This document shows positions 1 through 64,000 of a stretch of DNA of 64,000 nt, piece after piece. Numbering within the stretch: the first letter of the stretch is position 1; the number at the start of each line of letters is the position of its first letter. The notes beneath the pieces were generated by a model. The model saw nothing but the letters and a program-made list of their open reading frames with translations. It was not told the origin of the DNA and made no database searches. A program made the translations under genes and the position numbers. The DNA is taken from contig CM097883.1 of the NCBI GenBank assembly GCA_044892505.1, positions 242,358,001 through 242,422,000 on the forward strand. Direction: 5' to 3'. The stretch is from Schmidtea nova (lineage: Eukaryota).

Positions 1-792
1 AATTCAATCAGATTTTTTAAATAAAATTCTACATCTAAACTAAATACTAAAAAGGTTGAACCGCCATGTGAGACCCTGAGGCCCCACAACGACGACTCGG
101 ACTCCCTTGCCGCGTGAGAAGCCTAGGAAGTATAACTATATGCATGATTAAAAATTAAATTCAGATTTAGAAAAATTAAAGGTTTCATAAAATTATAATT
201 ACTAAACGATGAAAATCATGGATACATCAAAATAATAAATAATCAAAATAACAAATTACGTTCCGTACTCGAATGTGTGGTTCCTTGTATGAAAATCGGT
301 TTCTCGAAAAGTATCGTTCCGTTAAATAAAATATTTCTTAAAATCAAAGTTTAGTCTTGATTGTAAGTTAAAAGTAAAATGTCTGTTGTTGTGATTTTTG
401 GATCGGTATTTATACTGATCCGTCTGGTTGGATTGACCAATCAGGATCAGGCCGTCCATCAAAGTATTTTTATTATTTTATTCTAACCTAAACATTATTT
501 TGTTTCCTTTTCCGGTTTCTCGCTGGGTGGTCCTGATTTTCCAAGTAATTAATTAATTATTTGCACTATTATTTTATTTAATTCTATCTTTTCTTATTTC
601 AGGCCCCCTTTTGCTGTTGTTTAACGGTTTATTTTCAAAATTTCCTTTTACTGAAAATTTATCAAATATTATTTGTCATTTTATTGTTATTTTTAATTTG
701 TTTTTCTTGTTATTTTTATGTTTATTATTTTCTTTATTGTTTCATGTTTTCGCTCTTTTATTGTGTTTTTAGGTGATTTGGCGGGCCCAACA
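1..792 (-). repeat. 3' LTR, partial (about 1.44 kb predicted to lie upstream of the window)
   Basis: Near-identical to 29015-29806; I counted about 5 substitutions and no net indel by eye. Ends ...GCGGGCCCAACA, which is TGTTGGG on the element strand. Confidence 0.97.
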
Positions 793-810
793 TCACCCGG
801 GGACCCCTAA
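793..810 (-). promoter_or_regulatory. Atypical G-rich tract at the PPT position
   Basis: Element strand reads TTAGGGGTCCCCGGGTGA directly before TGTTGGG; G-rich but interrupted by TCCCC. Confidence 0.45.
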
Positions 811-993
811 AATTGCGTCCCGCAATTAATTATACATAAATACTTATATTCATCATCCATAAAAAGTTCATAGAATTATACATGCAAAGAAAAATCACAT
901 AAGGTGATCGAATTTATACATATCATAAAGTTTGTCATTAAATAGTCAAAATGTAATGATTTGTCACAATAGTTCGATAAGTTATCATAATGT

Positions 994-1563
994 TTATACA
1001 ATTTGTTCGATCGTCTGGCTCGCTTGGGGTTGAGTTCGGGTCCTCTCGTTGATCATTTGTAGCTCGTAGTGGGTTTGAATGTGGTTGAGATGGCTCCTTA
1101 TTCGTCTTTGAGCTCGGTTATCTCGTCTGGAGGTTTGGTTGTAGATTTTCTGCTTTTGTTTTAGGATTTTTATTCTATATGAGGCAAGTAGGATTGTGAT
1201 TGCGATGATAGTTGTGCTGACTGATAGGATTATGATGATTGCTATGATCCATTTTTCTTGATATTCTATTTCAGCTTGGGATAGGCTTTTTATGGGCTCT
1301 CTACCTTCTTTCAGGATTTTTCGGGTTTATTTTAATTTCAGTTGTTGGTTACCGAAGATTTGTTGGATTTGATGGTCTTGATTGTGGGGGTATTTCTGTC
1401 GGAATTCGTTGATTTCTTTAATTACTTCTTCGATTAGGCTGTCTACTTTTTGGTAGGTTTTGTCGGGTAGAACTCGTAATTGGGTTTCGGTTAGTTGTAG
1501 ATCTTCTTTCTGTAGGGTAATGGTTGTTAACCATAGAAGTGTTGCTATTGCGAGCTTTCTCAT
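994..1563 (-). pseudogene. Small type-I membrane protein (signal peptide, ectodomain, TM, basic tail) split by one in-frame TAA at 1327-1329
   Basis: MRKLAIATLLWLTTITLQ is signal-like. The frame stays open for 110 codons after the TAA and includes WIIAIIIILSVSTTIIAITILLASY; final stop at 994-996. Confidence 0.7.
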
Positions 1564-1638
1564 CTCTTTTATACATCGGTCAATACAGCTTGACACTTTT
1601 TATTTTACATAATTTATTTACACTTGGTTTCCGCACAT

Positions 1639-2700
1639 TTATACAAGGGTTTCGTTGGGTTCGTGAAAACTTTCGTCTTGAGGTTCCACCTGATTTATGG
1701 GGAGTGGCATCCATATTACCGTACTCCTCCACATTTCCACTTCCTCTCGGTACGTGTTGGATATCTGGATCTCTTCATCTAATAAGTATTCCAGATAGTT
1801 TGCCTGTTCTGTTAGGGTTTCTATTTGTCTTTCTAGTTCCATTAATCTTTTCTCTCTCTCTTCTTTCTCCATCATTTCCGTTACTGCTGCTGTAATACTT
1901 GTTTCCTTTGTGGGTATTGGTTTTTCTGTCAGCTTTTTCCTCAGTTCTTCGTTTTCTTTTGTCAAATTGGTTATGTTCTCCTCATAACTCTGCCTCGTTT
2001 CTTCCAGTCTTTCTTTAGTTCTTTTTAATTCTATTTTCTTCTGGGTAATCACTCCTTGATATCCATTTATATCTCTTTTCATGTTTTCTTCCTTGTGATT
2101 CCACATTCCGGTCAGCATACCTTTTAATTGTTCTTGATTGGCTAAATCCTCTCCCATTCTTTGTACTTGATAAGTTAATTCTTTAATTTTCTTGGCTTGT
2201 TCCCTGATGAATTGCTGTCTTTTCTTACTCCATACTTTATTTGACGCTTCTTGACTGATCTTTTGCCCTAATTCCTCTTTTAATTCATCGATCTCTTTAA
2301 ACAGTTTCCAATCATCGCTATACGCTGTTCGTTCTATTATCTCCCTTGCTTCCTTGTAAGAGTCTTTTGCCTCTTTCTTCCAATATCTTGCTTGTTCGGT
2401 GATTGACTGGATCTTATGGTCTGTTTTTATCTGTTGTCTATCCCTATCCTCTCTTCGCTCTTTCATCATCTCTTTGTAGTATTCATTTTGTTGCCTTAGC
2501 AGTTTGTAGACTTCTTCTATTTTTTCTCGACTTCTTTGATTCGTTTTCTCGGCTTCTCTTAGTGCTTCGGTTTGTCTTTCCAATTCCTCCTGTTTTCGAT
2601 AATAGGCATGAATCCATATCCCAATCCGCTCCATGTGATTGCTGATCATTTCGTCTTGATGTACGGTTACTTCTTGTAAGGTTACTTCTATATTTCCCAT
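1639..2700 (-). CDS. Accessory coiled-coil protein, 353 aa, unknown function
   Basis: Long ATG ORF, E/K/Q/R-rich heptad-like sequence, same strand and composition as the element. Confidence 0.75.
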   Translation of the reverse strand: MGNIEVTLQEVTVHQDEMISNHMERIGIWIHAYYRKQEELERQTEALREAEKTNQRSREKIEEVYKLLRQQNEYYKEMMKERREDRDRQQIKTDHKIQSITEQARYWKKEAKDSYKEAREIIERTAYSDDWKLFKEIDELKEELGQKISQEASNKVWSKKRQQFIREQAKKIKELTYQVQRMGEDLANQEQLKGMLTGMWNHKEENMKRDINGYQGVITQKKIELKRTKERLEETRQSYEENITNLTKENEELRKKLTEKPIPTKETSITAAVTEMMEKEEREKRLMELERQIETLTEQANYLEYLLDEEIQISNTYREEVEMWRSTVIWMPLPINQVEPQDESFHEPNETLV

Positions 2701-2813
2701 TTCTATAATTACAGATAAAAAGAATATTTAATCAGTTTTTATTTTTATTGTTTTTGATTATTTGTTATTTCATATTGTTTCTATACATTTTATTTACATG
2801 GTTACTTCCTTCA

Positions 2814-4190
2814 TTACGCCAACCATCCTTTTCTATCCGTTTTCTCATGCCTCTCCATTTCTATGTATAGCGTGTCTGCATATAGTCGCTCCCATAGGTT
2901 TTCTTTCCTTATGAACATTGGTTCTCCTACTGCTAGTCCGCATTCTGTTGTTGGTTTTTCACTCGTACTCGTATGTTTGTCTGTCTCGAAGAACTTTTCC
3001 ACTGGTTTTCCTATACTTTTGATTCTTATAATGACTCCTACTTTCAAGGGCCATTCTATTAGGTCATCGTATTCTCCTTTACATAACGAGAAAAATATTG
3101 ACACGTGTGTTCCTTGTCCTCTTCCGTCTTCATTTGGGTATACCTTCAATCTTATTTTGACCCCATTTTTCCATAAATAAAATGGTGGGCTTATTACTGC
3201 TGTTTTAGTCATATTTCGGGCTTCTGTTAGTTTGTCTCTGAAATCTGTTATTTTCCATAGGTAAGGTGCAATTGGTAAGTCCCTTCTTTCGTCAATTTCT
3301 CGTATTAATTGATTATATTGTATCTTCATTCCTTTTCCTAACTCCTCTATGGCTGTTATTTTCTCTTCCATTCTTTCGCGAGTTAGTTCAAACTGCTCTC
3401 TCGTTTCTAGTAATATATTTACCATTATTTTATGTGATTCCACCTCTTTTCCCAGTTTCTGGATTATCTGTTCCGTTTCTTTTGCTGCTTCGTTTGTCAT
3501 CTCCACATGTATTAGTGCTGCTTCTTCCAGATGCTGTTTCATTGTTTGCCGCGTCCGCTTTTCCTTGCATCCTTGTTTGTTATATGGACATTCTCTTGGT
3601 CTTTCGGTACATACTTTCCAATGTTCATGTAACTTTACTTCTTCTGTTATTTCGCAATTGTTTGGACATTTACTTACATATTGTCCGCATACTTTCTCTT
3701 CCGTTATATTCAAGTGTTCTTCTTCAATTTTCCTCCTTGTTTCTTGAGTTTGGCAGTATTCGCATGCGATTTCTTCTTCTTTACATTCGTCCTTGTGTTG
3801 TTCTCTCTTCTTTAGAATTATTGACTGTTGGCACTTCTCGCATTCGGTTCTTTTCTCCTCGCACTTTTCCATATGGTTTTCTAGATTACTTATTTGTCCT
3901 TGCCATGTACAAGGTGTATTTACGCACTCCGTTGTGGTGCTCATAATTTCTCTTTGGGTTGCTTTGTCCGTTCTAGTTTCGTCCAACACTATTCTTCCTT
4001 CTTTACATTCTGGGCATGTTGTTATTCCTGTTGCATCTAATTCTTGTATACACTTCTTACATATTCTACATCCACATATCGTTTGTCTGGGTTCTCGTAA
4101 TAAATTGTTACACTTCCCGCATGTGAGCCTCTTGCTCCATTTTCTGTTTTCTAGTCTCAAAATTTCGATTATTCGTTCTTCTCTGTCCAT
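2814..4190 (-). CDS. TRAF-family protein (RING, TRAF zinc fingers, coiled coil, MATH domain)
   Basis: CGKCNNLLREPRQTICGCRICKKC..CPEC RING; CTWQG..LENH..C and CPYNKQGC fingers; YLWKITDF..SPPFY..G.KIRLKVYPN..G.GQGTHVSIFF..KGEYDDLIEWP MATH signature. Confidence 0.95.
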   Translation of the reverse strand: MDREERIIEILRLENRKWSKRLTCGKCNNLLREPRQTICGCRICKKCIQELDATGITTCPECKEGRIVLDETRTDKATQREIMSTTTECVNTPCTWQGQISNLENHMEKCEEKRTECEKCQQSIILKKREQHKDECKEEEIACEYCQTQETRRKIEEEHLNITEEKVCGQYVSKCPNNCEITEEVKLHEHWKVCTERPRECPYNKQGCKEKRTRQTMKQHLEEAALIHVEMTNEAAKETEQIIQKLGKEVESHKIMVNILLETREQFELTRERMEEKITAIEELGKGMKIQYNQLIREIDERRDLPIAPYLWKITDFRDKLTEARNMTKTAVISPPFYLWKNGVKIRLKVYPNEDGRGQGTHVSIFFSLCKGEYDDLIEWPLKVGVIIRIKSIGKPVEKFFETDKHTSTSEKPTTECGLAVGEPMFIRKENLWERLYADTLYIEMERHEKTDRKGWLA

Positions 4191-4301
4191 TTTCTACAAT
4201 AATATATACTTTTCTACAATAATATATACATTCGACTTGTCATTTATTTTTGATTTTTCTTGTTTTTATTTTACATATTTACAGTTTTCCGCTTTATTTA
4301 T

Positions 4302-4679
4302 CTATGGCTCATTCGTTGAATCTGGTTCCGCTTCGTTGTTTATTCTATTTATTACCCAACTCATCCATCCTTCTTCGGATTCTTCTCCTTCCCCTCGTGT
4401 TAAATGGTTTATTTCTATTGCTTGTCTTTGATTGATATTGCTTATATTTTGATTTTCTCTGGTGAGTTCAGTTATCGTTCTTTGTTGTTCCTCTATTCTG
4501 TGTAATTGCTCGAAACAGTTGTTATAACTTTCTGATAGTAACATTTGTTTTTCCGCTAATTGGTTCTGTAATGAGTTGACTGTTCGTACTAATAAATCGC
4601 ATTGCGCTTTCCATCTCATAGCCATAGTTATTTCAGTTGTTTCGTCTTGTTCGGTCATTTTCTGAATTATATACATCAT
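4302..4679 (-). CDS. Small accessory coiled-coil protein
   Basis: 125-aa ATG ORF with heptad-like Q/L/E pattern, lying between other cargo genes. Confidence 0.65.
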   Translation of the reverse strand: MMYIIQKMTEQDETTEITMAMRWKAQCDLLVRTVNSLQNQLAEKQMLLSESYNNCFEQLHRIEEQQRTITELTRENQNISNINQRQAIEINHLTRGEGEESEEGWMSWVINRINNEAEPDSTNEP

Positions 4680-4783
4680 TTACTTTGCTTTTCTGTCTTT
4701 TTACAATTTTTATAATATCGATACCCATACTATTACGGTAATGCTTTGTTATTTACACTATTATTTACAGTCATAATCCGCCC

Positions 4784-5236
4784 CTATACCATCATTATCG
4801 TCTTTTCCTCGTATCGTTCTTCATCTTCTATTTGTTTCCAGAATTCTTTACCTTTCGTTCTTCTTTGGAATTCTTTCTGTATCTCTTTTGGTATTTCTAT
4901 TCTTTGTTTCATAATTTTAATATCTGGCCATTGTATGGCTGTCGCTTTGTTTCTCTTTTTGTATCTCCAATATACTATTATGCTTGTCGTCAGTATTCCA
5001 TATGCTATTAATATTCCTATACTAATTAATCCTATTACTGTTTTTCCACGGTTTGTTGCTTTGATTTTATTCTGATTCGCTTTTATCTCATTTTGGGTTT
5101 GAGCCTCTGGCTTCTTCTCCTTCTGCACTTGATTCTTGACTTTGTTCATTACTTCTTGTGTAGACCAATGGCGGTTTAGTAGTTGTTTGACGTCATTTTC
5201 CGTTGTCTGGTTTTCTACGCCTCCTGGTTCGATCTG
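4784..5236 (-). CDS. In-frame continuation of the 1329-aa ORF beyond TAA 5237-5239: second TM anchor and tail
   Basis: I translated 5236-5150 as 29 open codons in frame with ORF 4784-5149. HWSTQEVMNKVK and LISIGILIAYGILTTSIIVYW parallel KWTPEEVIKEVK and LIGLGILTATIPVIIALSAIW in the upstream copy. Confidence 0.8.
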   Translation of the reverse strand, partial: QIEPGGVENQTTENDVKQLLNRHWSTQEVMNKVKNQVQKEKKPEAQTQNEIKANQNKIKATNRGKTVIGLISIGILIAYGILTTSIIVYWRYKKRNKATAIQWPDIKIMKQRIEIPKEIQKEFQRRTKGKEFWKQIEDEERYEEKTIMMV

Positions 5237-8200
5237 TTACTGCAGTTTCTCTGAGATCTGATATAATCCGCATTCTGGTTTTTCTGAACCTTTTCTGGTG
5301 AAGGTACATATCGCGTATGTCCTATTTACTTCCATTTTCTTTAATTCGACTTTTTCTTTATTCTTTATTTCTTTACAGTGGGTTAGGTTGTCTTCTTCCA
5401 CTTCTGGTTTATGTTTTGTCCAACATATTCCTTTAACTGTCTGATCAAGTCCTGTTAATGTCAGAGTTCTTTCTGTTTTAATTAGTTCTTCTTCATCGAA
5501 TTTCAGAATCTCTCCTTTTCGGAATGTCTTGCAATTCTCTGTTCCGGGTTGATCCTCTTGGGTTCCTTTCTCCCATATACATATACTTCCTTCTTCGTTC
5601 ATTTGTATTTCTTGTATTTCGATTTCCTTGTTTGTTCGTGATTCGTCGCTTGTCTGAACTTGGTATTCCTTCCTTGGTTCGTTGTATGTTCCCCAGCATA
5701 GTTTGTTGCTGCTTGTTTTTCTTATTGTTATGGCCATTTGTTCTATTATTATTCCTCTGTCAAAACGTTTGGACATTGCTATTATTAACGCTATGCATAC
5801 GCACTCTTGTTGGGGTGATATTCTTTCTCTCGTGTTATTGGTGCTTCTCTCCCCTTCTCCTGGTTTATCCGTTGTGTTTCTTATCTGAGTTGCTGGTTGA
5901 TCTATTGTGTTTTTGATTTCTTTCTTTGTTGGTTTTACTCTATACCATTCAAGTCTAGGCGTTTCGTATTTTTGGCATACGACTGTCTTAGGTAGCCCCG
6001 ACTTCTTTTCCTTTCCTATTATGCATATCCGATGCATGATTCCTCTATCCATCCCTTCTATTCGTACTATATCCTGGTTGGATTTTCTGATTATGCATTT
6101 TAGTGGGTTATCTTTCCCAATTAGTTCATCCTCTCTATTCCAGCATATTTTCTCGACCTCCTGGACATTTACTATTTTTATCCCTGCTTGTAGGTTTGTT
6201 GCTTCTTCCCTATTGATTAATGTCAATATTATTGTTAGACCCAACCATTTCGAACTCTGCGGTAGGCTTCTGGTTCGCCTTTCATATTTTTTCTCTTCGC
6301 CTTTAATCTCTTTTATTTCCTTGTCTTCGTTGTTTATTCCTAGTTTTCCGCTTTTTGCTTCTTTCTTATTTGGTTCTTCTCGTGCTTTTTCTTCTAGTAT
6401 TTCTACTCCATGGCTTGTATTATCTATATTTAGCCATTGGGTTGTTGATTTTCTGGGACTTATCTTGCGTATCCATATAGCTGATAAGGCGATTATTACT
6501 GGTATGGTTGCTGTTAATATTCCTAAACCAATTAATTCTTTAATTTGTTTATTCTCGTCTGTTTGTATAGATTCGCTTTGGTTGAACATTATTCCGTATT
6601 GTCCTTTTAGTTGTCTCCTTAGTTGTTCGCGTTCCTGCTGCTTTCTTTTGACTTCTTTGATAACTTCTTCCGGTGTCCATTTTGCTTGAGGATCGGTTAT
6701 TATTTTTTCTGCGTCCATTTGTTCATTCGTTTGGCTTAGTTCCTTGAATTCGAGTTTCCTTGCTACTCCTTTTGATGTCGCGTTTGCTGGTGTATAGTAG
6801 GTTTCGCATCTTTCTTGTTGGTTTCCTAGTGCGTCCATTTTTTCTATTGTACATACTTCATACTCGCTATTAAATTGTAGTTTTTCGATCCTGATTTCTT
6901 TATTTGTTTTTCTGCACTCTCTTGATTGTCTTCTTATATGTTTCTGGACTATTATCCAACATATTTCCAATGTTTTATTCTCTATTTTCCATAATGTTAG
7001 AGTTGCTGATGTCTTTCTCTCGGGTTTTGTCGTAACTTCCTGGCTTATTGGTTGTTTATTGTTTTTAAAGGTAGTGGTGTACTTCGGTTTTCCTTTGTTT
7101 CGTTGTTTCCTTTTATTTTTCCGTGTTAACGTTTTGGTTCTTGTTCCGGATGAAGTTATATGTATTCCGCATTCTAGGTCGTTTATCGTTATCTGATCAT
7201 TTTTCTTTACCAAACATATTTCGTAGGTTTGTTTACTTTCTAACCCTTTTATTTGTATCGTTGTTGCTCCTGTGCTTGTTCGGCATTGTGGTGTCATTCT
7301 TTTATTTACTTTCTTTTCGTACTTCCTCCAGCATACTCCTTTCACATTTGGTTCTATCTCTTTTATTTCTAATGTTATGTTTACTTTCCGCTTGATTTGT
7401 TTATTTCTCTTCCTCGTTCTCCTTCTGAACTTTATTACTTCTCCAGGTTGAAATGTTTTACATTTTGTGGTACCTTTCTTGTTTGTCTCTTTTTCTAGTA
7501 GGCATAGTTTGTACGTCTTATCTGCTTTTACTTCGGATACTTTAATTACTTTATTCGTTGTTGGTTTTCGACTTTTCCTTATTTCATTTACGCCGATTTC
7601 CTCGTTATTCCTCGCCCAACATTTTATGTTAGTATTCTGTGTATCTTCTACTTCTGTTATTGTCATAGTTTCAATTTCTATTCCTTCCTCTAATCGTTTT
7701 ATTATTATTAGTATGAGTGCTAAGTATAATACTTCCATTTGGTAAGACACTCTTTCGGTTTCGTTTGTGGCAACTCTTGCTTCGGGCCTCTCTATTGTAA
7801 TTCGTATAGTTGGTGTTGTTTGCTTATCTATTGCCTGGGGTTTTTTGTTTTCTGTTCCCTGTGTCTCTGTTCTTCCACATTTTCCGATGATGTAATCTCC
7901 TTTGGGTGACTGTTGTATTGTCATGGCTGCTTTAGGTGTTTGGTATTTTGCACATGCGATTGTGTTGTGTGATCTTGGATGCTTTTGTTTTCTAACGGTG
8001 CATATTTTGTACCAGGTATTTAGATCTAGGTCGTTGATCTCTATGATTTCTTGCTCGTGTTCTGAGATTCTGCAATCCATCGGACTATTTTGTTCCGTGA
8101 TTTTGTCCTTTTTTGACCAACATACTCGTTCGATTCCTTTTGCGTTTTTTATTTGTATTATTGCCCTTTCTTCACATGTCATTCCTTGACTTGGGTTAAT

Positions 8201-9226
8201 TAACGTTAAAATCACTGTTAATAATAGTAATTCTGGTTTGAAGAATGGTTTTATGGTTGATTTATAACCTGTTCTTTGGGTGTCATTTTTATCTCCTTGG
8301 TCGTTTTTTCCTTGTTCTCCCTCTTCATCTCTTTGTTTTTCGTCTTCATTTTTCTTTTCTTCCTTGTCTCGTTTCTTGTCTTTTCTCTCGTTTTCCTCTT
8401 TATCGGGTGGTTCGTGATCGTTTGAATTTTCTGAGTTGTTATCGTCGTCACTATCTGCATTGTCATCTCCCCCTGGCTCGTCGAAAATGTCGTCCTCGAC
8501 ATTGATTTCTTCTATTAGTTTTGCATACGCTAATGTCGTTAGATTACTTGCCTCGAATTCTTGTGTTTCTACCTGCTCCGGTATTACTTTGTTAGTGGAT
8601 TTATATTCCAAGATTTCCTTTTTGGCCTTGATCCAATTGTTGATGTATGTCTTCATCAATTCTTTCCATTTGCCTGTGTATTTTTCTTCTTTCGGGCTGG
8701 TTGTGATTTTTAGATCCTTTCTTTCCATAAACATCTTCAATATCTCTGGCCATTTATATGTTATTAGGGCACTTCTTATACACCAGTTTTGGTTATGTTC
8801 TGTAAACTCATTAATCCTGAATGCTAGTTCGTTGGTATTCGGATTTATCCACGTAAGTATTGATTCTGTTAGTTCAACATTGTGCATCATTGTCAATACA
8901 CTGGGTTTCTTAATTGTTTTGGTTAGGTATTCTATTTCTTCCTGGTTTGAGACGGTTTTAATGAAATTGACCATTTCCCAATTGTGTGTTAACAATGCTA
9001 CATCCAATATTGAATTATCTTTATCTGTTTTACCTGTAAGTCCTGCACCTGCTTTATATAGTTCTTCCAACACCTTTGTTTTTGTTTTGGCCCTTGCTGC
9101 AAATATCATAAGTGTATCTCCTTTCTCGTCTATCATATTCATGTTGCTTCCGCAGTTTAGCATTACTCTTGCAATTTCCATTACTTTTCTGTCTTTGCCA
9201 TTTCGTAAAGCTCTATGTATGGGCAT
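5237..9226 (-). CDS. Ankyrin repeats, helical domain, acidic linker, then two signal-peptide-led blocks of FN3-like modules (about 7) with a TM
   Basis: MPIHRAL, KGDTLMIFAA and NSILDVAL are ankyrin-like. Repeated CW..IxxLxxxxxYxIC..C modules. Hydrophobic segments LLLLTVILTLIN, LGLTIILTLIN and a TM near 6470-6535. Confidence 0.85.
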   Translation of the reverse strand: MPIHRALRNGKDRKVMEIARVMLNCGSNMNMIDEKGDTLMIFAARAKTKTKVLEELYKAGAGLTGKTDKDNSILDVALLTHNWEMVNFIKTVSNQEEIEYLTKTIKKPSVLTMMHNVELTESILTWINPNTNELAFRINEFTEHNQNWCIRSALITYKWPEILKMFMERKDLKITTSPKEEKYTGKWKELMKTYINNWIKAKKEILEYKSTNKVIPEQVETQEFEASNLTTLAYAKLIEEINVEDDIFDEPGGDDNADSDDDNNSENSNDHEPPDKEENERKDKKRDKEEKKNEDEKQRDEEGEQGKNDQGDKNDTQRTGYKSTIKPFFKPELLLLTVILTLINPSQGMTCEERAIIQIKNAKGIERVCWSKKDKITEQNSPMDCRISEHEQEIIEINDLDLNTWYKICTVRKQKHPRSHNTIACAKYQTPKAAMTIQQSPKGDYIIGKCGRTETQGTENKKPQAIDKQTTPTIRITIERPEARVATNETERVSYQMEVLYLALILIIIKRLEEGIEIETMTITEVEDTQNTNIKCWARNNEEIGVNEIRKSRKPTTNKVIKVSEVKADKTYKLCLLEKETNKKGTTKCKTFQPGEVIKFRRRTRKRNKQIKRKVNITLEIKEIEPNVKGVCWRKYEKKVNKRMTPQCRTSTGATTIQIKGLESKQTYEICLVKKNDQITINDLECGIHITSSGTRTKTLTRKNKRKQRNKGKPKYTTTFKNNKQPISQEVTTKPERKTSATLTLWKIENKTLEICWIIVQKHIRRQSRECRKTNKEIRIEKLQFNSEYEVCTIEKMDALGNQQERCETYYTPANATSKGVARKLEFKELSQTNEQMDAEKIITDPQAKWTPEEVIKEVKRKQQEREQLRRQLKGQYGIMFNQSESIQTDENKQIKELIGLGILTATIPVIIALSAIWIRKISPRKSTTQWLNIDNTSHGVEILEEKAREEPNKKEAKSGKLGINNEDKEIKEIKGEEKKYERRTRSLPQSSKWLGLTIILTLINREEATNLQAGIKIVNVQEVEKICWNREDELIGKDNPLKCIIRKSNQDIVRIEGMDRGIMHRICIIGKEKKSGLPKTVVCQKYETPRLEWYRVKPTKKEIKNTIDQPATQIRNTTDKPGEGERSTNNTRERISPQQECVCIALIIAMSKRFDRGIIIEQMAITIRKTSSNKLCWGTYNEPRKEYQVQTSDESRTNKEIEIQEIQMNEEGSICIWEKGTQEDQPGTENCKTFRKGEILKFDEEELIKTERTLTLTGLDQTVKGICWTKHKPEVEEDNLTHCKEIKNKEKVELKKMEVNRTYAICTFTRKGSEKPECGLYQISEKLQ

Positions 9227-12200
9227 TATTCCGTCCTTTGGTAGTAAAAAATGTTACTGGCATCTCCTTTTTTATAGTCGTTATGTCGTTACCATTGTAT
9301 GTTCCTTTTGCGTATGCGTGTACTTTTTCAACTAATGCGCCGAGTATTTCCAGTGCATGTTTACTATTCTCGAATTCCGGTAACAATTCTTTTGCTTTTT
9401 CTTGTATCGCATCTAGTCTAGCTTGGTATGGTGCTTCTGCTTTGAAGAGTGGTGTGAGTTTCCTGTTACTTTCTCTTTCTTTTTTCTCCAAAACCTGTTT
9501 GCATTTTTCGGGGTGGTTTAGGATTTTTACTAGTTCATCATACTCATTTACTATCGTCTGGTATTTCTCGTTAAAATTGTTTATGTCTTTGTATGTTATT
9601 AGTTTATCAAGTGGTTTCGCACACCATTTCCTAATCTTGTTGAATAAAGCCTCCTTCTCTTTATCGAATTTGTGTTCTTCTTCATTCTTTGTGATGTTTA
9701 TGTTCCCTCTGTCTAATAAGGTTAGTAATGTCTTTTGATCGCAAGTAAATTTCAAAAGATATCTTAACAGCGCGTTTTGTCCTTCGCTGTATACTTCGTT
9801 TATGTCTAAGACCCATGTATCATCTTCTGGTCGTTTCCATTTGATTAACTTACGGATCGTGTTGCATTTACCAATTTTTATTGCTTCTTTGATAATGTCT
9901 CCTTTTATTAATTCGTCTATTTCCCACGTGGAGTTAGCTATTATGTATTTCAGCATTGGTTGGTGAGAACTCCATATTACGTGATTTAGCACTGTTTTGT
10001 CTTCTCTATCTCGTTCTGTCCAACTGAAATGAGCCTTTATCAACAGATCTATCATTTCTTTATCTGCTTGGTGGATTGCGGCTGTCATTATTGGAGTTTC
10101 TTGTTCACGATTCCCCACGTCCAAGTTTTGGTTTGTTTCTTTTGCCATTTTTAAGAATTCTTTTGCTCTTTCAATGTTTTTACACTCTATCGCATTGTGT
10201 AAGGCTGGTTGTCCTCCTACATCTTTCAATAAGAGTATTTCAGGGATTTTTTCCAATAATTCAGAAATAATTGGTTCGGTTGGTAATCCTTGTGCGTAAC
10301 GGCTAATTATGTGTCTGATGTCCCTTGATATGCCTACTTCGTCTTTAACATGCCATCTTCCCATTATTTCTCTCGCCTTCAATATGATCTCTTTATTTCT
10401 GATTTCCTTTTGCCTTACTTCCGCTTTGTCGTCTTCGCTTGTGTTTGCTCTGAGCATATTTATCCTGGCTGTTTGTGATCTGGTTATTATTCGATTCTCT
10501 GGTGTTGTAGTTATTGTTTTAGGCACCTTCTTACATCTGCAAGTGTTTACATATATGGGTCGTATTAACGGTCGATTTATTAGCTTAACTTTGACATTAT
10601 TGTCCTTTTTGTATATAATTTCATAAGGTCCTCTTCCAGGTCTTTGGAGTTTCTTAACCGTTCCTGGTATTATTTCGGGAGTTTCTATTATCACCCAATC
10701 TCCTGGTTTTAGGTCGTTCGCTTTAACATTTTTCTTCTGGTCGTGTAAATCCTTATAACTTTCCTGATAAAATTTAATGTTAAGTTCTGCCGTCTTCCAT
10801 ATTTCCTGCATTCTTTCTTTGAATTTGGTTACGTAGTCGTCGTCTTCCATATATTGCGATAATGGTGGTTGATACTCTAAATCTATGGGCATGTTGCATT
10901 CTCTTCCATACATAAGTTGAAACGGGCTTAGTTTTGTTGCTGCATGTATCGACATGCGGTATGCCATTAAACATAATTTTATGTATTCGTCCCAATCGGT
11001 TTGATGTCTGCTGACGTAATTTGATAACATTCTAATCAATGTACCGTTGAATCTCTCTGTTTGTCCATTCGTTTGCGGGTGATATGGTGAAGTTCTCAAT
11101 TTTGCTATTCTGAAATAGTTGGTCACCTCGTTCAGTAACTCACTCATAAAGTTGGTTCCTTGGTCTGTGAGAATTTGTTTTGGAGTTCCGTATCTGCAAC
11201 ATATTTCTTCCACTAGAATTTTTGCTACGGTTTTTGCTTTTTGATCTTGCATGGCAAATGCTTCCGGGAATTTCGTCAGATAATCCGTTATTACCAATAT
11301 ATAAATATTTCCGTTTAAACTTTCTGGTAATGGTCCTATTACGTCCATTGCTATAGTTGTCATTGGCTCTGCTGGTATTGGCATTGGTTGTAGTGGGTTT
11401 TTCCATTTCTTCCCACTATCCTTTCTGGTTGCACAGGTTAGGCAATTTTTAATCCATTCTTTAATATCTTCTTCCATTGTTCGCCAATAATATTTTTGTC
11501 TCATACGATTTATTGTCTTTTTCTCTGACATATGCCCTCCTAATTTCCCATCATGGTATTGGATCATTATCTCTTTCCTTCTGTTTTCCGGTAAGCACAT
11601 CAATTTCTTTACCCCGTCTTGTATTAACAACCATTCTTTGCTTAATATATAGCGATGTTGATATTTTCCTATATGTTCCTTTAATTCCTTATTATCCTTG
11701 AATACCTCCATATTTCGAGATGTTAGGAACTCTATGATTTGTCCTAATTCTTTGTCTTCCTGCTGATCTCTCTTAAGCTCGCTAAAATCTAAATCTTCTG
11801 CTATTAATACACAAATTCGTTGTACATCAGGATCGGTTAGTTCCGGGAATGTCAGTCTTGACATACAGTCTGCATTCGCATTTGCTCTTCCTGATTTAAA
11901 TTTTATATCTGGTGAGTATTCCTGTAACTGCATTGCCCATCGCATTAATCTACTGGATGTTTCTTTGTGCTGTCCTAACCATACAAGCGGTTGGTGATCT
12001 GTTGTTATGCAGATGATGTGTCCCCATAATAAATATTTAAAATGTTTAATCGCTAATATAATCGCTAATGCTTCCCGTTCTGTCACTGAATAATTTTTCT
12101 CATGCTTTTTGAATGTCCGGCTATAATATCCGATTACACGTTCTTTTCCTTCATCATCGTATTGTCCTAATACTGCTCCCGCTGCATATCCGCTTGCATC

Positions 12201-15200
12201 TGTTGCAAGTAGGAATGGCTTCTTAAAGTCTGGGTGTACCAATATGGGTGCGGTTATCAGTTTATCTCTCAACGTTTCAAAGGCTGTTTGTTGTTCATCC
12301 CCCCATATGAATGATACATCTTTCTTTACCAGCTCTTGTATAGGTTTTGCGATTCCGGCGTAATCTTTAATAAACTTTCTATAGTATCCACATAGTCTGA
12401 GAAATTCTTGTATTTGGGTTATTGTTTTTGGTACTGGGCATTCTTTTACTTTGTCGATATTTCTAGGATCCGGTTCTTTTCCTTTTGCTGACACTATATA
12501 TCCTAAAAATGTAACCTTTTCTTTTGCCCAATCGCATTTGGATGGCTTGAGTTTTAACTTCCATTGTCTAAGCCTAACGAATACATCTCGAATATCCTGT
12601 ATGTGTTGTTCTAATGTACTAGAATAAATTAATAAATCGTCGATGTAGACCATGCACTGCTTTATTCCATGGGTGACGAAATTCATGCATCTCTGAAATG
12701 ATGCTGGTGCGTTTGTTAATCCAAATGGCATTTTTCGGAATTGATATAGGTCTCTACCGATGGTAAAGGCAGTTTTCTCTTTATCTTCTTCCTTCATTTT
12801 TATTTGCCAATATCCGCTTTTCAGATCTAACGACGTAAAATATGCTGCTCCTTGTAGTGTTAGTAGCATTTCGTTGATGTCCGGTAATGGATAAGTATCC
12901 CGTTTGGTCACGGTATTCAATCTTCGATAATCTATGCAAAATCTCTGTGTTCCGTCTTTCTTCTTTACCATTACCACTGGAAATTGCCAGGGTGAACAAC
13001 TTGGTTCGATTACTTCCGCATCCAACATTTTCTTCACTTCTGCTTCTGCTACTGCTTTCTGTGCTTCTGCTAATTTGTATGGTCTTAATGCAATTGGTGT
13101 TTCGTCTGTTAATGGTATTGTATGTAGTGTGACATCACATGTTCCTAGATCTAAATCGGATGCTGCAAATATATCCTTATACTCTATCATGAGTTTTTCT
13201 AACTGCTTCCTTTGATCCTCATTTAATAATTCACTATCAATATTCCAGGTTGGTTCTTTATCTTTCTCTGCTCCTTCTATTGGTAGTTCGATATCCATCA
13301 TTGGGGTTAATTTACCTAATCTTTCGTTTTCGTAGATTATTTTGTCCTCTTCATCGAAGTTTACTACGTTTATTGGGATTTCTCCATCGTCATTTATGTT
13401 GACTAGTCCTCTTGCCATTGGTAATGCTTTTCTTTTCTCGAATCTTTTGCTTGGTTCGAAAATCATATCCCCCTGGATTGTCGGATCTATTTTTACATAA
13501 CATATTTTTTCCTTTCTTGCGGGTATTATCATTTGCTTTGAACTTGTCACTTTGGCTTCTATTGCGCATATTTGTCCTGTGCGATCTTTCAGTCTCATTG
13601 TTCCGAGATCGATTACAATCTCTTTAAATAATGCTGGCATCAAATCTGTTCCGATAATGCAAGGTACGCTTAATGCTGGTATGACGGCTACGTACGTATC
13701 GATTTCTGTATTTAAGTGGCGTATTTTTACCCACCATCTTCCTGCTACTTCTACGATTTCTTTGCTACATGCAATTACGTGGACGTTTGTCCTTTCTATT
13801 TCCCGTCTTTGCTCTTGTGGTATCCATTTGATATCGATGGCGGAAATATTTGCTCCAGTGTCGATCATTGCTTCGATTTCTCTTCCGTTAATCTCTATTG
13901 TCGTGGTTAATACTGGACCTGTGTTTGATGACATTACTGCGATCGTGTGTGTATCTCCTTGTGGATCTACGCTTCTACATCTTCTCATTTTATAATCTTC
14001 TGGTATCATGGGGTATACATTTGTCATTGGCATCATTTGCATCGTGCTATTTTTTCCTCCTTGTAGTGGTTCTTGATACATTGTTGGTGGAGGTGCGTAA
14101 CATTTCCATGCGTCGGCTGGATTCTTTTCGATGTACTGTGGTGCTTGGTTCTTATACACTTGTCCTCCTTTATAGTCGTCATCGTCATCATCGTCGTCAC
14201 TCGAATCATTTTGGGTTTTATATCCTTTCATCCTCTCCCATAAACCTTTTCTTTCTCTCTTGAGCTGTTGTCTTGCTTGTTCGTCGTTCATTATCTTTTT
14301 AAATTTGCGTCCTACTTCTTCATCTGTTCCCTTCATTTTTGCTAATATCTTTAGGAGTCTTTTTATTCGGTGGATATCTTTTGAGTGACCGTGTAACACC
14401 ATCGTTTTCGCAAGGAATGGTAAAAATCCTACTACCATTTTCCAATTCACTTTCTTTTCTCTCTTGTAGATATCGAAACACGCTAGCATTTGCGTTATTA
14501 TCACTCTGACGATTTGTATTATTAATATAACCCCTAGTATTCCAGCCATCATTTGTCCGAATATCAGGAATCTTCCCCACATTGCTTTCATCATATTTTC
14601 TGTGGCTTTCTTGAAATGTGCTGGTGACAACAATAGTTCATAATTCGGTCCTTCTCGATAATCCGTTCCTCCCGTTATCGTTACGATATTTAACAGTAAT
14701 GCTTCTCTTCTCGCCGGGAATAATATATTCTGCCTTGCTGCTTCTAAATCTTTTGGGCTATATATTCCGTTGTTTGAGACATCTACGTCGCTGAATTGCC
14801 TATCCTTTGACAACTGCATTAGTTCGAATTCTCTTGGTGCTATTACTTCGGCTCTTCCTGGGAACATAACCCATTTACCATCTGGCTTCTGATAAAGCGG
14901 TCCGTATGCATTACTACAGTTGAATGGATTTGGTTCAAACCCTGGTGGATTGATGATTCTCGTCACCGGTTGAACGTATCGTACTTTTCCTTTGTAATCG
15001 ATTTCTAACTCATTTGTACAGGTTCCAGGTTTCAACTGTGTTGTTGCTGCTAGTGACGCGTGTGTCTTTTCGCAAATGTATACATACATTGCTTCTCCAA
15101 CCACTCTTCCGAAATGTCCTTCTCTCAGTGGTAATAATGGCATCGCGCTATCTGGATTCGTAATCGCTACGGCCAACTTTGTCTTTAATATTTCTCGATT

Positions 15201-18200
15201 CAGTATACAATCATTATTTATCAGATCGTAATACACTTTTTGTAATGAGGCTTGTCCTCTATGGAATAAGAAATCCATTTTATTATTCACATACAGGTGT
15301 AGTTTGATATCCATTGTGTCGATTTTGGGTTTCGCATTTGGTACTTCTTGTTTTGACACATATATTCCTGGGTAATTCGTTTCGTATACCGTTGTACTAC
15401 ACTTAAGGGTTGCTTTCCCTTTTATGAACCTCATTCCCACATCCTGATTTGTGGTTATCAATACTGTTGGTGTGGCTCTCATCTCTATCCGTTTTTCCCT
15501 ATGATCTGGTTTCAATTGTCTTTTATTCTCCAACGCTTCCTTGAGATGCTTTGCTCTAGCTTTGTCGTCATCGTCTTCTTCCTGGAATGTCTTTCCTTGA
15601 ATTTCGTCGAACTGTGCTCCTTGTAGCAGTTGTAATTGACATTCGTTCACCTTTGGTTTGTATACTAATGTTGACATTCCCGTTTGACACATGCTCCTGT
15701 CGATTTTACACATGGATAACGTTTTCATTTCTCCCGTTGTTGGTTCGAAGAATGCTTCATAGCTTTTTAATTCGACTATATACGTATCCATCACCACTAA
15801 GTTAGTTGCGGGTGTTCCGAATATCGGGTAGGTTTCTCCTTGACAATATCCTTCTCCTCCCGTAATCCTTCCTGCTACATAGTATGTTTGTTGCAGCATC
15901 ATTCCTGGTTTTCCTCTTATCTTGATTTTATCTCTTGTTGTTACTTCTCCATGTTTAAACAATGCTTCGCAGTCTTCTCCTTGTAACACGATTGGTTCTC
16001 TTTCCGTTCCTGGCATGACAATTGCTGAATAATGTCCTCTCCCGCAGTAGAATGCGAATCTCGTCTTCTGCACCTTACATTCATTCACCATTGTCTTTAT
16101 GAGTTCTGCTTCTTGATACACGTGGTACCATTGTTCCTTTTTAATCTTTTGTAACTCTACTGGAGTTGCATCTTTGCATTGCTCCGTACCTCTCAATGAA
16201 TACTTTTCTCCTAACTTCATTTGGTCGCAATCAAACACTTCGAATGCTGTTGCGCTATCGGTGCTAATCATCCATATCAACATCATCATTATTATAGAAC
16301 TCAAATTCATTGATGACTTCGCGTTTCCTGTTCCTGCTTGTTCTTTTTCTAACTCTTCCAATATTTTTTCGAATTTCTTTTTCATATTCTTTGCTTGCGT
16401 TTTCTTCTGGTTATTTTTTATAAATGTTTCCCATCCTCCTTTGTTAATGACGTATGGTTCTATTTCTCTGGCTATAATTTTTGCGGTATTTTTTATATGT
16501 CTCTCTAATGCAGTGGGTTTTGGTCGACCTCTACTCAGTGTCAACAGATTGTAGATCGTGTATGCAATGGCTATTATGTATTTATTATCCGTTTCCGCTC
16601 CTTCTGTCAGTTTCTTTATTAACGTAGTGGTTCCTTGCCAGTCTAAATGATTTGATTTCGTCTTTTCTTTTATGAATTCCGGTAAGATGGGTGCGATTGC
16701 GCTGTGTAGTGACTTCGCCTTTTCGCTTATCTCAGTTATCCGCCAGTATTTTCTTAATTCCGGATCAATTATTGCCAATATTTCCATTATTGTTTTCGAT
16801 ATCCATTCCTCCCCTTGACATATTGGTGTTGTCTCTTTTTCTTTTATCTCCGCAATTTTATTTAGTTTCCTTAAGCATAATTCCCATTGGTCTTGTCTCT
16901 TTTCATCCTTATTTCTGATGACTACATTCGCTGGGTCTGTCTTGGGTCTACCTCGAGGTCGTCTATCCATTCCTGTACCTGTTTCCACAAACCTTGTTGC
17001 CCGTCCGGTTTCCTCGGTGACATCTCTTGGTTCGTTAGCTCTTTCTTCTAACCATCTTTCCATTTCCTGGGTTAATTGTACATTTTCGGCATATGCTCCT
17101 CTTGTTTCATCTTCTGTCAAATCGTTTACTTCTTCTATTATTATCTCTTGTTCGACTTCTGTTTCTCCGGTGTTGGTTACTTGTATTGTCGTAGGTAATT
17201 CTTGTATTCTTTCGAAAATGTTATCGTCTTTTTCCTTTGTTAATTCGGTTAGCTCTTCTATCATATCGTCACTATCCGTTAAAATTTCGTCTACGTCGTA
17301 TGGTTGTGGTGGAGTACTTTCTCTGGTTCCTCTGGGTGTTGTCTCAGATCGTCTCGAACTTGTCCCTGGCGTTAGTACTGATTTCATCGGGCTCGGCGTA
17401 CTTATACTTCCGTGTGGTTTATGGTTTTCTTCTTTACGTTTCAATGGTTGCCCCGCTATTGCTTCCACTGTCAAGGTATTCATGAGATCTAATTGTGCTG
17501 GCGTTATTCCGATTTCCAAACTGTTATCTAATGATCGTCCTTGGTGTTGTAAATGGAATGGTGGTTCGTATCTCAATTTCTTTTTAATATCTCGAATTTT
17601 TTCTGCTATTCCTACCCAAAGCTCTTCCTTATCCTTGTTTGGATATATTATTCTTAAATGTACTTTTTGTGGAATTTCTTGCGAGAATTCTTGATTTCTC
17701 CATTTCCTAATTACGTGGTCTAGTTGTTCCGGGCACCACTCGTTAACTCTTTTATATTCCGCGATTGCTTTTGCTACTTTACGTAAACATGTTATATCCT
17801 CTCCATTTACCACGAAAAAATCTGCGAGACCCTTTATTACTTTTCTCTTACCGTGCGCATTAGTTTTTAATATTTCGACAAATTCTTCCGTTTTTTGCTT
17901 TTCCCTTTCTAACCACATAGCCGCGGTTTCTGGTCCATCTAGGTCTATCGGTGTAGCTTTCCTTGTCACCATGCAAACCCTTCCCATTTCTGGTTCGCAG
18001 TCATCTTCCATTCCTCTTTCATATTCTTCTTCATATTCTCCTTCTTTTGGTTCCCAACATTTTCCTTTCTTGTTCCATTGTTTTTCTACGGGTGTTCGTA
18101 TTCGTCTGTTGAGGTTGAGTTCTTCTAATACATTTTCCCACTCTGGCCAAATTCGCCAATTTCGATAAATTTCTACTATTTGTTGTAATTTGCGCACAAC

Positions 18201-21200
18201 TTCTTTCCGTCGTTCCCGTTCTCTTTTCTCATCTTTAGCAGTTTCTCTGGGTGTATCGTCCATTCTGATAACGTGGATGGTTTGGTGATTATCCCATATA
18301 CCGATTTTATATAGTCGTCTCTCATCGTGATCCCATAATACATGTTCGTTGTATTGTATGATTATGTCGTCTTCCCATTCGTCTTCTGGTTCTCTTTGCA
18401 CTAGTGTCTCGTTGATGACATTTATTAATTCTTTAATGGTGCAATCCGCTACCACTTCAATTTCTTTGGTGTCTTCATTAGGCAATTCTACTGAAATTTT
18501 TAGATCCGTTATTTTCCCTTGTCTAAACATTATTTTTCCCATTTTTGCGATTAATTTGTCGTGTGAGATCTGTGACCATCTCGTGTGGCTTGTGTCACGT
18601 ATGCACTCAATACATCGTTTCAATTTCTCGTATTCGCTTCTCATTAACTCTTTTCTATGTTTTTTGACTTGTGGTATGATTTGTTCTATCAGGGAATTTA
18701 GATTCTTTCGTAAGACTCGTTCTTTCTCGTATTCTAACCGGGGTTTTATTCTCCTTTCGAAACACATGTTTGCTTCCTTTGCAACTTCTTGTAGGTTCTC
18801 TTCTTCTTTTTCATCACATATTGATAACAGAGTTATTTCTCCTGGCCATATACCTGTTTCCACTAAGTGCGTTCTTTTCTTTACGAGTCTATTCTGCGAA
18901 TAGATGAATTTGTTTTTATATGAGCTCCCGAGCCTGTCTTCTACCCATCTGTAGATATCATCTGTAAATGGAGTTTTGATCCAGATTCTTGGTGTAGATG
19001 TATTTATTATTATTGAGATGGTGTAATTGAGGAGTGGTTCCTCTATTAATTTCCCTACGTATCGATTTAACATGTCTACTTCTCGGTCTTGTAACCATTC
19101 TTTGTAGTTCATTTGTAATAATGCTTTCATGAATTTCCGATATTGTTTCTTGTCCATGAATTCTTCGTTATATATTACTTCTAGCGAGTTATCTAATAAT
19201 TTCTGGATTTCATCTACTTTTATCTGTGTAGGTTCTGAGGTCTTTATTACTTCTCTCTCTTGGTTTTCGTCTTCGGATTCGTTTAATATGTCTCCTGCTA
19301 GGCTACTGATGTCACTATCTTCTTCCTCATCGGAAAACTCTCTGGTGGTATTTCTTAACATATTAATATGTGCTATTTGGTTCGTTTCCCCTTGTATGTT
19401 CTCCGTTGGTTCTGGTTCGTTTTTGTCAATCTCTGATGTTGGTTCACTCTTGTCCTCTATTACTTCGACCTTTCTCATTTTCTTTTCCAACTCGTCTATT
19501 TCTTTTAAACGTCTTCTTATCATTTTTCCTTTAAATATTCGACTGATTCGGGTTTCGTGACGCACTGGTGGTGGAATTTCTTCTGGTTCTATTTCTTTAA
19601 TAATCATCACGTTTCTTTTTGTTTCTACTACTCCCATGTTTTCCCATATATCCGTTAATTCCAACTTTACTTTTGGCGCACCTTCTATTTGTAGGAACGC
19701 TTCTCTGGGCAGTTTCGTTACTCCTAGAACCATCTGGTTTACTTTGTTGAATAATATTCCCACTTCTTCTTTTACGTTATACTGGAATCTAAACACGGAT
19801 TTGTTGGGCATGATTACCATCATTCTTCTTTTCCAAATCTCCCTTTTCTCTTCCTGGTTTGTCTCAGTTTCCACTTCCTTTTCTATTTCTTTTTCTACCT
19901 CCTCATCTTTTTGTACTATCTTTTTTTGACTTTTGTTGTCGGCTGGATTCGGGTCTATCGAATTCATTTCCAGTGTGGTTTCTTTCTCGCGAGTGTCTGT
20001 TTGGTTTGTTGCTCTTAGCATGTTAATTCTTAGAGGTTGTCGCTCTCTTTCTTGCTGTTTTTGTTCATCCTCTCTTTGTATTCTTGCCCATTCCTGAGCG
20101 TGTCGTGCCTGACTTTCTCGATTCAAACGTTCGTTTTCGCTTTCTATTTTTCTCATCATGCTAATTTGCTGTTGATTGGTTTGCGGATTTCCTCTCGTCG
20201 TATTGTTTATCAGTTCCGTCAACCTTTGAACTTCTTGCATCAAATGTATTTCTTTGGGGGTGGTTTTGTTCTGATTATTGTTATTATTGACTTGTTGGTT
20301 CCCATAATCTTGTCGGTTTACGGTATTTGTTTGATTTCCGTAATTTTGTCGGTTCCCATTACTCTGCCAGTTTCCTCGCTGATTACTTTTTTGTCCGCAA
20401 TTTCTTGAATAGTGACCAGGTCGTCCGCAATTAAAACAGATTATTGTAGAACATCTACTTTCCGAATGTCCTTTAACTCCACATTTTCCGCAATTCAAAT
20501 TTTGATAGCATTCTTGTTGCCAGTGTCCCAATTTTCCACATGTTTTACATTGTCTTGTTTGTCCTTGAGGGTTGTAATTGTTTTGGTTTCCAAAGTTCTG
20601 CACTTTATTTCCTTCATTCCTTCGTTGAGGGGGTGGTCGGTTTAATTGTTGCGAATTTGGAATGTGATTGTTGAGATTTACCTGTGGTTCGGTTTGTGCT
20701 GTGTCCATGGCTAAATAAATTCTGCCCTCACTTCCTATCATATGCAATTCGAATCGGTTAGCTGTTTCTAACGCTTGATCAATGGTCTTGCATCCTTGGC
20801 ATCCAACTTGCGCTCTTATGTCAGGTCTTCTTAGTCCTCCTATGAAGATAGCTGCCATTAACTCCTCGTTTATTGGACCTCCATCCTTGAATACCGATTT
20901 TGCTAATTTTTTCAGTTCACTCGCGTATACCGCATTAGATTCATTCATCTTTTGTTTCCTCATTGAGAATTCTATGAATGCCTCGCTTAGCACTTTATTT
21001 ATTCCAAATGTTTGTTGGAAAAAATCCTTTATCGCTGTCCAGCTTGTAGGTGGATTGGTACCATTTTTCGCTTCCAAATATAGGTCCAATGCACTATCTT
21101 TCAAATATAACTGAATTCTGCTTACTGTTGTTTCCGCTTTCCATTTGCATACTTCCACGAATATGCCAAATTCCTTTAAAAAGGTTTCTAATTTACTCGC

Positions 21201-21806
21201 ATCTCCGTTAAATGGTTCTCCTGAAAATTTATCCTTTATTTCTTCTCTTGGTTCACCCATTTCAATTCCGCTGTCTTGAGTTATTTTACTTTCGTTTCCT
21301 CTGGTTTCTAGTTCGTTGTTATGTTCGTCTTCTGTTTCACTCGAGCTTGAATCGCTTTCTGTTTCTCTTATTACTTCGTTATCCGATATTATACTTTCGT
21401 TATCACTCGCGTTGATTTCTATCTCTGGTTCTACCTCGTTTTCTACTTCTTCGATATTATCGTTGTTAGTTTCGTCGATTTCTCCTTCTTGTTCTATCTC
21501 GTGTTCTATTTCCTCGATATTATCGTCGATTTCTATTTCACTTGTTTGGTTCTCCTTGGGTTCCGCATGGTTTTCTTTGTTACTTGAGCAGTTGCTTGCT
21601 ACTGATAATTTATCGTTTTCGATAATCGATTTATCTCTTATTATTCTCCTCGCTTTACTCCCTTGTGGGTTCTTGTTGTTATCTTTGCCGGCTTTCTGCT
21701 TTTTTGCTGTTTTTGTTGTAGTACTAATTTTGTCTTTTTTGTTAATATTGCTGCCGACTTTCTTTTCCGTTGGCTTTACTACGACAATCTTTGCTCCTTT
21801 TCTCAA
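9213..21806 (-). CDS. 4197-aa polyprotein: Gag, UBL array, Bcl-2-like, Env, PR, RT, RNase H, IN, ankyrin
   Basis: Single uninterrupted ORF; domains listed separately. The TTG start is assigned by the ORF track; the first ATG is at 21260. Confidence 0.96.
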   Translation of the reverse strand: MRKGAKIVVVKPTEKKVGSNINKKDKISTTTKTAKKQKAGKDNNKNPQGSKARRIIRDKSIIENDKLSVASNCSSNKENHAEPKENQTSEIEIDDNIEEIEHEIEQEGEIDETNNDNIEEVENEVEPEIEINASDNESIISDNEVIRETESDSSSSETEDEHNNELETRGNESKITQDSGIEMGEPREEIKDKFSGEPFNGDASKLETFLKEFGIFVEVCKWKAETTVSRIQLYLKDSALDLYLEAKNGTNPPTSWTAIKDFFQQTFGINKVLSEAFIEFSMRKQKMNESNAVYASELKKLAKSVFKDGGPINEELMAAIFIGGLRRPDIRAQVGCQGCKTIDQALETANRFELHMIGSEGRIYLAMDTAQTEPQVNLNNHIPNSQQLNRPPPQRRNEGNKVQNFGNQNNYNPQGQTRQCKTCGKLGHWQQECYQNLNCGKCGVKGHSESRCSTIICFNCGRPGHYSRNCGQKSNQRGNWQSNGNRQNYGNQTNTVNRQDYGNQQVNNNNNQNKTTPKEIHLMQEVQRLTELINNTTRGNPQTNQQQISMMRKIESENERLNRESQARHAQEWARIQREDEQKQQERERQPLRINMLRATNQTDTREKETTLEMNSIDPNPADNKSQKKIVQKDEEVEKEIEKEVETETNQEEKREIWKRRMMVIMPNKSVFRFQYNVKEEVGILFNKVNQMVLGVTKLPREAFLQIEGAPKVKLELTDIWENMGVVETKRNVMIIKEIEPEEIPPPVRHETRISRIFKGKMIRRRLKEIDELEKKMRKVEVIEDKSEPTSEIDKNEPEPTENIQGETNQIAHINMLRNTTREFSDEEEDSDISSLAGDILNESEDENQEREVIKTSEPTQIKVDEIQKLLDNSLEVIYNEEFMDKKQYRKFMKALLQMNYKEWLQDREVDMLNRYVGKLIEEPLLNYTISIIINTSTPRIWIKTPFTDDIYRWVEDRLGSSYKNKFIYSQNRLVKKRTHLVETGIWPGEITLLSICDEKEEENLQEVAKEANMCFERRIKPRLEYEKERVLRKNLNSLIEQIIPQVKKHRKELMRSEYEKLKRCIECIRDTSHTRWSQISHDKLIAKMGKIMFRQGKITDLKISVELPNEDTKEIEVVADCTIKELINVINETLVQREPEDEWEDDIIIQYNEHVLWDHDERRLYKIGIWDNHQTIHVIRMDDTPRETAKDEKRERERRKEVVRKLQQIVEIYRNWRIWPEWENVLEELNLNRRIRTPVEKQWNKKGKCWEPKEGEYEEEYERGMEDDCEPEMGRVCMVTRKATPIDLDGPETAAMWLEREKQKTEEFVEILKTNAHGKRKVIKGLADFFVVNGEDITCLRKVAKAIAEYKRVNEWCPEQLDHVIRKWRNQEFSQEIPQKVHLRIIYPNKDKEELWVGIAEKIRDIKKKLRYEPPFHLQHQGRSLDNSLEIGITPAQLDLMNTLTVEAIAGQPLKRKEENHKPHGSISTPSPMKSVLTPGTSSRRSETTPRGTRESTPPQPYDVDEILTDSDDMIEELTELTKEKDDNIFERIQELPTTIQVTNTGETEVEQEIIIEEVNDLTEDETRGAYAENVQLTQEMERWLEERANEPRDVTEETGRATRFVETGTGMDRRPRGRPKTDPANVVIRNKDEKRQDQWELCLRKLNKIAEIKEKETTPICQGEEWISKTIMEILAIIDPELRKYWRITEISEKAKSLHSAIAPILPEFIKEKTKSNHLDWQGTTTLIKKLTEGAETDNKYIIAIAYTIYNLLTLSRGRPKPTALERHIKNTAKIIAREIEPYVINKGGWETFIKNNQKKTQAKNMKKKFEKILEELEKEQAGTGNAKSSMNLSSIIMMMLIWMISTDSATAFEVFDCDQMKLGEKYSLRGTEQCKDATPVELQKIKKEQWYHVYQEAELIKTMVNECKVQKTRFAFYCGRGHYSAIVMPGTEREPIVLQGEDCEALFKHGEVTTRDKIKIRGKPGMMLQQTYYVAGRITGGEGYCQGETYPIFGTPATNLVVMDTYIVELKSYEAFFEPTTGEMKTLSMCKIDRSMCQTGMSTLVYKPKVNECQLQLLQGAQFDEIQGKTFQEEDDDDKARAKHLKEALENKRQLKPDHREKRIEMRATPTVLITTNQDVGMRFIKGKATLKCSTTVYETNYPGIYVSKQEVPNAKPKIDTMDIKLHLYVNNKMDFLFHRGQASLQKVYYDLINNDCILNREILKTKLAVAITNPDSAMPLLPLREGHFGRVVGEAMYVYICEKTHASLAATTQLKPGTCTNELEIDYKGKVRYVQPVTRIINPPGFEPNPFNCSNAYGPLYQKPDGKWVMFPGRAEVIAPREFELMQLSKDRQFSDVDVSNNGIYSPKDLEAARQNILFPARREALLLNIVTITGGTDYREGPNYELLLSPAHFKKATENMMKAMWGRFLIFGQMMAGILGVILIIQIVRVIITQMLACFDIYKREKKVNWKMVVGFLPFLAKTMVLHGHSKDIHRIKRLLKILAKMKGTDEEVGRKFKKIMNDEQARQQLKRERKGLWERMKGYKTQNDSSDDDDDDDDYKGGQVYKNQAPQYIEKNPADAWKCYAPPPTMYQEPLQGGKNSTMQMMPMTNVYPMIPEDYKMRRCRSVDPQGDTHTIAVMSSNTGPVLTTTIEINGREIEAMIDTGANISAIDIKWIPQEQRREIERTNVHVIACSKEIVEVAGRWWVKIRHLNTEIDTYVAVIPALSVPCIIGTDLMPALFKEIVIDLGTMRLKDRTGQICAIEAKVTSSKQMIIPARKEKICYVKIDPTIQGDMIFEPSKRFEKRKALPMARGLVNINDDGEIPINVVNFDEEDKIIYENERLGKLTPMMDIELPIEGAEKDKEPTWNIDSELLNEDQRKQLEKLMIEYKDIFAASDLDLGTCDVTLHTIPLTDETPIALRPYKLAEAQKAVAEAEVKKMLDAEVIEPSCSPWQFPVVMVKKKDGTQRFCIDYRRLNTVTKRDTYPLPDINEMLLTLQGAAYFTSLDLKSGYWQIKMKEEDKEKTAFTIGRDLYQFRKMPFGLTNAPASFQRCMNFVTHGIKQCMVYIDDLLIYSSTLEQHIQDIRDVFVRLRQWKLKLKPSKCDWAKEKVTFLGYIVSAKGKEPDPRNIDKVKECPVPKTITQIQEFLRLCGYYRKFIKDYAGIAKPIQELVKKDVSFIWGDEQQTAFETLRDKLITAPILVHPDFKKPFLLATDASGYAAGAVLGQYDDEGKERVIGYYSRTFKKHEKNYSVTEREALAIILAIKHFKYLLWGHIICITTDHQPLVWLGQHKETSSRLMRWAMQLQEYSPDIKFKSGRANANADCMSRLTFPELTDPDVQRICVLIAEDLDFSELKRDQQEDKELGQIIEFLTSRNMEVFKDNKELKEHIGKYQHRYILSKEWLLIQDGVKKLMCLPENRRKEIMIQYHDGKLGGHMSEKKTINRMRQKYYWRTMEEDIKEWIKNCLTCATRKDSGKKWKNPLQPMPIPAEPMTTIAMDVIGPLPESLNGNIYILVITDYLTKFPEAFAMQDQKAKTVAKILVEEICCRYGTPKQILTDQGTNFMSELLNEVTNYFRIAKLRTSPYHPQTNGQTERFNGTLIRMLSNYVSRHQTDWDEYIKLCLMAYRMSIHAATKLSPFQLMYGRECNMPIDLEYQPPLSQYMEDDDYVTKFKERMQEIWKTAELNIKFYQESYKDLHDQKKNVKANDLKPGDWVIIETPEIIPGTVKKLQRPGRGPYEIIYKKDNNVKVKLINRPLIRPIYVNTCRCKKVPKTITTTPENRIITRSQTARINMLRANTSEDDKAEVRQKEIRNKEIILKAREIMGRWHVKDEVGISRDIRHIISRYAQGLPTEPIISELLEKIPEILLLKDVGGQPALHNAIECKNIERAKEFLKMAKETNQNLDVGNREQETPIMTAAIHQADKEMIDLLIKAHFSWTERDREDKTVLNHVIWSSHQPMLKYIIANSTWEIDELIKGDIIKEAIKIGKCNTIRKLIKWKRPEDDTWVLDINEVYSEGQNALLRYLLKFTCDQKTLLTLLDRGNINITKNEEEHKFDKEKEALFNKIRKWCAKPLDKLITYKDINNFNEKYQTIVNEYDELVKILNHPEKCKQVLEKKERESNRKLTPLFKAEAPYQARLDAIQEKAKELLPEFENSKHALEILGALVEKVHAYAKGTYNGNDITTIKKEMPVTFFTTKGRNNAHT
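9900..10220 (-). other. Ankyrin-repeat block fused downstream of integrase (approximate bounds)
   Basis: GQPALHNAI, QETPIMTAAI, DKTVLNHVI repeats. Confidence 0.85.
10600..11600 (-). other. Integrase (HHCC zinc finger, DDE core, GPY/F motif; no chromodomain seen); approximate bounds
   Basis: YHDGKLGGH..CLTC; AMDVIGPLP; TDQGTNF; NGQTERFN; GPYEI. Confidence 0.95.
11860..13060 (-). other. Reverse transcriptase and RNase H (approximate bounds)
   Basis: YIDD at 12636-12647; TDASGYAAGAVLGQ; NYSVTEREALA; TDHQPL. Confidence 0.97.
13310..13920 (-). other. Aspartic protease followed by a degenerate dUTPase-like linker (approximate bounds)
   Basis: AMIDTGANIS (DTG at 13854-13862) and IIGTDLM. The linker IIPARKE..MIFEPS..ARGLV..IPINVVN resembles the PR-RT spacer of many gypsy elements. 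Confidence 0.85.
14200..16310 (-). other. env: Envelope glycoprotein, chuvirus/gB-like class III fusogen (approximate bounds)
   Basis: Internal signal MNLSSIIMMMLIWMISTDSATA then FEVFDC; CKVQKTRFAFYCG; LHLYVNNKMDFL; C-terminal MWGRFLIFGQMMAGILGVILII TM. These match my recollection of chuvirus-type glycoproteins. Confidence 0.8.
16415..16900 (-). other. Bcl-2-like domain (approximate bounds)
   Basis: EIEPYVINKGGWETFIK is BH2-like (compare HTWIQDNGGWDAFVE); a degenerate BH1-position helix NKYIIAIAYTIYNLL precedes it at plausible spacing. Confidence 0.7.
17450..19810 (-). other. Array of 3-4 ubiquitin-like domains with helical spacers (approximate bounds)
   Basis: LKISVELPNEDTKEIEV..CTIKEL..IIQYNEHVL..LYKIGI..TIHVI and VHLRIIYPN..KIRDIKKKL..LQHQGRSL follow the ubiquitin pattern. 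Confidence 0.65.
20396..21260 (-). other. gag: Gag capsid-like domain and three CCHC zinc knuckles
   Basis: FNGDASKLETFLKEF..LYLKDSALDLY..FIGGL; CKTCGKLGHWQQEC, CGKCGVKGHSESRC, CFNCGRPGHYSRNC. Confidence 0.93.
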
Positions 21807-22381
21807 GGGGATTACTTTTGTATACTCAATTTTCTTGTCCTATCTCTTATCGTGTTCTGATTCTTCTTGCTTGATTGATTGATTTGATTGATTTGTATAT
21901 CTAAAATACAAAGGTCCTCAACGATACATTATTGTTATCGTCGCGCTTTTATTCCCTTTCTTTCGGGATTACTTATTACTGGGTTTTCATTATTTCCCAA
22001 TTCCCAGATTCCCCTTTATTTTTAGTCTATTTAAATTATCTATAGACTGGTCACAATTATCTATTTATGTCGTAATAATTATCTATACTTTATAAATCAA
22101 TTACTTTTCCCACAGTTTCCCAATTTATTGGTCGCTCGAGCGCTCTAATTCCCTGAGTCTTTCTGACTCGTTTATCGTTATTTTATCATCTTTATTCATT
22201 ATTCCCTGTTAGCAATTGTTTTACTCATTCTGCCGGTTGCTCCGGTCAGCTCAAATCTCTACTATTCTCCTTGCATGCTTTATTTAAGGTTGCATAATCA
22301 GCTTTACTCGCATTCTCTTAACTACTAGTGCGCACTACTCTAAATCTCGTCGACGATTACACTATGGGTCTATATTCCCTC

Positions 22382-22934
22382 TGTAGTGGCACGGTTCATT
22401 CATATATTAAATTACAAAAAATTAAAAATTGTTTTGTAAAAAACTTGTTATTTAAAAATTGTAGTTTAAAAATTAATTTTATAAAAAGTTGTTTAAAACT
22501 ATCAAAAGTTGTAAATAAAAATAAATATTTGTTATCTTAATTTAAAAGTGTTTTCTTAAATGGCTTCCAGTATTTCATTCATTAATATTGAATATTTGAC
22601 ATTTAATCACTGCAAACAATCGGATTATACCAATAGCGAAGAAGTCATTCAATTACAATTCAATGATCTCTTTGGATTACTAAGAACTGAGGCCAAGCTT
22701 AATAATAATCTTTCATCAAAGGACGATTTTGAAAGGCTATTCAAAACATGGATTCCATCTGTTGATAATCAGTATGAACAGACAATTAATGAGCCATTCC
22801 ATGATGCGATTTTATTCCACAGTACTCAAAGTCGACTCAGTAGAAGTTTAACAAATTTAAAGATAAAAACAGATACTGACTCAAACATAATGCTAGAAGG
22901 TTTCGAGAAGGCGCACTACGCCCGAAACACTTCA
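22382..22934 (+). repeat. 5' LTR of the nested element (553 bp)
   Basis: Starts TGTAGTG, ends CACTTCA; its last 147 bp (22788-22934) repeat at 25585-25731 with one mismatch seen. Confidence 0.88.
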
Positions 22935-24323
22935 TTGGTGTCAGAAGTGAAAGAAAGCCACACCTCCTGGCTAAGAAAAATTGTAAGTAATTTTTATATG
23001 AGTGTAATTTTTGCCGCTCCATTGGTTCCCCCTCGCATTAGCCCAGTCCATTTAAGGGAAAACGGGACAACCACTTTCATCAATAGCCAACACACCTTTT
23101 TATCTCCTCACACTTTTATCCCTCATAAATCAGATCACGCCATCCACTTCCGTTTCGGTATGAGATTTTTCAGTGTCCGCATCTCCACACCATCTTACGA
23201 TGCATTTTCACAGGCAGTTTGCCAAATTTTTAAACAACATTCATATGATTTTTACGTCACACAAAACGGCATTATATTAAATTCTCTGTCTGACATCTCA
23301 GAGACCGTCATCGTACAAGTTAACCTAAGAGCACGGGGAGGCATGAAAGACGGGGACACGGATACCAACGACATTGAAATTCACCCACACCCATTCACGG
23401 CTCCTTCGTTCTTTCTGGACGCAGATAAATCCCCAAAAGCGTGGCTCATTTTGGTCAACATCGCACTCGAAGAAAGTGGACGTTTCACGCCCTACAAAAA
23501 ATTCTCCGCTTTAATTATATCTCTCCCAGCGGAAATCCTATCAAAAATAGCGCATCTTACCGAACAACTTAGTAACAGCACAAACCCCTATCTGGCACTT
23601 AAATCAGCCATCACCGAACTTTATCTAGAACCTGTGAAAGACGTTTTTGAACGTGTTTTCAAGGAGCAATCATTGGGATCAGACCTCCCTTCGGTTTTTT
23701 TGAAACGCTCCATAGAAAGCCTCGAACGCCTCAAAGTAGGCATCACTAAGGATGATACAGTACTCCGTCATTCTTTCCTTTCCGCACTTCCAATCCAGAC
23801 GAGAGCGATTCTTTCAGTTGCGGAAACAACCTCTTTAGACAAATTAGCGGAAATGGCCGATAAGATCTCTGCGATCTCCTTAGCACCTAAACCTTGTCTT
23901 TCCTTAACTACAGAAGCACATCCACCAGTTACATCACACTCAACGAGCACTCCCTCGACCATGATCGAAGAGAGGCTCACGGCAGCCCTCGAAAACTTAG
24001 GTAACAGACTGAGCCGTTTGGAGGACCACCAGACCAAATGCCGCAGGAAACGTTTTTTTAACAGCAAATCTCCTAAGAGAACTCCATCCGCAGGTGGTAA
24101 ACTAATTTGTCGCCTACACTTAAAATTCCAGAAAAACGCGAGATGGTGCGCAATCGGCTGCGCTTGGCGCAATCGTTCGAACGACTGCAAGAACTCAGAT
24201 GTGTGGATATACCATGACAGGTTTCGCACTGACGCAAGACGTTGCCTTCAAGGTTGCAAACATTTCACAAATTTTGCGAACCAATCATTAACCACCGAAG
24301 AATTCAACTCCTCAAAAAACTGA
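22560..24323 (+). CDS. gag: Nested Gag with an N-terminal ubiquitin-like domain ending LRARGG
   Basis: SPKAW..KKFSAL..NPYLALKSAI..FLSALP..LDKLAEMADKI; two H..F..AR.C..GC motifs; A AAA AAC slippery heptamer at 24314-24320 just before the stop. Confidence 0.88.
   Translation: MASSISFINIEYLTFNHCKQSDYTNSEEVIQLQFNDLFGLLRTEAKLNNNLSSKDDFERLFKTWIPSVDNQYEQTINEPFHDAILFHSTQSRLSRSLTNLKIKTDTDSNIMLEGFEKAHYARNTSLVSEVKESHTSWLRKIVSNFYMSVIFAAPLVPPRISPVHLRENGTTTFINSQHTFLSPHTFIPHKSDHAIHFRFGMRFFSVRISTPSYDAFSQAVCQIFKQHSYDFYVTQNGIILNSLSDISETVIVQVNLRARGGMKDGDTDTNDIEIHPHPFTAPSFFLDADKSPKAWLILVNIALEESGRFTPYKKFSALIISLPAEILSKIAHLTEQLSNSTNPYLALKSAITELYLEPVKDVFERVFKEQSLGSDLPSVFLKRSIESLERLKVGITKDDTVLRHSFLSALPIQTRAILSVAETTSLDKLAEMADKISAISLAPKPCLSLTTEAHPPVTSHSTSTPSTMIEERLTAALENLGNRLSRLEDHQTKCRRKRFFNSKSPKRTPSAGGKLICRLHLKFQKNARWCAIGCAWRNRSNDCKNSDVWIYHDRFRTDARRCLQGCKHFTNFANQSLTTEEFNSSKN
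22936..22949 (+). promoter_or_regulatory. PBS of the nested element (tRNA-Leu-like)
   Basis: TGGTGTCAGAAGTG one nt after the LTR end; matches the known tRNA-Leu PBS TGGTGTCAGAAGTGGGAT. Confidence 0.9.
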
Positions 24324-24439
24324 TCACCCCGTTTCTTCTTGCGGCAGAAGTAGGCGGTAATCATCCACACAATTTTTTTCTCAAACTCTTCTCACCTAGT
24401 TTTTCTTTTCTCTCATCTCCTTCTCTCAATTCTCCCGAA

Positions 24440-25589
24440 AATTCACTTTCTGATAGATACCGGATCGAGTCTTTCACTACTCCCCATTTCTTTCAGCGCT
24501 GATAACAACACAACTTATACACTCCGCGCTGCTAATGGCAATTACATCACAACCCGCGGTTGTCTACCAGTCACGTTCCGCATTGAGAACCTACCGGACG
24601 AGTATACTTGGACTTTCTCCATTGCCGAGATAAGCTGTCCCATATTGGGGATGGATTTCCTATCTGCCAACCATTTGTTAATAGATTGCTCGAAACACCG
24701 TCTTGCTAAATGTAACGATCCAACCCTCCCCACATCTTCTGCTATTTTGAGCACAACTCCTGATAATTCTAACACTTCACCCCATGACTCCGGTCATTCG
24801 AGATTCATCAATGAACAACTGAACCTCCACCCTCAACTATTAAAACGCTCAAATGATTCAAAATCCTCAAATCCCAGCTACTACCATAGAATTGAAACTT
24901 CTCCTTCTCTCCCTCTCCGAGAACGTTTCAGACCACTGTCAGGAGACAAACTCAATTTCCTTCGAGAAGAAATCCAAAATCTCTTAAATACTGGTGTTAT
25001 TCGACGTTCAGCCTCACCATGGGCCTCACCAGTACACATAGTTGCCAAACATGACGGTAAATTCAGGGCATGTGGGGACTATCGTCGTCTAAACGCGATT
25101 ACCATACATGATTCGTACCCCATGCCCCTCATCAATGACGTCTTATCTAGATTGTCACATGCTTCAGTTTTTTCGACACTGGATTTGGTGAAAGCATACC
25201 ACCAAATACCGGTACATGACATGGATGTGCCTAAAACTGCGATAATAACTCCCTTAGGCCTATTCGAGTATTTACGTATGCCATTCGGACTGAGGAACGC
25301 AGCGCAAACGTTCCAACGTCATATAGATGGCGTTCTTTCTAAATTAGATTTCGCCGTTGCCTACGTCGACGACATTATCGTCGGATCTTCCTCACAGGCA
25401 CAACATTACGAAGATTTACAGAAAGTTTTAGAAGCCTTAGCCAATAATAATCTTCAAATTAATCCTTCGAAATGTTGTTTCTTTCGTCCTGAAGTACAAT
25501 TTCTGGGGCATTTCGTCTCTGGGTCTGGCATCCGCCCCCTACCATCTCGGTTGAAATCCATCAATGATTTTCCTATTCCAGGAAAATGA
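24440..25589 (+). pseudogene. pol: Nested pol fragment: protease and RT, truncated
   Basis: FLIDTGSSLSLLP in frame with ORF 24645-25589; FRACGDYRRLN, LDLVKAYHQIP, MPFGLRNAAQTFQ, YVDDI. Breaks off into the 3' LTR remnant. Confidence 0.93.
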
Positions 25590-25731
25590 GCCATTCCATG
25601 ATGCGATTTTATTCCACAGTACTCAAAGTCGACTCAGTAGAAGTTTAACAAATTTAAAGATAAAAACAGATACTGACTCAAACATAATGCTAGAAGGTTT
25701 CGAGAAGGCGCAATACGCCCGAAACACTTCA
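25585..25731 (+). repeat. 3' LTR remnant of the nested element
   Basis: 147-bp copy of 22788-22934, followed by TSD CCCTC. Confidence 0.9.
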
Positions 25732-25772
25732 CCCTCTATTACTATTTATCCGGATATCTCTATAGTTCACTA

Positions 25773-26027
25773 TGGCTCTTCTGGCCTCAATTTAATATCT
25801 CAACTGGCTCTATTGGCCTTAATTAACGTCTCAACTGGCTCTATTGGCCTCAATTTTATCTCTCATACGGCTCTATTGGCCTCAATTTAATCTCTTAAAT
25901 GGCTCTATTGGCCTCAATTTAATCTCTCAAACGGCTCTATAGGCCTCAATTTAATCTCTCATATGGCTCTATTGGCCTCAATTTAATCTCTCATATGGCT
26001 CTATTGGCCTCAATTTAATCTCTCCAT
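25773..26027. repeat. Tandem array, about 8 copies of a 32-bp unit (TGGCTCTATTGGCCTCAATTTAATCTCTCATA)
   Basis: Read directly; adjacent copies with no unique spacers. Confidence 0.92.
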
Positions 26028-26066
26028 AACGCCTAGCTAGGTCATTCAATATGGCTCATTGGCCTC

Positions 26067-26300
26067 AACCCTTTTTTTCAAAGGACAAACCGCTAATAAC
26101 CCTTTGTTTCAAGGGACAAATCTCATAACCCTTTGTTTCAAGGGACAAATCTCATAACCCTTTGTTTCAAGGGACAAATCTCCCAACCCTTTGTTTCAAG
26201 GGACAAATCTCATAACCCTTTGTTTCAAGGGACAAATCTCCTAACCCTTTGTTTCAAGGGACAAATCTCCTAACCCTTTGTTTCAAGGGACAAATCTCCT
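26067..26300. repeat. Tandem array, about 8 copies of a 29-bp hairpin unit (AACCCTTTGTTTCAAGGGACAAATCTCAT)
   Basis: Read directly; each unit contains the CCCTT..AAGGG inverted repeat. Confidence 0.93.
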
Positions 26301-26779
26301 AACTTTGCTTAACCGGTTAATTATAATTCTTAACTTCGCTAGCGATTAATATTTCTCAGCTGAGTTATAACTACTTCTATGCGAGCTGACTATGCACCTT
26401 TTATTCTCTCAAAATTGTCATTTATCTCTCTATTCTATCGTGCTTATTTACTGATCAGTCTGCTTCAACTTTTTATTTATTTTTCTCTATGCGCGCTTTA
26501 CTCCATCACGATTTCCCTATCTCTCTCCCCAACCAAAATATACAAAAAGATCGCGTTGGTCCATTAATGCAGGATGTGGTGATCAATCACTTCACAAAAA
26601 CTTTCCAACATTTGCGATGGGCCCCTTTCTATACACCCTGACTAGGTTGATCAATCGGTACCTCCCAATGGATTCTTATCGGACTACTTTGTAGTAGCTC
26701 AAAAATTATTTAAATACAACAATTGTACCCATGATTTCATCATTAGTAAACCAATAAAACTCCATTTAAACATCATTTA

Positions 26780-27241
26780 TTATAAATATACAGTAATTTT
26801 ATCAGCTATTCTCAGGTCGCACATAGGACATAGGTCGCACTTGCTGGCACATATTCTACAAAAACGAAAATGTCCGCAAGGTAAAAACATAATTTGTATC
26901 TCGCTATCCTCACATATATAGCACTGTCGGTATTTTTTCGCTGCTTCTACCCCCTGCGCCCTCCATCGATTGTATGTCGGGGTTAATTGTTGTTCTATTT
27001 GCCTGCATCTAATGTTTAGCTCCGCATTTTCTAATCGTGCTCTGTACCATTTGTAGCGGGTTTTTATGTCGATTTTTCTTATTCTTTCTGTTATCTTTAT
27101 TAATTCATCCGTCTCCTCAGTCTGTGTTGTGGGTTCCTGAAATTCAATCTCTCTAAATCGGTTTATTTTCTTGCCAATCGTTTCTAATGTATCGCTTTCT
27201 GTGTTGAGAAATTCTTCGATTTCTTTCAGTTTTTCCTCCAT
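26780..27241 (-). CDS. Accessory protein with a C-terminal IAP/MDM2-type RING (probable E3 ligase)
   Basis: CYICEDSEIQIMFLPCGHFRFCRICASKCDLCPMCDLRIADKITVYL at the extreme C-terminus; helical N-terminus; no BIR domain seen. Confidence 0.9.
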   Translation of the reverse strand: MEEKLKEIEEFLNTESDTLETIGKKINRFREIEFQEPTTQTEETDELIKITERIRKIDIKTRYKWYRARLENAELNIRCRQIEQQLTPTYNRWRAQGVEAAKKYRQCYICEDSEIQIMFLPCGHFRFCRICASKCDLCPMCDLRIADKITVYL

Positions 27242-54043: not shown

Positions 54044-54738
54044 ATAATAAATAATAATAAAGTAAAATTACAGTATTCAAAATAATTAATTCATATTAAA
54101 ATTAGCGTGGAGAATACCGGAACAACTGACGGATAATTATTTTTCTTTATTATTTTGTTTCCAGTATTCTTTGAAAGTTTGTATAGGAAAAAGTTTGTAT
54201 TTAATTTTTATAATTCTAAATGTATAGAGTTTTATATTGTCAAATTAGAATTTCGATTTAATGATGAGGTTTACATTCGGCTGATTCCTTCTCTTATTCT
54301 CTTATTTATGAATTAATTGATGTGATTGTTGGCGATTCTAAGTTTTCTGTATTGTTCTTTCCTCTGTTCTCGTTTATATTTTCAAACGTCATGGGTGANN
54401 NNNNNNNNNNNNNNNNNNNNNNNNNNNNNNNNNNNNNNNNNNNNNNNNNNNNNNNNNNNNNNNNNNNNNNNNNNNNNNNNNNNNNNNNNNNNNNNNNNNN
54501 NNNNNNNNNNNNNNNNNNNNNNNNNNNNNNNNNNNNNNNNNNNNNNNNNNTCCCTGATACAACCGGCAATAGTTTAATGAATAATTTCTAGTAACTATCT
54601 CCAAAAATGATTTATATTCTTGAAACACCTTATCTTCAATAAAAGCACATTCCAAATGCGCAAAAAAAATTCAAAAATTGGGTATTTAAATATGATTAAG
54701 ATATCAGACATAAAATAAATCATCCATACCAAAGTAAT

Positions 54739-55057
54739 GTTTATCTCTAGAAATATCCACCATTAATTATGGCCTGTTATTGTCGACATCGTGAAAGCCA
54801 GCACTATCTGACGACTTCTAACAAATGAAGCCAACAGATTCTCATTGATAATTCTATAAAAATTCTTTGTATATTTTTTGGAAATTTGTTGGTTTGATAA
54901 TCTTTTATTCCATTTCATTCAAATCAACCATACGAATACGGCGTTTATCTCTCTAGAAATATCCACCATTAATTATGACCTGTTATTCTCCACTCCATGA
55001 AAGCCAGCACTATCTGACGACTTCTAACAAATGAAGCCAACAGATTCTCATTGATAA
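54739..55057. repeat. Local direct duplication of about 113 bp (54739-54851 and 54943-55057)
   Basis: Read directly. Confidence 0.85.
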
Positions 55058-55411
55058 AGCTTGACACCATTTGATTTTGATAATAATTATTCCTTTTTCA
55101 AGTTCATTAAAACAAAAAAAAATAATTATTTACTCAATTTTTTATAAAGTTTTTCATTTTGAATAATAAATAATTATTTTAAAATAATTAGGGGAAGAAT
55201 TTTATAAATAGTATTAATTTTTCATTTTATCCTCTATGATTTTGTTGCTTATAAGAGAATCAAACATAAATTATACTCTTGTGCGCAACTTTTAAAAACT
55301 TAATTTATGCGTATTTATCAAATGTTTTATTGATGTTTAATATAGAATACGGTACAACTATTGTCATTTACAACCTTCGCCAAACGTAATCGTAAACCCA
55401 AGGAAAAAGCA

Positions 55412-55460
<49 letters not shown>

Positions 55461-55503
55461 CATAATTATCTTTTTGTTTCACCTTTGATCTTTTTTAATA
55501 TTA

Positions 55504-55673
55504 ATATCAATAATTCCCATTATGGTAAGACTACAGATCAAAATTTCTTTAAACAAGTACACAATATTTCAGCGCAGCCTTTATTAAGTTGATACAGGCT
55601 ATGCCGAAATATTGTGTAATTGTTTAAAGAAACTTTTGATCTATAGTCTTACCATTATGAGAATTATTGATAT
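55504..55673. repeat. 170-bp foldback (77-78-bp arms, 15-nt loop) related to the Penelope 3' tip at 62440-62510
   Basis: Arms 55504-55580 and 55596-55673 are near-perfect reverse complements and share ACTA(C/T)AGATCAAAA..ACACAATATTTC.GC.CAGCCT with 62440-62497. Confidence 0.85.
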
Positions 55674-55696
55674 ATATATATATATATATATATATA

Positions 55697-57530
55697 CAGG
55701 GGTGGGCTGCCAAATTTTGAACAAACGGCTCGCTATTATTTCAAAAAAACCGGTAAATGCGTACATTGTCTTCATTTATTTTTGTACAGTATAAAATATA
55801 TATAACAAAACAAATGCCTAATTAATTAATTAATTAATGTAGAGTCCATATGCCTTGTTCATTTGCAGAAACATCATTATTGTGCCCTCTTCTTACCCTT
55901 GTTTCTGTTGCTAACTTTTGATTCTGGTTCATCCAAGATGTAACAAAAGGAATGGCATCGAAATTTGCTATTGGTTTCCCCAATAAATTTATTGTCATTA
56001 GATTGTCATTTATTGTCATTACAGTCTATTAAGGTCATAAAAATATTTTCGGCAGTTGTTGAAGACAATTCTTTTAAATCTACGAAAATCATGAGAGGTT
56101 CAATTGCAGACTGTACATCACACTGTAAATATATTACCAAAGTACTTTTTGTAGCAAGTGTAAAAGCTTCGTCAATTATGATACAAATTTTTGAATTTTG
56201 ATTGATAATGTTTTTAAAAACAGTTTTTTTAATCTGCATCGCAATATGTTCGACAATTCTAGTGGCAGTGCGTCTGGAATGTAAACAATTTCCTATATTA
56301 ACACCATTTTTTTCTTGTAATTTCAAAGCTGCTTCTATATCAGACAATGGTCTGTTTCGTTTAACAAGACTATAAACTGTGTTGAAAATTTTTACAGTAA
56401 TGTTAATTGCTTCATAATTTAATATTTTCATTACATTTGGTAAAACTTGTTTGTTAGATTGAATAATTGTTTCTTGAATTTCTAAATGTGAGCATGAAGT
56501 GGAATGTTCTTTAATTTTTTTGCGTAGAGAAGCTTGCCTTGTGTCTTTTTTAGTTCCATTAGGAATTATTGAACATGAAATCCACTCATTTGATACGTGA
56601 ATATGTTTTTTGTTTTCTATTCCTAAAGTTTTTATTTTTGAACAGTCTTTACAACCTAATTTGCCATCTTTTACCACTAACCATTTATATTGTTCTGTGA
56701 ACAAACTCACTTGTTTTTCTGTCCAACAATTTGGAAGTTGACTATTGCGTACTGTGCATGATTCCAATGATATTGTAGATGGTGCTGATGAACATGAAGC
56801 TGATGTTTCATTTGAAGTTGATTGTATAGGTTCAATATCTGCAGAATTTATTGTTTTCTCTAGTATTTCTTCATTGAGTTTTTTTTGTTTGACATTTACA
56901 AAGGACAATAAATTTCATTGCACTCTCTTCATTTTTTAATAAAAAAAATCTAAAATTTAAATATTGCCATTATTAATTAGTTTAATTGCTAAGGTAAAAT
57001 TAAATTTTTAATTTACATAAATAAACAATTGTAAATTATTATTTACAAATAATAATTTACAATTGTTTATTTATGTAAATTAAAAATTTAATTTTACATA
57101 TATTACTTACCTTAGCAATTAGACTAATTAATTGTATTTTGTATTGTCAATTCAGTAAAAAAAGTAAGTTTTTATAGTAAATATAATCTGTAGAAAACGA
57201 ACAAATTATAAAAATAATAAAGTTGCAACAAGTAACGAAGGAAATAATAAAGCGGGCGATAACATGTGCAGTGTGCCGAAGCTTCACAACTTGTGACTCA
57301 CTCACAAGCACAAGCGAAGCACTTCGTATTTTACGTACGCACAAGATGTGTGTATTGTGTTGCGCACATGATATGTTTGCGAGTGTGTGGCACATCGGCG
57401 CGATAAACATTTATTTAAAATTACTATTAAAATGGCTTATTTTTGGTTTTAGGGTTAATTTAACGAGCGGCTCGCCGAGTTTCAAAGATTTTAACAACCG
57501 GCTCGCGCGAGCCGGCTCATCCCACCCCTG
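55697..57530 (-). mobile_element. Internally deleted hAT transposon (KIAA1586/ZNF862-like transposase)
   Basis: TIR CAGGGGTGGG / CCCACCCCTG; TATATATA on both flanks. Confidence 0.9.
55834..56908 (-). pseudogene. hAT transposase: N-terminal half joined to the extreme C-terminus
   Basis: WLVVKDGKLGCKDC, RPLSD, ICIIIDE..T and ELSSTTAENI; then INLLGKPIANFDAIPFVTSW. The catalytic middle is missing. Confidence 0.85.
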
Positions 57531-57669
57531 TATATATATATGTATATGTATGTATATATAACCAATAGTGGAAACTTAAATAAATTAACTTACTTACTTA
57601 AATAGTTATTTTCAATACCATTATTGAGAATATCTATATAGTAAATAATATTATAAATAATTGGAATAA

Positions 57670-58095
57670 CATGGGGGAAAACCGATAGGGTGATTGAAAT
57701 AGTATTCTAAAACTTTGAGGAGAAAACAGAAAAGCAAATAATTGAGAAATGAGATGGAATAACAAAAGAAAAGAAATTCAACAATAAAGCTGAGAATGGT
57801 CACTTATAATTAAAAAGTGCAGGAAAACAAAAAATAATTCCAAAATTGGAAAACAAAAACGAAAATAAAATCGGCATCTCGACAGCTGTCAGAGGTAACG
57901 TGGGAACTAAGAAAAAAGTATGGAAAATGCCAGAAGCAAAACGAAAAAAATAAATTATCCCGAGTGCTGAGTTGAAAAAATAAAATAGAAAATTCCAGAG
58001 ACAGTAATGGGAAATTCATAATCGGTTCAATTAGTTATTGTTAAAGAAAGAACACAGGAGTCAGATATCAACAGACTTCTCGTTAATAATCCAAC
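57670..58095 (-). repeat. LTR-like fragment ending CCAACA
   Basis: Terminal GAACACAGGAGTCAGATA..TAATCCAACA is shared with 53995-54043. Confidence 0.55.
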
Positions 58096-59514
58096 AGACG
58101 CATCCCAACAATGTTTTAATCTTTTTACCATAATTTTGCAACATTGTTGTAAGATATTGAGCAATTATCCTGGTAGATGTTATCTTAATCCTTTAATATA
58201 GGTTTTTGGTGATTTTGTAGTAAATGTTTATTTACCTTTATAAACCGATATTGATCGGGCTAACCATTCGATTGAGGTACATATCCTTACAGCCTCTCCT
58301 TATGAATGTCGTATATTTAATTGATGTCAATACTTTTTTACTGACCAATTTTAAGCGTTTGTAAAGATATCATATATATTAATTTAATATCCTTCAAAAT
58401 TTGTTTAACGGTCAAAATAAGTCAAAATTTTATCTAAAAAGCCTATCATTATTAGGTAGTTGAGTGCGCCCTGGCTAACAAAGAAATGACTCATCGGGTA
58501 AGTGATGAGTCTTCGTGATGACTCATTGACCGGATCAGGCGTGAGTAGGGTTACAAGATGACGTGTAATTCTTGTTGTTTTGACTCATGGCGTGTCGAAT
58601 ACGTCATGTCAAGTTAAAAAACTCAAATATTTGTCTATCTTTTAGCAAAAACACTGTGAGCCACTGGCTTAAATCGCTAACTTTTTGACAGATTGACATA
58701 TGATAAATATTAAATATTCTTACGACAAACCGTTATTAGGCTACAATTTGACATGTCTATTGTTTTTGTGGACCCTAAAGGTGCACCATGGCAAGGTCGC
58801 AAATGATCCAAGTCATGAAATTATTTTCAATTTTCAAAAAGATTTTCGGTGACACCCCCTCCAATACAAACCAAAGGTCGTACGAAAAACAGTTTTAGTG
58901 ATTCAGAATCAGAAAATTATTCTATGACATTTATCTCAGAAATACATTTTGATACGACCCTTCATTTAGCCGGAAACGGGCAGCAAAGGTTTTTTCTTTT
59001 TGTTTTATCAAAAACTTAGGAAATTCTTTTTTTAAGTTTTTAAATATCTCGTCAATGGATCAACATATAGTCATTGTAAAATATTCATCTTAATTCGAAT
59101 CTAAAGATTTGATTTTATTATTTATTTTTAATTAATAATAATTTTTAACTTATTTAATTCTTAAATATATTTTAAGTGATTTTAATATTACTTTTTATAA
59201 GTAAAATTATTTATATTTTTGTTCACTTTTGACCTGTTTTTAATTTAAAATTTCTTTTATCTTTAAATAATTTTTAACTTTAGATCAGGGTTAGTCAACC
59301 TTTTCATACCTATCGCCCACTTTTTCACCTCGATTGGTAGTAAAATATTGTTACCTCCCACCTGTTCTACAGTATTGACAATTGACCATTTATAAAGTAG
59401 AGTTACTGAAAATTAAAGCATACAAATACAATATTTTAGTACAGTAGAAAAATACGTATTTGTTGAATTTTAATAAAAGATATTGTGTTGAGTGACTTTA
59501 ATTAATCTTAAAAA

Positions 59515-60309
59515 GGTTGGGTTATTAACGAATAGTCGGTAAGTATCTGACTCCTGTGTTATTTCTTTGACAATATTGAATTAAACCCAACACAATAATC
59601 TTTATTCTTAAATTATCAAATGCAATCTCGATTACACAAAGTTACACAAATGTCCTCTGCACTCTCCTTGCGTTAGGGTAGATAATCCAATGGGAAATCT
59701 CTCTTTCTGGTACGCAGGAAAAATTGATAAATTGGAACTCTAACGTTCAGTTCTCGTTCAAGCTTCCATTTCGTTCTTTCAGTCTATCCCTCAAGTCGTA
59801 AGTTTTTGTTTCGACTGGACTGGCAAATACGGACATTCTGGCTCGGTTTTTAAAGCGCCTTGTCACTTACTCTTGTCGCGCCTTAATTAAGCTATCAGCC
59901 AATTAATTAAATTTGCTATATCCGCTAAGTGGATTTGGGGCTTATCCTCGAACACTTTTCCATTAATCAATTTATTTTCCTAATTATATGAATTTGTTGA
60001 TGCCCGGGTTTCTTACATCGCTCGGGTTTCCCATTAGGCAATTAATTATTTTTAATTAGTTTGTTTTTTCTTAATATTTCCTTCTGGGGACCCTTTTTAT
60101 TTTATATACCCATATTTGAATTCATCTTATCATTTGGCATCGTCCGATGCCGGTTTCCCCCTCTAAATCATTATTTTTGAATTTTATAACTTTTTAATTA
60201 ATGTTTGCACTTTAATTATCATTTTTACAATTTTGTATTTCTTTTGATTCGCACATAGATTTTGTTTCTTTTAATTTAATTTTTCTGTTTTTTTAAAACA
60301 ACCCCAACA
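59515..60309 (-). repeat. Probable solo LTR (GGTTGGG..CCCCAACA)
   Basis: Inverted ends; A-rich flanks on both sides; same family as 52806-54043. Confidence 0.65.
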
Positions 60310-60429
60310 AAAGTCCACGAGGAATCACAAATTTATACAAACTTAAAAATAGATCCAGCATTATTCAAACGTACGTCTATCAAAATTGGCTCAAATACTT
60401 AATGCTTTGCAGATAGTTTTGTAGAGGTC

Positions 60430-61030
60430 CTTATTAACCTTCTTAAGACGTCTACCTCACGAAGAAGAATGGAAGCCTGATGTAATAATTATTTTCCACA
60501 GCCTCAAAATTTATTTAATGTATTTCATTTGATGACAATTTATTTTGTATTAACATATCTGGGCTTGAAATATGTCTATGACTGTGAGTCTTGATGAGCC
60601 TAGTAAAAGAAGTATAGATTACAACCCAAAGAAAAGGGTCAATTTCTTTTCTTCCAAGAATTGTTCACGATACGAACATCGGTGTTCGCTAGTGTTTTAT
60701 CCAAAATACATGCGTTTATTAAGCAGAAATTTTTATATTTTAATGAGTTATAGACGACCCATGAAAATGAATTGTCCGAAAATACCGATTCAATGATTTT
60801 AATATCCAATTCGCAATGTCAGTAATTATTAGACTATTGAAGACGTGCAGTTGAAAATAAGGAAAAAGTTATTCAAATTCACCTCATATTATATGTGGAA
60901 GAAATCTGCAATAAGGACAATGGCCTCATACAGACAACTACTAATTGGAAGGAAAACGCTAACATAATATGACAGTGCTGGCAGACCCATGCAAATGTCC
61001 ATAAATGATACATTCGTATGAACGCACTAA
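60430..61030 (+). mobile_element. Possible highly decayed piggyBac-like remnant
   Basis: TTAACCTT start, SLDE and YNPKK fragments and Cys-rich end; weak. Confidence 0.3.
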
Positions 61031-61481
61031 TAAATAATATGAATAAATATTTAATTTGAATTTTAGTCTTTTTTTAAAAATTTCACAGTTGAATATTTCA
61101 CGGCCCAGTAAATCATTTTGTCTGGATGATCATTAAATGGGAGAAGTGTCGAAATCAATTGTGACAGTGAGGAAAGAGAACAGACACAATCAAACGAAAT
61201 AGCAATTAATGCCAGCAAGTCGTTGCGTTAAACAGTTCATCTGTTTTATTTGGAAATTATTATTATTATAATCAACATCAGATGAAATGATATCTATATA
61301 AGGTTAATGAATAATTTCAATAATGAATCTGAAAATTATTATGNNNNNNNNNNNNNNNNNNNNNNNNNNNNNNNNNNNNNNNNNNNNNNNNNNNNNNNNN
61401 NNNNNNNNNNNNNNNNNNNNNNNNNNNNNNNNNNNNNNNNNNNNNNNNNNNNNNNNNNNNNNNNNNNNNNNNNNNNNNNNN

Positions 61482-62235
61482 TAAAGATCGGTTTACTGAC
61501 CTGACTGCTCGTGTTCTTTAATTATCGAAATCAATGAACCCAACACTGAACAATTTATTTAATGATCTCCACAAATTGCAACCTCTGTTACCTACACTCC
61601 TGACCAATTTGCGCTCTCTTCCTGATTCGGATTTGATTCTCTAGTTATAAAATATTTTCATCACTTTGTCTCTTTCGAATTCCTCACTCTCTCTTTGTTA
61701 GTTTTGAGTAATTTTTAATACTTTCTGTTTTTAACTCTCAATTCGTCGGCCCCGTCCTCTGCTTTGCACTGCCTTTTATATATCTCGCAAATGACAATTA
61801 AATTTTATCAATAACTAAAAGTTACCCAATGTTGGGCTTAACTGTTTTAATTACAAATTATTGTGATTGCGTCGGGTGGCTTTTCCTTAATTGCCCTGCG
61901 CAATCTCCCGACTTTGATCTCTCTATTCTCTACTGATCTCGGGCTTCCCTCATCGCTTGGGTTTCCCATTTCCTTGAGCTTCCCATTGAGCGATTAATTA
62001 ATTTTAATTAGTTTGTTTTTACTATATAAATTTCTCTAGGGTCCCCTTACTAAATTTCTGTTATTATTTTTGGTTTCGTCTTTTGATTTGGCATTCAACC
62101 ATACTCATTTCCCCCGATGAATATTAATTTTTAATTTTTAATAAATTTTAATTAATTTTTTGCACGTTTATTTATTTTGATATTTCATTGCTTTTACCAT
62201 TCTTTCTTGTTACTTTTGTGATTTTTATACTAACC
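61482..62235 (-). repeat. Close copy of the 43139-43911 LTR-like repeat, bounded by gaps
   Basis: Long near-identity (AAGATCGGTTTACTGACCTGACT..TTTTTATACTAACC). Confidence 0.85.
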
Positions 62236-62474
62236 NNNNNNNNNNNNNNNNNNNNNNNNNNNNNNNNNNNNNNNNNNNNNNNNNNNNNNNNNNNNNNNNN
62301 NNNNNNNNNNNNNNNNNNNNNNNNNNNNNNNNNNNNNNNNNNNNNNNNNNNNNNNNNNNNNNNNNNNNNNNNNNNNNNNNNNNNNNNNNNNNNNNNNNNN
62401 NNNNNNNNNNNNNNNNNNNNNNNNNNNNNNNNNNNNNNTGACTATAGATCAAAATTTTTTTTTTATAAACAATA

Positions 62475-62508
62475 ACACAATATTTCGGCACAGCCTTTAT
62501 CAAGTGTG
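62475..62508 (-). ncRNA. Degenerate hammerhead-like motif in the Penelope 3' region
   Basis: CACAC-TTGATAA-AGGC.TGT.GCC-GAAA-TA-TT-GTGT; the core CTGANGA has decayed to TTGATAA. Confidence 0.4.
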
Positions 62509-62606
62509 TATTTCTATCGTTATATTTACTTAATCCTAAATAGTAGCCTTAATTATTTTTTTAATATTTTATAATGATTTTATTGGATGAAAAAATTTAT
62601 TTTATT

Positions 62607-64000
62607 TTAATTTTTTTGTGCGAATTGAATGTTGATGGACGGTTTGTATTTTTTTATGAAAAAAGTCTCGGAAGCTAATCTTTGTAATGAATTTTTGAAT
62701 CCCTCTTGTAGGATCTGGCATTTTGTTTCTTCTATAGATGGAGTTGTTTTATGTACTTTTTCCCAGTGTTCGTAATAATTACTGGTTTTGATTTTAGTAT
62801 GTTCATTAAGTCGGGTGCGAAAAGTTCTATGTGTTTCTCCTATGTAAGTAGCGTCACATTTTTGACAAGAAAGTTTATATACTATATTTTTGGAAAAGCA
62901 AAAGCATCGGGTTGTGGAACGACAAAGACATTTATGTTTGGAGATGTTGGAAATTGGTGGCTTTCGGAGTTGTGATTTTAACGGTGCGGAGGTTATGAAC
63001 GTTGGACGGATGTGGATAGGCAAATCTGTTTGATTAAAAATGTTGGTGATTTTGTTGGCTGTAGTGTCATTTAGGAAAGGTAATCTTAGATATGTTGTGT
63101 GTTTGTTATTGTTATTGTGTTTCTGGTGTTTTCTATTGTTGCGTTTATTGTGGTATGGTTCGTTAAGGAAGTGTTTCTTTACAAAGTCTTCAGGGTATCC
63201 ATTTTGGAGGAATCGTATTTTGAAGTTTTCTAATGTTTCTTGTATTTTGTTTGCGTCTGAACAGTTTCTTATGGCTCTTTTTCTTTCTCCTATTAGTAAT
63301 GCGATTTTGCGTTGAAGTGGAACGTGGCTTTTCCATGGGAGGATATGACCGCTATGTAAACCTTTATAATATAGCTCGGTGTTTGCATTTAGTGTATCTT
63401 GGCCTTTTGTGAAACTTACCATGGTATCTAAAAACGGTATTTTACCTTCTGTGTTCGGTGTTTCAAAAGTAAATTGTATGTTGGTGTTAGTAGAATTTGC
63501 GTGTGATAGGATTTGATTGAGAGGGATTGTGGAGACTATGAAGATGTCGTCGATGTATCGTTTCCAGAAAAGTATTTTGTCCCCAAAAAAAGATATGATC
63601 TTAGATTCTATAAAGTTCATGTAGAAGATGGCTAAGATGGGAGAAAGGTTATTACCCATGGCTAATCCATGAATTTGTTTGAATGGTTTTTCTTTAATTA
63701 TGACAGTATCTGAATTTATTGCTAATTTTAGAAGTTCTATAAAGTCTTGTTTAGTTAAGTCTGCGAGGTCAGTATTGGCTTTATGAGTTTCAAAGAAAGA
63801 AGCTGCGATATCGAAAATGTTATTCTCTCCGTGAAGAGGAATAGATCCGTAAAGATTGGAAACGTCAAGAGATCCCCAGAAGTACTGTTGTCCTGAGTTT
63901 AACGGAAGAGACGTATTTGTAATTTCGGAGACGAATTCAGTTGTGTTTTTAAGATGAGAAGGAACCAAAGGCAAAAGTGTTTTTAGAATTTCTGAAAGAA
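62607..64000 (-). CDS. Penelope-like element ORF: RT plus GIY-YIG endonuclease; continues beyond the window
   Basis: SLDVSNLY, GLAMGNNLSP, RYIDDIF, PFLD, NGYP; IVYKLSCQKCDATYIGET.RT..RLNEH. The frame is open to the window end. Confidence 0.95.
   Translation of the reverse strand, partial: LSEILKTLLPLVPSHLKNTTEFVSEITNTSLPLNSGQQYFWGSLDVSNLYGSIPLHGENNIFDIAASFFETHKANTDLADLTKQDFIELLKLAINSDTVIIKEKPFKQIHGLAMGNNLSPILAIFYMNFIESKIISFFGDKILFWKRYIDDIFIVSTIPLNQILSHANSTNTNIQFTFETPNTEGKIPFLDTMVSFTKGQDTLNANTELYYKGLHSGHILPWKSHVPLQRKIALLIGERKRAIRNCSDANKIQETLENFKIRFLQNGYPEDFVKKHFLNEPYHNKRNNRKHQKHNNNNKHTTYLRLPFLNDTTANKITNIFNQTDLPIHIRPTFITSAPLKSQLRKPPISNISKHKCLCRSTTRCFCFSKNIVYKLSCQKCDATYIGETHRTFRTRLNEHTKIKTSNYYEHWEKVHKTTPSIEETKCQILQEGFKNSLQRLASETFFIKKYKPSINIQFAQKN

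Follow-up and report, generated by a model that had tools for sequence, protein, structure and literature searches.

The window analysed here, a 64,000-nt stretch of Schmidtea nova DNA, contains a giant retroelement with a row of passenger (cargo) genes and raises the question of how such genes are expressed. A short signal that recurs just past four consecutive stop codons bears on this question. Judged by its sequence and placement, it is most likely an RNA-protein binding site controlling passenger-gene expression. The element family and the 8-mer at the core of the signal are already known; the stop-anchored arrangement is the new part, and was not found in print in the open-licence literature.

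The element and its genes

By its sequence, the giant element is a Burro-like Ty3/gypsy element of the flatworm type on the minus strand, and encodes a gag-env-pol polyprotein, ankyrins and TRAF cargo. It is at least 29.8 kb long, including a nested element of ~4.2 kb, and its 3' LTR leaves the window. In the order of the element's sense strand, its features are:

28974..29806, minus strand: 5' LTR; inner end approximate, CCAAT- and TATA-like boxes by eye
26780..27241, minus strand: leader accessory ORF, 153 aa; C-terminal RING, stop overlapped by AATAAA
9213..21260, minus strand: polyprotein, 4015 aa; CCHC gag, Monjiviricetes-type fusion glycoprotein, protease, RT, RNase H, integrase, ankyrins
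4784..9226, minus strand: long second reading frame; ankyrin start, cysteine-rich repeated segments, hydrophobic segments
4302..4679, minus strand: cargo ORF, 125 aa; no family match above cut-off
2814..4190, minus strand: TRAF-like cargo ORF, 458 aa; zf-TRAF and MATH domains
1639..2700, minus strand: cargo ORF, 353 aa; coiled-coil-like, weak Filament match below cut-off
994..1563, minus strand: last cargo ORF, 189 codons; one hydrophobic segment, in-frame stop at 1329-1327
796..993, minus strand: 3' trailer; TGTATAA(A/T) three times, at +73, +111 and +157 past the last stop
1..792, minus strand: 3' LTR; extends past the window edge

The LTRs differ by 5 mismatches in 792 nt (99.4% identity), and the copy is therefore young; it has three coding breaks. 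In the polyprotein, the CCHC motif occupies residues 274-288, the Monjiviricetes fusion domain residues 1926-2266 (E 5.7e-70) and the protease residues 2453-2543, so that the env-like glycoprotein lies in frame between gag and pol within a single 4015-aa frame, as Burro elements have it; ankyrin and MATH/TRAF domains, also Burro traits, are both present. The frame stays open for ~190 codons further upstream of the first ATG, and changes near 9213-9226, at the junction with the second reading frame. A protein search returned nine gag-env-pol-type relatives, 30-41% identical over the aligned region. A GGW motif at residue 1608, before env, was seen by eye and recalls the BCL2-like domain of Burro elements; no match to such a domain was found in PDB sequences, in Pfam, or by Foldseek on a low-confidence model (pLDDT 50). 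Nor did any of 19 frames of the element and its flanks match a BIR domain, another Burro trait; only a RING was seen, in the leader.

The identity of the 458-aa TRAF-like protein is given by MATH_2 (E 3.6e-20) and zf-TRAF (E 4.8e-06) matches and by four TRAF-type proteins, 25-39% identical, in the protein search. (Its N-terminus is RING-like by eye.) The 125-aa protein looks like a coiled coil from its sequence. The stop at 4784, taken in the first-pass annotation as the end of a separate cargo gene, ends the long upstream frame: the 121-aa ORF that it closes is in frame with a 1329-aa ORF, from which it is separated by a single in-frame stop, the one at 5237-5239 that interrupts the second reading frame.

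A module anchored to four stop codons

Four inter-ORF spacers of 104, 111, 113 and 75 nt (403 nt in total, 50% A) separate the second reading frame and the cargo ORFs. Each contains the same elements in the same order after the stop, namely GGA(A/T), then TGTAAATA, then a second TGTA:

4750..4781, minus strand: module 1, after the long-frame stop; GCGGA (+2), TGTAAATA (+14), second TGTAAATA (+26)
4264..4292, minus strand: module 2, after the 125-aa ORF; GCGGA (+9), TGTAAATA (+18), TGTAAAATAAAA (+26)
2780..2810, minus strand: module 3, after the TRAF ORF; AGGAA (+3), TGTAAATAAA (+15), TGTATAGA (+26)
1598..1634, minus strand: module 4, after the 353-aa ORF; GCGGA (+4), TGTAAATAAA (+16), TGTAAAATAAAA (+29)

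The 8-mers lie at 4762-4769, 4750-4757, 4276-4283, 2791-2798 and 1615-1622 of the minus strand. Recomputed, the first copies fall 14, 18, 15 and 16 nt past the stops ending at 4784, 4302, 2814 and 1639, as originally annotated, and two of them (2798 and 1622) do continue directly into AATAAA. The second TGTA follows at +26, +26, +26 and +29 nt. What is conserved in the module is TGTA; the 3' half varies. The idea of modular cassettes with a common 3' signal holds in that the signal is modular and stop-anchored, but does not extend to each cargo gene: the module is present only after the four intercistronic stops, those with another ORF just downstream, and is absent, as a stop-proximal unit, after the last cargo ORF, the leader ORFs and the internal breaks.

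The signal is positional; over the whole window the frequency of TGTAAATA, a TGTAHATA-type 8-mer, is not above chance (10 matches for 6.4 expected, with 10 of 100 shuffles reaching 10). The enrichment over shuffled sequence that had been proposed as a check thus fails for the window and holds for the spacers, where all five copies in the element's sense are found, against 0.07 expected by base shuffling. The main coding stretch (17,094 nt) has no copy for 0.95 expected, and sense-strand TGTAHATA is divided eight to one between 2,705 non-coding and 21,142 coding nt. The TGTA pair of the module occurs four times in the window (0.19 expected). TGTA itself is the most enriched k-mer of the spacers (15 for 2.2), and with the 8-mers masked it still occurs 10 times for 3.5, a count reached in 3 of 5000 dinucleotide shuffles. 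As a post-hoc control, some 8-mer was common to all four shuffled spacers in 160 of 5000 dinucleotide shuffles; confined to a 4-nt band, such an 8-mer arose in none of 5000.

Measured from the upstream stop, module positions range over only 4 and 3 nt; measured to the next ATG, over 59-98 nt. When an equal number of TGTAs is placed at random, both stop-distance bands are reproduced in ~1 of 100,000 trials. Anchoring to the stop as tight as this is predicted only by a translation-coupled element or by shared ancestry. Strand specificity was rejected as proof of a role in RNA: strand composition alone makes the sense orientation ~7 times likelier, and the orientation of the motif is therefore not evidence for such a role. 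The spacers show no alignable homology outside the cores, no stable fold was found in the first 60 nt of any of the four (energies are no better than those of shuffles), and an Rfam search of window positions 1-30,000 gave no structured-RNA match.

A scan of genome contigs yielded 32 Ty3-type loci, on contaminant contigs, with no match to the env or cargo proteins. None of their 77 ORFs of at least 100 aa, used as a control, has TGTAHATA 8-25 nt past its stop or the TGTA pair. A looser TGTA pair occurs somewhere in 2 of the 32 loci.

Splice-acceptor-like sites and AATAAA

YAG sites on the sense strand (722) were ranked by a simple T-richness score of our own. The acceptor-like sites of note are:

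27242..27270, minus strand: AG at 27246, 3 nt before the leader RING ORF; rank 17 of 722
4191..4230, minus strand: duplicated 20-nt T-rich site, AG at 4215 and 4195; ranks 19 and 60 of 722
2701..2728, minus strand: AG 2704-2703, 2 nt before the ATG at 2700; rank 1 of 722

The second of the duplicated sites (AG at 4195) is 3 nt before the TRAF ATG. Three of the five accessory ORFs thus have a T-rich acceptor-like site 2-3 nt ahead of the ATG (P about 1e-4 for three of five ORFs with a T-rich YAG no more than 5 nt from the ATG). Among the cargo ATGs, two of four are preceded by good acceptor-like sites; by the same score, the ORFs starting at 4679 and 1563 have none. Each spacer also contains two or three upstream ATGs. 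No donor-like site was found in the four spacers, and the LTR has no consensus-like donor by a wider pattern, only two weak GTAATT.

AATAAA abuts TGTA in three of the four spacers, and of the window's five minus-strand TGTA(N)AATAAA, four are inside spacers; in spacer 1, AATAAA and all of four listed variants are absent. The T fraction 10-40 nt past the module hexamers is 0.17-0.33, comparable with the median of 0.20 for 41 AATAAA in coding sequence, and reaches 0.43-0.50 past the AATAAA at leader ORF ends and 0.40-0.53 past distal AATAAA in spacers 2 and 3. The stretch of U-rich sequence that surrounds and follows the cleavage site in CFIm/CPSF processing is therefore lacking at the module hexamers.

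How the module may be read

Tentatively, we lean to reading the module as a tandem PUF/Pumilio-type site on cargo mRNAs made by splicing, located immediately past the position of a terminating ribosome. Of the functions first proposed for the motif, Pumilio binding fits best: all five spacer 8-mers match the Pumilio consensus UGUANAUA, the first UGUA copy of each module is a perfect Pumilio/PUF element, UGUAAAUA, and TGTA is the unit that is conserved. The ribosome shadow past a stop extends ~15 nt. Regulatory sites stay clear of a ribosome shadow directly past stops (PMC4859803); if the shadow is taken as ~28 nt (PMC11529991), the first copy is covered and only the second copy lies outside. 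The sequence UGUANAUA is the Pumilio response element consensus of PMC5758885, and a planarian Pumilio is reportedly required for stem cells. Moreover, ordinary planarian poly(A) sites reportedly do without UGUA (PMC5068929), so UGUA in the spacers needs another reader.

The proposed mechanism runs as follows. The module would act as an RNA signal on sense transcripts, a short fixed distance past stops that have genes downstream. Cargo ORFs would come to lie on their own mRNAs through splicing to the acceptors just before their ATGs, either in cis from the LTR leader or by spliced-leader trans-splicing, which would also remove the upstream ATGs of each spacer. These mRNAs would keep a tail past the stop, to the 3' LTR (0.8-4 kb) or to a distal spacer AATAAA. 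A PUF-family protein would then bind the UGUA pair at the first place that is not cleared by the terminating ribosome and set the stability or translation of the four mRNAs jointly, canonically by CCR4-NOT repression; it might possibly shield the long tails from nonsense-mediated decay, a protective role at stop codons that is our own suggestion. The module was probably spread by duplication of a gene end, its UGUA cores then being kept by selection. Against a PUF site are the second copies, off the Pumilio consensus in three of four spacers; the GGA(A/T) at +4 to +11, inside any ribosome footprint and left unexplained; and the last cargo ORF, with relaxed distal sites only, together with the leader ORFs, which have none. 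The two cargo ORFs that have no good acceptor, and the LTR in which no consensus-like donor was found, also count against the proposal.

CFIm25 binds two UGUA as a dimer, and planarians have this protein. It is somewhat unlikely, though possible, that CFIm25 is brought in by the UGUA pair and CPSF by the AATAAA next to it, the upstream cistron being cleaved and polyadenylated in the spacer and the downstream cistron receiving its 5' end at the acceptor, through spliced-leader trans-splicing. Such an operon-like signal would follow exactly those four stops that have a downstream ORF, and the last ORF would do without it since the LTR would serve; the placement of AATAAA next to TGTA in three of the four spacers and the lack of donor-like sites in the spacers also fit. 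So does the same-strand gene spacing: 75-113 nt is close to the ~100-bp peak of flatworm operons (PMC8629364) and within the 300-bp criterion for spliced-leader operons (PMC12582326). But spacer 1 has no hexamer, nuclear processing explains no fixed distance from a stop, and the genomic RNA would be cut at four sites in series if these were not leaky. Because planarian poly(A) sites are reportedly without UGUA and the flanks of the module hexamers are as U-poor as those of coding AATAAA, the CFIm part of the proposal is weakened. A broader proposition, which we consider unlikely, is that the passenger genes of the retroelement are expressed as a eukaryotic operon, with trans-spliced 5' ends and a stop-anchored UGUA module that, read by PUF or CFIm25, chooses between processing, decay and read-through and ties cargo and genome RNA to stem-cell state.

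The forkhead core consensus is RYAAAYA. All the 8-mers match it, and an internal promoter, in which an ETS-like GGA(A/T) core and a forkhead-like GTAAATA start a transcript for each downstream cargo ORF, would spare the genomic RNA and account more easily for a GGA(A/T) inside the ribosome footprint. Each of the four 3' cargo ATGs does have one module ahead of it, at 59-98 nt, and three spacers are so similar in length that both anchors hold; spacing is nevertheless more constant relative to the upstream stop. The forkhead site suggested at first does not fit TGTA as the conserved unit: ten other TGTAs and three of the four second copies depart from RYAAAYA. Acceptors and upstream ATGs indicate splicing. 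In planarians, stem-cell promoters and constitutive ones have a T bias upstream of the start (PMC10558129), whereas the spacers are half A. An internal promoter is distinctly unlikely.

The spacers might also be relics of one duplicated gene end, their common words having no present function. Spacers 2 and 4 have GCGGAAA...TGTAAATA...TGTAAAATAAAAA in common, GTA is the last codon before the stop in three ORFs, a weak similarity links the 125- and 353-aa proteins (25% over 83 aa, E 0.02), and this copy has three coding breaks. But the spacers are unalignable outside the cores and the flanking proteins unrelated, so that neutral decay would have erased the 8-mer, and near-identical LTRs speak for a young copy; we regard a relic as improbable. 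A microRNA site is scarcely credible: the spacing of the 8-mer fits, but the variable second copies are left unexplained, and we know of no candidate microRNA. Two further candidates were rejected. One is a TATA box, as TGTAAA does not function as a variant of it; the other is a set of gene-end signals left over from the negative-strand virus from which env came, as there is no polymerase to read them.

For the question of cargo expression, the finding points to four defined positions, for which acceptors and a binding protein are predicted. If the module is a PUF site, a transposon has put its cargo under a stem-cell regulator of the host through a repeated 30-nt module; if it is an operon signal, a retroelement exploits host trans-splicing for a multi-gene cassette.

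Comparison with known systems

The stability element (RSE) of Rous sarcoma virus is likewise a protein-binding element right past a stop with kilobases of RNA beyond, but it is long, pyrimidine-rich and bound by PTBP1; the module here is ~30 nt, A-rich and UGUA-based, and its binding is predicted.

The closest relatives in architecture are the Burro/GYPSM1 giants of planarians, which share an env-like protein in frame with gag-pol, ankyrins and, with the nested element counted in, a size of ~30 kb (PMC6431247; the available part gives internal regions of up to 25 kb, and >30 kb with LTRs). Burro-type elements are known for apoptosis- and ubiquitin-related cargo, and MATH/TRAF is an accessory ORF here as in a Dugesia tigrina element; TRAF lies downstream here, in a row of four cargo ORFs, and upstream of or inside the polyprotein in Burro. 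Expression of accessory ORFs is not addressed in that part of PMC6431247. Gene order is also like that of the Platyhelminthes GAG-ENV-POL errantiviruses of group C1a (PMC13524379), and among six Schmidtea rows the env segment is closest, by eye, to Smed_errantivirus_5 and _6. A search with a host gene points to an animal, its best hits being molluscan (63-65%). A 10-residue env stretch of this element is absent from the supplement table of PMC13524379, the available text of which does not treat cargo genes or non-coding signals.

Flatworm spliced-leader operons (PMC8629364, PMC12582326) resemble the cargo region in having same-strand genes ~100 nt apart, a spacer without a donor and, for two of the four cargo ORFs, an acceptor-like site near the downstream ATG. 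Those operons are host gene clusters; this is an LTR element that also needs full-length RNA. With the Pumilio response element, as presented in the available part of PMC5758885, the module shares the exact 8-mer, a location past stop codons and clustering. What sets it apart is that the distance from the stop and the second UGUA are fixed, and that the arrangement is repeated over consecutive genes of a mobile element.

A module after stop codons at internal gene boundaries

Each of the four spacers that separate genes in the 3' part of the giant minus-strand element (75-113 nt, after the stops at 4784, 4302, 2814 and 1639) carries the same module, consisting of GGA(A/T), the 8-mer TGTAAATA and a second TGTA, shortly after the stop (positions +n are in nt after the stop). 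The features concerned are:

1-29,806, minus: LTR retrotransposon (Burro-like, Ty3/gypsy), two LTRs 29,014 nt apart
9226-4784, minus: long second frame, downstream of pol
Downstream of the second frame, minus: cargo ORFs, in order 125 aa, TRAF-like 458 aa, 353 aa, and the last at 1563-994

The five copies of the 8-mer that the first-pass annotation placed 14, 18, 15 and 16 nt after these stops are borne out; the stop at 4784 ends the long second frame rather than a separate 121-aa gene. The unit, which that annotation missed, is a pair, with the second TGTA beginning at +26, +26, +26 and +29. GGA(A/T) occurs exactly once per spacer, at +4, +11, +4 and +6 (GCGGA in three).

Compared with shuffles, the 8-mer is unremarkable in frequency over the whole window (10 matches vs 6.4 expected) and non-random in placement. 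All five element-sense copies lie within the 403 nt of spacer (0.07 expected), and the 17,094 nt of the main coding stretch have none. Of 9 TGTAHATA on the sense strand, 8 are outside coding sequence. As a post-hoc control for word choice, any 8-mer common to four dinucleotide-shuffled spacers was counted: one appeared in 160 of 5000 shuffles, and in 0 of 5000 when restricted to a 4-nt band. The window contains four instances of the pair TGTAAATA-N0-5-TGTA, one in each spacer (0.19 expected; 0/100 shuffles), and random placement, with the number of TGTA per spacer fixed, reproduces both position bands in about 1 of 100,000 trials. TGTA is the top k-mer of the spacers (15 vs 2.2) and is still enriched after masking of the 8-mers (10 vs 3.5; 3/5000). 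GGA(A/T) is not enriched by count (4 vs 3.8); its placement alone stands out.

The module follows 4 of the 10 sense-strand stops examined, namely those with the next ORF 75-113 nt downstream, and is absent after the other six (the last ORF, two leader ORFs and three internal breaks). It is a real feature, all of the evidence coming from one element copy.

Architecture of the element

The LTR pair has 5 mismatches in 792 nt, and the 3' LTR extends beyond the window edge. A 4015-aa frame encodes CCHC gag, a Monjiviricetes-type fusion glycoprotein, protease, RT, RNase H, integrase and ankyrins. Three breaks interrupt the copy, a frame change near 9213-9226 and in-frame stops at 5237-5239 and 1329-1327, which may reflect mutation or assembly error. 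Between 5237 and 9226 (minus) the second frame has repeated cysteine-bearing segments, hydrophobic stretches and a weak Fn3-like match, below cut-off; it may encode a surface protein that is joined to the end of the polyprotein.

About 190 open codons without methionine (21,830-21,261, minus) precede the first ATG in the gag frame, and of 722 scored sites an acceptor-like one at 21,902 takes rank 5; the true start of this frame may be supplied by splicing. Two leader ORF ends (28,042 and 26,780, minus) have AATAAA overlapping the stop, then T-rich sequence, resembling ordinary poly(A) sites; they lie 5' of gag, and their use would cut the full-length RNA. The 5' leader also has two perfect TGTAHATA (28,598 and 28,551, minus) inside an imperfect direct repeat that also contains GCGCGG. 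A stretch like ATAATT..G.GGGACG.CAATTTT is seen twice by eye, at 830-810, just before the 3' LTR, and at 27,370-27,350 (minus), upstream of a leader RING ORF.

Possible functions of the module

Three facts have to be accounted for: UGUA is the conserved core, the module is anchored on the upstream stop, and only internal gene boundaries are marked. We tentatively favor, at somewhat under an even chance, a PUF-type site after the stops of spliced cargo mRNAs; binding, splicing and outcome are all inferred. Planarian Pumilio is reportedly required for stem-cell upkeep. The earlier suggestion of Pumilio control holds as to sequence fit, all five 8-mers matching UGUANAUA, and the site is a predicted one. 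The UGUA core would be the PUF-type RNA site, and stop-anchoring would place it at the first position that a terminating ribosome leaves uncleared. One figure for such a ribosome shadow is about 15 nt. A shadow past the stop has been described for microRNA sites (PMC4859803), and one of about 28 nt (PMC11529991) would suit the second TGTA copy, not the first. UGUANAUA is described as acting most strongly from 3' UTRs (PMC5758885).

The cargo mRNAs would be produced by splicing to acceptors and would extend towards the LTR. A T-rich YAG lies 2-3 nt 5' of the ATG in 3 of 5 accessory ORFs (a simple score places these at ranks 1, 17 and 19/60 among 722; P about 1e-4 with each upstream 100 nt shuffled); the same score finds none just before the ATG of the ORFs starting at 4679 and 1563. 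Every spacer contains 2-3 upstream ATGs. The distance to the 3' LTR is 3989, 3507, 2019 and 844 nt for the module-bearing stops and only 199 nt for the last stop, so that only long-tailed stops carry the module if the mRNAs run to the LTR. Protein bound there would repress or protect the cargo mRNA: the canonical PUF outcome is repression through CCR4-NOT (PMC3868585), and Xbp1 mRNA reportedly provides a protective case (PMC8948244).

Restriction to internal gene boundaries is accounted for equally well if the module is the 3'-end signal of an operon-like cassette, and the spacer length agrees with that of flatworm operons (PMC8629364; PMC12582326). We nevertheless consider this unlikely: Schmidtea poly(A) sites reportedly have no upstream UGUA (PMC5068929), spacer 1 (after 4784) has no listed poly(A) signal, and the sequence after the module hexamers is T-poor (0.17-0.33), the leader ORF ends (0.43, 0.50) and the distal AATAAA in spacers 2 and 3 (0.40-0.53) being more like real sites. 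The PUF and 3'-end readings can be combined if short mRNAs finish at the distal AATAAA and have the module as their 3' UTR. That the module is an internal promoter is quite improbable. Each cargo ORF also has one module 5' of it and three spacers are alike in length, but forkhead binding leaves the second copies unaccounted for, and the spacers are A-rich whereas a T bias is described for planarian stem-cell promoters (PMC10558129). The least likely reading is a functionless relic, because beyond the cores the spacers cannot be aligned.

Other features of the window

51,080-52,810, plus: LTR-like stretch (start TGTTGGGCC; CCAAT- and TATA-like boxes) and ORF
40,085-40,440 (minus), 43,160-43,905 (minus), 46,540-46,830 (minus), 52,850-53,130 (plus), 60,000-60,250 (minus), 61,484-62,235 (minus): six second-family LTR-like pieces, 68-83% identity
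~22,400-26,600, plus: nested, rearranged Ty3 fragment, unrelated to the giant element, with 587-aa and 312-aa ORFs
37,578-38,372, plus: ABCD1-like peroxisomal transporter fragment, a single open frame adjoining an assembly gap
62,607-63,998, minus: open frame with a reverse-transcriptase match, extending past the window end

The first of these is possibly the remnant of a family related to the giant element, similarity between their LTRs being only weak. Its 135-aa ORF (52,181-52,588, plus) is preceded by an acceptor-like site with 17/20 nt as at 2704, and its trailer has AATAAA, then three TGTA; the module is absent after the stop of this ORF, which is the last before an LTR and belongs to a possible relative only. 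A CCHC gag-like ORF (39,604-39,191) follows one second-family piece. The nested Ty3 fragment contains a 147-nt duplication, tandem arrays of 32 and 29 nt and, in its A/T-rich 5' part, one TGTAAATA at 22,510. The ABCD1-like fragment is possibly a processed copy, and the frame at 62,607-63,998 looks like a non-LTR element. An imperfect palindrome of ~160 nt (83%; 56,972-57,132) holds one background TGTAAATA, and a second such palindrome lies at 55,498-55,679.

Relation to known elements

A scan of genome contigs yielded 32 Ty3 loci of the ordinary kind, none with a match to env or cargo; 0 of their 77 ORFs have the module, a result that speaks only against its being common to Ty3 elements at large. 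As proteins alone, nine relatives of gag-env-pol type are known. Both the kind of element and the 8-mer have been described before; searches of open-licence literature gave no instance of a UGUA pair that recurs, anchored on stops, at the gene boundaries of an LTR element, and the part of PMC11410931 consulted for Burro and motifs holds nothing on this arrangement. Data of kinds that already exist would allow a direct test of the feature.

Planarian Burro elements are described as having env between gag and pol within one frame (PMC6431247), and the layout here agrees. With this layout and the look of env, a triclad flatworm is the probable host; the search with host genes by itself pointed to an animal only. 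Among six Schmidtea rows of the supplement to PMC13524379, the nearest look-alikes of this env, by eye, are Smed_errantivirus_5 and _6.

Follow-up and report, generated by a model that had tools for sequence, protein, structure and literature searches.

Host-like signalling domains under purifying selection in a defective Burro-type giant Ty3/gypsy element of Schmidtea nova

The window analysed here is a stretch of 64,000 nucleotides of Schmidtea nova (GCA_044892505.1, contig CM097883.1, positions 242,358,001 to 242,422,000), and it holds a giant LTR retroelement on the minus strand, on which all features given below lie unless stated otherwise. The element spans 31.2 kb with a nested insert and about 28 kb without it. 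Its two LTRs are about 2.23 kb each, 99.6% identical and flanked by a 4-bp target duplication, CAGG; the 5' LTR (27574..29806) has 2233 nt and TG...CA ends, and the start of the 3' LTR lies at 1..792, from where it continues beyond the start of the window. Shortly after the 5' LTR comes a primer-binding-site-like 19-mer (27549..27567), which is a putative match to tRNA-Pro and which recurs as an identical word in a sister family lacking reverse transcriptase (RT). A single open reading frame of 4015 aa (9213..21260) encodes gag (20361..21260; Retrotrans_gag with two CCHC knuckles), ubiquitin-like domains (UBLs), a Bcl-2-like domain, env, protease, RT, RNase H, integrase and ankyrin repeats. 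The env domain (14463..16244; Pfam E 6e-70) is a Monjiviricetes-type fusion glycoprotein that lies in frame between gag and the protease. The aspartic protease (13632..13904) and the RT, RNase H and integrase (10521..13163) were likewise recognized by Pfam. All five domain types that the earlier note had seen inside one LTR pair, namely TRAF, RING, Bcl-2-like, ankyrin and ubiquitin-like, are indeed found between the LTRs on the minus strand.

The copy in the window is defective, being interrupted by a frame break, an early stop and a nested gypsy element. The 4015-aa frame terminates at a break that is private to this copy, and in other copies it continues into what is here a separate 1329-aa ORF (5237..9226) with a second ankyrin cluster, an acidic stretch, weak FN3-like matches and a hydrophobic segment. 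A 121-aa ORF (4784..5149), also with a hydrophobic segment, is likely the C-terminal tail of the polyprotein, severed by the early stop. The polyprotein frame of other copies totals up to about 5,490 aa, and a hydrophobic motif occurs seven times along the polyprotein, for instance ahead of the ankyrins and ahead of the integrase. There are also two accessory ORFs, one of 125 aa (4302..4679) that belongs to no known family and is conserved in two sister families, and one of 353 aa (ORF353, 1639..2700) that is coiled-coil-like. The nested insertion (22382..25731, plus strand) is an internally deleted ordinary Ty3/gypsy element with a 553-nt LTR, gag, protease and part of RT, TG...CA ends and a CCCTC duplication. 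It is absent from 16/16 other copies spanning the site, and its antisense gag-PR-RT was therefore ruled out as cargo. The earlier note was silent on the env in the polyprotein, the nested gypsy and the breaks in this copy.

The TRAF gene (2814..4190) is complete and intronless, with RING, zinc fingers, coiled coil and MATH domain in that order, as in animal TRAF2/3/5 adaptors and in the intronless TRAFs of the host. Pfam recognizes the MATH domain (E 4e-20), zf-TRAF (E 5e-6) and, weakly, the RING. In the PDB its closest relatives are TRAF3/5/2 (TRAF3, E 1e-21), and the RING and zinc fingers of TRAF6 also match (E 5e-13); a protein database search returned four distant TRAFs. Identity to the intronless host TRAF frames is 24-31% over most of the length. 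However, unlike the host genes, the element MATH domains form a clade of their own: in a tree of 27 rows, the five Burro-type rows group together with support 99/97, and the host group nearest to them is not resolved (support 81/79). A second TRAF 13.9 kb upstream was rejected as a genuine tandem copy, since there are 0 substitutions over 13.4 kb and a run of 500 N lies beside it; it is likely a scaffolding overlap.

The RING gene (26780..27241) encodes 153 aa, with an N-terminal region of about 100 aa that belongs to no known family and a C-terminal IAP-type C3HC4 RING. The RING is well supported both by Pfam (zf-C3HC4_3, E 8e-11) and by the PDB search, in which the RINGs of cIAP2 and XIAP are the top matches (E 4e-9). 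The pattern of eight ligands and an open frame are preserved in 20/25 rows; paired indels at the end of the RING were rejected as frame breaks, being an alignment artefact. BIR is the domain by which cIAPs bind TRAF2, with recruitment via BIR1, and by which IAPs bind caspases. No BIR domain was detected in the element, either by Pfam or by a six-frame pattern search of 1-30000. Thus the RING identified in the earlier note as IAP-type is correctly described as such, but the gene is not an IAP.

The Bcl-2-like domain (16401..16817) is embedded in the polyprotein directly before env. Taken alone it has no Pfam match and no significant PDB sequence match; the ESM Atlas gave no usable match for it, and a protein database search with the UBL/Bcl-2 region found no relatives. 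The case for it comes from a predicted helical structure (pLDDT 68), for which the PDB matches listed by Foldseek all belong to the Bcl-2 family (probability 1.00, TM 0.5-0.67, E about 1e-3, all >0.001). The alignment behind this model took in five rows of a distant family that is Pfam-positive, the corresponding position there clearing the Pfam Bcl-2 cut-off, so the model may lean toward the Bcl-2 fold. Direct comparison of the window's domain with Bcl-2 profiles is weak (hhalign probability 41% and 13%), as is support for a single element clade in the Bcl-2 tree (82/83). Like Bcl-2 family proteins, including viral ones, the domain has a BH2-like GGW, its EPYVINKGGW aligning with the BH2 of Bcl-xL; unlike them, it does not keep the NWGR of BH1, which reads TDNKY and is degenerate. 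Structure prediction agrees with the earlier assignment to Bcl-2.

Four UBL candidates precede it, and they are unequally supported. UBL2 (18807..19031) has a confident model (pLDDT about 80) with a predicted SUMO/ubiquitin beta-grasp (Z 10.1, rmsd 2.0, 72 aligned). UBL3 (18261..18506) and UBL4 (17448..17666) gave low-confidence models and are partly supported by sub-threshold Pfam matches, to ubiquitin folds for UBL3 (own E 0.08, homologue E 0.011) and to the SUMO-like PF11976 for a homologue of UBL4 (E 5e-4). UBL1 (19593..19829), modelled with pLDDT <50, finds no such support. None of the four (0/4) has the C-terminal di-glycine of conjugatable ubiquitin/SUMO modifiers. In hhalign comparisons none of them matched another (best probability 2.65%), and a PDB sequence search with the UBL alignment gave nothing significant. 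Of the two ankyrin clusters, cluster 1 (9771..10343; Ank_2 E 2e-6) follows the integrase, and cluster 2 (8897-9226; Ank_2 E 4e-4) is under the cut-off. The 17 PDB matches of cluster 1 are weak and generic, and 0/17 is IkB, which gives no support to an IkB role of the ankyrins.

The cargo is multi-copy and under purifying selection, with dN/dS of 0.05-0.28; it is neither confined to this copy nor evolving with dN/dS near 1. In genome searches, 85/92 scored TRAF copies (of 3,313 candidates) and 142/150 scored RING copies (of 9,436 candidates) are without a stop. We estimated dN/dS from 20 fetched copies and the window copy; the 20 were chosen among the top TRAF scores, so the sample is biased to low TRAF dN, and the pairwise values are not phylogenetically independent. 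With this bias, the TRAF parts give 0.06-0.16; the RING gives 0.19 (0.11-0.31), the Bcl-2-like domain 0.07 (0.03-0.13), UBL2-4 0.05 each, UBL1 0.28, the first ankyrin cluster 0.13 and RT, as a reference, 0.02. Third codon positions vary most in 10/10 regions tested. Compared with a sister family, the cargo shows pN 0.14-0.37 and pS 0.53-0.80; it is maintained between families in which silent sites have almost reached saturation. However, the linker at aa 1275-1470 (0.11) and ORF353 (0.08) are constrained like the named cargo, and selection consequently shows that these regions are used but not what for.

By its architecture and published descriptions, the element is a Burro-type giant Ty3/gypsy element, and it is not Burro1, since it lacks a BIR domain. 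According to PMC6431247, Burro1/GYPSM1 and Burro2-4 of Schmidtea mediterranea and the Burro-like element of Dugesia tigrina are likewise about 30 kb long with one huge polyprotein. Their shared order is described there as gag, Ubi2/SUMO-like, BCL2-like, an in-frame env before the protease, PR-RT-RH-IN and ankyrins, with the MATH/TRAF cargo placed inside the polyprotein in some cases and in an accessory ORF in others. The window element differs in that its polyprotein is free of MATH, BIR is absent and there are up to four UBL candidates. Its TRAF gene is complete and stands by itself downstream of the polyprotein, whereas the MATH ORF of D. tigrina is placed upstream, and its polyprotein in other copies (about 5,490 aa) compares with 4,873 and 5,140 aa reported (PMC6431247). 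The same source already proposes that Burro elements meddle with host apoptosis and ubiquitination; neither the cargo types nor this hypothesis is new here. The report of anti-apoptotic planarian Burro cargo that the earlier note mentioned does exist: B-IAP of Burro1, with BIR and RING, is reported to protect stem cells and is proposed to guard host cells from apoptosis (Lee et al. 2026, Dev Cell, as cited second-hand in PMC13465017). The window also carries an element-borne IAP-type RING, but as a RING only, and its gene is therefore not B-IAP. Our literature search turned up no primary paper describing Burro families without BIR or without RT; both may well be described in Lee et al. 2026 and Grohme 2018 or their supplements, which lie beyond that search. 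The present analysis adds an estimate of selection on each cargo, support for the predicted folds of the Bcl-2-like domain and one UBL, and the observation that this family lacks a BIR-IAP.

The window holds one damaged copy of a Burro-type element that is present in many copies, and we consider it reasonably probable that its cargo, maintained by purifying selection, works as loose ubiquitin-signalling and cell-survival modules, not as one NF-kB pathway. In such a scheme the element protease would cut the giant polyprotein, releasing a piece with the UBLs and the Bcl-2-like domain and a piece with ankyrins, and the TRAF and the RING protein would be made from their own short ORFs. The TRAF might then act as an adaptor or E3 in host TRAF survival signalling; host TRAFs are described as required for cell survival in S. 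mediterranea (PMC7586133). The BIR-less RING protein could be an E3 whose N-terminal region selects the substrates, and the domain with the Bcl-2 fold may bind host Bcl-2-family or other signalling proteins. Taken together, these activities would improve the odds that a cell in which gag, env and RT are expressed survives until new copies have integrated. As the window family is without a BIR-IAP, any survival effect here must stem from the other modules. Should the survival role prove right, giant retroelements would resemble large DNA viruses in gathering several host regulators of cell death and ubiquitin, and they could influence how stem cells survive in an animal that regenerates.

The earlier note had gone further, reading the cargo as a coherent TNF/NF-kB kit that blocks cell death or immune signalling; in its strong form, the TRAF and RING would be a TRAF2-cIAP pair and the ankyrins would act as IkB. 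The cargo is conserved, but a single NF-kB kit appears unlikely. It is true that the TRAF is nearest to TRAF3/5/2 and the RING to cIAP2/XIAP in the PDB, and that TRAF or MATH, a RING ORF and ankyrins occur together in 4/5 families sampled. However, the element lacks the BIR through which cIAPs are recruited to TRAF2, none of the 17 weak PDB matches of ankyrin cluster 1 is IkB, and passages of PMC13563047 report no clear NF-kB orthologues for S. mediterranea. Moreover, the RT-less family has TRAF, RING and ankyrin, but a Bcl-2-like domain was not detected in it, and a family with a 3,070-aa polyprotein shows the reverse, with Bcl-2 present and no TRAF/RING matches in the stretches read. Since the set differs between sister families, the cargo is better seen as a collection of shuffled modules than as a fixed kit.

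Several poxviral Bcl-2-fold proteins are interaction scaffolds, and the cargo might analogously serve the particle cycle or immune evasion instead of cell survival, with the Bcl-2 fold acting as a plain scaffold and the ligases and UBLs steering assembly, budding or the elimination of restriction factors. The reading frame runs from gag through the UBLs and the Bcl-2-like domain into env, and these domains would be packaged or cleaved along with gag and env. The UBLs do not end in di-glycine, BH1 is degenerate, and env is strongly constrained and looks exchanged between families. We nevertheless regard this as rather doubtful, though less so than the NF-kB kit, because selection also maintains TRAF, RING and ankyrin in a family that has lost gag, env and RT, and related cargo has a reported survival effect (PMC13465017, second-hand). 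It is highly improbable that the host-like domains ride along neutrally or resemble host proteins by chance. The Bcl-2-like and UBL regions do have no significant sequence match of their own, and three of the four UBL candidates are not confidently modelled, but the TRAF and RING matches are highly significant, the cargo is conserved across families with nearly saturated silent sites, and dN/dS lies far below 1 within and between families, which already largely refutes this explanation.

Returning to the favoured reading of loose survival modules, it is tempting to speculate, tentatively, on a division of labour among Burro families. Env-bearing autonomous families such as that of the window, with TRAF, BIR-less RING and non-canonical Bcl-2, would exchange env through recombination. 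A satellite family of 26 kb, very young and without gag, env, RT and integrase, which keeps only the protease and signalling cargo, including a true BIR-IAP, under purifying selection, might be a 'survival cassette' that depends on helpers and, in return for its copying, prevents the death of the host cells they share. The BIR-less RING of the window would then be a new type of element-encoded E3.

A few observations on the relatives of the element may be added. A protein search among representatives gave one relative. The env is strongly constrained and looks recently exchanged with a sister family. The RT-less sister family of S. nova keeps a true IAP with BIR and RING under selection, beside a separate homologue of the window RING ORF.

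The first 29.8 kb of the window are a single LTR retrotransposon on the minus strand, a Burro-type Ty3/gypsy element whose layout suggests a planarian host. Its 2,233-nt LTRs are 99.6% identical, start with TG, end with CA and have CAGG at both flanks; the 5' LTR occupies 27574-29806 (minus strand), and the 3' LTR, on the same strand, starts at 792 and extends beyond the window. From 5' to 3' the ORFs are a 153-aa RING, 4,015 aa, 1,329 aa, 121 aa, 125 aa, a complete 458-aa TRAF and 353 aa (ORF353). The 4,015-aa ORF runs through gag, a long cargo region, env (a Monjiviricetes-type fusion glycoprotein, E 6e-70), protease, RT, RNase H, integrase and ankyrins, and ankyrins also begin the 1,329-aa ORF. 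In the polyprotein tail (5237-8200 and 4784-5149), hydrophobic segments occur together with FN3-like matches too weak to pass the cut-off (E 0.0025), which suggests a possible second membrane protein in addition to env. The leader that separates the RING ORF from gag holds two tandem arrays (32-nt x 8 and 29-nt x 8; 25772-26303), which vary in length from copy to copy. Directly upstream, the 3' half of the element is duplicated almost perfectly over 13.4 kb (L014-L015); because this duplicate carries no substitutions and adjoins a run of 500 N, we rejected it as a true second copy, and it is likely an assembly or scaffolding overlap.

The earlier note had placed five types of host-like cargo within one LTR pair, and this was confirmed for TRAF, RING, ankyrins, a Bcl-2-like model and one ubiquitin-like (UBL) candidate, UBL2. 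The identity of the TRAF is clear from its sequence matches (MATH E 4e-20; best PDB matches TRAF3/5/2; RING-zinc-finger part matching TRAF6), and by the same kind of comparison the ankyrins are real but generic. The proposed IAP character of the RING ORF holds for the RING itself, with PDB matches to cIAP2 and XIAP (E 4e-9), but does not extend to a BIR: none is found in this ORF, nor any BIR-like pattern in window 1-30000. Conservation of the ORF's N-terminal 100 aa extends to three sister families. The predicted Bcl-2 fold gained support. By itself the region has no sequence match, and against Bcl-2 profiles it scores weakly (probabilities 41% and 13%); it keeps a BH2-like GGW, and its BH1 reads TDNKY rather than NWGR. 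Its model (pLDDT 68) has only Bcl-2-family proteins among the listed PDB matches, and viral Bcl-2 proteins rank top in BFVD. The region immediately precedes env, where a distant Burro-type family holds a Pfam-positive Bcl-2, and a six-row element profile, two rows of which are that family, reaches Bcl-xL at E 3e-5. As for the UBL folds, UBL2 is the sole confidently modelled candidate of four (SUMO/ubiquitin, Z 10.1, rmsd 2.0), homologues lend UBL3 and UBL4 sub-threshold support, and UBL1 has none from its own model or homologue matches; a C-terminal di-glycine occurs in 0/4. A small helical domain before UBL4 (17680-17920; polyprotein aa 1113-1194) is confidently modelled (pLDDT 71-84) and conserved in sister families X, Y and Z and in the unnamed protein P0005.

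The window copy is defective. For comparison, 20 of 92 scored TRAF loci were taken with flanks; 16 reach from RING to TRAF, and the other four are interrupted or deleted inside the fetched span. The polyprotein and the 1,329-aa ORF form one frame in 18/18 copies spanning the junction, uninterrupted there in 17, and the frame continues about 1,477 codons beyond it in the seven copies with a visible end; in the window copy the frame breaks near 9245 and ends early at a stop near 5237. An antisense 3.35-kb stretch (22382-25731), nested in the leader, is absent from all 16 RING-to-TRAF copies and private to the window copy. It is an ordinary gypsy element that has lost internal sequence, has LTRs of 553 nt and is flanked by a separate 5-bp duplication; full-length members of its family occur elsewhere in the genome (L215-L217).

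The cargo is by no means confined to this copy. Stop-free matches make up 85/92 of the scored TRAF and 142/150 of the scored RING matches, although both lists consist of the best scores among candidates and are therefore biased toward intact copies. Pairwise dN/dS, calculated for each region from the window plus 16-20 further copies, is well under 1 for all named cargo: 0.19 for RING (N-terminal part 0.18), 0.28 for UBL1, 0.05 for UBL2-4, 0.07 for Bcl-2-like, 0.13 for ankyrins and 0.06-0.16 for TRAF, with bootstrap upper limits of at most 0.53; RT and env give 0.02 and 0.06. Between the window and family X, cargo identity is still 42-73% with silent sites close to saturation.

Across the five Burro-type families sampled, cargo modules have been shuffled. 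Family X has the window's layout; family Y, like P0005, has MATH within the polyprotein; family V combines gag-UBL-Bcl-2-env with RT-IN and gives no TRAF or RING match in the stretches read. In this distant family (L209/L212), whose Bcl-2 is above the Pfam cut-off, the gag-UBL-Bcl-2-env frame has about 3,070 aa, and a second frame that overlaps it encodes RT-IN. The MATH domains of the elements group in a single clade (support 99/97; 27 rows, identical rows dropped), consistent with a single capture and later rearrangement. A recent env exchange between families is likely, since the env silent-site difference between the window and one family X copy is 28%, versus 53-84% in 17 other regions, and DNA identity steps from 0.67-0.76 to 0.87-0.96 across 16300-14300. 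Against sister-family locus L204, env at 14300-16300 reaches a protein identity of 98% and a DNA identity of 87-96%, with flanks at 67-76%.

Both this exchange and family Z are leads worth following. Family Z is a young, non-autonomous Burro-type family (25.8 kb, 4.3-kb LTRs) with no gag, env, RT or integrase match. It carries TRAF, the RING ORF, an ORF that joins UBL, protease and ankyrin, and, separate from these, a BIR+RING IAP of 389 aa. It is represented by G000:C1:569565771-569591573 (contig C1 of genome G000; L149, L150, L132, L133) and by further loci (L118/L119/L136; L122/L123/L139; L124/L125/L144; L151). The BIR search gave 1,295 candidates, of which 150 were scored. TRAF lies directly upstream of BIR in 8/10 fetched BIR loci, the Z layout recurs in 5/6 read upstream, and LTR pairs are 99.5-99.8% identical in 4/4 tested; one checked locus has a 4-bp duplication and a primer-site word identical to the window's. 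Its protease, UBL, ankyrin, TRAF, RING ORF and BIR+RING IAP are under purifying selection (cargo dN/dS 0.09-0.35; 4-13 rows, two of the BIR rows being one locus).

It is tempting to propose that the net effect of the cargo is survival of the cell copying the element, and we consider this probable. The element protease would most likely free cargo pieces from the polyprotein by predicted cleavage, a recurring motif at seven places providing candidate sites, and RING, TRAF and ORF353, whose starts follow acceptor-like AG contexts, would be made from short ORFs by putative splicing. TRAF and RING would then work in host ubiquitin signalling, and the predicted Bcl-2-fold domain would serve as a binding module. 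The earlier note went further, assembling the cargo into one TNF/NF-kB kit. Such a kit requires BIR-TRAF docking and an IkB-NF-kB pair. The element lacks a BIR and with it this docking; the pair is unsupported, and 0/17 PDB matches of ankyrin cluster 1 are IkB. We hold this version improbable. Unnamed regions are constrained as well (linker dN/dS 0.11, ORF353 0.08), and therefore selection on the cargo gives no pointer specifically to death control. That the cargo instead serves the particle cycle or immune evasion, without a survival effect, seems to us rather unlikely.

While the observation in the earlier note is confirmed, its interpretation is partly supported and largely in print already. 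For Burro, PMC6431247 lists MATH_TRAF_C, BIR, ankyrin, BCL2-like, Ubi2/SUMO-like and in-frame env, and it proposes interference with apoptosis and ubiquitination. The anti-apoptotic Burro cargo mentioned in the note is found in PMC13465017, which reports, citing Lee et al. 2026, that stem cells are protected by Burro1 B-IAP; that protein combines RING and BIR, whereas the window RING ORF has no BIR. Three other papers cover BURRO1 expression (PMC8532177), unclear NF-kB orthology (PMC13563047) and host TRAFs and survival (PMC7586133). The host genome also has a large TRAF/MATH gene cluster at G000:C2:405-455 Mb (contig C2; L169-L193), in which several frames are intronless and full-length.

Follow-up and report, generated by a model that had tools for sequence, protein, structure and literature searches.

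A full-length TRAF gene inside a Burro-like Ty3/gypsy element of Schmidtea nova and its retention across the element family

TRAF-related cargo is already known from the Burro elements of planarians (PMC6431247). The elements described there contain MATH_TRAF_C, BIR, ankyrin and BCL2-like domains together with an in-frame Env, and the same account proposes that Burro elements interfere with apoptosis and ubiquitination of the host, and calls for tests of this proposal (PMC6431247). Burro1 has been reported to be expressed upon loss of PIWI (PMC8532177). A parallel outside the retroelements is offered by ORF111L of ISKNV and by the TRAFs of iridoviruses and giant viruses. These are captured TRAFs in virus-like agents acting on host death signalling (PMC3352826), an action that for an element TRAF is a prediction. 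Unlike the element TRAF described here, they belong to DNA viruses and are independent captures with 11-28% identity to it (Foldseek matches), and ORF111L promotes apoptosis (PMC3352826). In the literature that we searched, we found no published account of a full RING-to-MATH TRAF in a downstream cassette, of its selection, or of a TRAF-IAP pair; the figures and supplements of Grohme 2018 and Jurka 2007 may show it.

We analyzed a stretch of 64,000 nucleotides of Schmidtea nova DNA, which we call the window. It contains a TRAF gene within a Ty3/gypsy element that is young, 29 kb long and env-bearing and belongs to the planarian Burro kind. The LTR pair around the TRAF gene is 99.6% identical over 2,233 nt and is accompanied by the 4-bp target duplication CCTG. 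On the minus strand, the order is 5' LTR, primer-binding site (PBS), 153-aa RING ORF, polyprotein, 118/125-aa ORF, TRAF, 353-aa ORF and 3' LTR. The parts of the element are as follows.

27574..29806, minus strand: 5' LTR of 2,233 nt, TG...CA (LTRs of relatives are 3.0-3.1 kb)
27550..27567, minus strand: primer-binding site
26780..27241, minus strand: 153-aa ORF, C-terminal RING of the IAP type, without BIR
22382..25732, plus strand: truncated insert of an unrelated small Ty3/gypsy element in the leader, window copy only
9213..21260, minus strand: main frame of the polyprotein, with Gag-CCHC, Env-like fusion glycoprotein, protease, RT, RNase H, integrase and ankyrin
4784..9226, minus strand: remainder of the polyprotein, in two more frames in the window copy, with breaks near 9.2 kb and 5.2 kb
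4302..4679, minus strand: 118/125-aa accessory ORF, adjoining TRAF upstream in lineages A, B and D
2814..4190, minus strand: TRAF ORF, 458 aa, full-length, TRAF2/3/5-like
1639..2700, minus strand: 353-aa coiled-coil accessory ORF, adjoining TRAF downstream in lineages A and B and lying two genes downstream in D
1..792, minus strand: portion of the 3' LTR within the window, running on to a 500-N gap left of the window

The primer-binding site resembles one for tRNA-Pro. One variant of it occurs 3,883 times in the genome, and no matching tRNA gene was found at the 6 of these sites that were checked. The window copy itself is defective; that is, its polyprotein is in three frames, a foreign gypsy piece sits in its leader, and both LTRs are short. 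They are ~0.9 kb shorter than those of the relatives and do not contain two LTR-borne ORFs (159-166 and 196-202 aa) that are intact there. Because the same ORFs are missing from both LTRs, the shortening is likely older than the insertion. Tandem arrays of 32-nt and 29-nt units occupy positions 25728-26332 of the leader. Across the 500-N gap left of position 1, a 13,380-bp stretch (L031-L032) with a second TRAF is 99.985% identical to positions -1432..11947 of the window, and this near-identical duplicate is most likely an assembly overlap of contig ends, not a true tandem copy. Outside the element, the window holds an exon of a host ABCD-type transporter (PF06472) at 37578-38372 and an RT-bearing ORF of a different retroelement at 62607-63998.

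The closest described relatives are Burro1-4 / GYPSM1 of Schmidtea mediterranea, which share with our element a length of ~30 kb, long LTRs, a huge polyprotein with Gag, Env, PR-RT-RH-IN and ankyrin, and TRAF/MATH cargo (PMC6431247). In our element, the length is near 30 kb, the LTRs are of multi-kb size even in the window copy, the Gag is of the CCHC type, the enzymes follow the order PR-RT-RH-IN, and both ankyrin and MATH_TRAF_C are present. The Env (PF24664, aa 1926-2266) is in frame between Gag and the protease (aa 2453). A polyprotein of the described size, ~5,000 aa, is seen as a single frame of about 5,490 codons in 2 of 10 collected copies. As for BCL2-like and ubiquitin-like motifs, aa 1480-1640 gave no Pfam match to Bcl-2, and the match of aa 915-1000 to Ubiquitin_4 was weak (E 0.054). 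In contrast to Burro1-4 as described (PMC6431247), the window lineage encodes a full-length TRAF on its own, behind the polyprotein and among four ORFs that are packed closely into one cassette, and no BIR is present. Because of this lack of BIR, we filed the element as Burro-like and not as Burro1-4, which we compared by description only. An element of Dugesia tigrina is similar in carrying MATH_TRAF_C in an accessory ORF outside the polyprotein. That ORF, however, is upstream and only MATH is named for it, whereas the ORF in the window follows the polyprotein and adds RING, zinc fingers and coiled coil to MATH (PMC6431247).

The TRAF ORF is a single unbroken frame from ATG to stop. Its domains, all on the minus strand, are listed below.

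4005..4121, minus strand: RING, aa 24-62, eight Cys, with Cys41 replacing the usual His
3507..3926, minus strand: TRAF-type zinc-finger region, about aa 89-228
3291..3518, minus strand: coiled-coil helix, aa 225-300, from the AlphaFold2 model
2856..3263, minus strand: MATH/TRAF-C domain, aa 310-445

The Pfam search gave MATH_2 above the cut-off on aa 310-445 (E 4e-20) and zf-TRAF on aa 166-220. The RING alone scored below the cut-off (zf-C3HC4_4, E 7e-5; TRAF3_RING, E 2e-4); it was aligned to the RING-zinc-finger structures of TRAF6, TRAF5 and TRAF2, with Cys41 opposite their His, and its motif was found in 30 of 30 loci. The AlphaFold2 model, built on a 32-row alignment, had a pLDDT of 90.6 and placed a 76-residue helix in front of the MATH sandwich. 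Its best Foldseek matches were TRAF3, TRAF1 and TRAF2. The protein has the coiled coil and MATH/TRAF-C as well as the N-terminal RING and TRAF zinc fingers by which the family is defined, the RING being C4C4. The initial annotation, which had described a complete TRAF with these four parts inside a retroelement and a Cys in place of the RING His, is borne out by the frame, the Pfam matches, the structure alignment, the model and the LTR pair. Among 144 RING motifs in 223 collected proteins, 16 had Cys at this position, 111 had His and 17 had other residues.

The A-rich codon bias of the element, also noted at the outset, is seen in the TRAF gene. At four-fold sites the values of A and T were 0.68 and 0.05 in the TRAF, 0.58 and 0.10 in the polyprotein, and 0.25-0.40 and 0.21-0.41 in 11 host frames. 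The codon usage of the TRAF correlated with that of the polyprotein at r 0.91 and with the mean of the 11 host frames at r 0.49.

A genome search with the TRAF protein gave 3,313 first-look candidates, of which 92 were scored. All 92 were full length with 93-100% identity; 85 had no stop and 7 had a stop. We then compared 10 copies of the element, 5 taken from the top 30 and 5 from the bottom of the list, and the TRAF was at the same place in all of them. In 8 of them the LTR pair was complete, had 0-6 mismatches and lay between matching 4-bp TSDs; the other two consisted of one copy with an interrupted 3' LTR and one with only the 3' LTR visible. The length was 29.2-30.0 kb in 7 copies and 15.5 kb in one. 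This internally deleted copy (L060-L063) has matching LTRs and TSD; Env and Pol are gone from it, but both the RING ORF of the leader and the TRAF cassette remain. Two types of LTR, ~76% alike at their 5' ends, sit on copies that are 92-96% alike internally, which suggests swapping of LTRs.

The initial annotation had named two findings that would speak against its reading: absence of the TRAF from other copies, or an insertion signature of its own, as left by a later passive retrocopy. Neither was found. When copies were picked by the DNA of a neighbouring ORF, the TRAF was present in 28 of 28, and 22 of these had no stop or frameshift over the part covered. At the TRAF we saw no separate insertion signature, but only spacers of 89-113 nt, which are kept in the sister family. 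Two exact patterns at the TRAF start occur at 106 and 139 genome sites and are held by 22 and 26 of 34 sampled copies, from which the TRAF family is estimated at some 160-180 copies at least.

Over these 34 copies, a sample that was drawn by protein score and leans to intact copies, the dN/dS of the TRAF was 0.09, and it was again 0.09 in 24 copies picked by neighbouring DNA. By domain, the values were 0.08 for the RING, 0.11 for the zinc fingers, 0.10 for the coiled coil and 0.06 for MATH; by class of variant, shared ones gave 0.08 and single ones 0.31. The value for RT, Env and Gag was 0.05. Of the 35 Cys/His columns of the TRAF, 33 were invariant in the 34 copies. We consider it almost certain that the TRAF is a selected, permanent accessory gene of this Burro-like family.

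Homologues of this TRAF with 36-77% identity occur in four further element lineages. Beside lineage A, that of the window, lineage B has the same cassette with a TRAF 52% identical. Lineage C carries MATH alone, without RING, inside a polyprotein of 4,606 aa, and in this it matches the description of Burro1 (PMC6431247). Among the first 20 of the 3,883 PBS sites, 11 reach a TRAF or MATH within 5-25 kb, namely 3 A-like (69-77%), 2 of lineage C and 6 of lineage D (36%). Extrapolated to the genome from this sample, which comes from one chromosome end only, there would be about 2,100 element copies with TRAF or MATH (95% interval 1,300-2,900). Among the 150 matches listed in a genome search for MATH, about 73 were host-like and 77 were dispersed and element-like (three of the 77 were opened).

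Lineage D (L165-L166, L169-L170, L177-L178, L189-L190, L197-L198 and L201-L202) accounts for 9 of the first 20 PBS sites, 6 with the TRAF and 3 without it. Its ORFs include protease-ankyrin, a 211-aa ORF, the TRAF, a BIR-RING IAP, a 515-aa ORF and others, and the element terminates in a C-type LTR. From 5 kb past the PBS to the 3' LTR we found no RT or Env, and the single copy that was checked for Gag had none. The TRAF immediately precedes the IAP, and its dN/dS was 0.15 among 6 close copies. BIR is present in lineage D and was found neither in the window element nor in the tested copies of A, B and C. A protein search with the IAP found no homologue. In one lineage D copy (L199:3577-5025), a 482-aa ORF with a signal peptide and a membrane anchor replaces both TRAF and IAP.

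Since 17 kb separate the TRAF from the start of the polyprotein, a message of its own is required. The spacers on its two sides are as follows.

4191..4301, minus strand: spacer upstream of TRAF, with TGTA(A/T)ATA words, a T-rich tract and TAG three bases before the ATG; acceptor-like
2701..2813, minus strand: spacer separating TRAF from the 353-aa ORF, with an acceptor-like TAG at its end

With thresholds that were chosen after the sites had been seen, a YAG following a T-rich tract lies 1-7 nt before the accessory ATG in 5 of 7 cases in lineage A and 4 of 7 in lineage B, against 2 of 95 and 3 of 164 for other ATGs of the LTR and leader. No such signal was found before the polyprotein ATG. 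Four variants at the acceptor-like site of the TRAF were found, and all 4 keep the YAG. Lineages A and B share conserved spacers of 73-125 nt; two of the three spacers at 2701-2813, 4191-4301 and 4680-4783 are ~80-85% alike between A and B, and the four-fold sites of the TRAF agree at 28 of 56. At 4191-4232, the acceptor-like tract in front of the TRAF ATG is duplicated as a short tandem in the window copy and single in the other copies compared. The word TGTA[ACT]ATA, which we take to resemble a Pumilio site, is enriched in the spacers (7 against 0.36 in shuffles in A, 6 against 0.34 in B) and is absent from the polyprotein span. We also considered the spacers as poly(A) signals and rejected this, as AATAAA was not enriched (8 against 4.7 in shuffles in A, 3 against 3.1 in B); UGUA is reported to be absent upstream of planarian poly(A) sites (PMC5068929).

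Judging from these features, it is likely that the TRAF protein is made from a spliced message. The predicted template is a subgenomic RNA whose splicing, either in cis or in trans with a spliced leader, would use the acceptor-like site directly upstream of the TRAF ATG. Spliced-leader trans-splicing does occur in S. mediterranea. Candidate operons of flatworms have been defined by distances of 300 bp or less (PMC12582326). We searched the genome for a copy spliced at the TRAF acceptor and found none; patterns requiring a base other than the genomic one at -3 or -4 matched 1 and 3 sites, all of them point variants. The corresponding pattern for the leader RING ORF had 0 genome matches, and the deletion joint of the short copy was not located at an acceptor.

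What the protein does can be considered from its domains and its neighbours. Selection acts on all four domains, no less strongly on the RING than on the others, and in one lineage the TRAF is paired with an IAP. For these reasons we lean, by a modest degree, toward the prediction that the TRAF is an intact adaptor/E3 that alters death or immune signalling of the host. That is, the protein would trimerise, its MATH domain would bind receptor tails or adaptors, and together with an IAP of the host or the element it would ubiquitinate signalling proteins, so that cells expressing the element survive. Death and immune signalling of the host cell may be tilted in this way in favour of the element. 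The TRAF2-cIAP pair is an established partnership of this kind, and lineage D, though devoid of RT and Env, keeps the TRAF directly before the IAP in 6 of 9 copies. A full viral TRAF acting on host death signalling gives a precedent (PMC3352826), and knockdown of host TRAFs alters cell survival in planarians (PMC7586133). Since the one viral TRAF tested promotes apoptosis and does not block it (PMC3352826), the effect on cell death could go in either direction. Against the adaptor/E3 reading, the TRAF is missing in 3 of 9 lineage D copies, lineage C has MATH without RING, lineage A has no BIR, and the TRAF1/2-type cIAP-binding segment PF16673 gave no match at E up to 10 in any of four coiled coils (lineages A, B, D and host L110). 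TRAF3, TRAF5 and TRAF6 are not known to need this segment.

The same lack of the cIAP-binding segment would fit a decoy, or dominant negative, in which the TRAF would fill receptor tails or enter host trimers and shut off signalling, with no productive ubiquitination. The MATH-only cargo of lineage C agrees with this, and so does the MATH of lineage A, which in the alignment diverges from other TRAFs near the peptide-binding strand. A pure decoy, however, would not need RING and zinc fingers, which are as constrained as MATH. The replacement of His by Cys, which might be taken as a dominant-negative sign, does not hold as such: the Cys is a host trait, shared by 7 of 8 host RING frames and by Dendrocoelum, and the element RING has a low dN/dS. 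Likewise, the Lys between the first two RING cysteines is also found in mammalian TRAF3 (P0025). We think a decoy role unlikely, at about one chance in five.

Somewhat less probable still is a role within the element, in which the TRAF would ubiquitinate or scaffold element proteins or host restriction factors at particle assembly or release instead of acting on death or immune signalling. In lineages A, B and D the TRAF is indeed accompanied by two coiled-coil ORFs that belong to no known family, and the element has an Env and a second RING. Lineage D, however, keeps TRAF and IAP though RT and Env are absent (and Gag in the copy checked), and the cargo described as carried alongside in Burro elements is apoptosis-related (PMC6431247).

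As to its origin, the TRAF probably came from the host. The initial annotation had proposed a captured spliced host mRNA, long resident in the element. Host TRAF2/3-like genes of triclads (Dugesia japonica P0006, Dendrocoelum lacteum P0008, P0093 and P0097, and L106, L110-L112, L114 and L125) fall in the same clade, and every one that has a RING shows Cys for His; P0006 is a fragment that lacks the RING. The host frames L106, L110, L111, L112, L114 and L125 and one on C3 have this Cys, and like the element TRAF each holds all parts from RING to MATH in a single frame; an eighth host RING frame, a paralogue on C3, has Ile. The host genes differ from the element TRAFs in that they are ~26-33% identical over the length, have host-type codon use and lie outside an element cassette; in flanks of 40-110 kb there are Burro fragments nearby and no cassette neighbours. 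The identity of L110 to a Dugesia japonica protein, 70%, marks the host as a triclad planarian.

In trees of 36, 33 and 39 rows, a single clade (SH-aLRT 99) unites the element TRAFs of lineages A, A2, A3, B and D. It lies within a 25-row clade of triclad C4C4 TRAFs (100/99), as sister to three unnamed proteins (97/96). Lineage C joins the other elements in the MATH tree only at 91/84. An AU test did not reject a host-only clade, with the element TRAFs branching as the sister group of the host C4C4 TRAFs as a whole (p 0.14), the element rows being of unusual composition. The position inside the triclad clade agrees with the proposed host origin, and we infer that the capture went from host to element. 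The ancestral element would have taken up a host TRAF once, with its domains already in one exon, before lineages A, B and D split. Long residence is supported by the element-like codon use and by the presence in one clade of five lineages down to 36% identity. The proposal of a spliced mRNA was not supported: seven host TRAF genes run from RING to MATH in one frame, so the lack of introns is not proof of mRNA capture. Because the host TRAF genes have both the RING Cys and the single exon, neither was acquired in the element.

The flow might also have been the reverse, with the single-exon C4C4 TRAFs of triclads seeded by retroposition, possibly from such elements, the element being donor as well as carrier. 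This would account for host members of the clade with all domains in one exon, and the trees give no supported branching order at the base of the clade, where a host-only clade was not rejected. We regard it as very improbable, since the codon use of the host genes is of the host type, none of the cassette ORFs lies beside them, related genes occur in Dugesia and Dendrocoelum, and no G000 host gene is nested among the element rows. That the TRAF is a passive retrocopy or neutral hitchhiker is hardly credible: the window copy is indeed defective and its private changes in the TRAF mostly alter amino acids (8 residues, unique among the 34 copies compared and two of them in MATH, among 12 bases), but at the family level the presence in 28 of 28 and 10 of 10 copies, the dN/dS in both samples, the conserved spacers and the lack of an own TSD or poly(A) led us to reject it.

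Apart from the element copies, a real expansion of host TRAFs exists. A large host cluster at G000:C2:405-455 Mb (L116-L135) contains TRAF-like genes and dozens of separate MATH exons, and it forms a clade apart from the element TRAFs (100/99). The published expansions of planarian TRAFs, 99-121 or more, are counts of transcripts and domains (PMC6109357, PMC7586133). It had been suggested that element TRAFs inflate apparent TRAF numbers. Element copies do likely outnumber host genes many-fold; the host cluster, however, is separate and real, and the published counts come from transcriptomes. In addition, we considered piRNA cross-talk with host traf mRNAs, an idea prompted by PMC6824462, and did not retain it; the best 30-nt matches were 21-25 of 30, against 20-21 for a control gene.

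These results correct two tempting inferences, as both the lack of introns and the change of the RING His to Cys come with the host clade. When the TRAF family of planarians is counted, element TRAFs should be masked first. The selected full-length TRAF, and the TRAF-IAP pair of the non-autonomous lineage, are single ORFs open to expression and assay. In its widest form, which we put forward tentatively and with clear doubt, our reading is that Burro-type elements carry a receptor-proximal ubiquitin module, consisting of a full TRAF and, in one lineage, an IAP, in an operon-like cassette that the splicing or spliced-leader machinery of the host would cut into messages of one gene each. The commonest lineage in our sample, having shed RT and Env, may persist by this survival kit, and some two thousand TRAF/MATH copies may act on cell death of the host and outnumber its own TRAFs.

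Follow-up and report, generated by a model that had tools for sequence, protein, structure and literature searches.

Grohme 2018 and Jurka 2007 are said to be the sources on Burro and GYPSM1, the giant elements to which the one treated here is most alike. In the available text of one account they are gypsy-like elements of planarians, about 30 kb long, whose Gag carries CCHC knuckles and whose Env, of mononegavirus type, is placed between gag and pol without a change of frame; they have ankyrins as well as MATH/TRAF and RING cargo, and their polyproteins are very long, 4,873 and 5,140 amino acids (PMC6431247). FN3 domains or a second membrane protein are not described in that text, in which the word fibronectin has no occurrence. 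GAG-ENV-POL errantiviruses with an HSV/gB-type Env are reported from Platyhelminthes, Nematoda and Bryozoa in a survey that treats three ORFs; its main text, as available, contains none of the terms fibronectin, FN3, Ig-like, Burro and ankyrin (PMC13524379). In the MDG1 group of Drosophila LTR retrotransposons the accessory transmembrane protein sORF2 is, according to the accessible part of the report, short and fusogen-like; it replaces Env and acts in cell-to-cell transmission (PMC11952523). The polyprotein of the planarian nidovirus PSCNV, an RNA virus, has captured ankyrin and fibronectin-named modules, the latter being, in the excerpts at hand, type II (FN2) and thus of a different fold (PMC6211748). 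The protein described below is large and multi-domain, predicted to be FN3-like, and it accompanies an Env rather than replacing it.

In retroviruses and env-bearing retrotransposons binding and fusion are generally thought to be joined in one Env. Two-component entry is used by herpesviruses (gB and receptor-binding partners) and paramyxoviruses (F and an attachment protein), and viral FN3 or Ig decoy receptors exist. The likeness of our element to these systems, a fusogen with a separate beta-sandwich surface protein, is one of analogy only: a link to their proteins was found neither by sequence nor by fold, the viral fold library giving no match at E ≤ 0.001.

We analysed a window of 64,000 nucleotides from Schmidtea nova, on whose minus strand lies a Burro-like giant Ty3/gypsy element with the order gag-env-pol-ankyrin (Table 1). 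At least 29.8 kb of it can be seen, 3.35 kb of which belong to a nested insertion; the window edge cuts the 3' LTR. In Pfam searches the Gag knuckles matched PF00098 in two stretches (E 3.5e-10) and a retrotrans_gag motif stayed under the cut-off (PF03732, E 4e-4); the fusogen family PF24664 was found in the same ORF between zf-CCHC (amino acid 467) and the protease (amino acid 2646), and the ankyrin repeats matched Ank_2 (E 6.8e-10). Separate ORFs encode a full TRAF-like protein (downstream; MATH_2, E 3.6e-20) and an IAP-type RING protein (RING, E 8e-11). Gene order and fusogen class agree with the gB-type errantiviruses, the class being predicted here from the match to PF24664. The likeness to Burro rests on the published description, no named Burro record being among the 212 proteins fetched. 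Three differences from that description, as far as its text is available, stand out. The codons of this copy (4208 + 1338 + 150, about 5,700 over three frames) are broken twice, by a frameshift and a stop, whereas Burro has one uninterrupted polyprotein of about 5,000 amino acids; the TRAF ORF lies downstream here and upstream there; and BIR, BCL2-like, SUMO-like and dUTPase-like domains are not confirmed here by Pfam. In the RING ORF no Pfam match to BIR was obtained, the BCL2-like and dUTPase-like stretches matched no Pfam family, and the best match for a SUMO-like domain was Ubiquitin_4 (E 0.08) in a comparison with Pfam only, the source paper having used HHpred.

Behind the ankyrins lies, at 4784-8240, a cassette of two homologous blocks with four and three Cys-patterned modules, as had been read from the letters. 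The blocks are 31% identical over 363 columns (E 1.8e-44), with a local score of 459 against 65±11 (maximum 114) in 300 shuffles; extended DNA similarity between them is no longer found. Among the 21 module pairs 17 scored above all 500 shuffles, and the other four were matched or exceeded by 2, 2, 7 and 15 shuffles. In the alignment C, W, C and C are invariant in all seven modules. Six hydrophobic stretches were found, namely two 19-residue-type anchors (6476-6532 and 4973-5029), two signal-like 11-mers and two internal 11-mers. The second anchor lies, as had also been seen in the letters, past an in-frame TAA; the tail behind this stop is similar to block 1's stalk and anchor, with a score of 108 against 40±7 (none of 2000 shuffles). 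From hydropathy and charge only, each block has the pattern of a type I membrane glycoprotein: signal, ectodomain, and an anchor followed by basic residues. The fusogen has the same internal-signal arrangement by hydropathy.

Table 1. Features of the element in its 5' to 3' order; positions are those of the window.
Feature	Position	Strand	Evidence
5' LTR, matching part	29015..29806	(-)	comparison with 1..792
ORF1, 4208 aa: Gag with CCHC knuckles, fusogen, protease, RT, RNase H, integrase, ankyrins	9213..21839	(-)	Pfam
Fusion glycoprotein between gag and pol, own internal signal and anchor	14460..16304	(-)	PF24664, E 6.5e-70; hydropathy
Frameshift between gag-env-pol frame and cassette frame, within ankyrin run, at T homopolymer	9213..9253	(-)	ORF overlap (ORF1 and cassette in different frames)
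Cassette frame, 1338 aa	5237..9253	(-)	
H1, internal signal-peptide-like segment of block 1	8183..8239	(-)	hydropathy 3.15 over 11 aa; net +3 before
M1, paralogue of M5	7928..8182	(-)	M1/M5 z 25.6; alignment
H2, internal hydrophobic segment, starts with Met, KR after	7682..7738	(-)	hydropathy 3.45; rough insertion energy -1.1
M2, three Cys, paralogue of M6	7442..7678	(-)	M2/M6 z 16.6
M3, FN3-like beta-sandwich (module folded)	7151..7393	(-)	AlphaFold2 pLDDT 79.6; VIA-align best Z 7.5
M4, extra module of block 1	6788..7018	(-)	M3/M4 z 12.8; M4/M7 z 10.4
Transmembrane anchor 1, basic residues behind	6476..6532	(-)	19-aa hydropathy 2.28; net +4 after, -2 before
H4, internal signal-peptide-like segment of block 2	6203..6253	(-)	aligns with H1; net +5 before
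M5	5951..6202	(-)	module comparison, alignment
H5, internal hydrophobic segment, paralogue of H2, marginal, KR after	5756..5809	(-)	rough insertion energy +1.9
M6	5513..5755	(-)	module comparison, alignment
M7	5252..5482	(-)	M3/M7 z 13.5; Fn3_ELFN E 0.097
In-frame TAA between last module and stalk plus anchor of block 2	5237..5239	(-)	context CAG TAA CAG ATC
Open tail, 150 aa, same frame: stalk, then transmembrane anchor 2 (about 4970-5038) and cytoplasmic tail with Val as last residue	4784..5236	(-)	
Small accessory gene: signal-like start and ectodomain, then in-frame TAA (1327-1329), anchor and basic tail with final Val	994..1563	(-)	
3' LTR, visible part, cut by window edge	1..792	(-)	5 differences in 792 nt to 29015-29806

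The proposed FN3-like fold of the modules is supported by the model of M3, the one of the seven that was folded. Its best structural match was LAR FN5 (rmsd 2.6, 73 residues aligned), the Z score falling into the range that the tool itself calls possibly a common arrangement. The top 50 chains lay at Z 6.4-7.5; 37 are titled FN3 or fibronectin, 12 more we take to be FN3-type, one is not, and cytokine-receptor FN3 domains are among the tied matches. By DSSP the model has six strands against the seven of FN3 (A, B, C, C', E, F, G); of the FN3 signature, the Trp of strand B is present in 7/7 modules and the Tyr before strand F in 5/7. Pfam and Atlas features point weakly in the same direction: no FN3 model reached its gathering cut-off (best Fn3_Dep-1_1st, E 0.0028, 18 versus 26 bits, followed by Fn3_ELFN), PF00041 had no match in the cassette, and the Atlas features, a lead only, were FN3 in 10/10 at 0.85-0.88. 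Foldseek with M3 as a single module gave no match at E ≤ 0.001.

A database search with the cassette sequence found neither homologues nor another copy. In a quick tree of integrases the window forms a clade with 24 protein rows (SH-aLRT 96), 176 rows lying outside, and 20 rows of the clade have at least 150 amino acids after the integrase. Judged by eye, 15 of these 20 end in frame with a signal, an ectodomain and an anchor, one of each per protein; two more have signal and ectodomain only, and three (P0011, P0102, P0108) lack the layout or are ambiguous. Counted automatically, rows with at least two hydrophobic stretches numbered 11/24 in the clade and 9/176 outside. A class I PDZ-binding motif closes 10 of the 15 proteins (5/176 outside the clade; five of seven sub-lineages) and a C-terminal Val 12 of the 15 (7/176; six of seven), all these being counts over related, not independent rows. 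The model of a six-member family shows three tandem FN3-like domains, for which Foldseek found fibronectin III 10-12 at E 1.8e-7 and 214 matches at E ≤ 0.001. P0020 has an Ig domain in place of FN3 (PF13927, E 4e-8), and P0017, P0018 and P0098, three of the 15, have an unrelated Cys-rich ectodomain. The ectodomains change far faster than integrase or fusogen: the identities of integrase, fusogen and ectodomain are 93, 93 and 57% between P0013 and P0014, and 84, 68 and 23% between P0013 and P0016. Such divergence, together with the Ig swap, is as expected of a host-facing protein.

Because 15 of 20 tails share the layout, the members of one family are modelled as tandem FN3 and a PDZ-type motif closes 10 of 15 proteins, we regard the cassette as a clade-wide, fast-evolving second surface protein that is duplicated in this element. 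Common descent of the cargo is not established, since the modules of the window have no detectable sequence similarity to the ectodomains of the relatives. The original prediction of a surface glycoprotein made through internal signals is supported by these results, and its position at the end of the polyprotein stood in part: in P0015 and P0095 integrase, ankyrins, signal, ectodomain and anchor are all in one frame, whereas in this copy the cassette is out of the gag-pol frame. Likewise, that no LTR element with this cargo was known holds for the literature searched, key Burro papers lying outside that search, but not for the databases, where relatives carry similar cargo. A second FN3-like surface protein in this element group was not met in that literature either, and the new point is the clade-wide layout.

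The upstream frameshift, the internal TAA and the empty homology search would also suit a captured host gene that rides along and decays with no function for the element. Both blocks are open, however, Cys, Trp, signals and anchors have been kept down to about 31% identity, base and third-position composition match the other genes of the element, and the layout recurs across the clade; this explanation is very improbable and largely refuted.

There are hints of a separate host-binding protein in this element group, and our best guess, held tentatively, is that the cassette protein binds the host, in attachment or cell contact, as a partner of the gB-type fusogen. The cassette would encode a second membrane glycoprotein of the element, which this lineage has duplicated. 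An intact element would thread one polyprotein through the ER, where the internal signal past gag, fusogen and pol-ankyrin would restart translocation, signal peptidase would release a type I protein with FN3-like modules strung together and bearing disulfides, the anchor would halt transfer, and the second signal would repeat the cycle for block 2. The C-terminal cytoplasmic tail may bind host PDZ scaffolds and so bring the protein to cell junctions or budding sites, where it would partner the fusogen, having been made in step with Gag and Env. Such a partner is not required, since some class III fusogens, for example rhabdovirus G, bind receptors alone.

It is possible that the protein instead modulates the host, on the infected cell or as a shed decoy, by mimicking FN3 receptors or adhesion proteins without taking part in entry; like the TRAF, RING and ankyrin cargo, it could prevent superinfection, weaken immune or death signals, or alter adhesion. 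The PDZ tail, the fast divergence and the domain swapping fit equally well here, the TRAF-like and RING ORFs lie in the same element, cytokine-receptor domains are among the tied matches of M3, and one paper, in its available text, ascribes to the B-IAP of Burro1 the protection of stem cells in planarians against apoptosis (PMC13465017, citing Lee et al. 2026). What argues against a decoy is that throughout the clade the protein keeps to one site, the end of the polyprotein, and shares a frame with Gag and Env, while the element's further genes for host modulation have ORFs of their own; moreover, the sequence search found no similarity to any particular host receptor. Attachment and decoy both stay candidate roles.

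If the second surface protein is indeed conserved, fast-evolving and fold-swappable, Burro-like elements would be organised like larger enveloped viruses. A fuller scenario, which we consider rather doubtful, is a clade with two-component entry, in which a gB-type fusogen acts with an interchangeable glycoprotein for receptor binding (built of FN3 arrays, Ig or another fold) that comes from the end of the same polyprotein and is steered by its PDZ tail; here it would be duplicated, one copy being anchored and the other tuned by the stop into secreted and anchored forms. The finding would annotate a stretch of Burro-type polyproteins left blank in published domain lists, and would give a handle on whether such elements pass from cell to cell and what molecule on the host surface they contact. 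As a decoy, the protein would mean that the cargo by which they manipulate the host acts at the cell surface as well as on death signalling.

Each block contains three hydrophobic segments, and an all-luminal topology requires that H2 and H5 do not cross the membrane, yet H2 scores like an anchor. In an improbable alternative, H2 and H5 are genuine anchors that stop transfer, or else signals in their own right; M1 and M5 would then be small proteins with an anchor each, and only spliced subgenomic RNAs would bring M2-M4 and M6-M7 into the lumen. The Met at the start of H2, its strong hydrophobicity and the KR behind both segments speak for this, as do the accessory ORFs of the element, which begin directly downstream of AG sites that resemble acceptors; the acceptor with the highest score in the scan is found directly upstream of the ATG of the coiled-coil ORF. 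None of the 25 best acceptors is near H1, H2, H4 or H5, however, H5 is marginal and has no Met, and the relatives make do with one signal and one anchor.

The frameshift, at which no RNA structure was found, is best explained as a lesion of this copy. For the TAA a lesion is also more likely, because two to three stops are expected neutrally and an RNA signal is lacking: from the LTR differences 2.4-3.2 nonsense changes (range 0.8-7.5) are calculated for 17 kb of neutral decay, and the folding z at the two stops of the element is -1.05 to +1.01. The idea of programmed readthrough, by which block 2 would be mainly secreted and anchored at a low level, and the gene at 994-1563 likewise, found no positive cis evidence save the CAG after the stop, and neutral decay suffices; we think it unlikely that the stop is kept on purpose. 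The full CARYYA motif is absent, the two stops have no common context, and among stop codons UAA leaks least. At the corresponding place block 1 is free of stops, and the 15 relatives are anchored without one, though single-ORF records cannot show stops. The copy also bears the frameshift and the nested insertion, and lesions in non-essential 3' genes are heritable. On the other side, the CAG that follows the first TAA is a triplet found at 5-6% of codons here, and the tail past the TAA is intact, with 150 open codons (none of 20000 shuffles) and the clade-typical final Val; an open, homologous tail is equally expected after a recent lesion. Within the 4208 codons of ORF1 no stop occurs, where 1.8-2.4 are expected from the LTR divergence (P0 0.09-0.17), and both in-frame stops of the element fall between an ectodomain and its anchor, in stalk windows that make up 4-5% of the stop-mutable sites in all coding frames and 8-10% outside ORF1. 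The second of them, at 1327-1329, played no part in picking the finding and leaves room for secreted forms.

The cassette at 4784-8240 (-) is a real feature: the element that carries it is Burro-like and encodes a duplicated FN3-like surface protein. This minus-strand LTR element occupies the window's first 29.8 kb, and its LTRs (1-792 and 29015-29806) show 5 differences. The layout agrees with that described for planarian Burro elements in PMC6431247; the element is likened to Burro through a published description rather than through named Burro sequences, and several domains of published Burro elements were unconfirmed by Pfam in it. Pfam identified in ORF1 a Monjiviricetes-type fusion glycoprotein, here called the fusogen (PF24664, E 6.5e-70), and found no BIR in the IAP-type RING ORF. 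The nested element has suffered an internal deletion from RT into its 3' LTR. Two adjoining tandem arrays (32 nt x 7.9 and 29 nt x 8.1) lie in the leader/LTR region at 25772-26303.

Features of the Burro-like element and of the element nested in it
Feature	Position	Strand	Content and context
ORF1	9213-21839	-	4208 aa; Gag knuckles, fusogen, protease, RT, RNase H, integrase, ankyrins, in this order
TRAF-like ORF, full-length	2814-4190	-	RING, zinc fingers, coiled coil, MATH (Pfam); downstream of the polyprotein
Coiled-coil ORF	1639-2700	-	C-terminus ETLV, a class I PDZ-type motif
Small accessory gene	994-1563	-	signal-like start, ectodomain, TAA 1327-1329, anchor, basic tail ending in Val
IAP-type RING ORF	26780-27241	-	in leader/LTR region, separate from ORF1
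Nested Ty3/gypsy element	22382-25731	+	5-bp target duplication CCCTC; primer-binding-like site after 5' LTR

The original prediction of two homologous blocks with four and three Cys-patterned modules was borne out. Blocks 1 and 2 share 31% identity over 363 columns (E 1.8e-44), and their alignment score of 459, compared with 65 ± 11 for 300 shuffles, shows them to be paralogous; since no extended DNA similarity between them is left, the duplication is old. All seven modules (M1-M7, about 80 aa each) contain an invariant C, W, C, C, and 17 of the 21 module pairs score above all 500 shuffles, M1 pairing across the blocks with M5, M2 with M6, and M3 and M4 with M7. Both blocks contain one signal-like 11-mer, a further hydrophobic 11-mer in their interior, and an anchor of 19 residues with basic residues after it. 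Inter-module linkers of block 1 are strongly basic (7016-7150, net +13; 7388-7441, net +9); one in block 2, 5474-5512 (-), is acidic (net -3). The cassette has no strict furin sites (R-x-K/R-R), and its 11 N-glycosylation sequons, about the composition expectation, were left unused.

The cassette frame, 5237-9253 (-), resumes in frame as 4784-5236 past TAA 5237-5239. At 9213-9253 it is offset from ORF1; the break coincides with a T homopolymer inside the ankyrin repeats, and we read it as a lesion or assembly error. Programmed -1 frameshifting was rejected for this site, where the frame offset and the slippery-site register do not fit and the break falls within the ankyrin run; no RNA structure above shuffles was found there. 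The cassette had been placed at the end of the polyprotein; owing to the offset this fails for the window copy, and the placement rests on the relatives P0015 and P0095, in which integrase, ankyrins, signal, ectodomain and anchor follow one another in an unbroken frame and in the order seen in the window.

M3 is the one module of the seven that was folded (AlphaFold2, seven-module alignment), the other six being assigned through homology. The model is all-beta with six strands (pLDDT 79.6, pTM 0.68). In a comparison with 48,161 solved chains, the 50 best reach Z 6.4-7.5, led by LAR FN5 (rmsd 2.6, 73 aligned), and for Z <8, which includes the best value of 7.5, the comparison tool cautions that an arrangement is possibly common. 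The titles of 37 of these 50 chains name FN3 or fibronectin; 12 more we take to be FN3-type and 1 not. Foldseek with M3 gave nothing at E<=0.001 in PDB or BFVD, the Pfam matches of the modules were below cut-off, and a profile built from the seven modules had a single match among PDB sequences (E 7.2). Language-model features indicated FN3 in 10 of 10 rows (0.85-0.88), which serves as a lead only. As had been proposed, the modules are on this modeling predicted to be FN3-like beta-sandwiches, possibly one strand short, most of the top 50 chains being FN3-titled, though Z stays below 8.

No homologue of the cassette turned up in 5,654 candidates (553-1761 aa) or, at E<=0.001, in 1.84 billion representatives. 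The pol-based search provided 92 long proteins and 120 of 144 shorter ones, and an integrase match was present in 200 of these 212 proteins, among the matches listed. In a quick tree of the window with the best 70 of the 200 integrase matches, the window groups with 24 rows (SH-aLRT 96), the nearest of which (P0099, P0103, P0108) are too short to cover the cassette. Clade rows long enough to show it have a fusogen of the same type ahead of pol. At least 150 aa past the integrase are present in 20 of the 24; by eye, 15 of these 20 have signal, ectodomain and anchor in the polyprotein frame, P0020 and P0093 have signal and ectodomain without a clear anchor, P0011 and P0102 lack the layout and P0108 is ambiguous. 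At a fixed hydropathy threshold, at least two hydrophobic segments occur in 11 of 24 clade rows versus 9 of 176 rows outside the clade; some of those 9 are ordinary env fusions (e.g., P0047 with PF12259).

Eight relatives (P0011, P0013, P0014, P0015, P0016, P0017, P0021, P0022) have two or three aspartic-protease-like domains, the extra ones past the integrase and before the surface protein. In P0010 the ankyrins (aa 2122-2332) lie between fusogen and protease, not past the integrase. P0093 (best integrase match labelled Turicibacter MAG protein) probably comes from a eukaryotic retroelement whose contig was placed in a bacterial bin.

Six relatives have three Cys-patterned modules in common, whose family model (pLDDT 67) matches tandem FN3 proteins in Foldseek (E 1.8e-7; 214 matches at E<=0.001) and reaches Z up to 8.4 in VIA-align, FN3 being mixed with other Ig-like chains. 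FN3-like Leu...Tyr motifs were seen, by eye only, in P0010, P0021, P0022, P0100, P0093, P0094 and P0096. P0020 has an Ig domain (aa 2481-2554) behind the post-integrase signal; its C-terminus, short, hydrophobic and without cytoplasmic tail, is possibly a GPI-type signal. In P0017, P0018 and P0098 the ectodomain is Cys-rich and of an unrelated type. The profile of the window modules found nothing in the 92 fetched polyproteins (best E 0.81) or in the ectodomains of 17 relatives (best E 0.047), and in hhalign comparisons with the six-member family's three modules the probability did not exceed 0.22%; global identities of 18-42% to the relatives' ectodomains are alignment noise and were left out. 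Therefore, position is what is conserved, rather than a demonstrable common descent of the cargo. The ectodomain diverges much faster than integrase or fusogen (integrase/fusogen/ectodomain 93/93/57% and 84/68/23% in two pairs).

By the usual classes of PDZ-binding motifs, a class I motif ends 10 of 15 clade proteins versus 5 of 176 outside the clade, and a C-terminal Val 12 of 15 versus 7 of 176 (by sub-lineage 5 of 7 and 6 of 7, respectively); the rows are related, so the p-values of this test overstate the significance. The window tail past the TAA closes with -MMV. Although this falls outside class I, it retains the Val, which marks the region past the TAA as the ancestral C-terminus. Three proteins of the window element have a C-terminal Val.

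We propose that the clade has a second membrane protein at the polyprotein end, apparently undescribed, which is duplicated and FN3-like in the window element. Full-text literature searches, whose sources included PMC6431247, PMC13524379, PMC13465017, PMC8532177, PMC12440569, PMC6211748 and PMC11952523, turned up neither FN3 cargo nor a second surface protein described for any LTR element; the original Burro papers and supplements may already annotate the region. The earlier statement that no LTR element is known to have this cargo stands for the literature searched but not for the databases, where relatives carry similar cargo.

Internal signals most likely take the polyprotein across the ER membrane several times, as must already happen for its fusogen. 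Its end would release one type I protein, in the window element two; the FN3-like arm would bind something on host cells and the tail PDZ scaffolds. Three hydrophobic segments per block break in/out parity unless the internal ones, H2 in block 1 and H5 in block 2, do not span the membrane, yet the score of H2 on a rough scale is that of an anchor. Alternatively, parts of the cassette could be expressed from spliced subgenomic RNAs, as suggested by accessory ORF starts at about 2703, 4190 and 27241 (-), which follow AG acceptor-like sites by a few bases.

The constant position, the synthesis in one frame with Gag and Env and the rapid divergence favor a surface protein that partners the fusogen in attachment or cell contact, a role we consider quite possible, if short of probable; herpesviruses and paramyxoviruses offer an analogy. 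A decoy or host-modulating protein, to which we give a lower but appreciable chance, fits nearly as well: the same element has TRAF, RING and ankyrin cargo, and an anti-apoptotic role is reported for Burro1 (PMC13465017).

The predicted TAA between module and anchor is present, with an in-frame tail behind it. That secreted forms are kept on purpose by such stops, with or without readthrough, would agree with the small accessory gene, which repeats the signal-ectodomain-TAA-anchor layout of block 2 (its part past the TAA matches no Pfam family at cut-off), with the small share of stop-mutable sites in ectodomain-to-anchor windows (only 4-10%) and with 0 internal stops in ORF1 versus 1.8-2.4 expected. 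We nevertheless consider it rather unlikely, since the nonsense changes predicted from LTR divergence (2.4-3.2 in 17 kb, range 0.8-7.5) suffice for the stops, and the copy is damaged otherwise, by the frameshift and the nested element. The readthrough part of the prediction did not gain support: neither stop has RNA structure above shuffles, the full readthrough motif is absent and the contexts of the two TAA have nothing in common. Reading TAA as a sense codon under a non-standard code is ruled out by ORF1 (0 in-frame TAA in 4208 codons), and a short intron excising TAA 5237-5239, which a GTAA overlaps, was ruled out by inspection because block 1 homology picks up again about 8 residues past the stop.

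Outside the element, a Penelope-like RT/endonuclease frame at 62607-63998 (-) and a hAT-like transposase fragment at 56006-56914 (-) were picked out by eye as candidates.

Follow-up and report, generated by a model that had tools for sequence, protein, structure and literature searches.

A Burro-like Ty3/gypsy element of Schmidtea nova encodes a predicted class III fusion glycoprotein in frame between Gag and Pol

Introduction

Burro (GYPSM1) of Schmidtea mediterranea and a Burro-like element of Dugesia tigrina are giant elements present in many copies, and the account of Burro published in 2019 describes one huge ORF encoding Gag with three CCHC knuckles, a BCL2-like domain, an env in frame between BCL2 and the protease (PR), Pol and ankyrin repeats, together with MATH/TRAF and RING cargo (PMC6431247). 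BURRO1 of S. mediterranea is transcribed, and its level increases upon smedwi-2 RNAi (PMC8532177). In 2026, GAG-ENV-POL elements with a gB-type env were published from Platyhelminthes, Nematoda and Bryozoa as HSV/gB-type “errantiviruses”; the authors argue for an ancient origin of these elements, and state that the way in which gB-carrying elements enter cells is unknown (PMC13524379). In the parts of that paper available to us, the main text is without the words polyprotein, fused, frameshift or splic-, the six Schmidtea rows give no LTR or primer-binding site (PBS), and we found no selection test on copies, such as the one provided below.

The glycoproteins of chuviruses, Jingchuvirales and related Monjiviricetes (PF24664) are each encoded by a separate gene of about 650 aa that has its own start. 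A chuvirus glycoprotein was reportedly described in BEL/Pao elements by Dezordi in 2020 (PMC7642597); this would be an LTR element carrying a glycoprotein of that family, but in a different superfamily.

Here we analyze a stretch of 64,000 nucleotides from Schmidtea nova (“the window”; contig CM097883.1 of GCA_044892505.1), for which the original prediction, made from the sequence alone, proposed a Ty3/gypsy element that had captured a chuvirus/gB-like env in an unusual position. The layout is not novel, the in-frame env being known from the 2019 publication (PMC6431247) and the GAG-ENV-POL order with a gB-type env from that of 2026 (PMC13524379), and the element in the window is a further, Burro-like member; the contrast originally drawn with the F-like env of gypsy was also too narrow, given that gB-type env is as widespread as F-type in Ty3/gypsy elements (PMC13524379). 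Coordinates are those of the window, and features lie on the minus strand unless noted.

Results

The element carrying the glycoprotein is a young, high-copy Ty3/gypsy element of approximately 28 kb. Its assignment to Ty3/gypsy in the original prediction is borne out by the gypsy-type order of PR, reverse transcriptase (RT), RNase H (RH) and integrase (IN) in Pfam profile matches, and by its LTRs, tRNA PBS and target-site duplication. The 5′ LTR (27574..29806; 2,233 bp, TG...CA, its end set by 20 LTR loci) and the 3′ LTR, recognized by its match to the 5′ LTR and extending past the left edge of the window (1..792 being the part within it), are 99.55% identical over 2,225 bp; the 4-bp duplication CAGG flanks the element on both sides, and the PBS (27550..27567) is complementary to the 3′ terminus of tRNA-Pro(TGG) as encoded by a host gene. 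A run of 500 N and an assembly duplicate are found just left of the window. An unrelated, internally deleted Ty3/gypsy element with TG...CA ends, not part of the family, is nested at 22382..25731 on the plus strand, bounded by the 5-bp duplication CCCTC and encoding gag-like and RT ORFs; the 3,355 bp at this site are absent from other contigs, which skip over them, and without them the element measures 27.9 kb in total, with an internal region of 23.4 kb. At another locus the LTR pair is spaced by 25,653 bp. Probing the 1.25-Gb genome with 601 bp of env yielded 775 first-look candidates, which are not copy numbers; 40 of these were scored, with 97-100% identity.

The element shows the giant size (internal regions of up to about 25 kb in the class), the single-ORF order and the MATH/TRAF cargo of Burro-like elements. 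We file it as Burro-like, rather than with Burro1-4, because no BIR domain was matched in the 11 frames scanned with Pfam, Burro1-4 being compared by their published description.

ORF1 (9213..21839) spans 4,208 codons from stop to stop, with its first ATG at 21260 and zero internal stops, and encodes Gag, a Bcl-2-fold domain, a signal, the fusion glycoprotein (Env), a transmembrane segment (TM), a tail, PR-RT-RH-IN and ankyrin repeats; the motifs named in the original prediction were all confirmed at their positions within this one frame. Gag (20397..21260) comprises a capsid-like domain (PF03732, E 1.7e-4) and three CCHC knuckles (PF00098 and motifs). Downstream of Env lie the aspartic protease (13632..13904; PF00077, E 5.9e-7), RT and RH (11916..12968; PF00078, PF17919, PF17917), integrase (10631..11591; PF17921, PF00665, GPY motif) and an ankyrin-repeat region (9216..10448; PF12796, E 7.3e-10); a dUTPase-like domain was sought in the PR-RT interval, which has no Pfam match. 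The glycoprotein is thus placed in frame between gag and protease as proposed, but does not adjoin Gag, since approximately 1,350 aa of other domains intervene, the last of which is the Bcl-2-fold domain. When four candidate stretches were scanned for a ubiquitin/SUMO-like domain before the Bcl-2 fold, one gave Ubiquitin_4 at E 0.09.

The Bcl-2-fold domain (16395..16862) was recognized from a structure model (pLDDT 77) and Foldseek, where the matches listed are Bcl-2-family entries throughout (TM-scores of about 0.5-0.66), the best at E 3.6e-3 and none at E 0.001 or better. Its BH2-like GGW is retained and BH1 is degenerate. A Pfam scan of the domain in the window gave no match; a homologue in another family passes, or comes close to, the Pfam cut-off. 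In four families about 57-67 aa separate the end of this domain from the start of Env.

Env begins with an internal signal sequence (16245..16310; aa 1844-1865), defined by hydrophobicity and conservation and ending in an A-x-A site; the predicted cleavage motif ATA/F is conserved in 38/39 copies, and the relatives listed have a hydrophobic segment at this position. A splice acceptor was sought ahead of the signal and none was found; three accessory ATGs do have one. The ectodomain (14553..16244) matches PF24664 at E 6.5e-70 and 863 library proteins at E<=0.001, and its identification is therefore not due to chance. From 16244 to the MWGRF motif at 14582 it measures 554 aa, in agreement with the predicted 550 or so; with 14 cysteines (2.5%) it is conserved in Cys rather than Cys-rich as had been thought, 13 of the 14 being kept at >=90% in 130 homologues. 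It contains a single N-glycosylation sequon. The structure model (pLDDT 89.6) has a chuvirus-like G as its best match and herpes gB as its best match among solved structures, with TM-scores of only 0.34-0.42 against solved gB. The PF24664 match and the model comparison support a class III fold, nearest to chuvirus-like G, as the original prediction held, whereas the env of Burro had been likened to gypsy Env by HHpred, with mononegavirus matches mentioned (PMC6431247). With the chuvirus-type glycoproteins the window Env shares fold, Cys pattern, TM region and a tail with YP at 17-28% identity, but it is embedded in a retroelement polyprotein; with herpesvirus gB, at 10-13% identity, the model shares the domain arrangement and a post-fusion-like long helix of the solved structures. 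No gH/gL or gD homologues were detected in the frames scanned. Gene order, gB-type fold and Cys spacing are common to the window element and the GAG-ENV-POL elements, and in a by-eye comparison domain I-II of Smed_errantivirus_5 resembles the window Env in Cys positions and in motifs that include PGTERE and GMRFIKG (PMC13524379). The predicted fusion-loop tips, GRGHY and ITGGEGY, are weakly hydrophobic and rich in His, Tyr and Gly; as hairpin tips they line up with their counterparts in relatives, and the surface loop CGRGHY is retained in 37/39 copies.

The TM anchor (14496..14552; aa 2430-2448) was placed by hydrophobicity and conservation; it and the Env signal are the top two 19-mers of ORF1 by membrane propensity, and across aa 2420-2452 the copies show 172 synonymous differences vs 1 non-synonymous. 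The predicted topology agrees with the earlier placement of Pol on the cytosolic side after this TM, although a conserved semi-hydrophobic segment beyond it, if membrane-crossing, would place Pol in the lumen. That segment, an acidic run and a YP motif (14015) lie in the predicted cytosolic tail (13932..14495). The tail had been said to run straight into PR; the frame is indeed shared, but the tail is about 190 aa long and PR is reached near 13904, below the lower bound then given. The YP motif is present in 13/14 polyproteins and 49/82 stand-alone-length glycoproteins, and YPMI and the predicted protease site at the end of the tail are retained in all 39 copies. This candidate site, just before PR, lies 25 aa past the YP motif; its motif occurs ten times in the polyprotein, five of these copies coinciding with domain borders and the ectodomain being free of it, compared with a shuffle mean of 1.4, a post hoc comparison inflated because the motif was drawn from the tested sequence itself. 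In relatives the motif fits poorly (0-5 matches).

Selection was assessed by aligning 39 further copies with the window sequence. As uncorrected pairwise counts against one copy, hence not independent, and with Env divergence biased downward because the copies were chosen as the best DNA matches to env, pN/pS values were 0.04 for the Env ectodomain, RT and PR alike and rose to 0.05 in the tail, 0.07 in the Bcl-2-fold domain and 0.15 in the spacer; with variants present in at least three copies, the ectodomain gave 0.03 vs 0.02 for RT. Purifying selection on Env is as strong as that on RT, and such equality in a young family implies that the replicating lineage requires Env. CCHC, GGW, Env start, TM, PR and YxDD all lie within one open frame in 16/39 copies; one stop is common to two copies and every other frame break is confined to a single copy. 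The joining of gag, env and pol without stop or frameshift is thereby supported as the norm of the family, as was foreseen for gag-pol.

Beyond ORF1 the polyprotein continues (4784..9253, from the frame in copies) into a second ankyrin block and two signal-ectodomain-TM units. The copy in the window is interrupted near 9.2 kb and at 5237-5239; among 20 copies fetched, the frame continues in 16 of the 17 covering ~9.2 kb and in 15/15 covering 5237-5239, and this read-through in sister copies puts the ORF of the family at about 5,500 aa, compared with 4,873 and 5,140 aa in Burro elements (PMC6431247). The two type-I units contain seven Cys-bearing repeats of ~90 aa, which are weakly FN3-like (E 0.008; E 0.099), and their luminal parts have pN/pS of 0.23-0.30. 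Pairs of hydrophobic segments downstream of IN are found in 6/6 full-length relatives and in 3/3 other families. Surface proteins after integrase are not named in the available account of Burro (PMC6431247), and in the part of the literature covered we found no published account of them or of Burro particles. Our leading guess is that these units form an attachment protein; alternatively, they may be a decoy or cargo with an effect on host cells.

Four accessory ORFs were taken from the ORF list and profile scan. One ends in a C-terminal RING finger (26780..27241; PF13920, E 8e-11) and has an acceptor-like AG immediately 5′ of its ATG; the others encode a 125-aa coiled-coil-like protein (4302..4679), a full TRAF-like protein with RING, zinc fingers and MATH (2814..4193; PF22486, E 3.6e-20, PF02176; pN/pS 0.12) and a coiled coil (1639..2727). 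The position of TRAF in a downstream accessory ORF is unlike that in Burro (PMC6431247).

The same Env, at 35-40% identity, precedes protease or Pol in seven database polyproteins (2,296-4,057 aa), and three further ORF types, or families, in the S. nova genome have this domain order too. In a quick Env tree (85/132 rows) the window Env falls within a 19-row clade (SH-aLRT 95) of polyproteins and fragments; the opposite side holds most stand-alone-length glycoproteins and a DUF5641-fused G (P0058), two stand-alone-length rows being on the side of the window Env. The independent capture originally proposed for this lineage is not supported: Env clusters with other Gag-Env-Pol polyproteins, and on this sequence evidence the capture belongs to the clade as a whole and not to the window element alone. 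A BEL/Pao identity was considered and rejected, ORF1 having no BEL-type family in the profile scan and its Env lying across the tree from P0058; we take DUF5641 to be a BEL-type domain, linking P0058 to BEL, and the choice of Pfam families that mark BEL is likewise our assumption.

Discussion

To the published layout this locus adds an Env under selection equal to that on RT, whose viral tail, YP included, is preserved in front of a predicted protease site, and, from sister copies, a frame of about 5,500 aa that encodes two more type-I surface proteins past integrase; it likely also adds an Env signal that doubles as anchor of the Bcl-2-fold domain. We think it probable that the gB/chuvirus-type Env of this Burro-like element mediates the membrane fusion of enveloped particles by which the element travels between cells.

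The analysis shows the sequence, the fold (by prediction), the selection and the family-wide layout, and from them we infer five steps. Genomic RNA would be translated in the cytosol as a single polyprotein, Gag first. The internal signal would thread Env into the ER, where signal peptidase would cut ATA/F and leave the signal as a C-terminal anchor of the Bcl-2-fold domain; Bcl-2 proteins are tail-anchored, and as this domain ends shortly before Env, the cleaved signal would become its tail anchor. The Env TM would then halt transfer, so that the tail and Pol stay cytosolic. The element protease would release Gag, PR, RT-RH and IN, and a cut at the predicted site just ahead of PR, past the YP motif, would leave Env with a tail resembling that of a stand-alone viral G. 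Finally, capsids would bud at membranes bearing Env, whose trimers would then mediate fusion with the recipient cell. Gag, Env and Pol would be made in equal amounts only where neither spliced RNA nor selective turnover interferes.

Env might instead function inside the cell or in cell-cell fusion, with no free infectious particle, either as an anchor for assembly at the membranes of the ER or nucleus or by fusing neighbors so that naked capsids pass. A single chain of Gag, Env and Pol would bring Env to the assembly site by design, the ectodomain has only one sequon, and selection and fold cannot tell budding from cell fusion; however, the kept viral tail with YP and the additional type-I surface proteins would better suit a surface or secreted role, and we regard this explanation as unlikely. 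Still less probable, in our judgment, is an Env that no longer fuses and is conserved only because its misfolding in the lumen would consign the whole chain, with Pol, to ER quality control. The location of Env upstream of Pol on one chain and the weakly hydrophobic loop tips speak for it, but in-frame loss of env would end the cost and yet 0/39 copies are without env (a weak point, the copies being env-picked); furthermore, env is kept in all four families examined, the CGRGHY loop persists in 37/39 copies, and constraint on the other two luminal units of the chain is much weaker (0.23-0.30).

That the layout arose when this element alone recently captured a chuvirus gene, or that it is an accident of copy or assembly, we consider extremely improbable. 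The assembly duplicate and 500-N run just left of the window and the chuvirus-like G as closest viral folds could be read in this way, but the frame is shared by many copies and three other families, and the independent database polyproteins (35-40% identity) and the 19-row Env clade (SH-aLRT 95) contradict it as well.

A bolder proposal, which we put forward tentatively and regard as unlikely, is that Burro-like elements act as infectious retroviruses whose entry machine has two parts, and whose Bcl-2 fold, anchored by the Env signal, sustains the producer cell. By analogy with the attachment proteins of herpesviruses and paramyxoviruses, the fast-evolving FN3-like proteins would bind a receptor and trigger the conserved gB-type fusogen located between Gag and Pol, all from a polyprotein that would span the membrane six times. 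These observations bear on whether gB-carrying Ty3/gypsy elements spread in enveloped form and enter cells without gH/gL (PMC13524379), and the surface proteins encoded after integrase are a concrete candidate for the absent attachment partner.

Copies of the element and its surroundings

Left of the window, at G000:C2:242342707-242356567 in the host genome, lies a 13.9-kb duplicate of the 3' half of the element. Because it is 100% identical over the part compared and stops at a run of 500 Ns, this duplicate is likely an assembly overlap. On another contig, four copies of the element's family are found in the same orientation with a spacing of ~33 kb (G000:C1:590854286-590954841).

Outside the element, the window has two open frames on the minus strand, one of 302 codons (56006-56914) and one of at least 463 codons (62607-63998). 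A pattern search for tRNA-Pro(TGG) gave 1,105 matches genome-wide, and at one locus (G000:C1:459.61-459.66 Mb) these genes form a tandem array with a period of 308 bp.

Start of ORF1, leader and 3' LTR border

The frame of ORF1, which encodes the polyprotein, is open for 193 codons before its first ATG (window 21263-21839, minus strand). This stretch is likely to be coding, since across the 39 other genomic copies chosen as the best DNA matches to env it shows one stop and no frameshift, with a pN/pS of 0.31 over its codons 61-193. A Met is present in this stretch in none of the 39 copies; a non-AUG start and a splice are the candidates for its start. The leader that separates the RING ORF from ORF1 carries two tandem arrays, of 32-bp and 29-bp units (25728-26332). 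The ATGs of the RING, TRAF-like and coiled-coil ORFs are each preceded, 2-3 nt upstream, by an AG with a T-rich run (at 27241, 4190 and 2700, respectively, minus strand).

Just ahead of the 3' LTR, window 793-812 (minus strand) differs from a plain polypurine tract in having two G runs separated by a C run, and these runs could pair.

Surface units and related polyproteins

At the C-terminal end of the family polyprotein (4784-9253, minus strand) lie two units, each made of a signal, an ectodomain and a TM; between them they carry seven repeats that contain Cys, and pN/pS for these units is 0.23-0.30. Hydrophobic pairs after IN are found in all six full-length database relatives, as well as in the three other Gag-Bcl2-Env-Pol families of the same genome. 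Five relatives (P0001, P0004, P0005, P0009 and P0010) have two or three protease-like domains flanking Pol. The three further ORF types of this genome (loci L117-L122) have open frames of about 3,400, 3,390 and 3,070 aa, and the first two may represent one wider family.

Follow-up and report, generated by a model that had tools for sequence, protein, structure and literature searches.

The closest described systems are the Burro elements of planarians. In the sections of PMC6431247 that deal with them (citing Grohme 2018 and Jurka 2007), Burro-2, -3 and -4 and GYPSM1/Burro1 appear as ~30-kb elements with LTRs and one huge polyprotein containing three CCHC knuckles. A BCL2-like motif is noted there in Burro-2, -3 and -4, the region between BCL2 and the protease is assigned to an in-frame env lying between gag and pol, and ankyrin repeats, TRAF/MATH cargo and a very high copy number complete the picture; all of these properties recur in the element described below. 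The IAP cargo of Burro1 is reported to protect planarian stem cells (PMC13465017, citing Lee 2026, in its part on Burro1), and the relevant passages of PMC8532177 and PMC11410931 mention Burro, not Bcl-2. The gene order GAG-ENV-POL is also found in errantivirus elements, whose hosts include Platyhelminthes according to the corresponding part of PMC13524379.

Signal sequences that stand inside viral polyproteins can leave a stub on the protein upstream. In pesti- and hepaciviruses, signal/anchor stubs stay on the upstream protein after cleavage by signal peptidase and the core is then freed by signal peptide peptidase (SPP) (PMC8310223), and the foamy-virus leader gp18LP is a type II membrane subunit and an SPP-family substrate, foamy Gag having no membrane-targeting signal of its own (PMC3705266). 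Viral signal stubs are often clipped by SPP or released, as the sections on signal processing in these and a third paper have it (PMC3705266, PMC2649029, PMC8310223).

A giant Burro-type element in Schmidtea nova

We analysed a 64,000-nucleotide stretch of Schmidtea nova DNA (assembly GCA_044892505.1, contig CM097883.1, positions 242,358,001 to 242,422,000; hereafter the window), in which an ORF list combined with Pfam revealed a single minus-strand frame of 4,208 codons (9213-21839) encoding Gag, Env and Pol. In order, this frame encodes Gag with three CCHC knuckles, a spacer, a likely Bcl-2-like domain, a signal, Env, protease, RT, RNase H, integrase and ankyrin repeats; Pfam recognized the knuckles, PF24664 (E 6.5e-70), the four Pol domains and the ankyrin repeats. 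Features within the frame lie on the same strand. The Env ectodomain (14586-16244, 14 Cys) belongs by Pfam to the Monjiviricetes (chuvirus-like) fusion glycoprotein family PF24664 and is followed by a predicted stop-transfer transmembrane (TM) segment (14472-14549), and Pol (11022-13904) comprises the protease (13632-13904), RT (12492-12968), RNase H and integrase (11022-11591). The 5' LTR (27583-29806, minus strand, ~2.2 kb) and the 3' LTR share 99.6% identity across 2,033 aligned bases; the latter starts before the window and ends at about base 792. The LTR offset of 29,014 bases plus one 2.2-kb LTR amounts to ~30 kb, a span that includes a nested insertion of ~3 kb or more.

Within its own genome, the 244-residue junction around Bcl-2 and Env had 1,865 candidates, 150 of which gave scored matches with identities of 92-100%; many of these lie in frames of more than 5,600 codons, and the genome search found the frame open from Gag through Env in many copies. 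The apoptosis/ubiquitin cargo typical of Burro is present in the form of the Bcl-2-like domain, a TRAF-like gene and ankyrin repeats, and Pfam found no BIR domain in the eight sequences scanned. On the basis of layout, domains and cargo as in the published description, the element is a recent, high-copy giant gypsy of the Burro type.

Several further features were observed around the main frame. A second minus-strand frame (5237-9253, 1,338 codons) overlaps the end of the first at 9213 and has ankyrin and weak fibronectin-III matches, the TRAF-like gene (2814-4193, minus strand) is an uninterrupted frame inside the element with weak RING, zf-TRAF and MATH matches in Pfam, and frames in other copies reach 5,736 codons. 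About 190 open codons precede the first Met (21260-21839, minus strand), as they also do in 3/3 other copies, and single contigs of sequencing run X1 join 21328 to 22014 or 22019, possibly reflecting a spliced leader or a deletion. In the leader of the window copy a different LTR element is nested on the plus strand (22383-25731, junction near 22383); it encodes a gag-like DUF7041, a protease and an RT, and its first frame contains a stretch, ubiquitin-like by eye, that ends in LRARGG directly before a Met. Two tandem arrays with 32-nt and 29-nt units follow (25728-26332), and adjoining the 5' LTR lies a primer-binding-site-like sequence (27540-27582, minus strand) that begins TGGGGGCTC and is presumably tRNA-Pro-like.

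A diverged Bcl-2-like domain ahead of Env

A preliminary description of this locus had proposed a Bcl-2-like domain whose tail anchor may double as the Env signal peptide. All the motifs on which it drew were found on the minus strand and in frame in ORF 9213-21839: the BH2-like YVINKGGWETFI (aa 1796-1807, nt 16454 down), the hydrophobic SIIMMMLIWMIS (aa 1848-1859, from 16298), the cleavage-like site ATA/FEVFDC (aa 1863-1871, from 16253) and DNKY (aa 1751, nt 16589). The spacing given there as about 35 residues is in fact 40 between the two quoted motifs, and a charged 42-residue linker (16305-16430) leads from the GGW of BH2 (16431-16439) to the hydrophobic core. The extent of the domain had to be redrawn as well: the structural match to a helical Bcl-2-like domain covers aa ~1679-1811 (16407-16805), and an extra predicted helix with the BH3-like word LRKLNKIAE (16842-16910) lies outside it, upstream.

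By itself, the window domain gave no Bcl-2 match in Pfam, including PF00452, nor among PDB sequences (the window-clade profile likewise), nor in the ESM Atlas, where the best match (0.85) is unnamed, and a homolog search with region 1640-1880 or with alignment A1 returned no match for either. Together with the weak models described below, this lack of a direct Pfam, PDB or Atlas match is what speaks for an unrelated helical bundle in which GGW is a chance likeness, a reading to which we give very little credence. First, a PF00452 search of the same genome detected domains above cut-off in other long frames (other Burro families), and behind these sister domains, which occupy the same position, come the linker, hydrophobic stretch and Env start seen in the window. 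Second, transitive profile homology survives shuffling that keeps GGW. Searching the genome with an Env-start pattern (802 matches versus 14 for a control), we fetched 30 loci that include several families, and a library search added 39 proteins, seven of them with a Bcl-2 domain. A profile built from the domain only of 10 sequences outside the window clade matched aa 1683-1808 of the window with 38.7 bits (E 5e-14), and nothing else in the 4,208 aa matched significantly; none of the 998 scored shuffles or of 1,000 GGW-keeping shuffles reached the 47.7 bits of the real segment, the shuffles peaking at 15.4 bits with the GGW end kept or not. Third, of the 15 members of the alignment, 10 match PF00452 with E values no higher than 1, and a joint profile reaches Bcl-xL (E 5e-8) over the BH1-BH2 half. 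The Bcl-2-like nature of the domain is thus upheld by its transitive profile homology to Pfam-positive sister-family domains, and we regard it as a diverged, likely Bcl-2-type domain; whole Burro Bcl-2 families are missed by Pfam.

The homology to Bcl-2 rests on sequence profiles, with which the fold evidence, itself weak and not independent of the alignment, agrees. An alignment-based model of the domain (pLDDT 55, guided by the Bcl-2-positive rows of the alignment) retrieved only Bcl-2 family members among the 50 Foldseek PDB matches listed, at E 0.03-0.27 and none below E 0.001, and viral Bcl-2 proteins ranked first and second in a viral structure library. Members of the Bcl-2 family fold as eight helices packed around a hydrophobic helix 5, bind BH3 helices and control Bak/Bax. 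The structural match to Bcl-2 has a Z of 6.5 with an rmsd of 4.0 over 124 aligned positions (model residues 38-174). In a wide structural search, Bcl-2 proteins made up 14 of the 50 rows listed and scored on a par with unrelated helical repeats (Bcl-xL, Z 6.2, rmsd 3.8, 116 aligned, versus SMG5-7, Z 6.8). A single-sequence model (pLDDT 43) found no Bcl-2 structure in Foldseek and is uninformative.

Conservation of GGW in other copies had been set as a touchstone, and it holds: GGW is kept in 30/30 best-scoring copies and in 29/30 pattern-sampled loci of several families, the single miss being out of frame. The W-x-x-x-x-GGW region of BH2 is present, with G-W invariant in 15/15 alignment rows and Tyr as the first aromatic in the window. 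At BH1, NWGR is indeed not conserved, as had been noted, but its equivalent is TDNK (16581-16592), with the Gly replaced and Lys at the Arg position; DNKY, proposed earlier for this role, was rejected because TDNK aligns there. Among the 14 rows with residues at this place, the NWGR Gly occurs in none and the Arg position is Lys or Arg in all; one sister copy reads INWDR. Poxviral Bcl-2-like proteins such as A46, A52, B14 and K7 act as scaffolds against innate-immune signalling, and a similar role for a fold that no longer binds BH3 helices, independent of anchoring, would fit the lost Gly as well as the TRAF-like gene and ankyrin repeats of the same element; we consider this possible while leaning against it. 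The basic residue kept in all 14 rows argues otherwise, and loss of the Gly is usual in this host, since only 2/11 host Bcl-2-family loci with a readable BH1 motif keep it. Moreover, the IAP cargo of Burro1 is reported to block apoptosis in the pertinent part of PMC13465017. The host genome has many Bcl-2-family loci (L031-L039, L050, L056, L059), mostly with the BH1 Gly replaced (WSR, WSK, WAK, WVK), and the element profile scored best against L036 (35.8 bits) among 13 host matches.

Between four subfamilies, the Bcl-2 domain has a dN/dS of 0.05-0.10 where dS is unsaturated (dS being saturated in several pairs), which indicates purifying selection on the domain, including GGW. The BH3-like upstream helix is common to four families of the genome (LRKLNKIAE, LREIAN, LKEIAN, LREIAS), is not evident in library homologs, and could occupy the groove or mimic BH3. 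A complex prediction between the domain and a 35-residue BH3-containing stretch of host locus L031 scored 0.03 in a run that made no use of the alignment, and carries no weight either way. Further upstream lies RPRGRPK (16941-16961), which we take to be AT-hook-like; similar motifs occur in sister families and in the Bcl-2-less relatives P0001, P0002 and P0004.

The hydrophobic stretch between Bcl-2 and Env

Bcl-2 proteins carry a tail anchor after BH2, and the hydrophobic stretch in the window stands just there, which is the point in favour of a captured Bcl-2 gene whose own tail was later reused as an Env signal. We nevertheless hold such an origin to be highly improbable. First, PF24664 from its position 5 onward aligns from aa 1850, inside the stretch, and does so likewise in relatives. 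Second, the distance from GGW to the signal varies (24-56 residues), whereas that from the signal to the DC motif of Env is fixed. Third, nine relatives with 145-893 upstream residues have the same signal and no Bcl-2 domain, and on the Env tree P0006, which lacks the domain, is the sister of the window clade (support 95/92). Fourth, the three host Bcl-2 tails that we compared lie at the very end of their proteins, starting 13-22 residues behind the Trp, and have basic residues C-terminal to them, while the window segment is internal, homologous to Env signals and followed by STDSATA with no basic flank. Descent from a Bcl-2 tail, as the preliminary description had it, was therefore rejected on the grounds of Env-profile homology and occurrence in relatives without the domain. 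The polarity is the reverse, in that an Env signal peptide, as identified by alignment, stands in place of a lost Bcl-2 tail.

The Env signal sequence (16245-16304) consists of the h-region LSSIIMMMLIWMI (16266-16304) and the c-region STDSATA (16245-16265), with the predicted signal-peptidase cut between 16245 and 16244, and shows a 13-residue core, a polar c-region and small residues at -3 and -1. The suggestion that A-T-A is a signal-peptidase-type site is borne out by the homologs, 24/27 of which obey the (-3,-1) rule at one fixed place, four residues before the conserved DC, compared to a background of 9%. With a peak 19-residue hydropathy of 1.45, the 13-residue core is shorter and weaker than two of the three host tails (14, 18 and 18 residues, hydropathy 1.71-1.86).

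One alternative is that the stretch serves as an Env signal of the usual internal kind and that its stub soon falls to SPP or to degradation, so that Bcl-2 is soluble or loosely bound and just occupies a tolerated insertion site; in our estimation this is unlikely, though far from negligible. In its favour, we compared hydrophobicity in 20 of the 39 library proteins (those in which the Env start could be placed and the upstream sequence was long enough; four short ones were kept apart, and the broken host locus L042 was skipped) and found that the signal of the nine Bcl-2-less relatives differs from that of the Bcl-2-bearing rows (n=14) neither in core length (14.6 versus 12.9 residues, p=0.50) nor in hydropathy (1.88 versus 1.75, p=0.33), the rows not being independent. 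The signal thus shows no sign of adaptation to anchoring. Its h-region is short and surrounded by small polar residues. The domain is also patchy on the Env tree (21 rows, proteins with fewer than 200 Env residues left out, unrooted so that gain and loss look alike), where the Bcl-2 label needs five changes, a number as low in 50/500 shuffles. Moreover, SPP processes pesti- and hepacivirus cores (PMC8310223) and foamy LP (PMC3705266), and the signal peptide of HERV-K ends up free in the cytosol (PMC2649029), as the respective sections of these papers describe. On the other hand, 14/14 Bcl-2-bearing rows have the domain ahead of the signal, separated from it by 24-56 residues that contain no further domain, and within the clade conservation of the h+c region is strong (dN/dS 0.01-0.17), although any signal needs as much.

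A separate explanation would have Env, with Pol, made from a spliced RNA or from an internal Met in the linker, the stretch then being a normal N-terminal signal peptide with little to do with Bcl-2. Two Met codons in the window linker would allow for this, and yet we judge it improbable: an env-only splice is made less likely by the linkers of 4/14 Bcl-2-bearing rows, which have no Met, and by the purine-rich linker DNA, which has no pyrimidine tract, and many copies have an uninterrupted frame from Gag through Env. Contigs of sequencing runs X1 and X2 contained no splice-like joint into the linker, a result on which we place no weight regarding splicing.

Among the relatives and subfamilies, some further observations were made. 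Over 15960-16916, the Env start of the window is near-identical to that of L065 (dN 0.009), and its Bcl-2 domain and linker are closer to L061 (dN 0.07-0.11) than to L065 (dN 0.18-0.49); because the two parts resemble different loci, recombination between subfamilies near the signal/Env junction is likely. An Env-Pol polyprotein from an element of this kind, P0009, carries the label of a Flavobacteriaceae hypothetical protein and is probably animal DNA in a bacterial bin. In P0040, a relative without Bcl-2 (4,844 aa), seven stretches match an aspartyl-protease profile. No Env match was found in a phage collection.

Predicted topology and relation to known systems

Only two strong hydrophobic stretches precede the protease, namely the signal (net charge -4 behind) and the Env TM segment (net +4 behind). 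From these stretches and their flanking charges we predict a cytosolic Gag-Bcl-2 part, a lumenal Env and a cytosolic Pol, with which the topology envisaged in the preliminary description is consistent. Building on the layout, domain homology, conservation, signal homology and cleavage pattern documented above, we infer the anchoring steps as follows. The ribosome would make Gag, spacer and Bcl-2 in the cytosol; the h-region would then enter the translocon with its N side cytosolic, and Env would be threaded into the lumen and its N-terminus cut free by signal peptidase, while the Env TM segment would stop transfer and keep Pol cytosolic, tethered through Env. The 20-residue signal stub would serve as a borrowed, rather short anchor for a Bcl-2 domain captured without its own tail and, until the protease of the element matures Gag, might also hold Gag on the Env-bearing membrane, so that Bcl-2 and uncut Gag would reside on the ER membrane at least briefly. 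We favour this explanation as the probable one: a Burro-type element with a likely Bcl-2-fold domain before the predicted signal of Env, in which the cut at ATA/FEVF would leave Bcl-2, with any Gag not yet cleaved off, attached to the ER from the cytosolic side. The weak core of the signal would favour a transient ER anchor over a mitochondrial tail, and by analogy with viruses the stub might be either retained or released, precedents existing for both. The domain would most likely serve to damp cell death in the host, as a partner to the IAP cargo that Burro1 is described as carrying.

A covalent membrane tether could be useful to Gag, since its first Met stands in the context MGEPRE (the same in 3/3 other copies), which departs from the myristoylation consensus. 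Any such tether would be temporary, given a candidate protease site between Gag and the Bcl-2 domain: a motif scan returned seven candidate viral-protease sites in the polyprotein, and a cut at RVCMV (aa 1287, 17967-17981), the last recurring candidate ahead of the Bcl-2 domain, would release Gag at maturation, the remaining product being ~575 residues long. A bolder extension, which we offer as speculative and rather doubtful as a whole, would be that a tail-less Bcl-2 was captured such that the Env signal became its anchor, that the stub tethers non-myristoylated Gag to the budding membrane and may carry Bcl-2 into particles, and that the upstream BH3-like helix is a built-in groove switch, so that a single segment would link the making of the envelope to capsid targeting and to the suppression of cell death. 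A real anchor would explain how a retroelement whose env is fused between gag and pol brings Gag, Env and Pol together on one membrane without a matrix myristate, and it would supply a second, membrane-placed anti-death module beside the IAP cargo reported to protect planarian stem cells.

Compared to Burro as described in PMC6431247, the domain of the window family is too diverged for Pfam, and signal peptide, topology and anchoring are not discussed in the parts of that description concerned with these elements. In the literature searched, from which Grohme 2018 and Lee 2026 were absent, we found no paper stating that an Env signal anchors a Bcl-2 domain. The element resembles GAG-ENV-POL errantiviruses with an HSV/gB-type Env in its gene order and in having an Env ectodomain with a signal peptide or TM segment in front and a TM segment behind (PMC13524379, in its sections on Env); no Bcl-2 module is described for these, 'bcl' and 'apopto' having no occurrence in the main text. 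With cellular and viral Bcl-2 proteins (Bcl-xL, Mcl-1, Bak; herpesvirus and adintovirus vBcl-2) it shares the BH1-BH2 half by profile and a helical bundle by weak structural match, and it differs from them in lacking the NWGR Gly and a tail of its own, in lying inside a polyprotein and in having an extra BH3-like helix upstream.

As for topology, the arrangement is like that of the hepacivirus and pestivirus core, in which an internal signal behind the capsid precursor starts the translocation of the first envelope protein; those are unrelated RNA viruses without a Bcl-2 module, as the part of PMC8310223 on the core presents them, whereas the upstream part in the window element has ~1,800 residues. 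It is also like the foamy-virus gp18LP in placing a long cytosolic domain before the Env signal and, potentially, in having a membrane-held, Gag-recruiting leader. In the foamy virus, however, Gag and the leader associate non-covalently and cleavage is by furin (PMC3705266, in its account of the leader), whereas in the window element Gag forms part of the same polypeptide and the cleavage site resembles one for signal peptidase. Judging from the sequence, the window thus probably contains a real and newly found diverged Bcl-2-like domain with a plausible topological twist, in which anchoring is suggested by analogy. The cargo and the gene order have already been published and signal stubs as anchors are textbook knowledge in other viruses, so that the gain is a testable topology and not a new kind of system.

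Follow-up and report, generated by a model that had tools for sequence, protein, structure and literature searches.

The 64,000-nucleotide stretch of Schmidtea nova DNA analyzed here (the window) carries, at 26780..27241 on the minus strand, a 153-aa accessory ORF that ends in a RING domain and contains no BIR, as established from the ORF list, Pfam, a search for copies and pN/pS. Judged from its sequence, this ORF is a real, old gene family under purifying selection and not a clipped IAP, since a second family of elements has, as its leading ORF, a homologue that also lacks a BIR and whose 27% identity extends over the N-terminal domain. Our best explanation, which we hold at about even chances, is that of a conserved accessory gene in a Burro-like LTR element, likely with its own spliced and polyadenylated mRNA, and likely encoding a dimeric RING ligase-type protein of low activity.

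The RING ORF and the Element That Carries It

The translation of the ORF ends in ...CPMCDLRIADKITVYL*. An earlier note on this DNA had described a C-terminal RING with a hydrophobic tail, an AATAAA at the stop and no BIR, and had proposed an HMM search as a check. All these features were borne out by Pfam and by the sequence: PF13920 (zf-C3HC4_3) matched the ORF at 42 bits (E 8e-11, cut-off 27), and Pfam found no BIR in it or in any window ORF scanned. Residues 1-104 (26930..27241, minus) form a predicted helical domain without Pfam family, homologous to the N-terminus of the corresponding protein of family 2 (see below). The C3HC4 RING (C107-C141) and a 12-residue tail with a conserved aromatic, located by Pfam and alignments, occupy 26783..26923 (minus) and show a non-Arg residue at the linchpin position. 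Models of the protein (pLDDT 56-57) consist of short helices, a long helix at 59-104 and the RING. In family 1 the tail reads mostly I-I/V/M-V-Y-L, the Thr in the ITVYL of the window being a minor variant. An AATAAA at 26776..26781 (minus), a candidate polyA signal, overlaps the RING stop. The same overlap occurs in 65/68 family-1 copies and 9/9 copies of lineage 3, and family 2 has an AATAAA at most 40 nt from the RING stop in 18/18 copies, the RING region being AT-rich with 7 AATAAA per 1260 nt.

The PBS (27548..27567, minus) is complementary to the 3' end of tRNA-Pro(TGG), as matched to tRNA genes of the genome (899 pattern matches genome-wide, identity assigned by ARAGORN). At G000:C1:459.61-459.66 Mb, genes for tRNA-Pro(TGG), which supplies the primer of the element, form a tandem 308-bp array. 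The RING ATG is 306 nt downstream of the PBS, close to the earlier estimate of about 300 nt, and the RING does sit between PBS and gag as the first long ORF after the PBS. Its description as the first ORF on the genomic RNA is borne out for long ORFs after the PBS only, as 7 ATGs lie within this leader and the LTR, ahead of the PBS, contains two ORFs (~159 and ~198 aa) in most copies, each after a YAG and without Pfam match. Because of these LTR ORFs, the rank of the RING gene on the genomic RNA depends on the transcription start. In the window copy they are broken (28042-29100, minus), with a remnant at 28042-28290.

Positions 1-29806 form a single minus-strand LTR element, with a 5' LTR of ~2.2 kb (27574..29806, minus, inner end approximate) and part of the 3' LTR, found by LTR comparison, at 1..792 (minus). 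The LTRs (27583-29806 and the sequence up to 792) share 99.55% identity over 2225 nt, and the window copy is therefore young. The inner ~280 nt of the LTR (window 27546-27827) are conserved in all lineages and in family 2, and contig depth over them is about 10-30x that of the flanks; this stretch is probably a cis element common to many more families. The LTR-to-LTR span of 29.8 kb includes a copy-specific 3.35-kb insertion, a nested LTR-element fragment with gag-like sequence and part of an RT (22382..25731, plus; Pfam and copy comparison). Bounded by a 5-bp TSD (CCCTC), it splits RING from gag here and is absent in 19/19 other copies, in which the RING stop lies ~1.8-2.4 kb upstream of the first gag ATG. 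The nested element has a left LTR of ~550 nt and a PBS of its own, and a deletion within it runs from RT into the right LTR. Tandem repeats of 32 nt and 29 nt, also present in other copies, occupy 25728..26332 in the RING-gag spacer.

The ORF list and Pfam further delimit a Gag-Env(Monjiviricetes fusion)-PR-RT-RH-IN-Ank polyprotein of 4015 aa (9213..21260, minus), in which Pfam places the env-like fusion domain PF24664 at residues 1926-2266, in frame between gag and RVP/RT. In the window copy the polyprotein is broken at 9213-9226 and 5149-5237 (minus); in another copy it continues to the end of the 121-aa ORF. Pfam gave no match for BCL2-like or SUMO-like motifs in the polyprotein, one stretch of which looks BH2-like by eye. 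A TRAF-like accessory ORF (RING, zf-TRAF, MATH; 2814..4190, minus), identified by Pfam and the acceptor scan, has a T-rich YAG just upstream. Left of the window, past a 500-N gap, 4 kb duplicate window positions 7880-11947 at 99.98%, as an assembly artefact or a tandem copy, and a host ABC transporter exon (ABC_membrane_2) lies at 37578-38372 (plus).

Conservation and Selection

A genome search returned at least 150 copies of the RING ORF at 86-100% identity. Internal stops were absent from 142 of the best 150, a sample biased by its ranking on protein score; in a less biased set picked by non-coding leader DNA (window included), 24/30 copies were intact and 6/30 broken. A figure of 4/25 intact among copies of lower protein score was rejected as an alignment artefact, direct translation giving 61/66 intact copies, a count that leaves out 7 loci without a start match. 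Lineage 3, at 75% identity, comprises about 90 copies, and its whole ORF is BIR-less.

Selection was measured as pairwise pN/pS, with 95% intervals obtained by codon bootstrap. The RING ORF gave 0.20 (95% 0.14-0.28; 62 distinct copies), its N-terminus 0.20 and its RING 0.21; the control frames gave 1.39 (+1), 1.16 (+2) and 1.22 (reverse). Values were 0.24 for the RING-only protein of family 2, 0.18 for the window versus lineage 3 at a pS of 0.72, and 0.05 for gag. The earlier note had named a lack of conservation among copies as what would overturn its reading; the copies are conserved, and the pN/pS of 0.20 indicates purifying selection.

A Second Family and Further Homologues

Family 2, found with BIR and PF13920 profile searches of the genome, is a multi-copy LTR family of ~25 kb (e.g., G000:C1:253262000-253290000). 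It shares its PBS with the window element, and its first ORF encodes a 160-aa RING protein without BIR; then come a protease/ankyrin ORF, a TRAF, a separately encoded 389-aa protein with both BIR and RING, and coiled-coil ORFs. The two copies examined (one of them with Pfam) showed no ORF for gag, RT or integrase, and family 2 is likely a non-autonomous cargo element. Beyond one of its copies, a run of ORFs (a P-loop ATPase, an integrase-like protein) resembles, by eye, a Polinton-like element.

The RING-only proteins of families 1 and 2 are 27% identical end to end. Their N-termini alone align with z of 7-15 (hhalign 93%), a score reached by 0/1000 shuffles. The match of the 389-aa BIR-RING protein to the RING-only proteins is confined to the RING, and tblastn of the BIR-RING ORF on the autonomous element also matched only the RING; BIR is absent from the window element and from the examined parts of three other copies of the autonomous family. 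Among 1.84 billion representatives, we found a further full-length BIR-less homologue (P0003, 160 aa, E 3e-37), with identities of 29% and 37%, the 149 other matches listed beside it having far lower scores or covering mainly the RING. Word-index protein searches returned no true relative of the RING ORF, and a whole-protein cluster search only generic PF13920 clusters. As regards the host, a cluster of three IAP-type RING exons of host-like character, with long tails, lies at G000:C2:315.68-315.85 Mb; one of them has a BIR exon 7 kb upstream, and these RINGs share 39-46% identity with the BIR-RING gene of family 2.

It is extremely improbable that the ORF is a non-functional relic or a recently truncated IAP. 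Some copies are indeed broken, 6/30 in the less biased set, but pN/pS is 0.18-0.24 in three lineages, B-IAP aligns with the RING only and not with the N-terminus, and the BIR-less form is common to proteins only 27-37% identical. The pN/pS values and the N-terminal homology already refute this reading, unless selection ended very recently.

Relationships and Catalytic Residues of the RING

All 8 zinc ligands show the XIAP/cIAP spacing, and the alignment to cIAP2/XIAP is gap-free. In sequence searches the best PDB matches were cIAP2, XIAP, cIAP1, BIRC7 and MYLIP, with cIAP2/XIAP first and MYLIP close. Fold searches with low-confidence models (pLDDT 56-57) tied IDOL, XIAP, BIRC7, MEX3C and MDM2; with the whole model the best Z was 4.5, and no family was found for the N-terminus. 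The RING is 26-41% identical to the IAP-type RINGs of the genome and 33-41% to a non-IAP-like host RING, and a RING tree of 12 rows had no starred branch. The designation IAP-type in the earlier note agrees with the ligand spacing and with the tail aromatic in XIAP/cIAP register, but it is not specific, in view of the MYLIP/IDOL ties and of identities that bring the RING no closer to IAPs. Given these identities to IAP-type RINGs and a tree without resolved branch, an IAP origin is possible. By the BIR criterion the protein is not an IAP; its ligands and tail would place it in the PF13920 class of dimeric C-terminal RINGs.

In IAP and MDM2 dimers, the tail aromatic packs on the partner RING. 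Here this residue, which follows the last Cys by 11 positions, is Tyr in 77/77 copies of family 1 and lineage 3 and Phe in 18/18 of family 2, and the tail is 12-13 residues long versus 16-19 in the IAP-type RINGs of the genome. An Ile and a Pro, which we take to be E2-contact residues, are kept in 77/77 family-1 and lineage-3 copies, the Pro being lost in family 2 and P0003. At the linchpin position (after the last Cys), 95 copies have Asn (76), Lys (17), Asp (1, the window copy) or Arg (1). The residue is Asp in P0003, non-Arg in 95/96 sequences overall, and Arg in the B-IAP-like gene and four host RINGs. In RNF38, changing the linchpin to Asn, Asp and Lys lowered E2~Ub binding 42-, 28- and 12-fold, and active ligases without an Arg linchpin exist, e.g., XIAP with Tyr (PMC12326332). 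As Asn, Lys and Asp are weak in RNF38, we infer a weak, E2-selective or partner-dependent ligase; the non-Arg linchpin and the loss of Pro could equally mean no ligase activity.

Splicing Signals and Access to gag

A T-rich YAG (27245..27256, minus), which stops 3 nt short of the RING ATG, constitutes a predicted 3' splice acceptor. It is found in 73/74 family-1/lineage-3 copies, in which CAG and TAG interchange and the next three bases vary; in family 2, the YAG directly abuts the RING ATG in 22/22 copies. A T-rich YAG lies at most 6 nt from 11/18 ORF starts (17 distinct), versus 39/802 other ATGs and a non-coding background of 624/8135 positions (7.7%), with an acceptor threshold chosen after inspecting the sequences and with counts that represent non-independent events, the copies being related.

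Comparison of copies also indicates a predicted gag acceptor (21901..21912, minus); the first in-frame ATG of gag follows after 640 nt. A strong acceptor occurs in the window as well as in 18/18 copies that possess a gag start. Over the 526-653 nt that follow it, 17/18 copies have no ATG in any frame and the window has one, for an expectation of 4.0-5.1; in each of 5 copies, 0/500 shuffles reach zero. At least 20 ATGs separate the RING stop from the gag acceptor. The earlier claim that gag cannot be reached by simple scanning is supported by these ATGs. The RING ATG itself lies behind 7 ATGs, has its own acceptor and is therefore not a scanning-first gene.

Upstream of gag, an extension of 193 codons (21261..21839, minus) is open in the gag frame without in-frame ATG. 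It is open over 155-197 codons in most copies, is basic then acidic, and has a conserved ATT codon near its start. Indels keep the frame in 16/18 copies, and pN/pS is 0.43 (0.28-0.70) versus 0.73-0.79 in shifted frames, with overlapping intervals. As the leader is mostly open in the gag frame, with frame-keeping indels and this pN/pS, these data hint at translation of the extension from a non-AUG start. An AUG brought by a spliced leader was rejected as the start of the extension, the acceptor being out of phase, with a stop conserved 61 nt downstream.

Near the LTR/PBS, no splice donor was conserved across family-1 copies, the best (GTAAGT) occurring in 4/9 copies. AATAAA is present in 8/9 intergenic spacers, barely above shuffles (mean 5.7; 331/5000). 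A search for retro-copies of a spliced RING mRNA gave 7 matches versus 2 in controls, none aligned to the RING ORF, and among the joints listed from four runs of DNA-like contigs none corresponded to a minus-strand intron at 27245 or 21901. A joint at 27243-27336 was rejected as splice evidence, being off the acceptor and without a genomic copy with that junction. Since acceptor-like sites precede the RING, most accessory ORFs and the ATG-depleted gag leader, both proteins, RING and gag, probably derive from spliced RNAs, produced either in cis or by spliced-leader trans-splicing.

Proposed Mechanism and Alternatives

We propose that full-length RNA from the 5' LTR would be processed at a nested series of 3' acceptors, each ORF having one ahead of it. 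Splicing to the first of them, together with the polyA signal at the RING stop, would yield a short RING mRNA, and skipping of the RING acceptor to 21901 a gag mRNA with an ATG-free leader. From the arrangement of sites, this production of a short RING mRNA and a separate gag mRNA appears quite likely. RINGs of cIAP, XIAP and MYLIP dimerise via the pre-RING helix and the tail aromatic; by analogy, there is good reason to expect that the RING described here would bind two zinc ions and dimerise in the same way. We lean towards a weak, E2-selective or partner-dependent ligase that may act on a host restriction, silencing or death-signalling protein. The helical N-terminal domain is predicted to pick the host target, for which host IAPs are one candidate, though a doubtful one.

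The same protein could also be expressed in an operon-like manner, with the host spliced leader trans-spliced to each acceptor and this reaction coupled to upstream polyadenylation. Spacers of 40-263 nt separate the same-strand ORFs, each of which has an acceptor and, in most cases, an AATAAA. The spacers have no GTRAG donor, no conserved donor was found near the LTR/PBS, and the distance from the RING acceptor to the ATG (0 or 3 nt) always preserves phase 0. Such spacers, which fall within the 300-bp operon criterion of PMC12582326, the similar flatworm operons and the spliced-leader trans-splicing reported in Schmidtea (PMC10899757) make this reading viable. We nevertheless consider it unlikely: a cis donor outcompetes the spliced leader, cis-splicing from LTR to acceptor is documented in one flatworm (PMC4558846), and the AUG that terminates the spliced leader would be out of frame with gag and, in subfamily 1a, directly followed by a stop. 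Because cis donors outcompete the spliced leader, cis-splicing from a donor in the LTR or leader remains our main reading and is clearly favoured over trans-splicing.

Regarding the protein itself, and close to the idea in the earlier note of heterodimers with host IAPs, an MDMX-like partner or decoy with low ligase activity of its own could form a tail heterodimer with an Arg-linchpin IAP RING, either of a host IAP or of the family-2 B-IAP, and alter the stability or substrates of that IAP. RING-RING contact between IAPs leads to degradation. Non-Arg linchpins in 95/96 sequences across three divergent groups, together with an invariant tail aromatic, are consistent with this role, as are the RING-only protein kept by family 2 beside a full BIR-RING IAP with Arg, the host IAP-type RING exons of the genome, and the RING heterodimers of one inactive and one active partner named in PMC12326332. 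However, no BIR was found in the autonomous window copy or in the examined parts of three others, the RING resembles IAPs no more than it does MYLIP or a further host RING, and the IAP-type tails of the genome have 16-19 residues versus 12-13 here. Also, the N-terminal domain is constrained as strongly as the RING, which suggests a separate binding function for it, and we regard the decoy as a tentative possibility. The two preceding ideas might be combined in an operon-style element with the spliced leader added onto the acceptor before every ORF, gag included, and with a first cistron, common to the autonomous and the gag/RT-less families, whose product is a pseudo-ligase of MDMX type acting in trans to retune IAP RINGs; this seems quite unlikely. 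Finally, the protein could serve outside the ubiquitin system, as a zinc-stabilised scaffold on the RNA or particle of the element itself. A first position kept in autonomous and non-autonomous families, with an adjacency to the PBS that would be explained even without gag/RT, and degenerate catalytic residues agree with such a role, but the presumed E2-contact Ile and Pro are kept in 77/77 family-1 and lineage-3 copies and the other cargo is ubiquitin/apoptosis themed (TRAF, IAP), making it very unlikely in our view.

Under our preferred reading, that of a conserved accessory gene for a low-activity RING ligase-type protein, autonomous elements that lack any BIR still keep a second RING gene family, distinct from the BIR-RING cargo, whose catalytic residue is degenerate. 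Such elements may thus tune ubiquitin signalling rather than simply block caspases. Also, the acceptor layout predicts exact junctions (27245, 21901, 4194, 2703) for a 30-kb retroelement of about ten genes in which gag is not the first.

Comparison with Known Systems

The RING shares its ligand spacing, extreme C-terminal location, pre-RING helix and aromatic tail residue with XIAP, cIAP1/2, BIRC7, MYLIP/IDOL and MDM2/MDMX. Unlike these proteins, it is linked to no BIR, FERM or p53-binding module but to a helical domain of ~100 residues without family; its linchpin is Asn, Lys or Asp, and the family-1 tail is one residue shorter. Large DNA viruses (ascovirus, iridovirus, pithovirus, baculovirus IAP2/3) also carry small RING-only proteins, with a helical N-terminus and a terminal RING in 130-210 aa, but the match is limited to the RING (TM 0.3) and the carrier here is an LTR retroelement. 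Complex retroviruses express accessory genes from multiply spliced RNAs, with one acceptor per ORF and a single LTR-driven transcript; here, in contrast, gag is preceded by an accessory gene and apparently requires an acceptor too.

The literature covered gave no account of a BIR-less RING ORF after a PBS or of Burro splicing, but Grohme 2018 and Lee et al. 2026 or their supplements may hold one. The closest elements in print are Burro/GYPSM1 of planarians, whose cargo comprises BIR, BCL2-like, MATH and ankyrin domains (PMC6431247). Based on their published description and layout rather than on the Burro1-4 sequences, the window element resembles them in its size of ~30 kb, an env-like fusion in frame between gag and PR, ankyrin, MATH/TRAF, tandem repeats and accessory ORFs. 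It differs in that no BIR was found in it, and section 7 of the same article mentions neither a stand-alone BIR-less RING after the PBS nor nested acceptors. A Dugesia element also has an accessory ORF upstream of ORF1, but of MATH/TRAF and not RING type (PMC6431247). The RNA of BURRO1 is PIWI-repressed (PMC8532177), and the B-IAP of Burro1, a BIR-RING protein, is reported to protect planarian stem cells (PMC13465017). B-IAP likewise is retrotransposon-borne with a PF13920-class RING, but it combines this RING with a BIR (PMC13465017). The window protein lacks both the BIR and the Arg linchpin and differs in its N-terminus; the B-IAP-like gene of the present genome is the separate 389-aa ORF of family 2, with a RING 35-39% identical. 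The ubiquitin/apoptosis cargo of Burro elements is thus already known, and the BIR-less RING placed after the PBS would represent a further variant of it.
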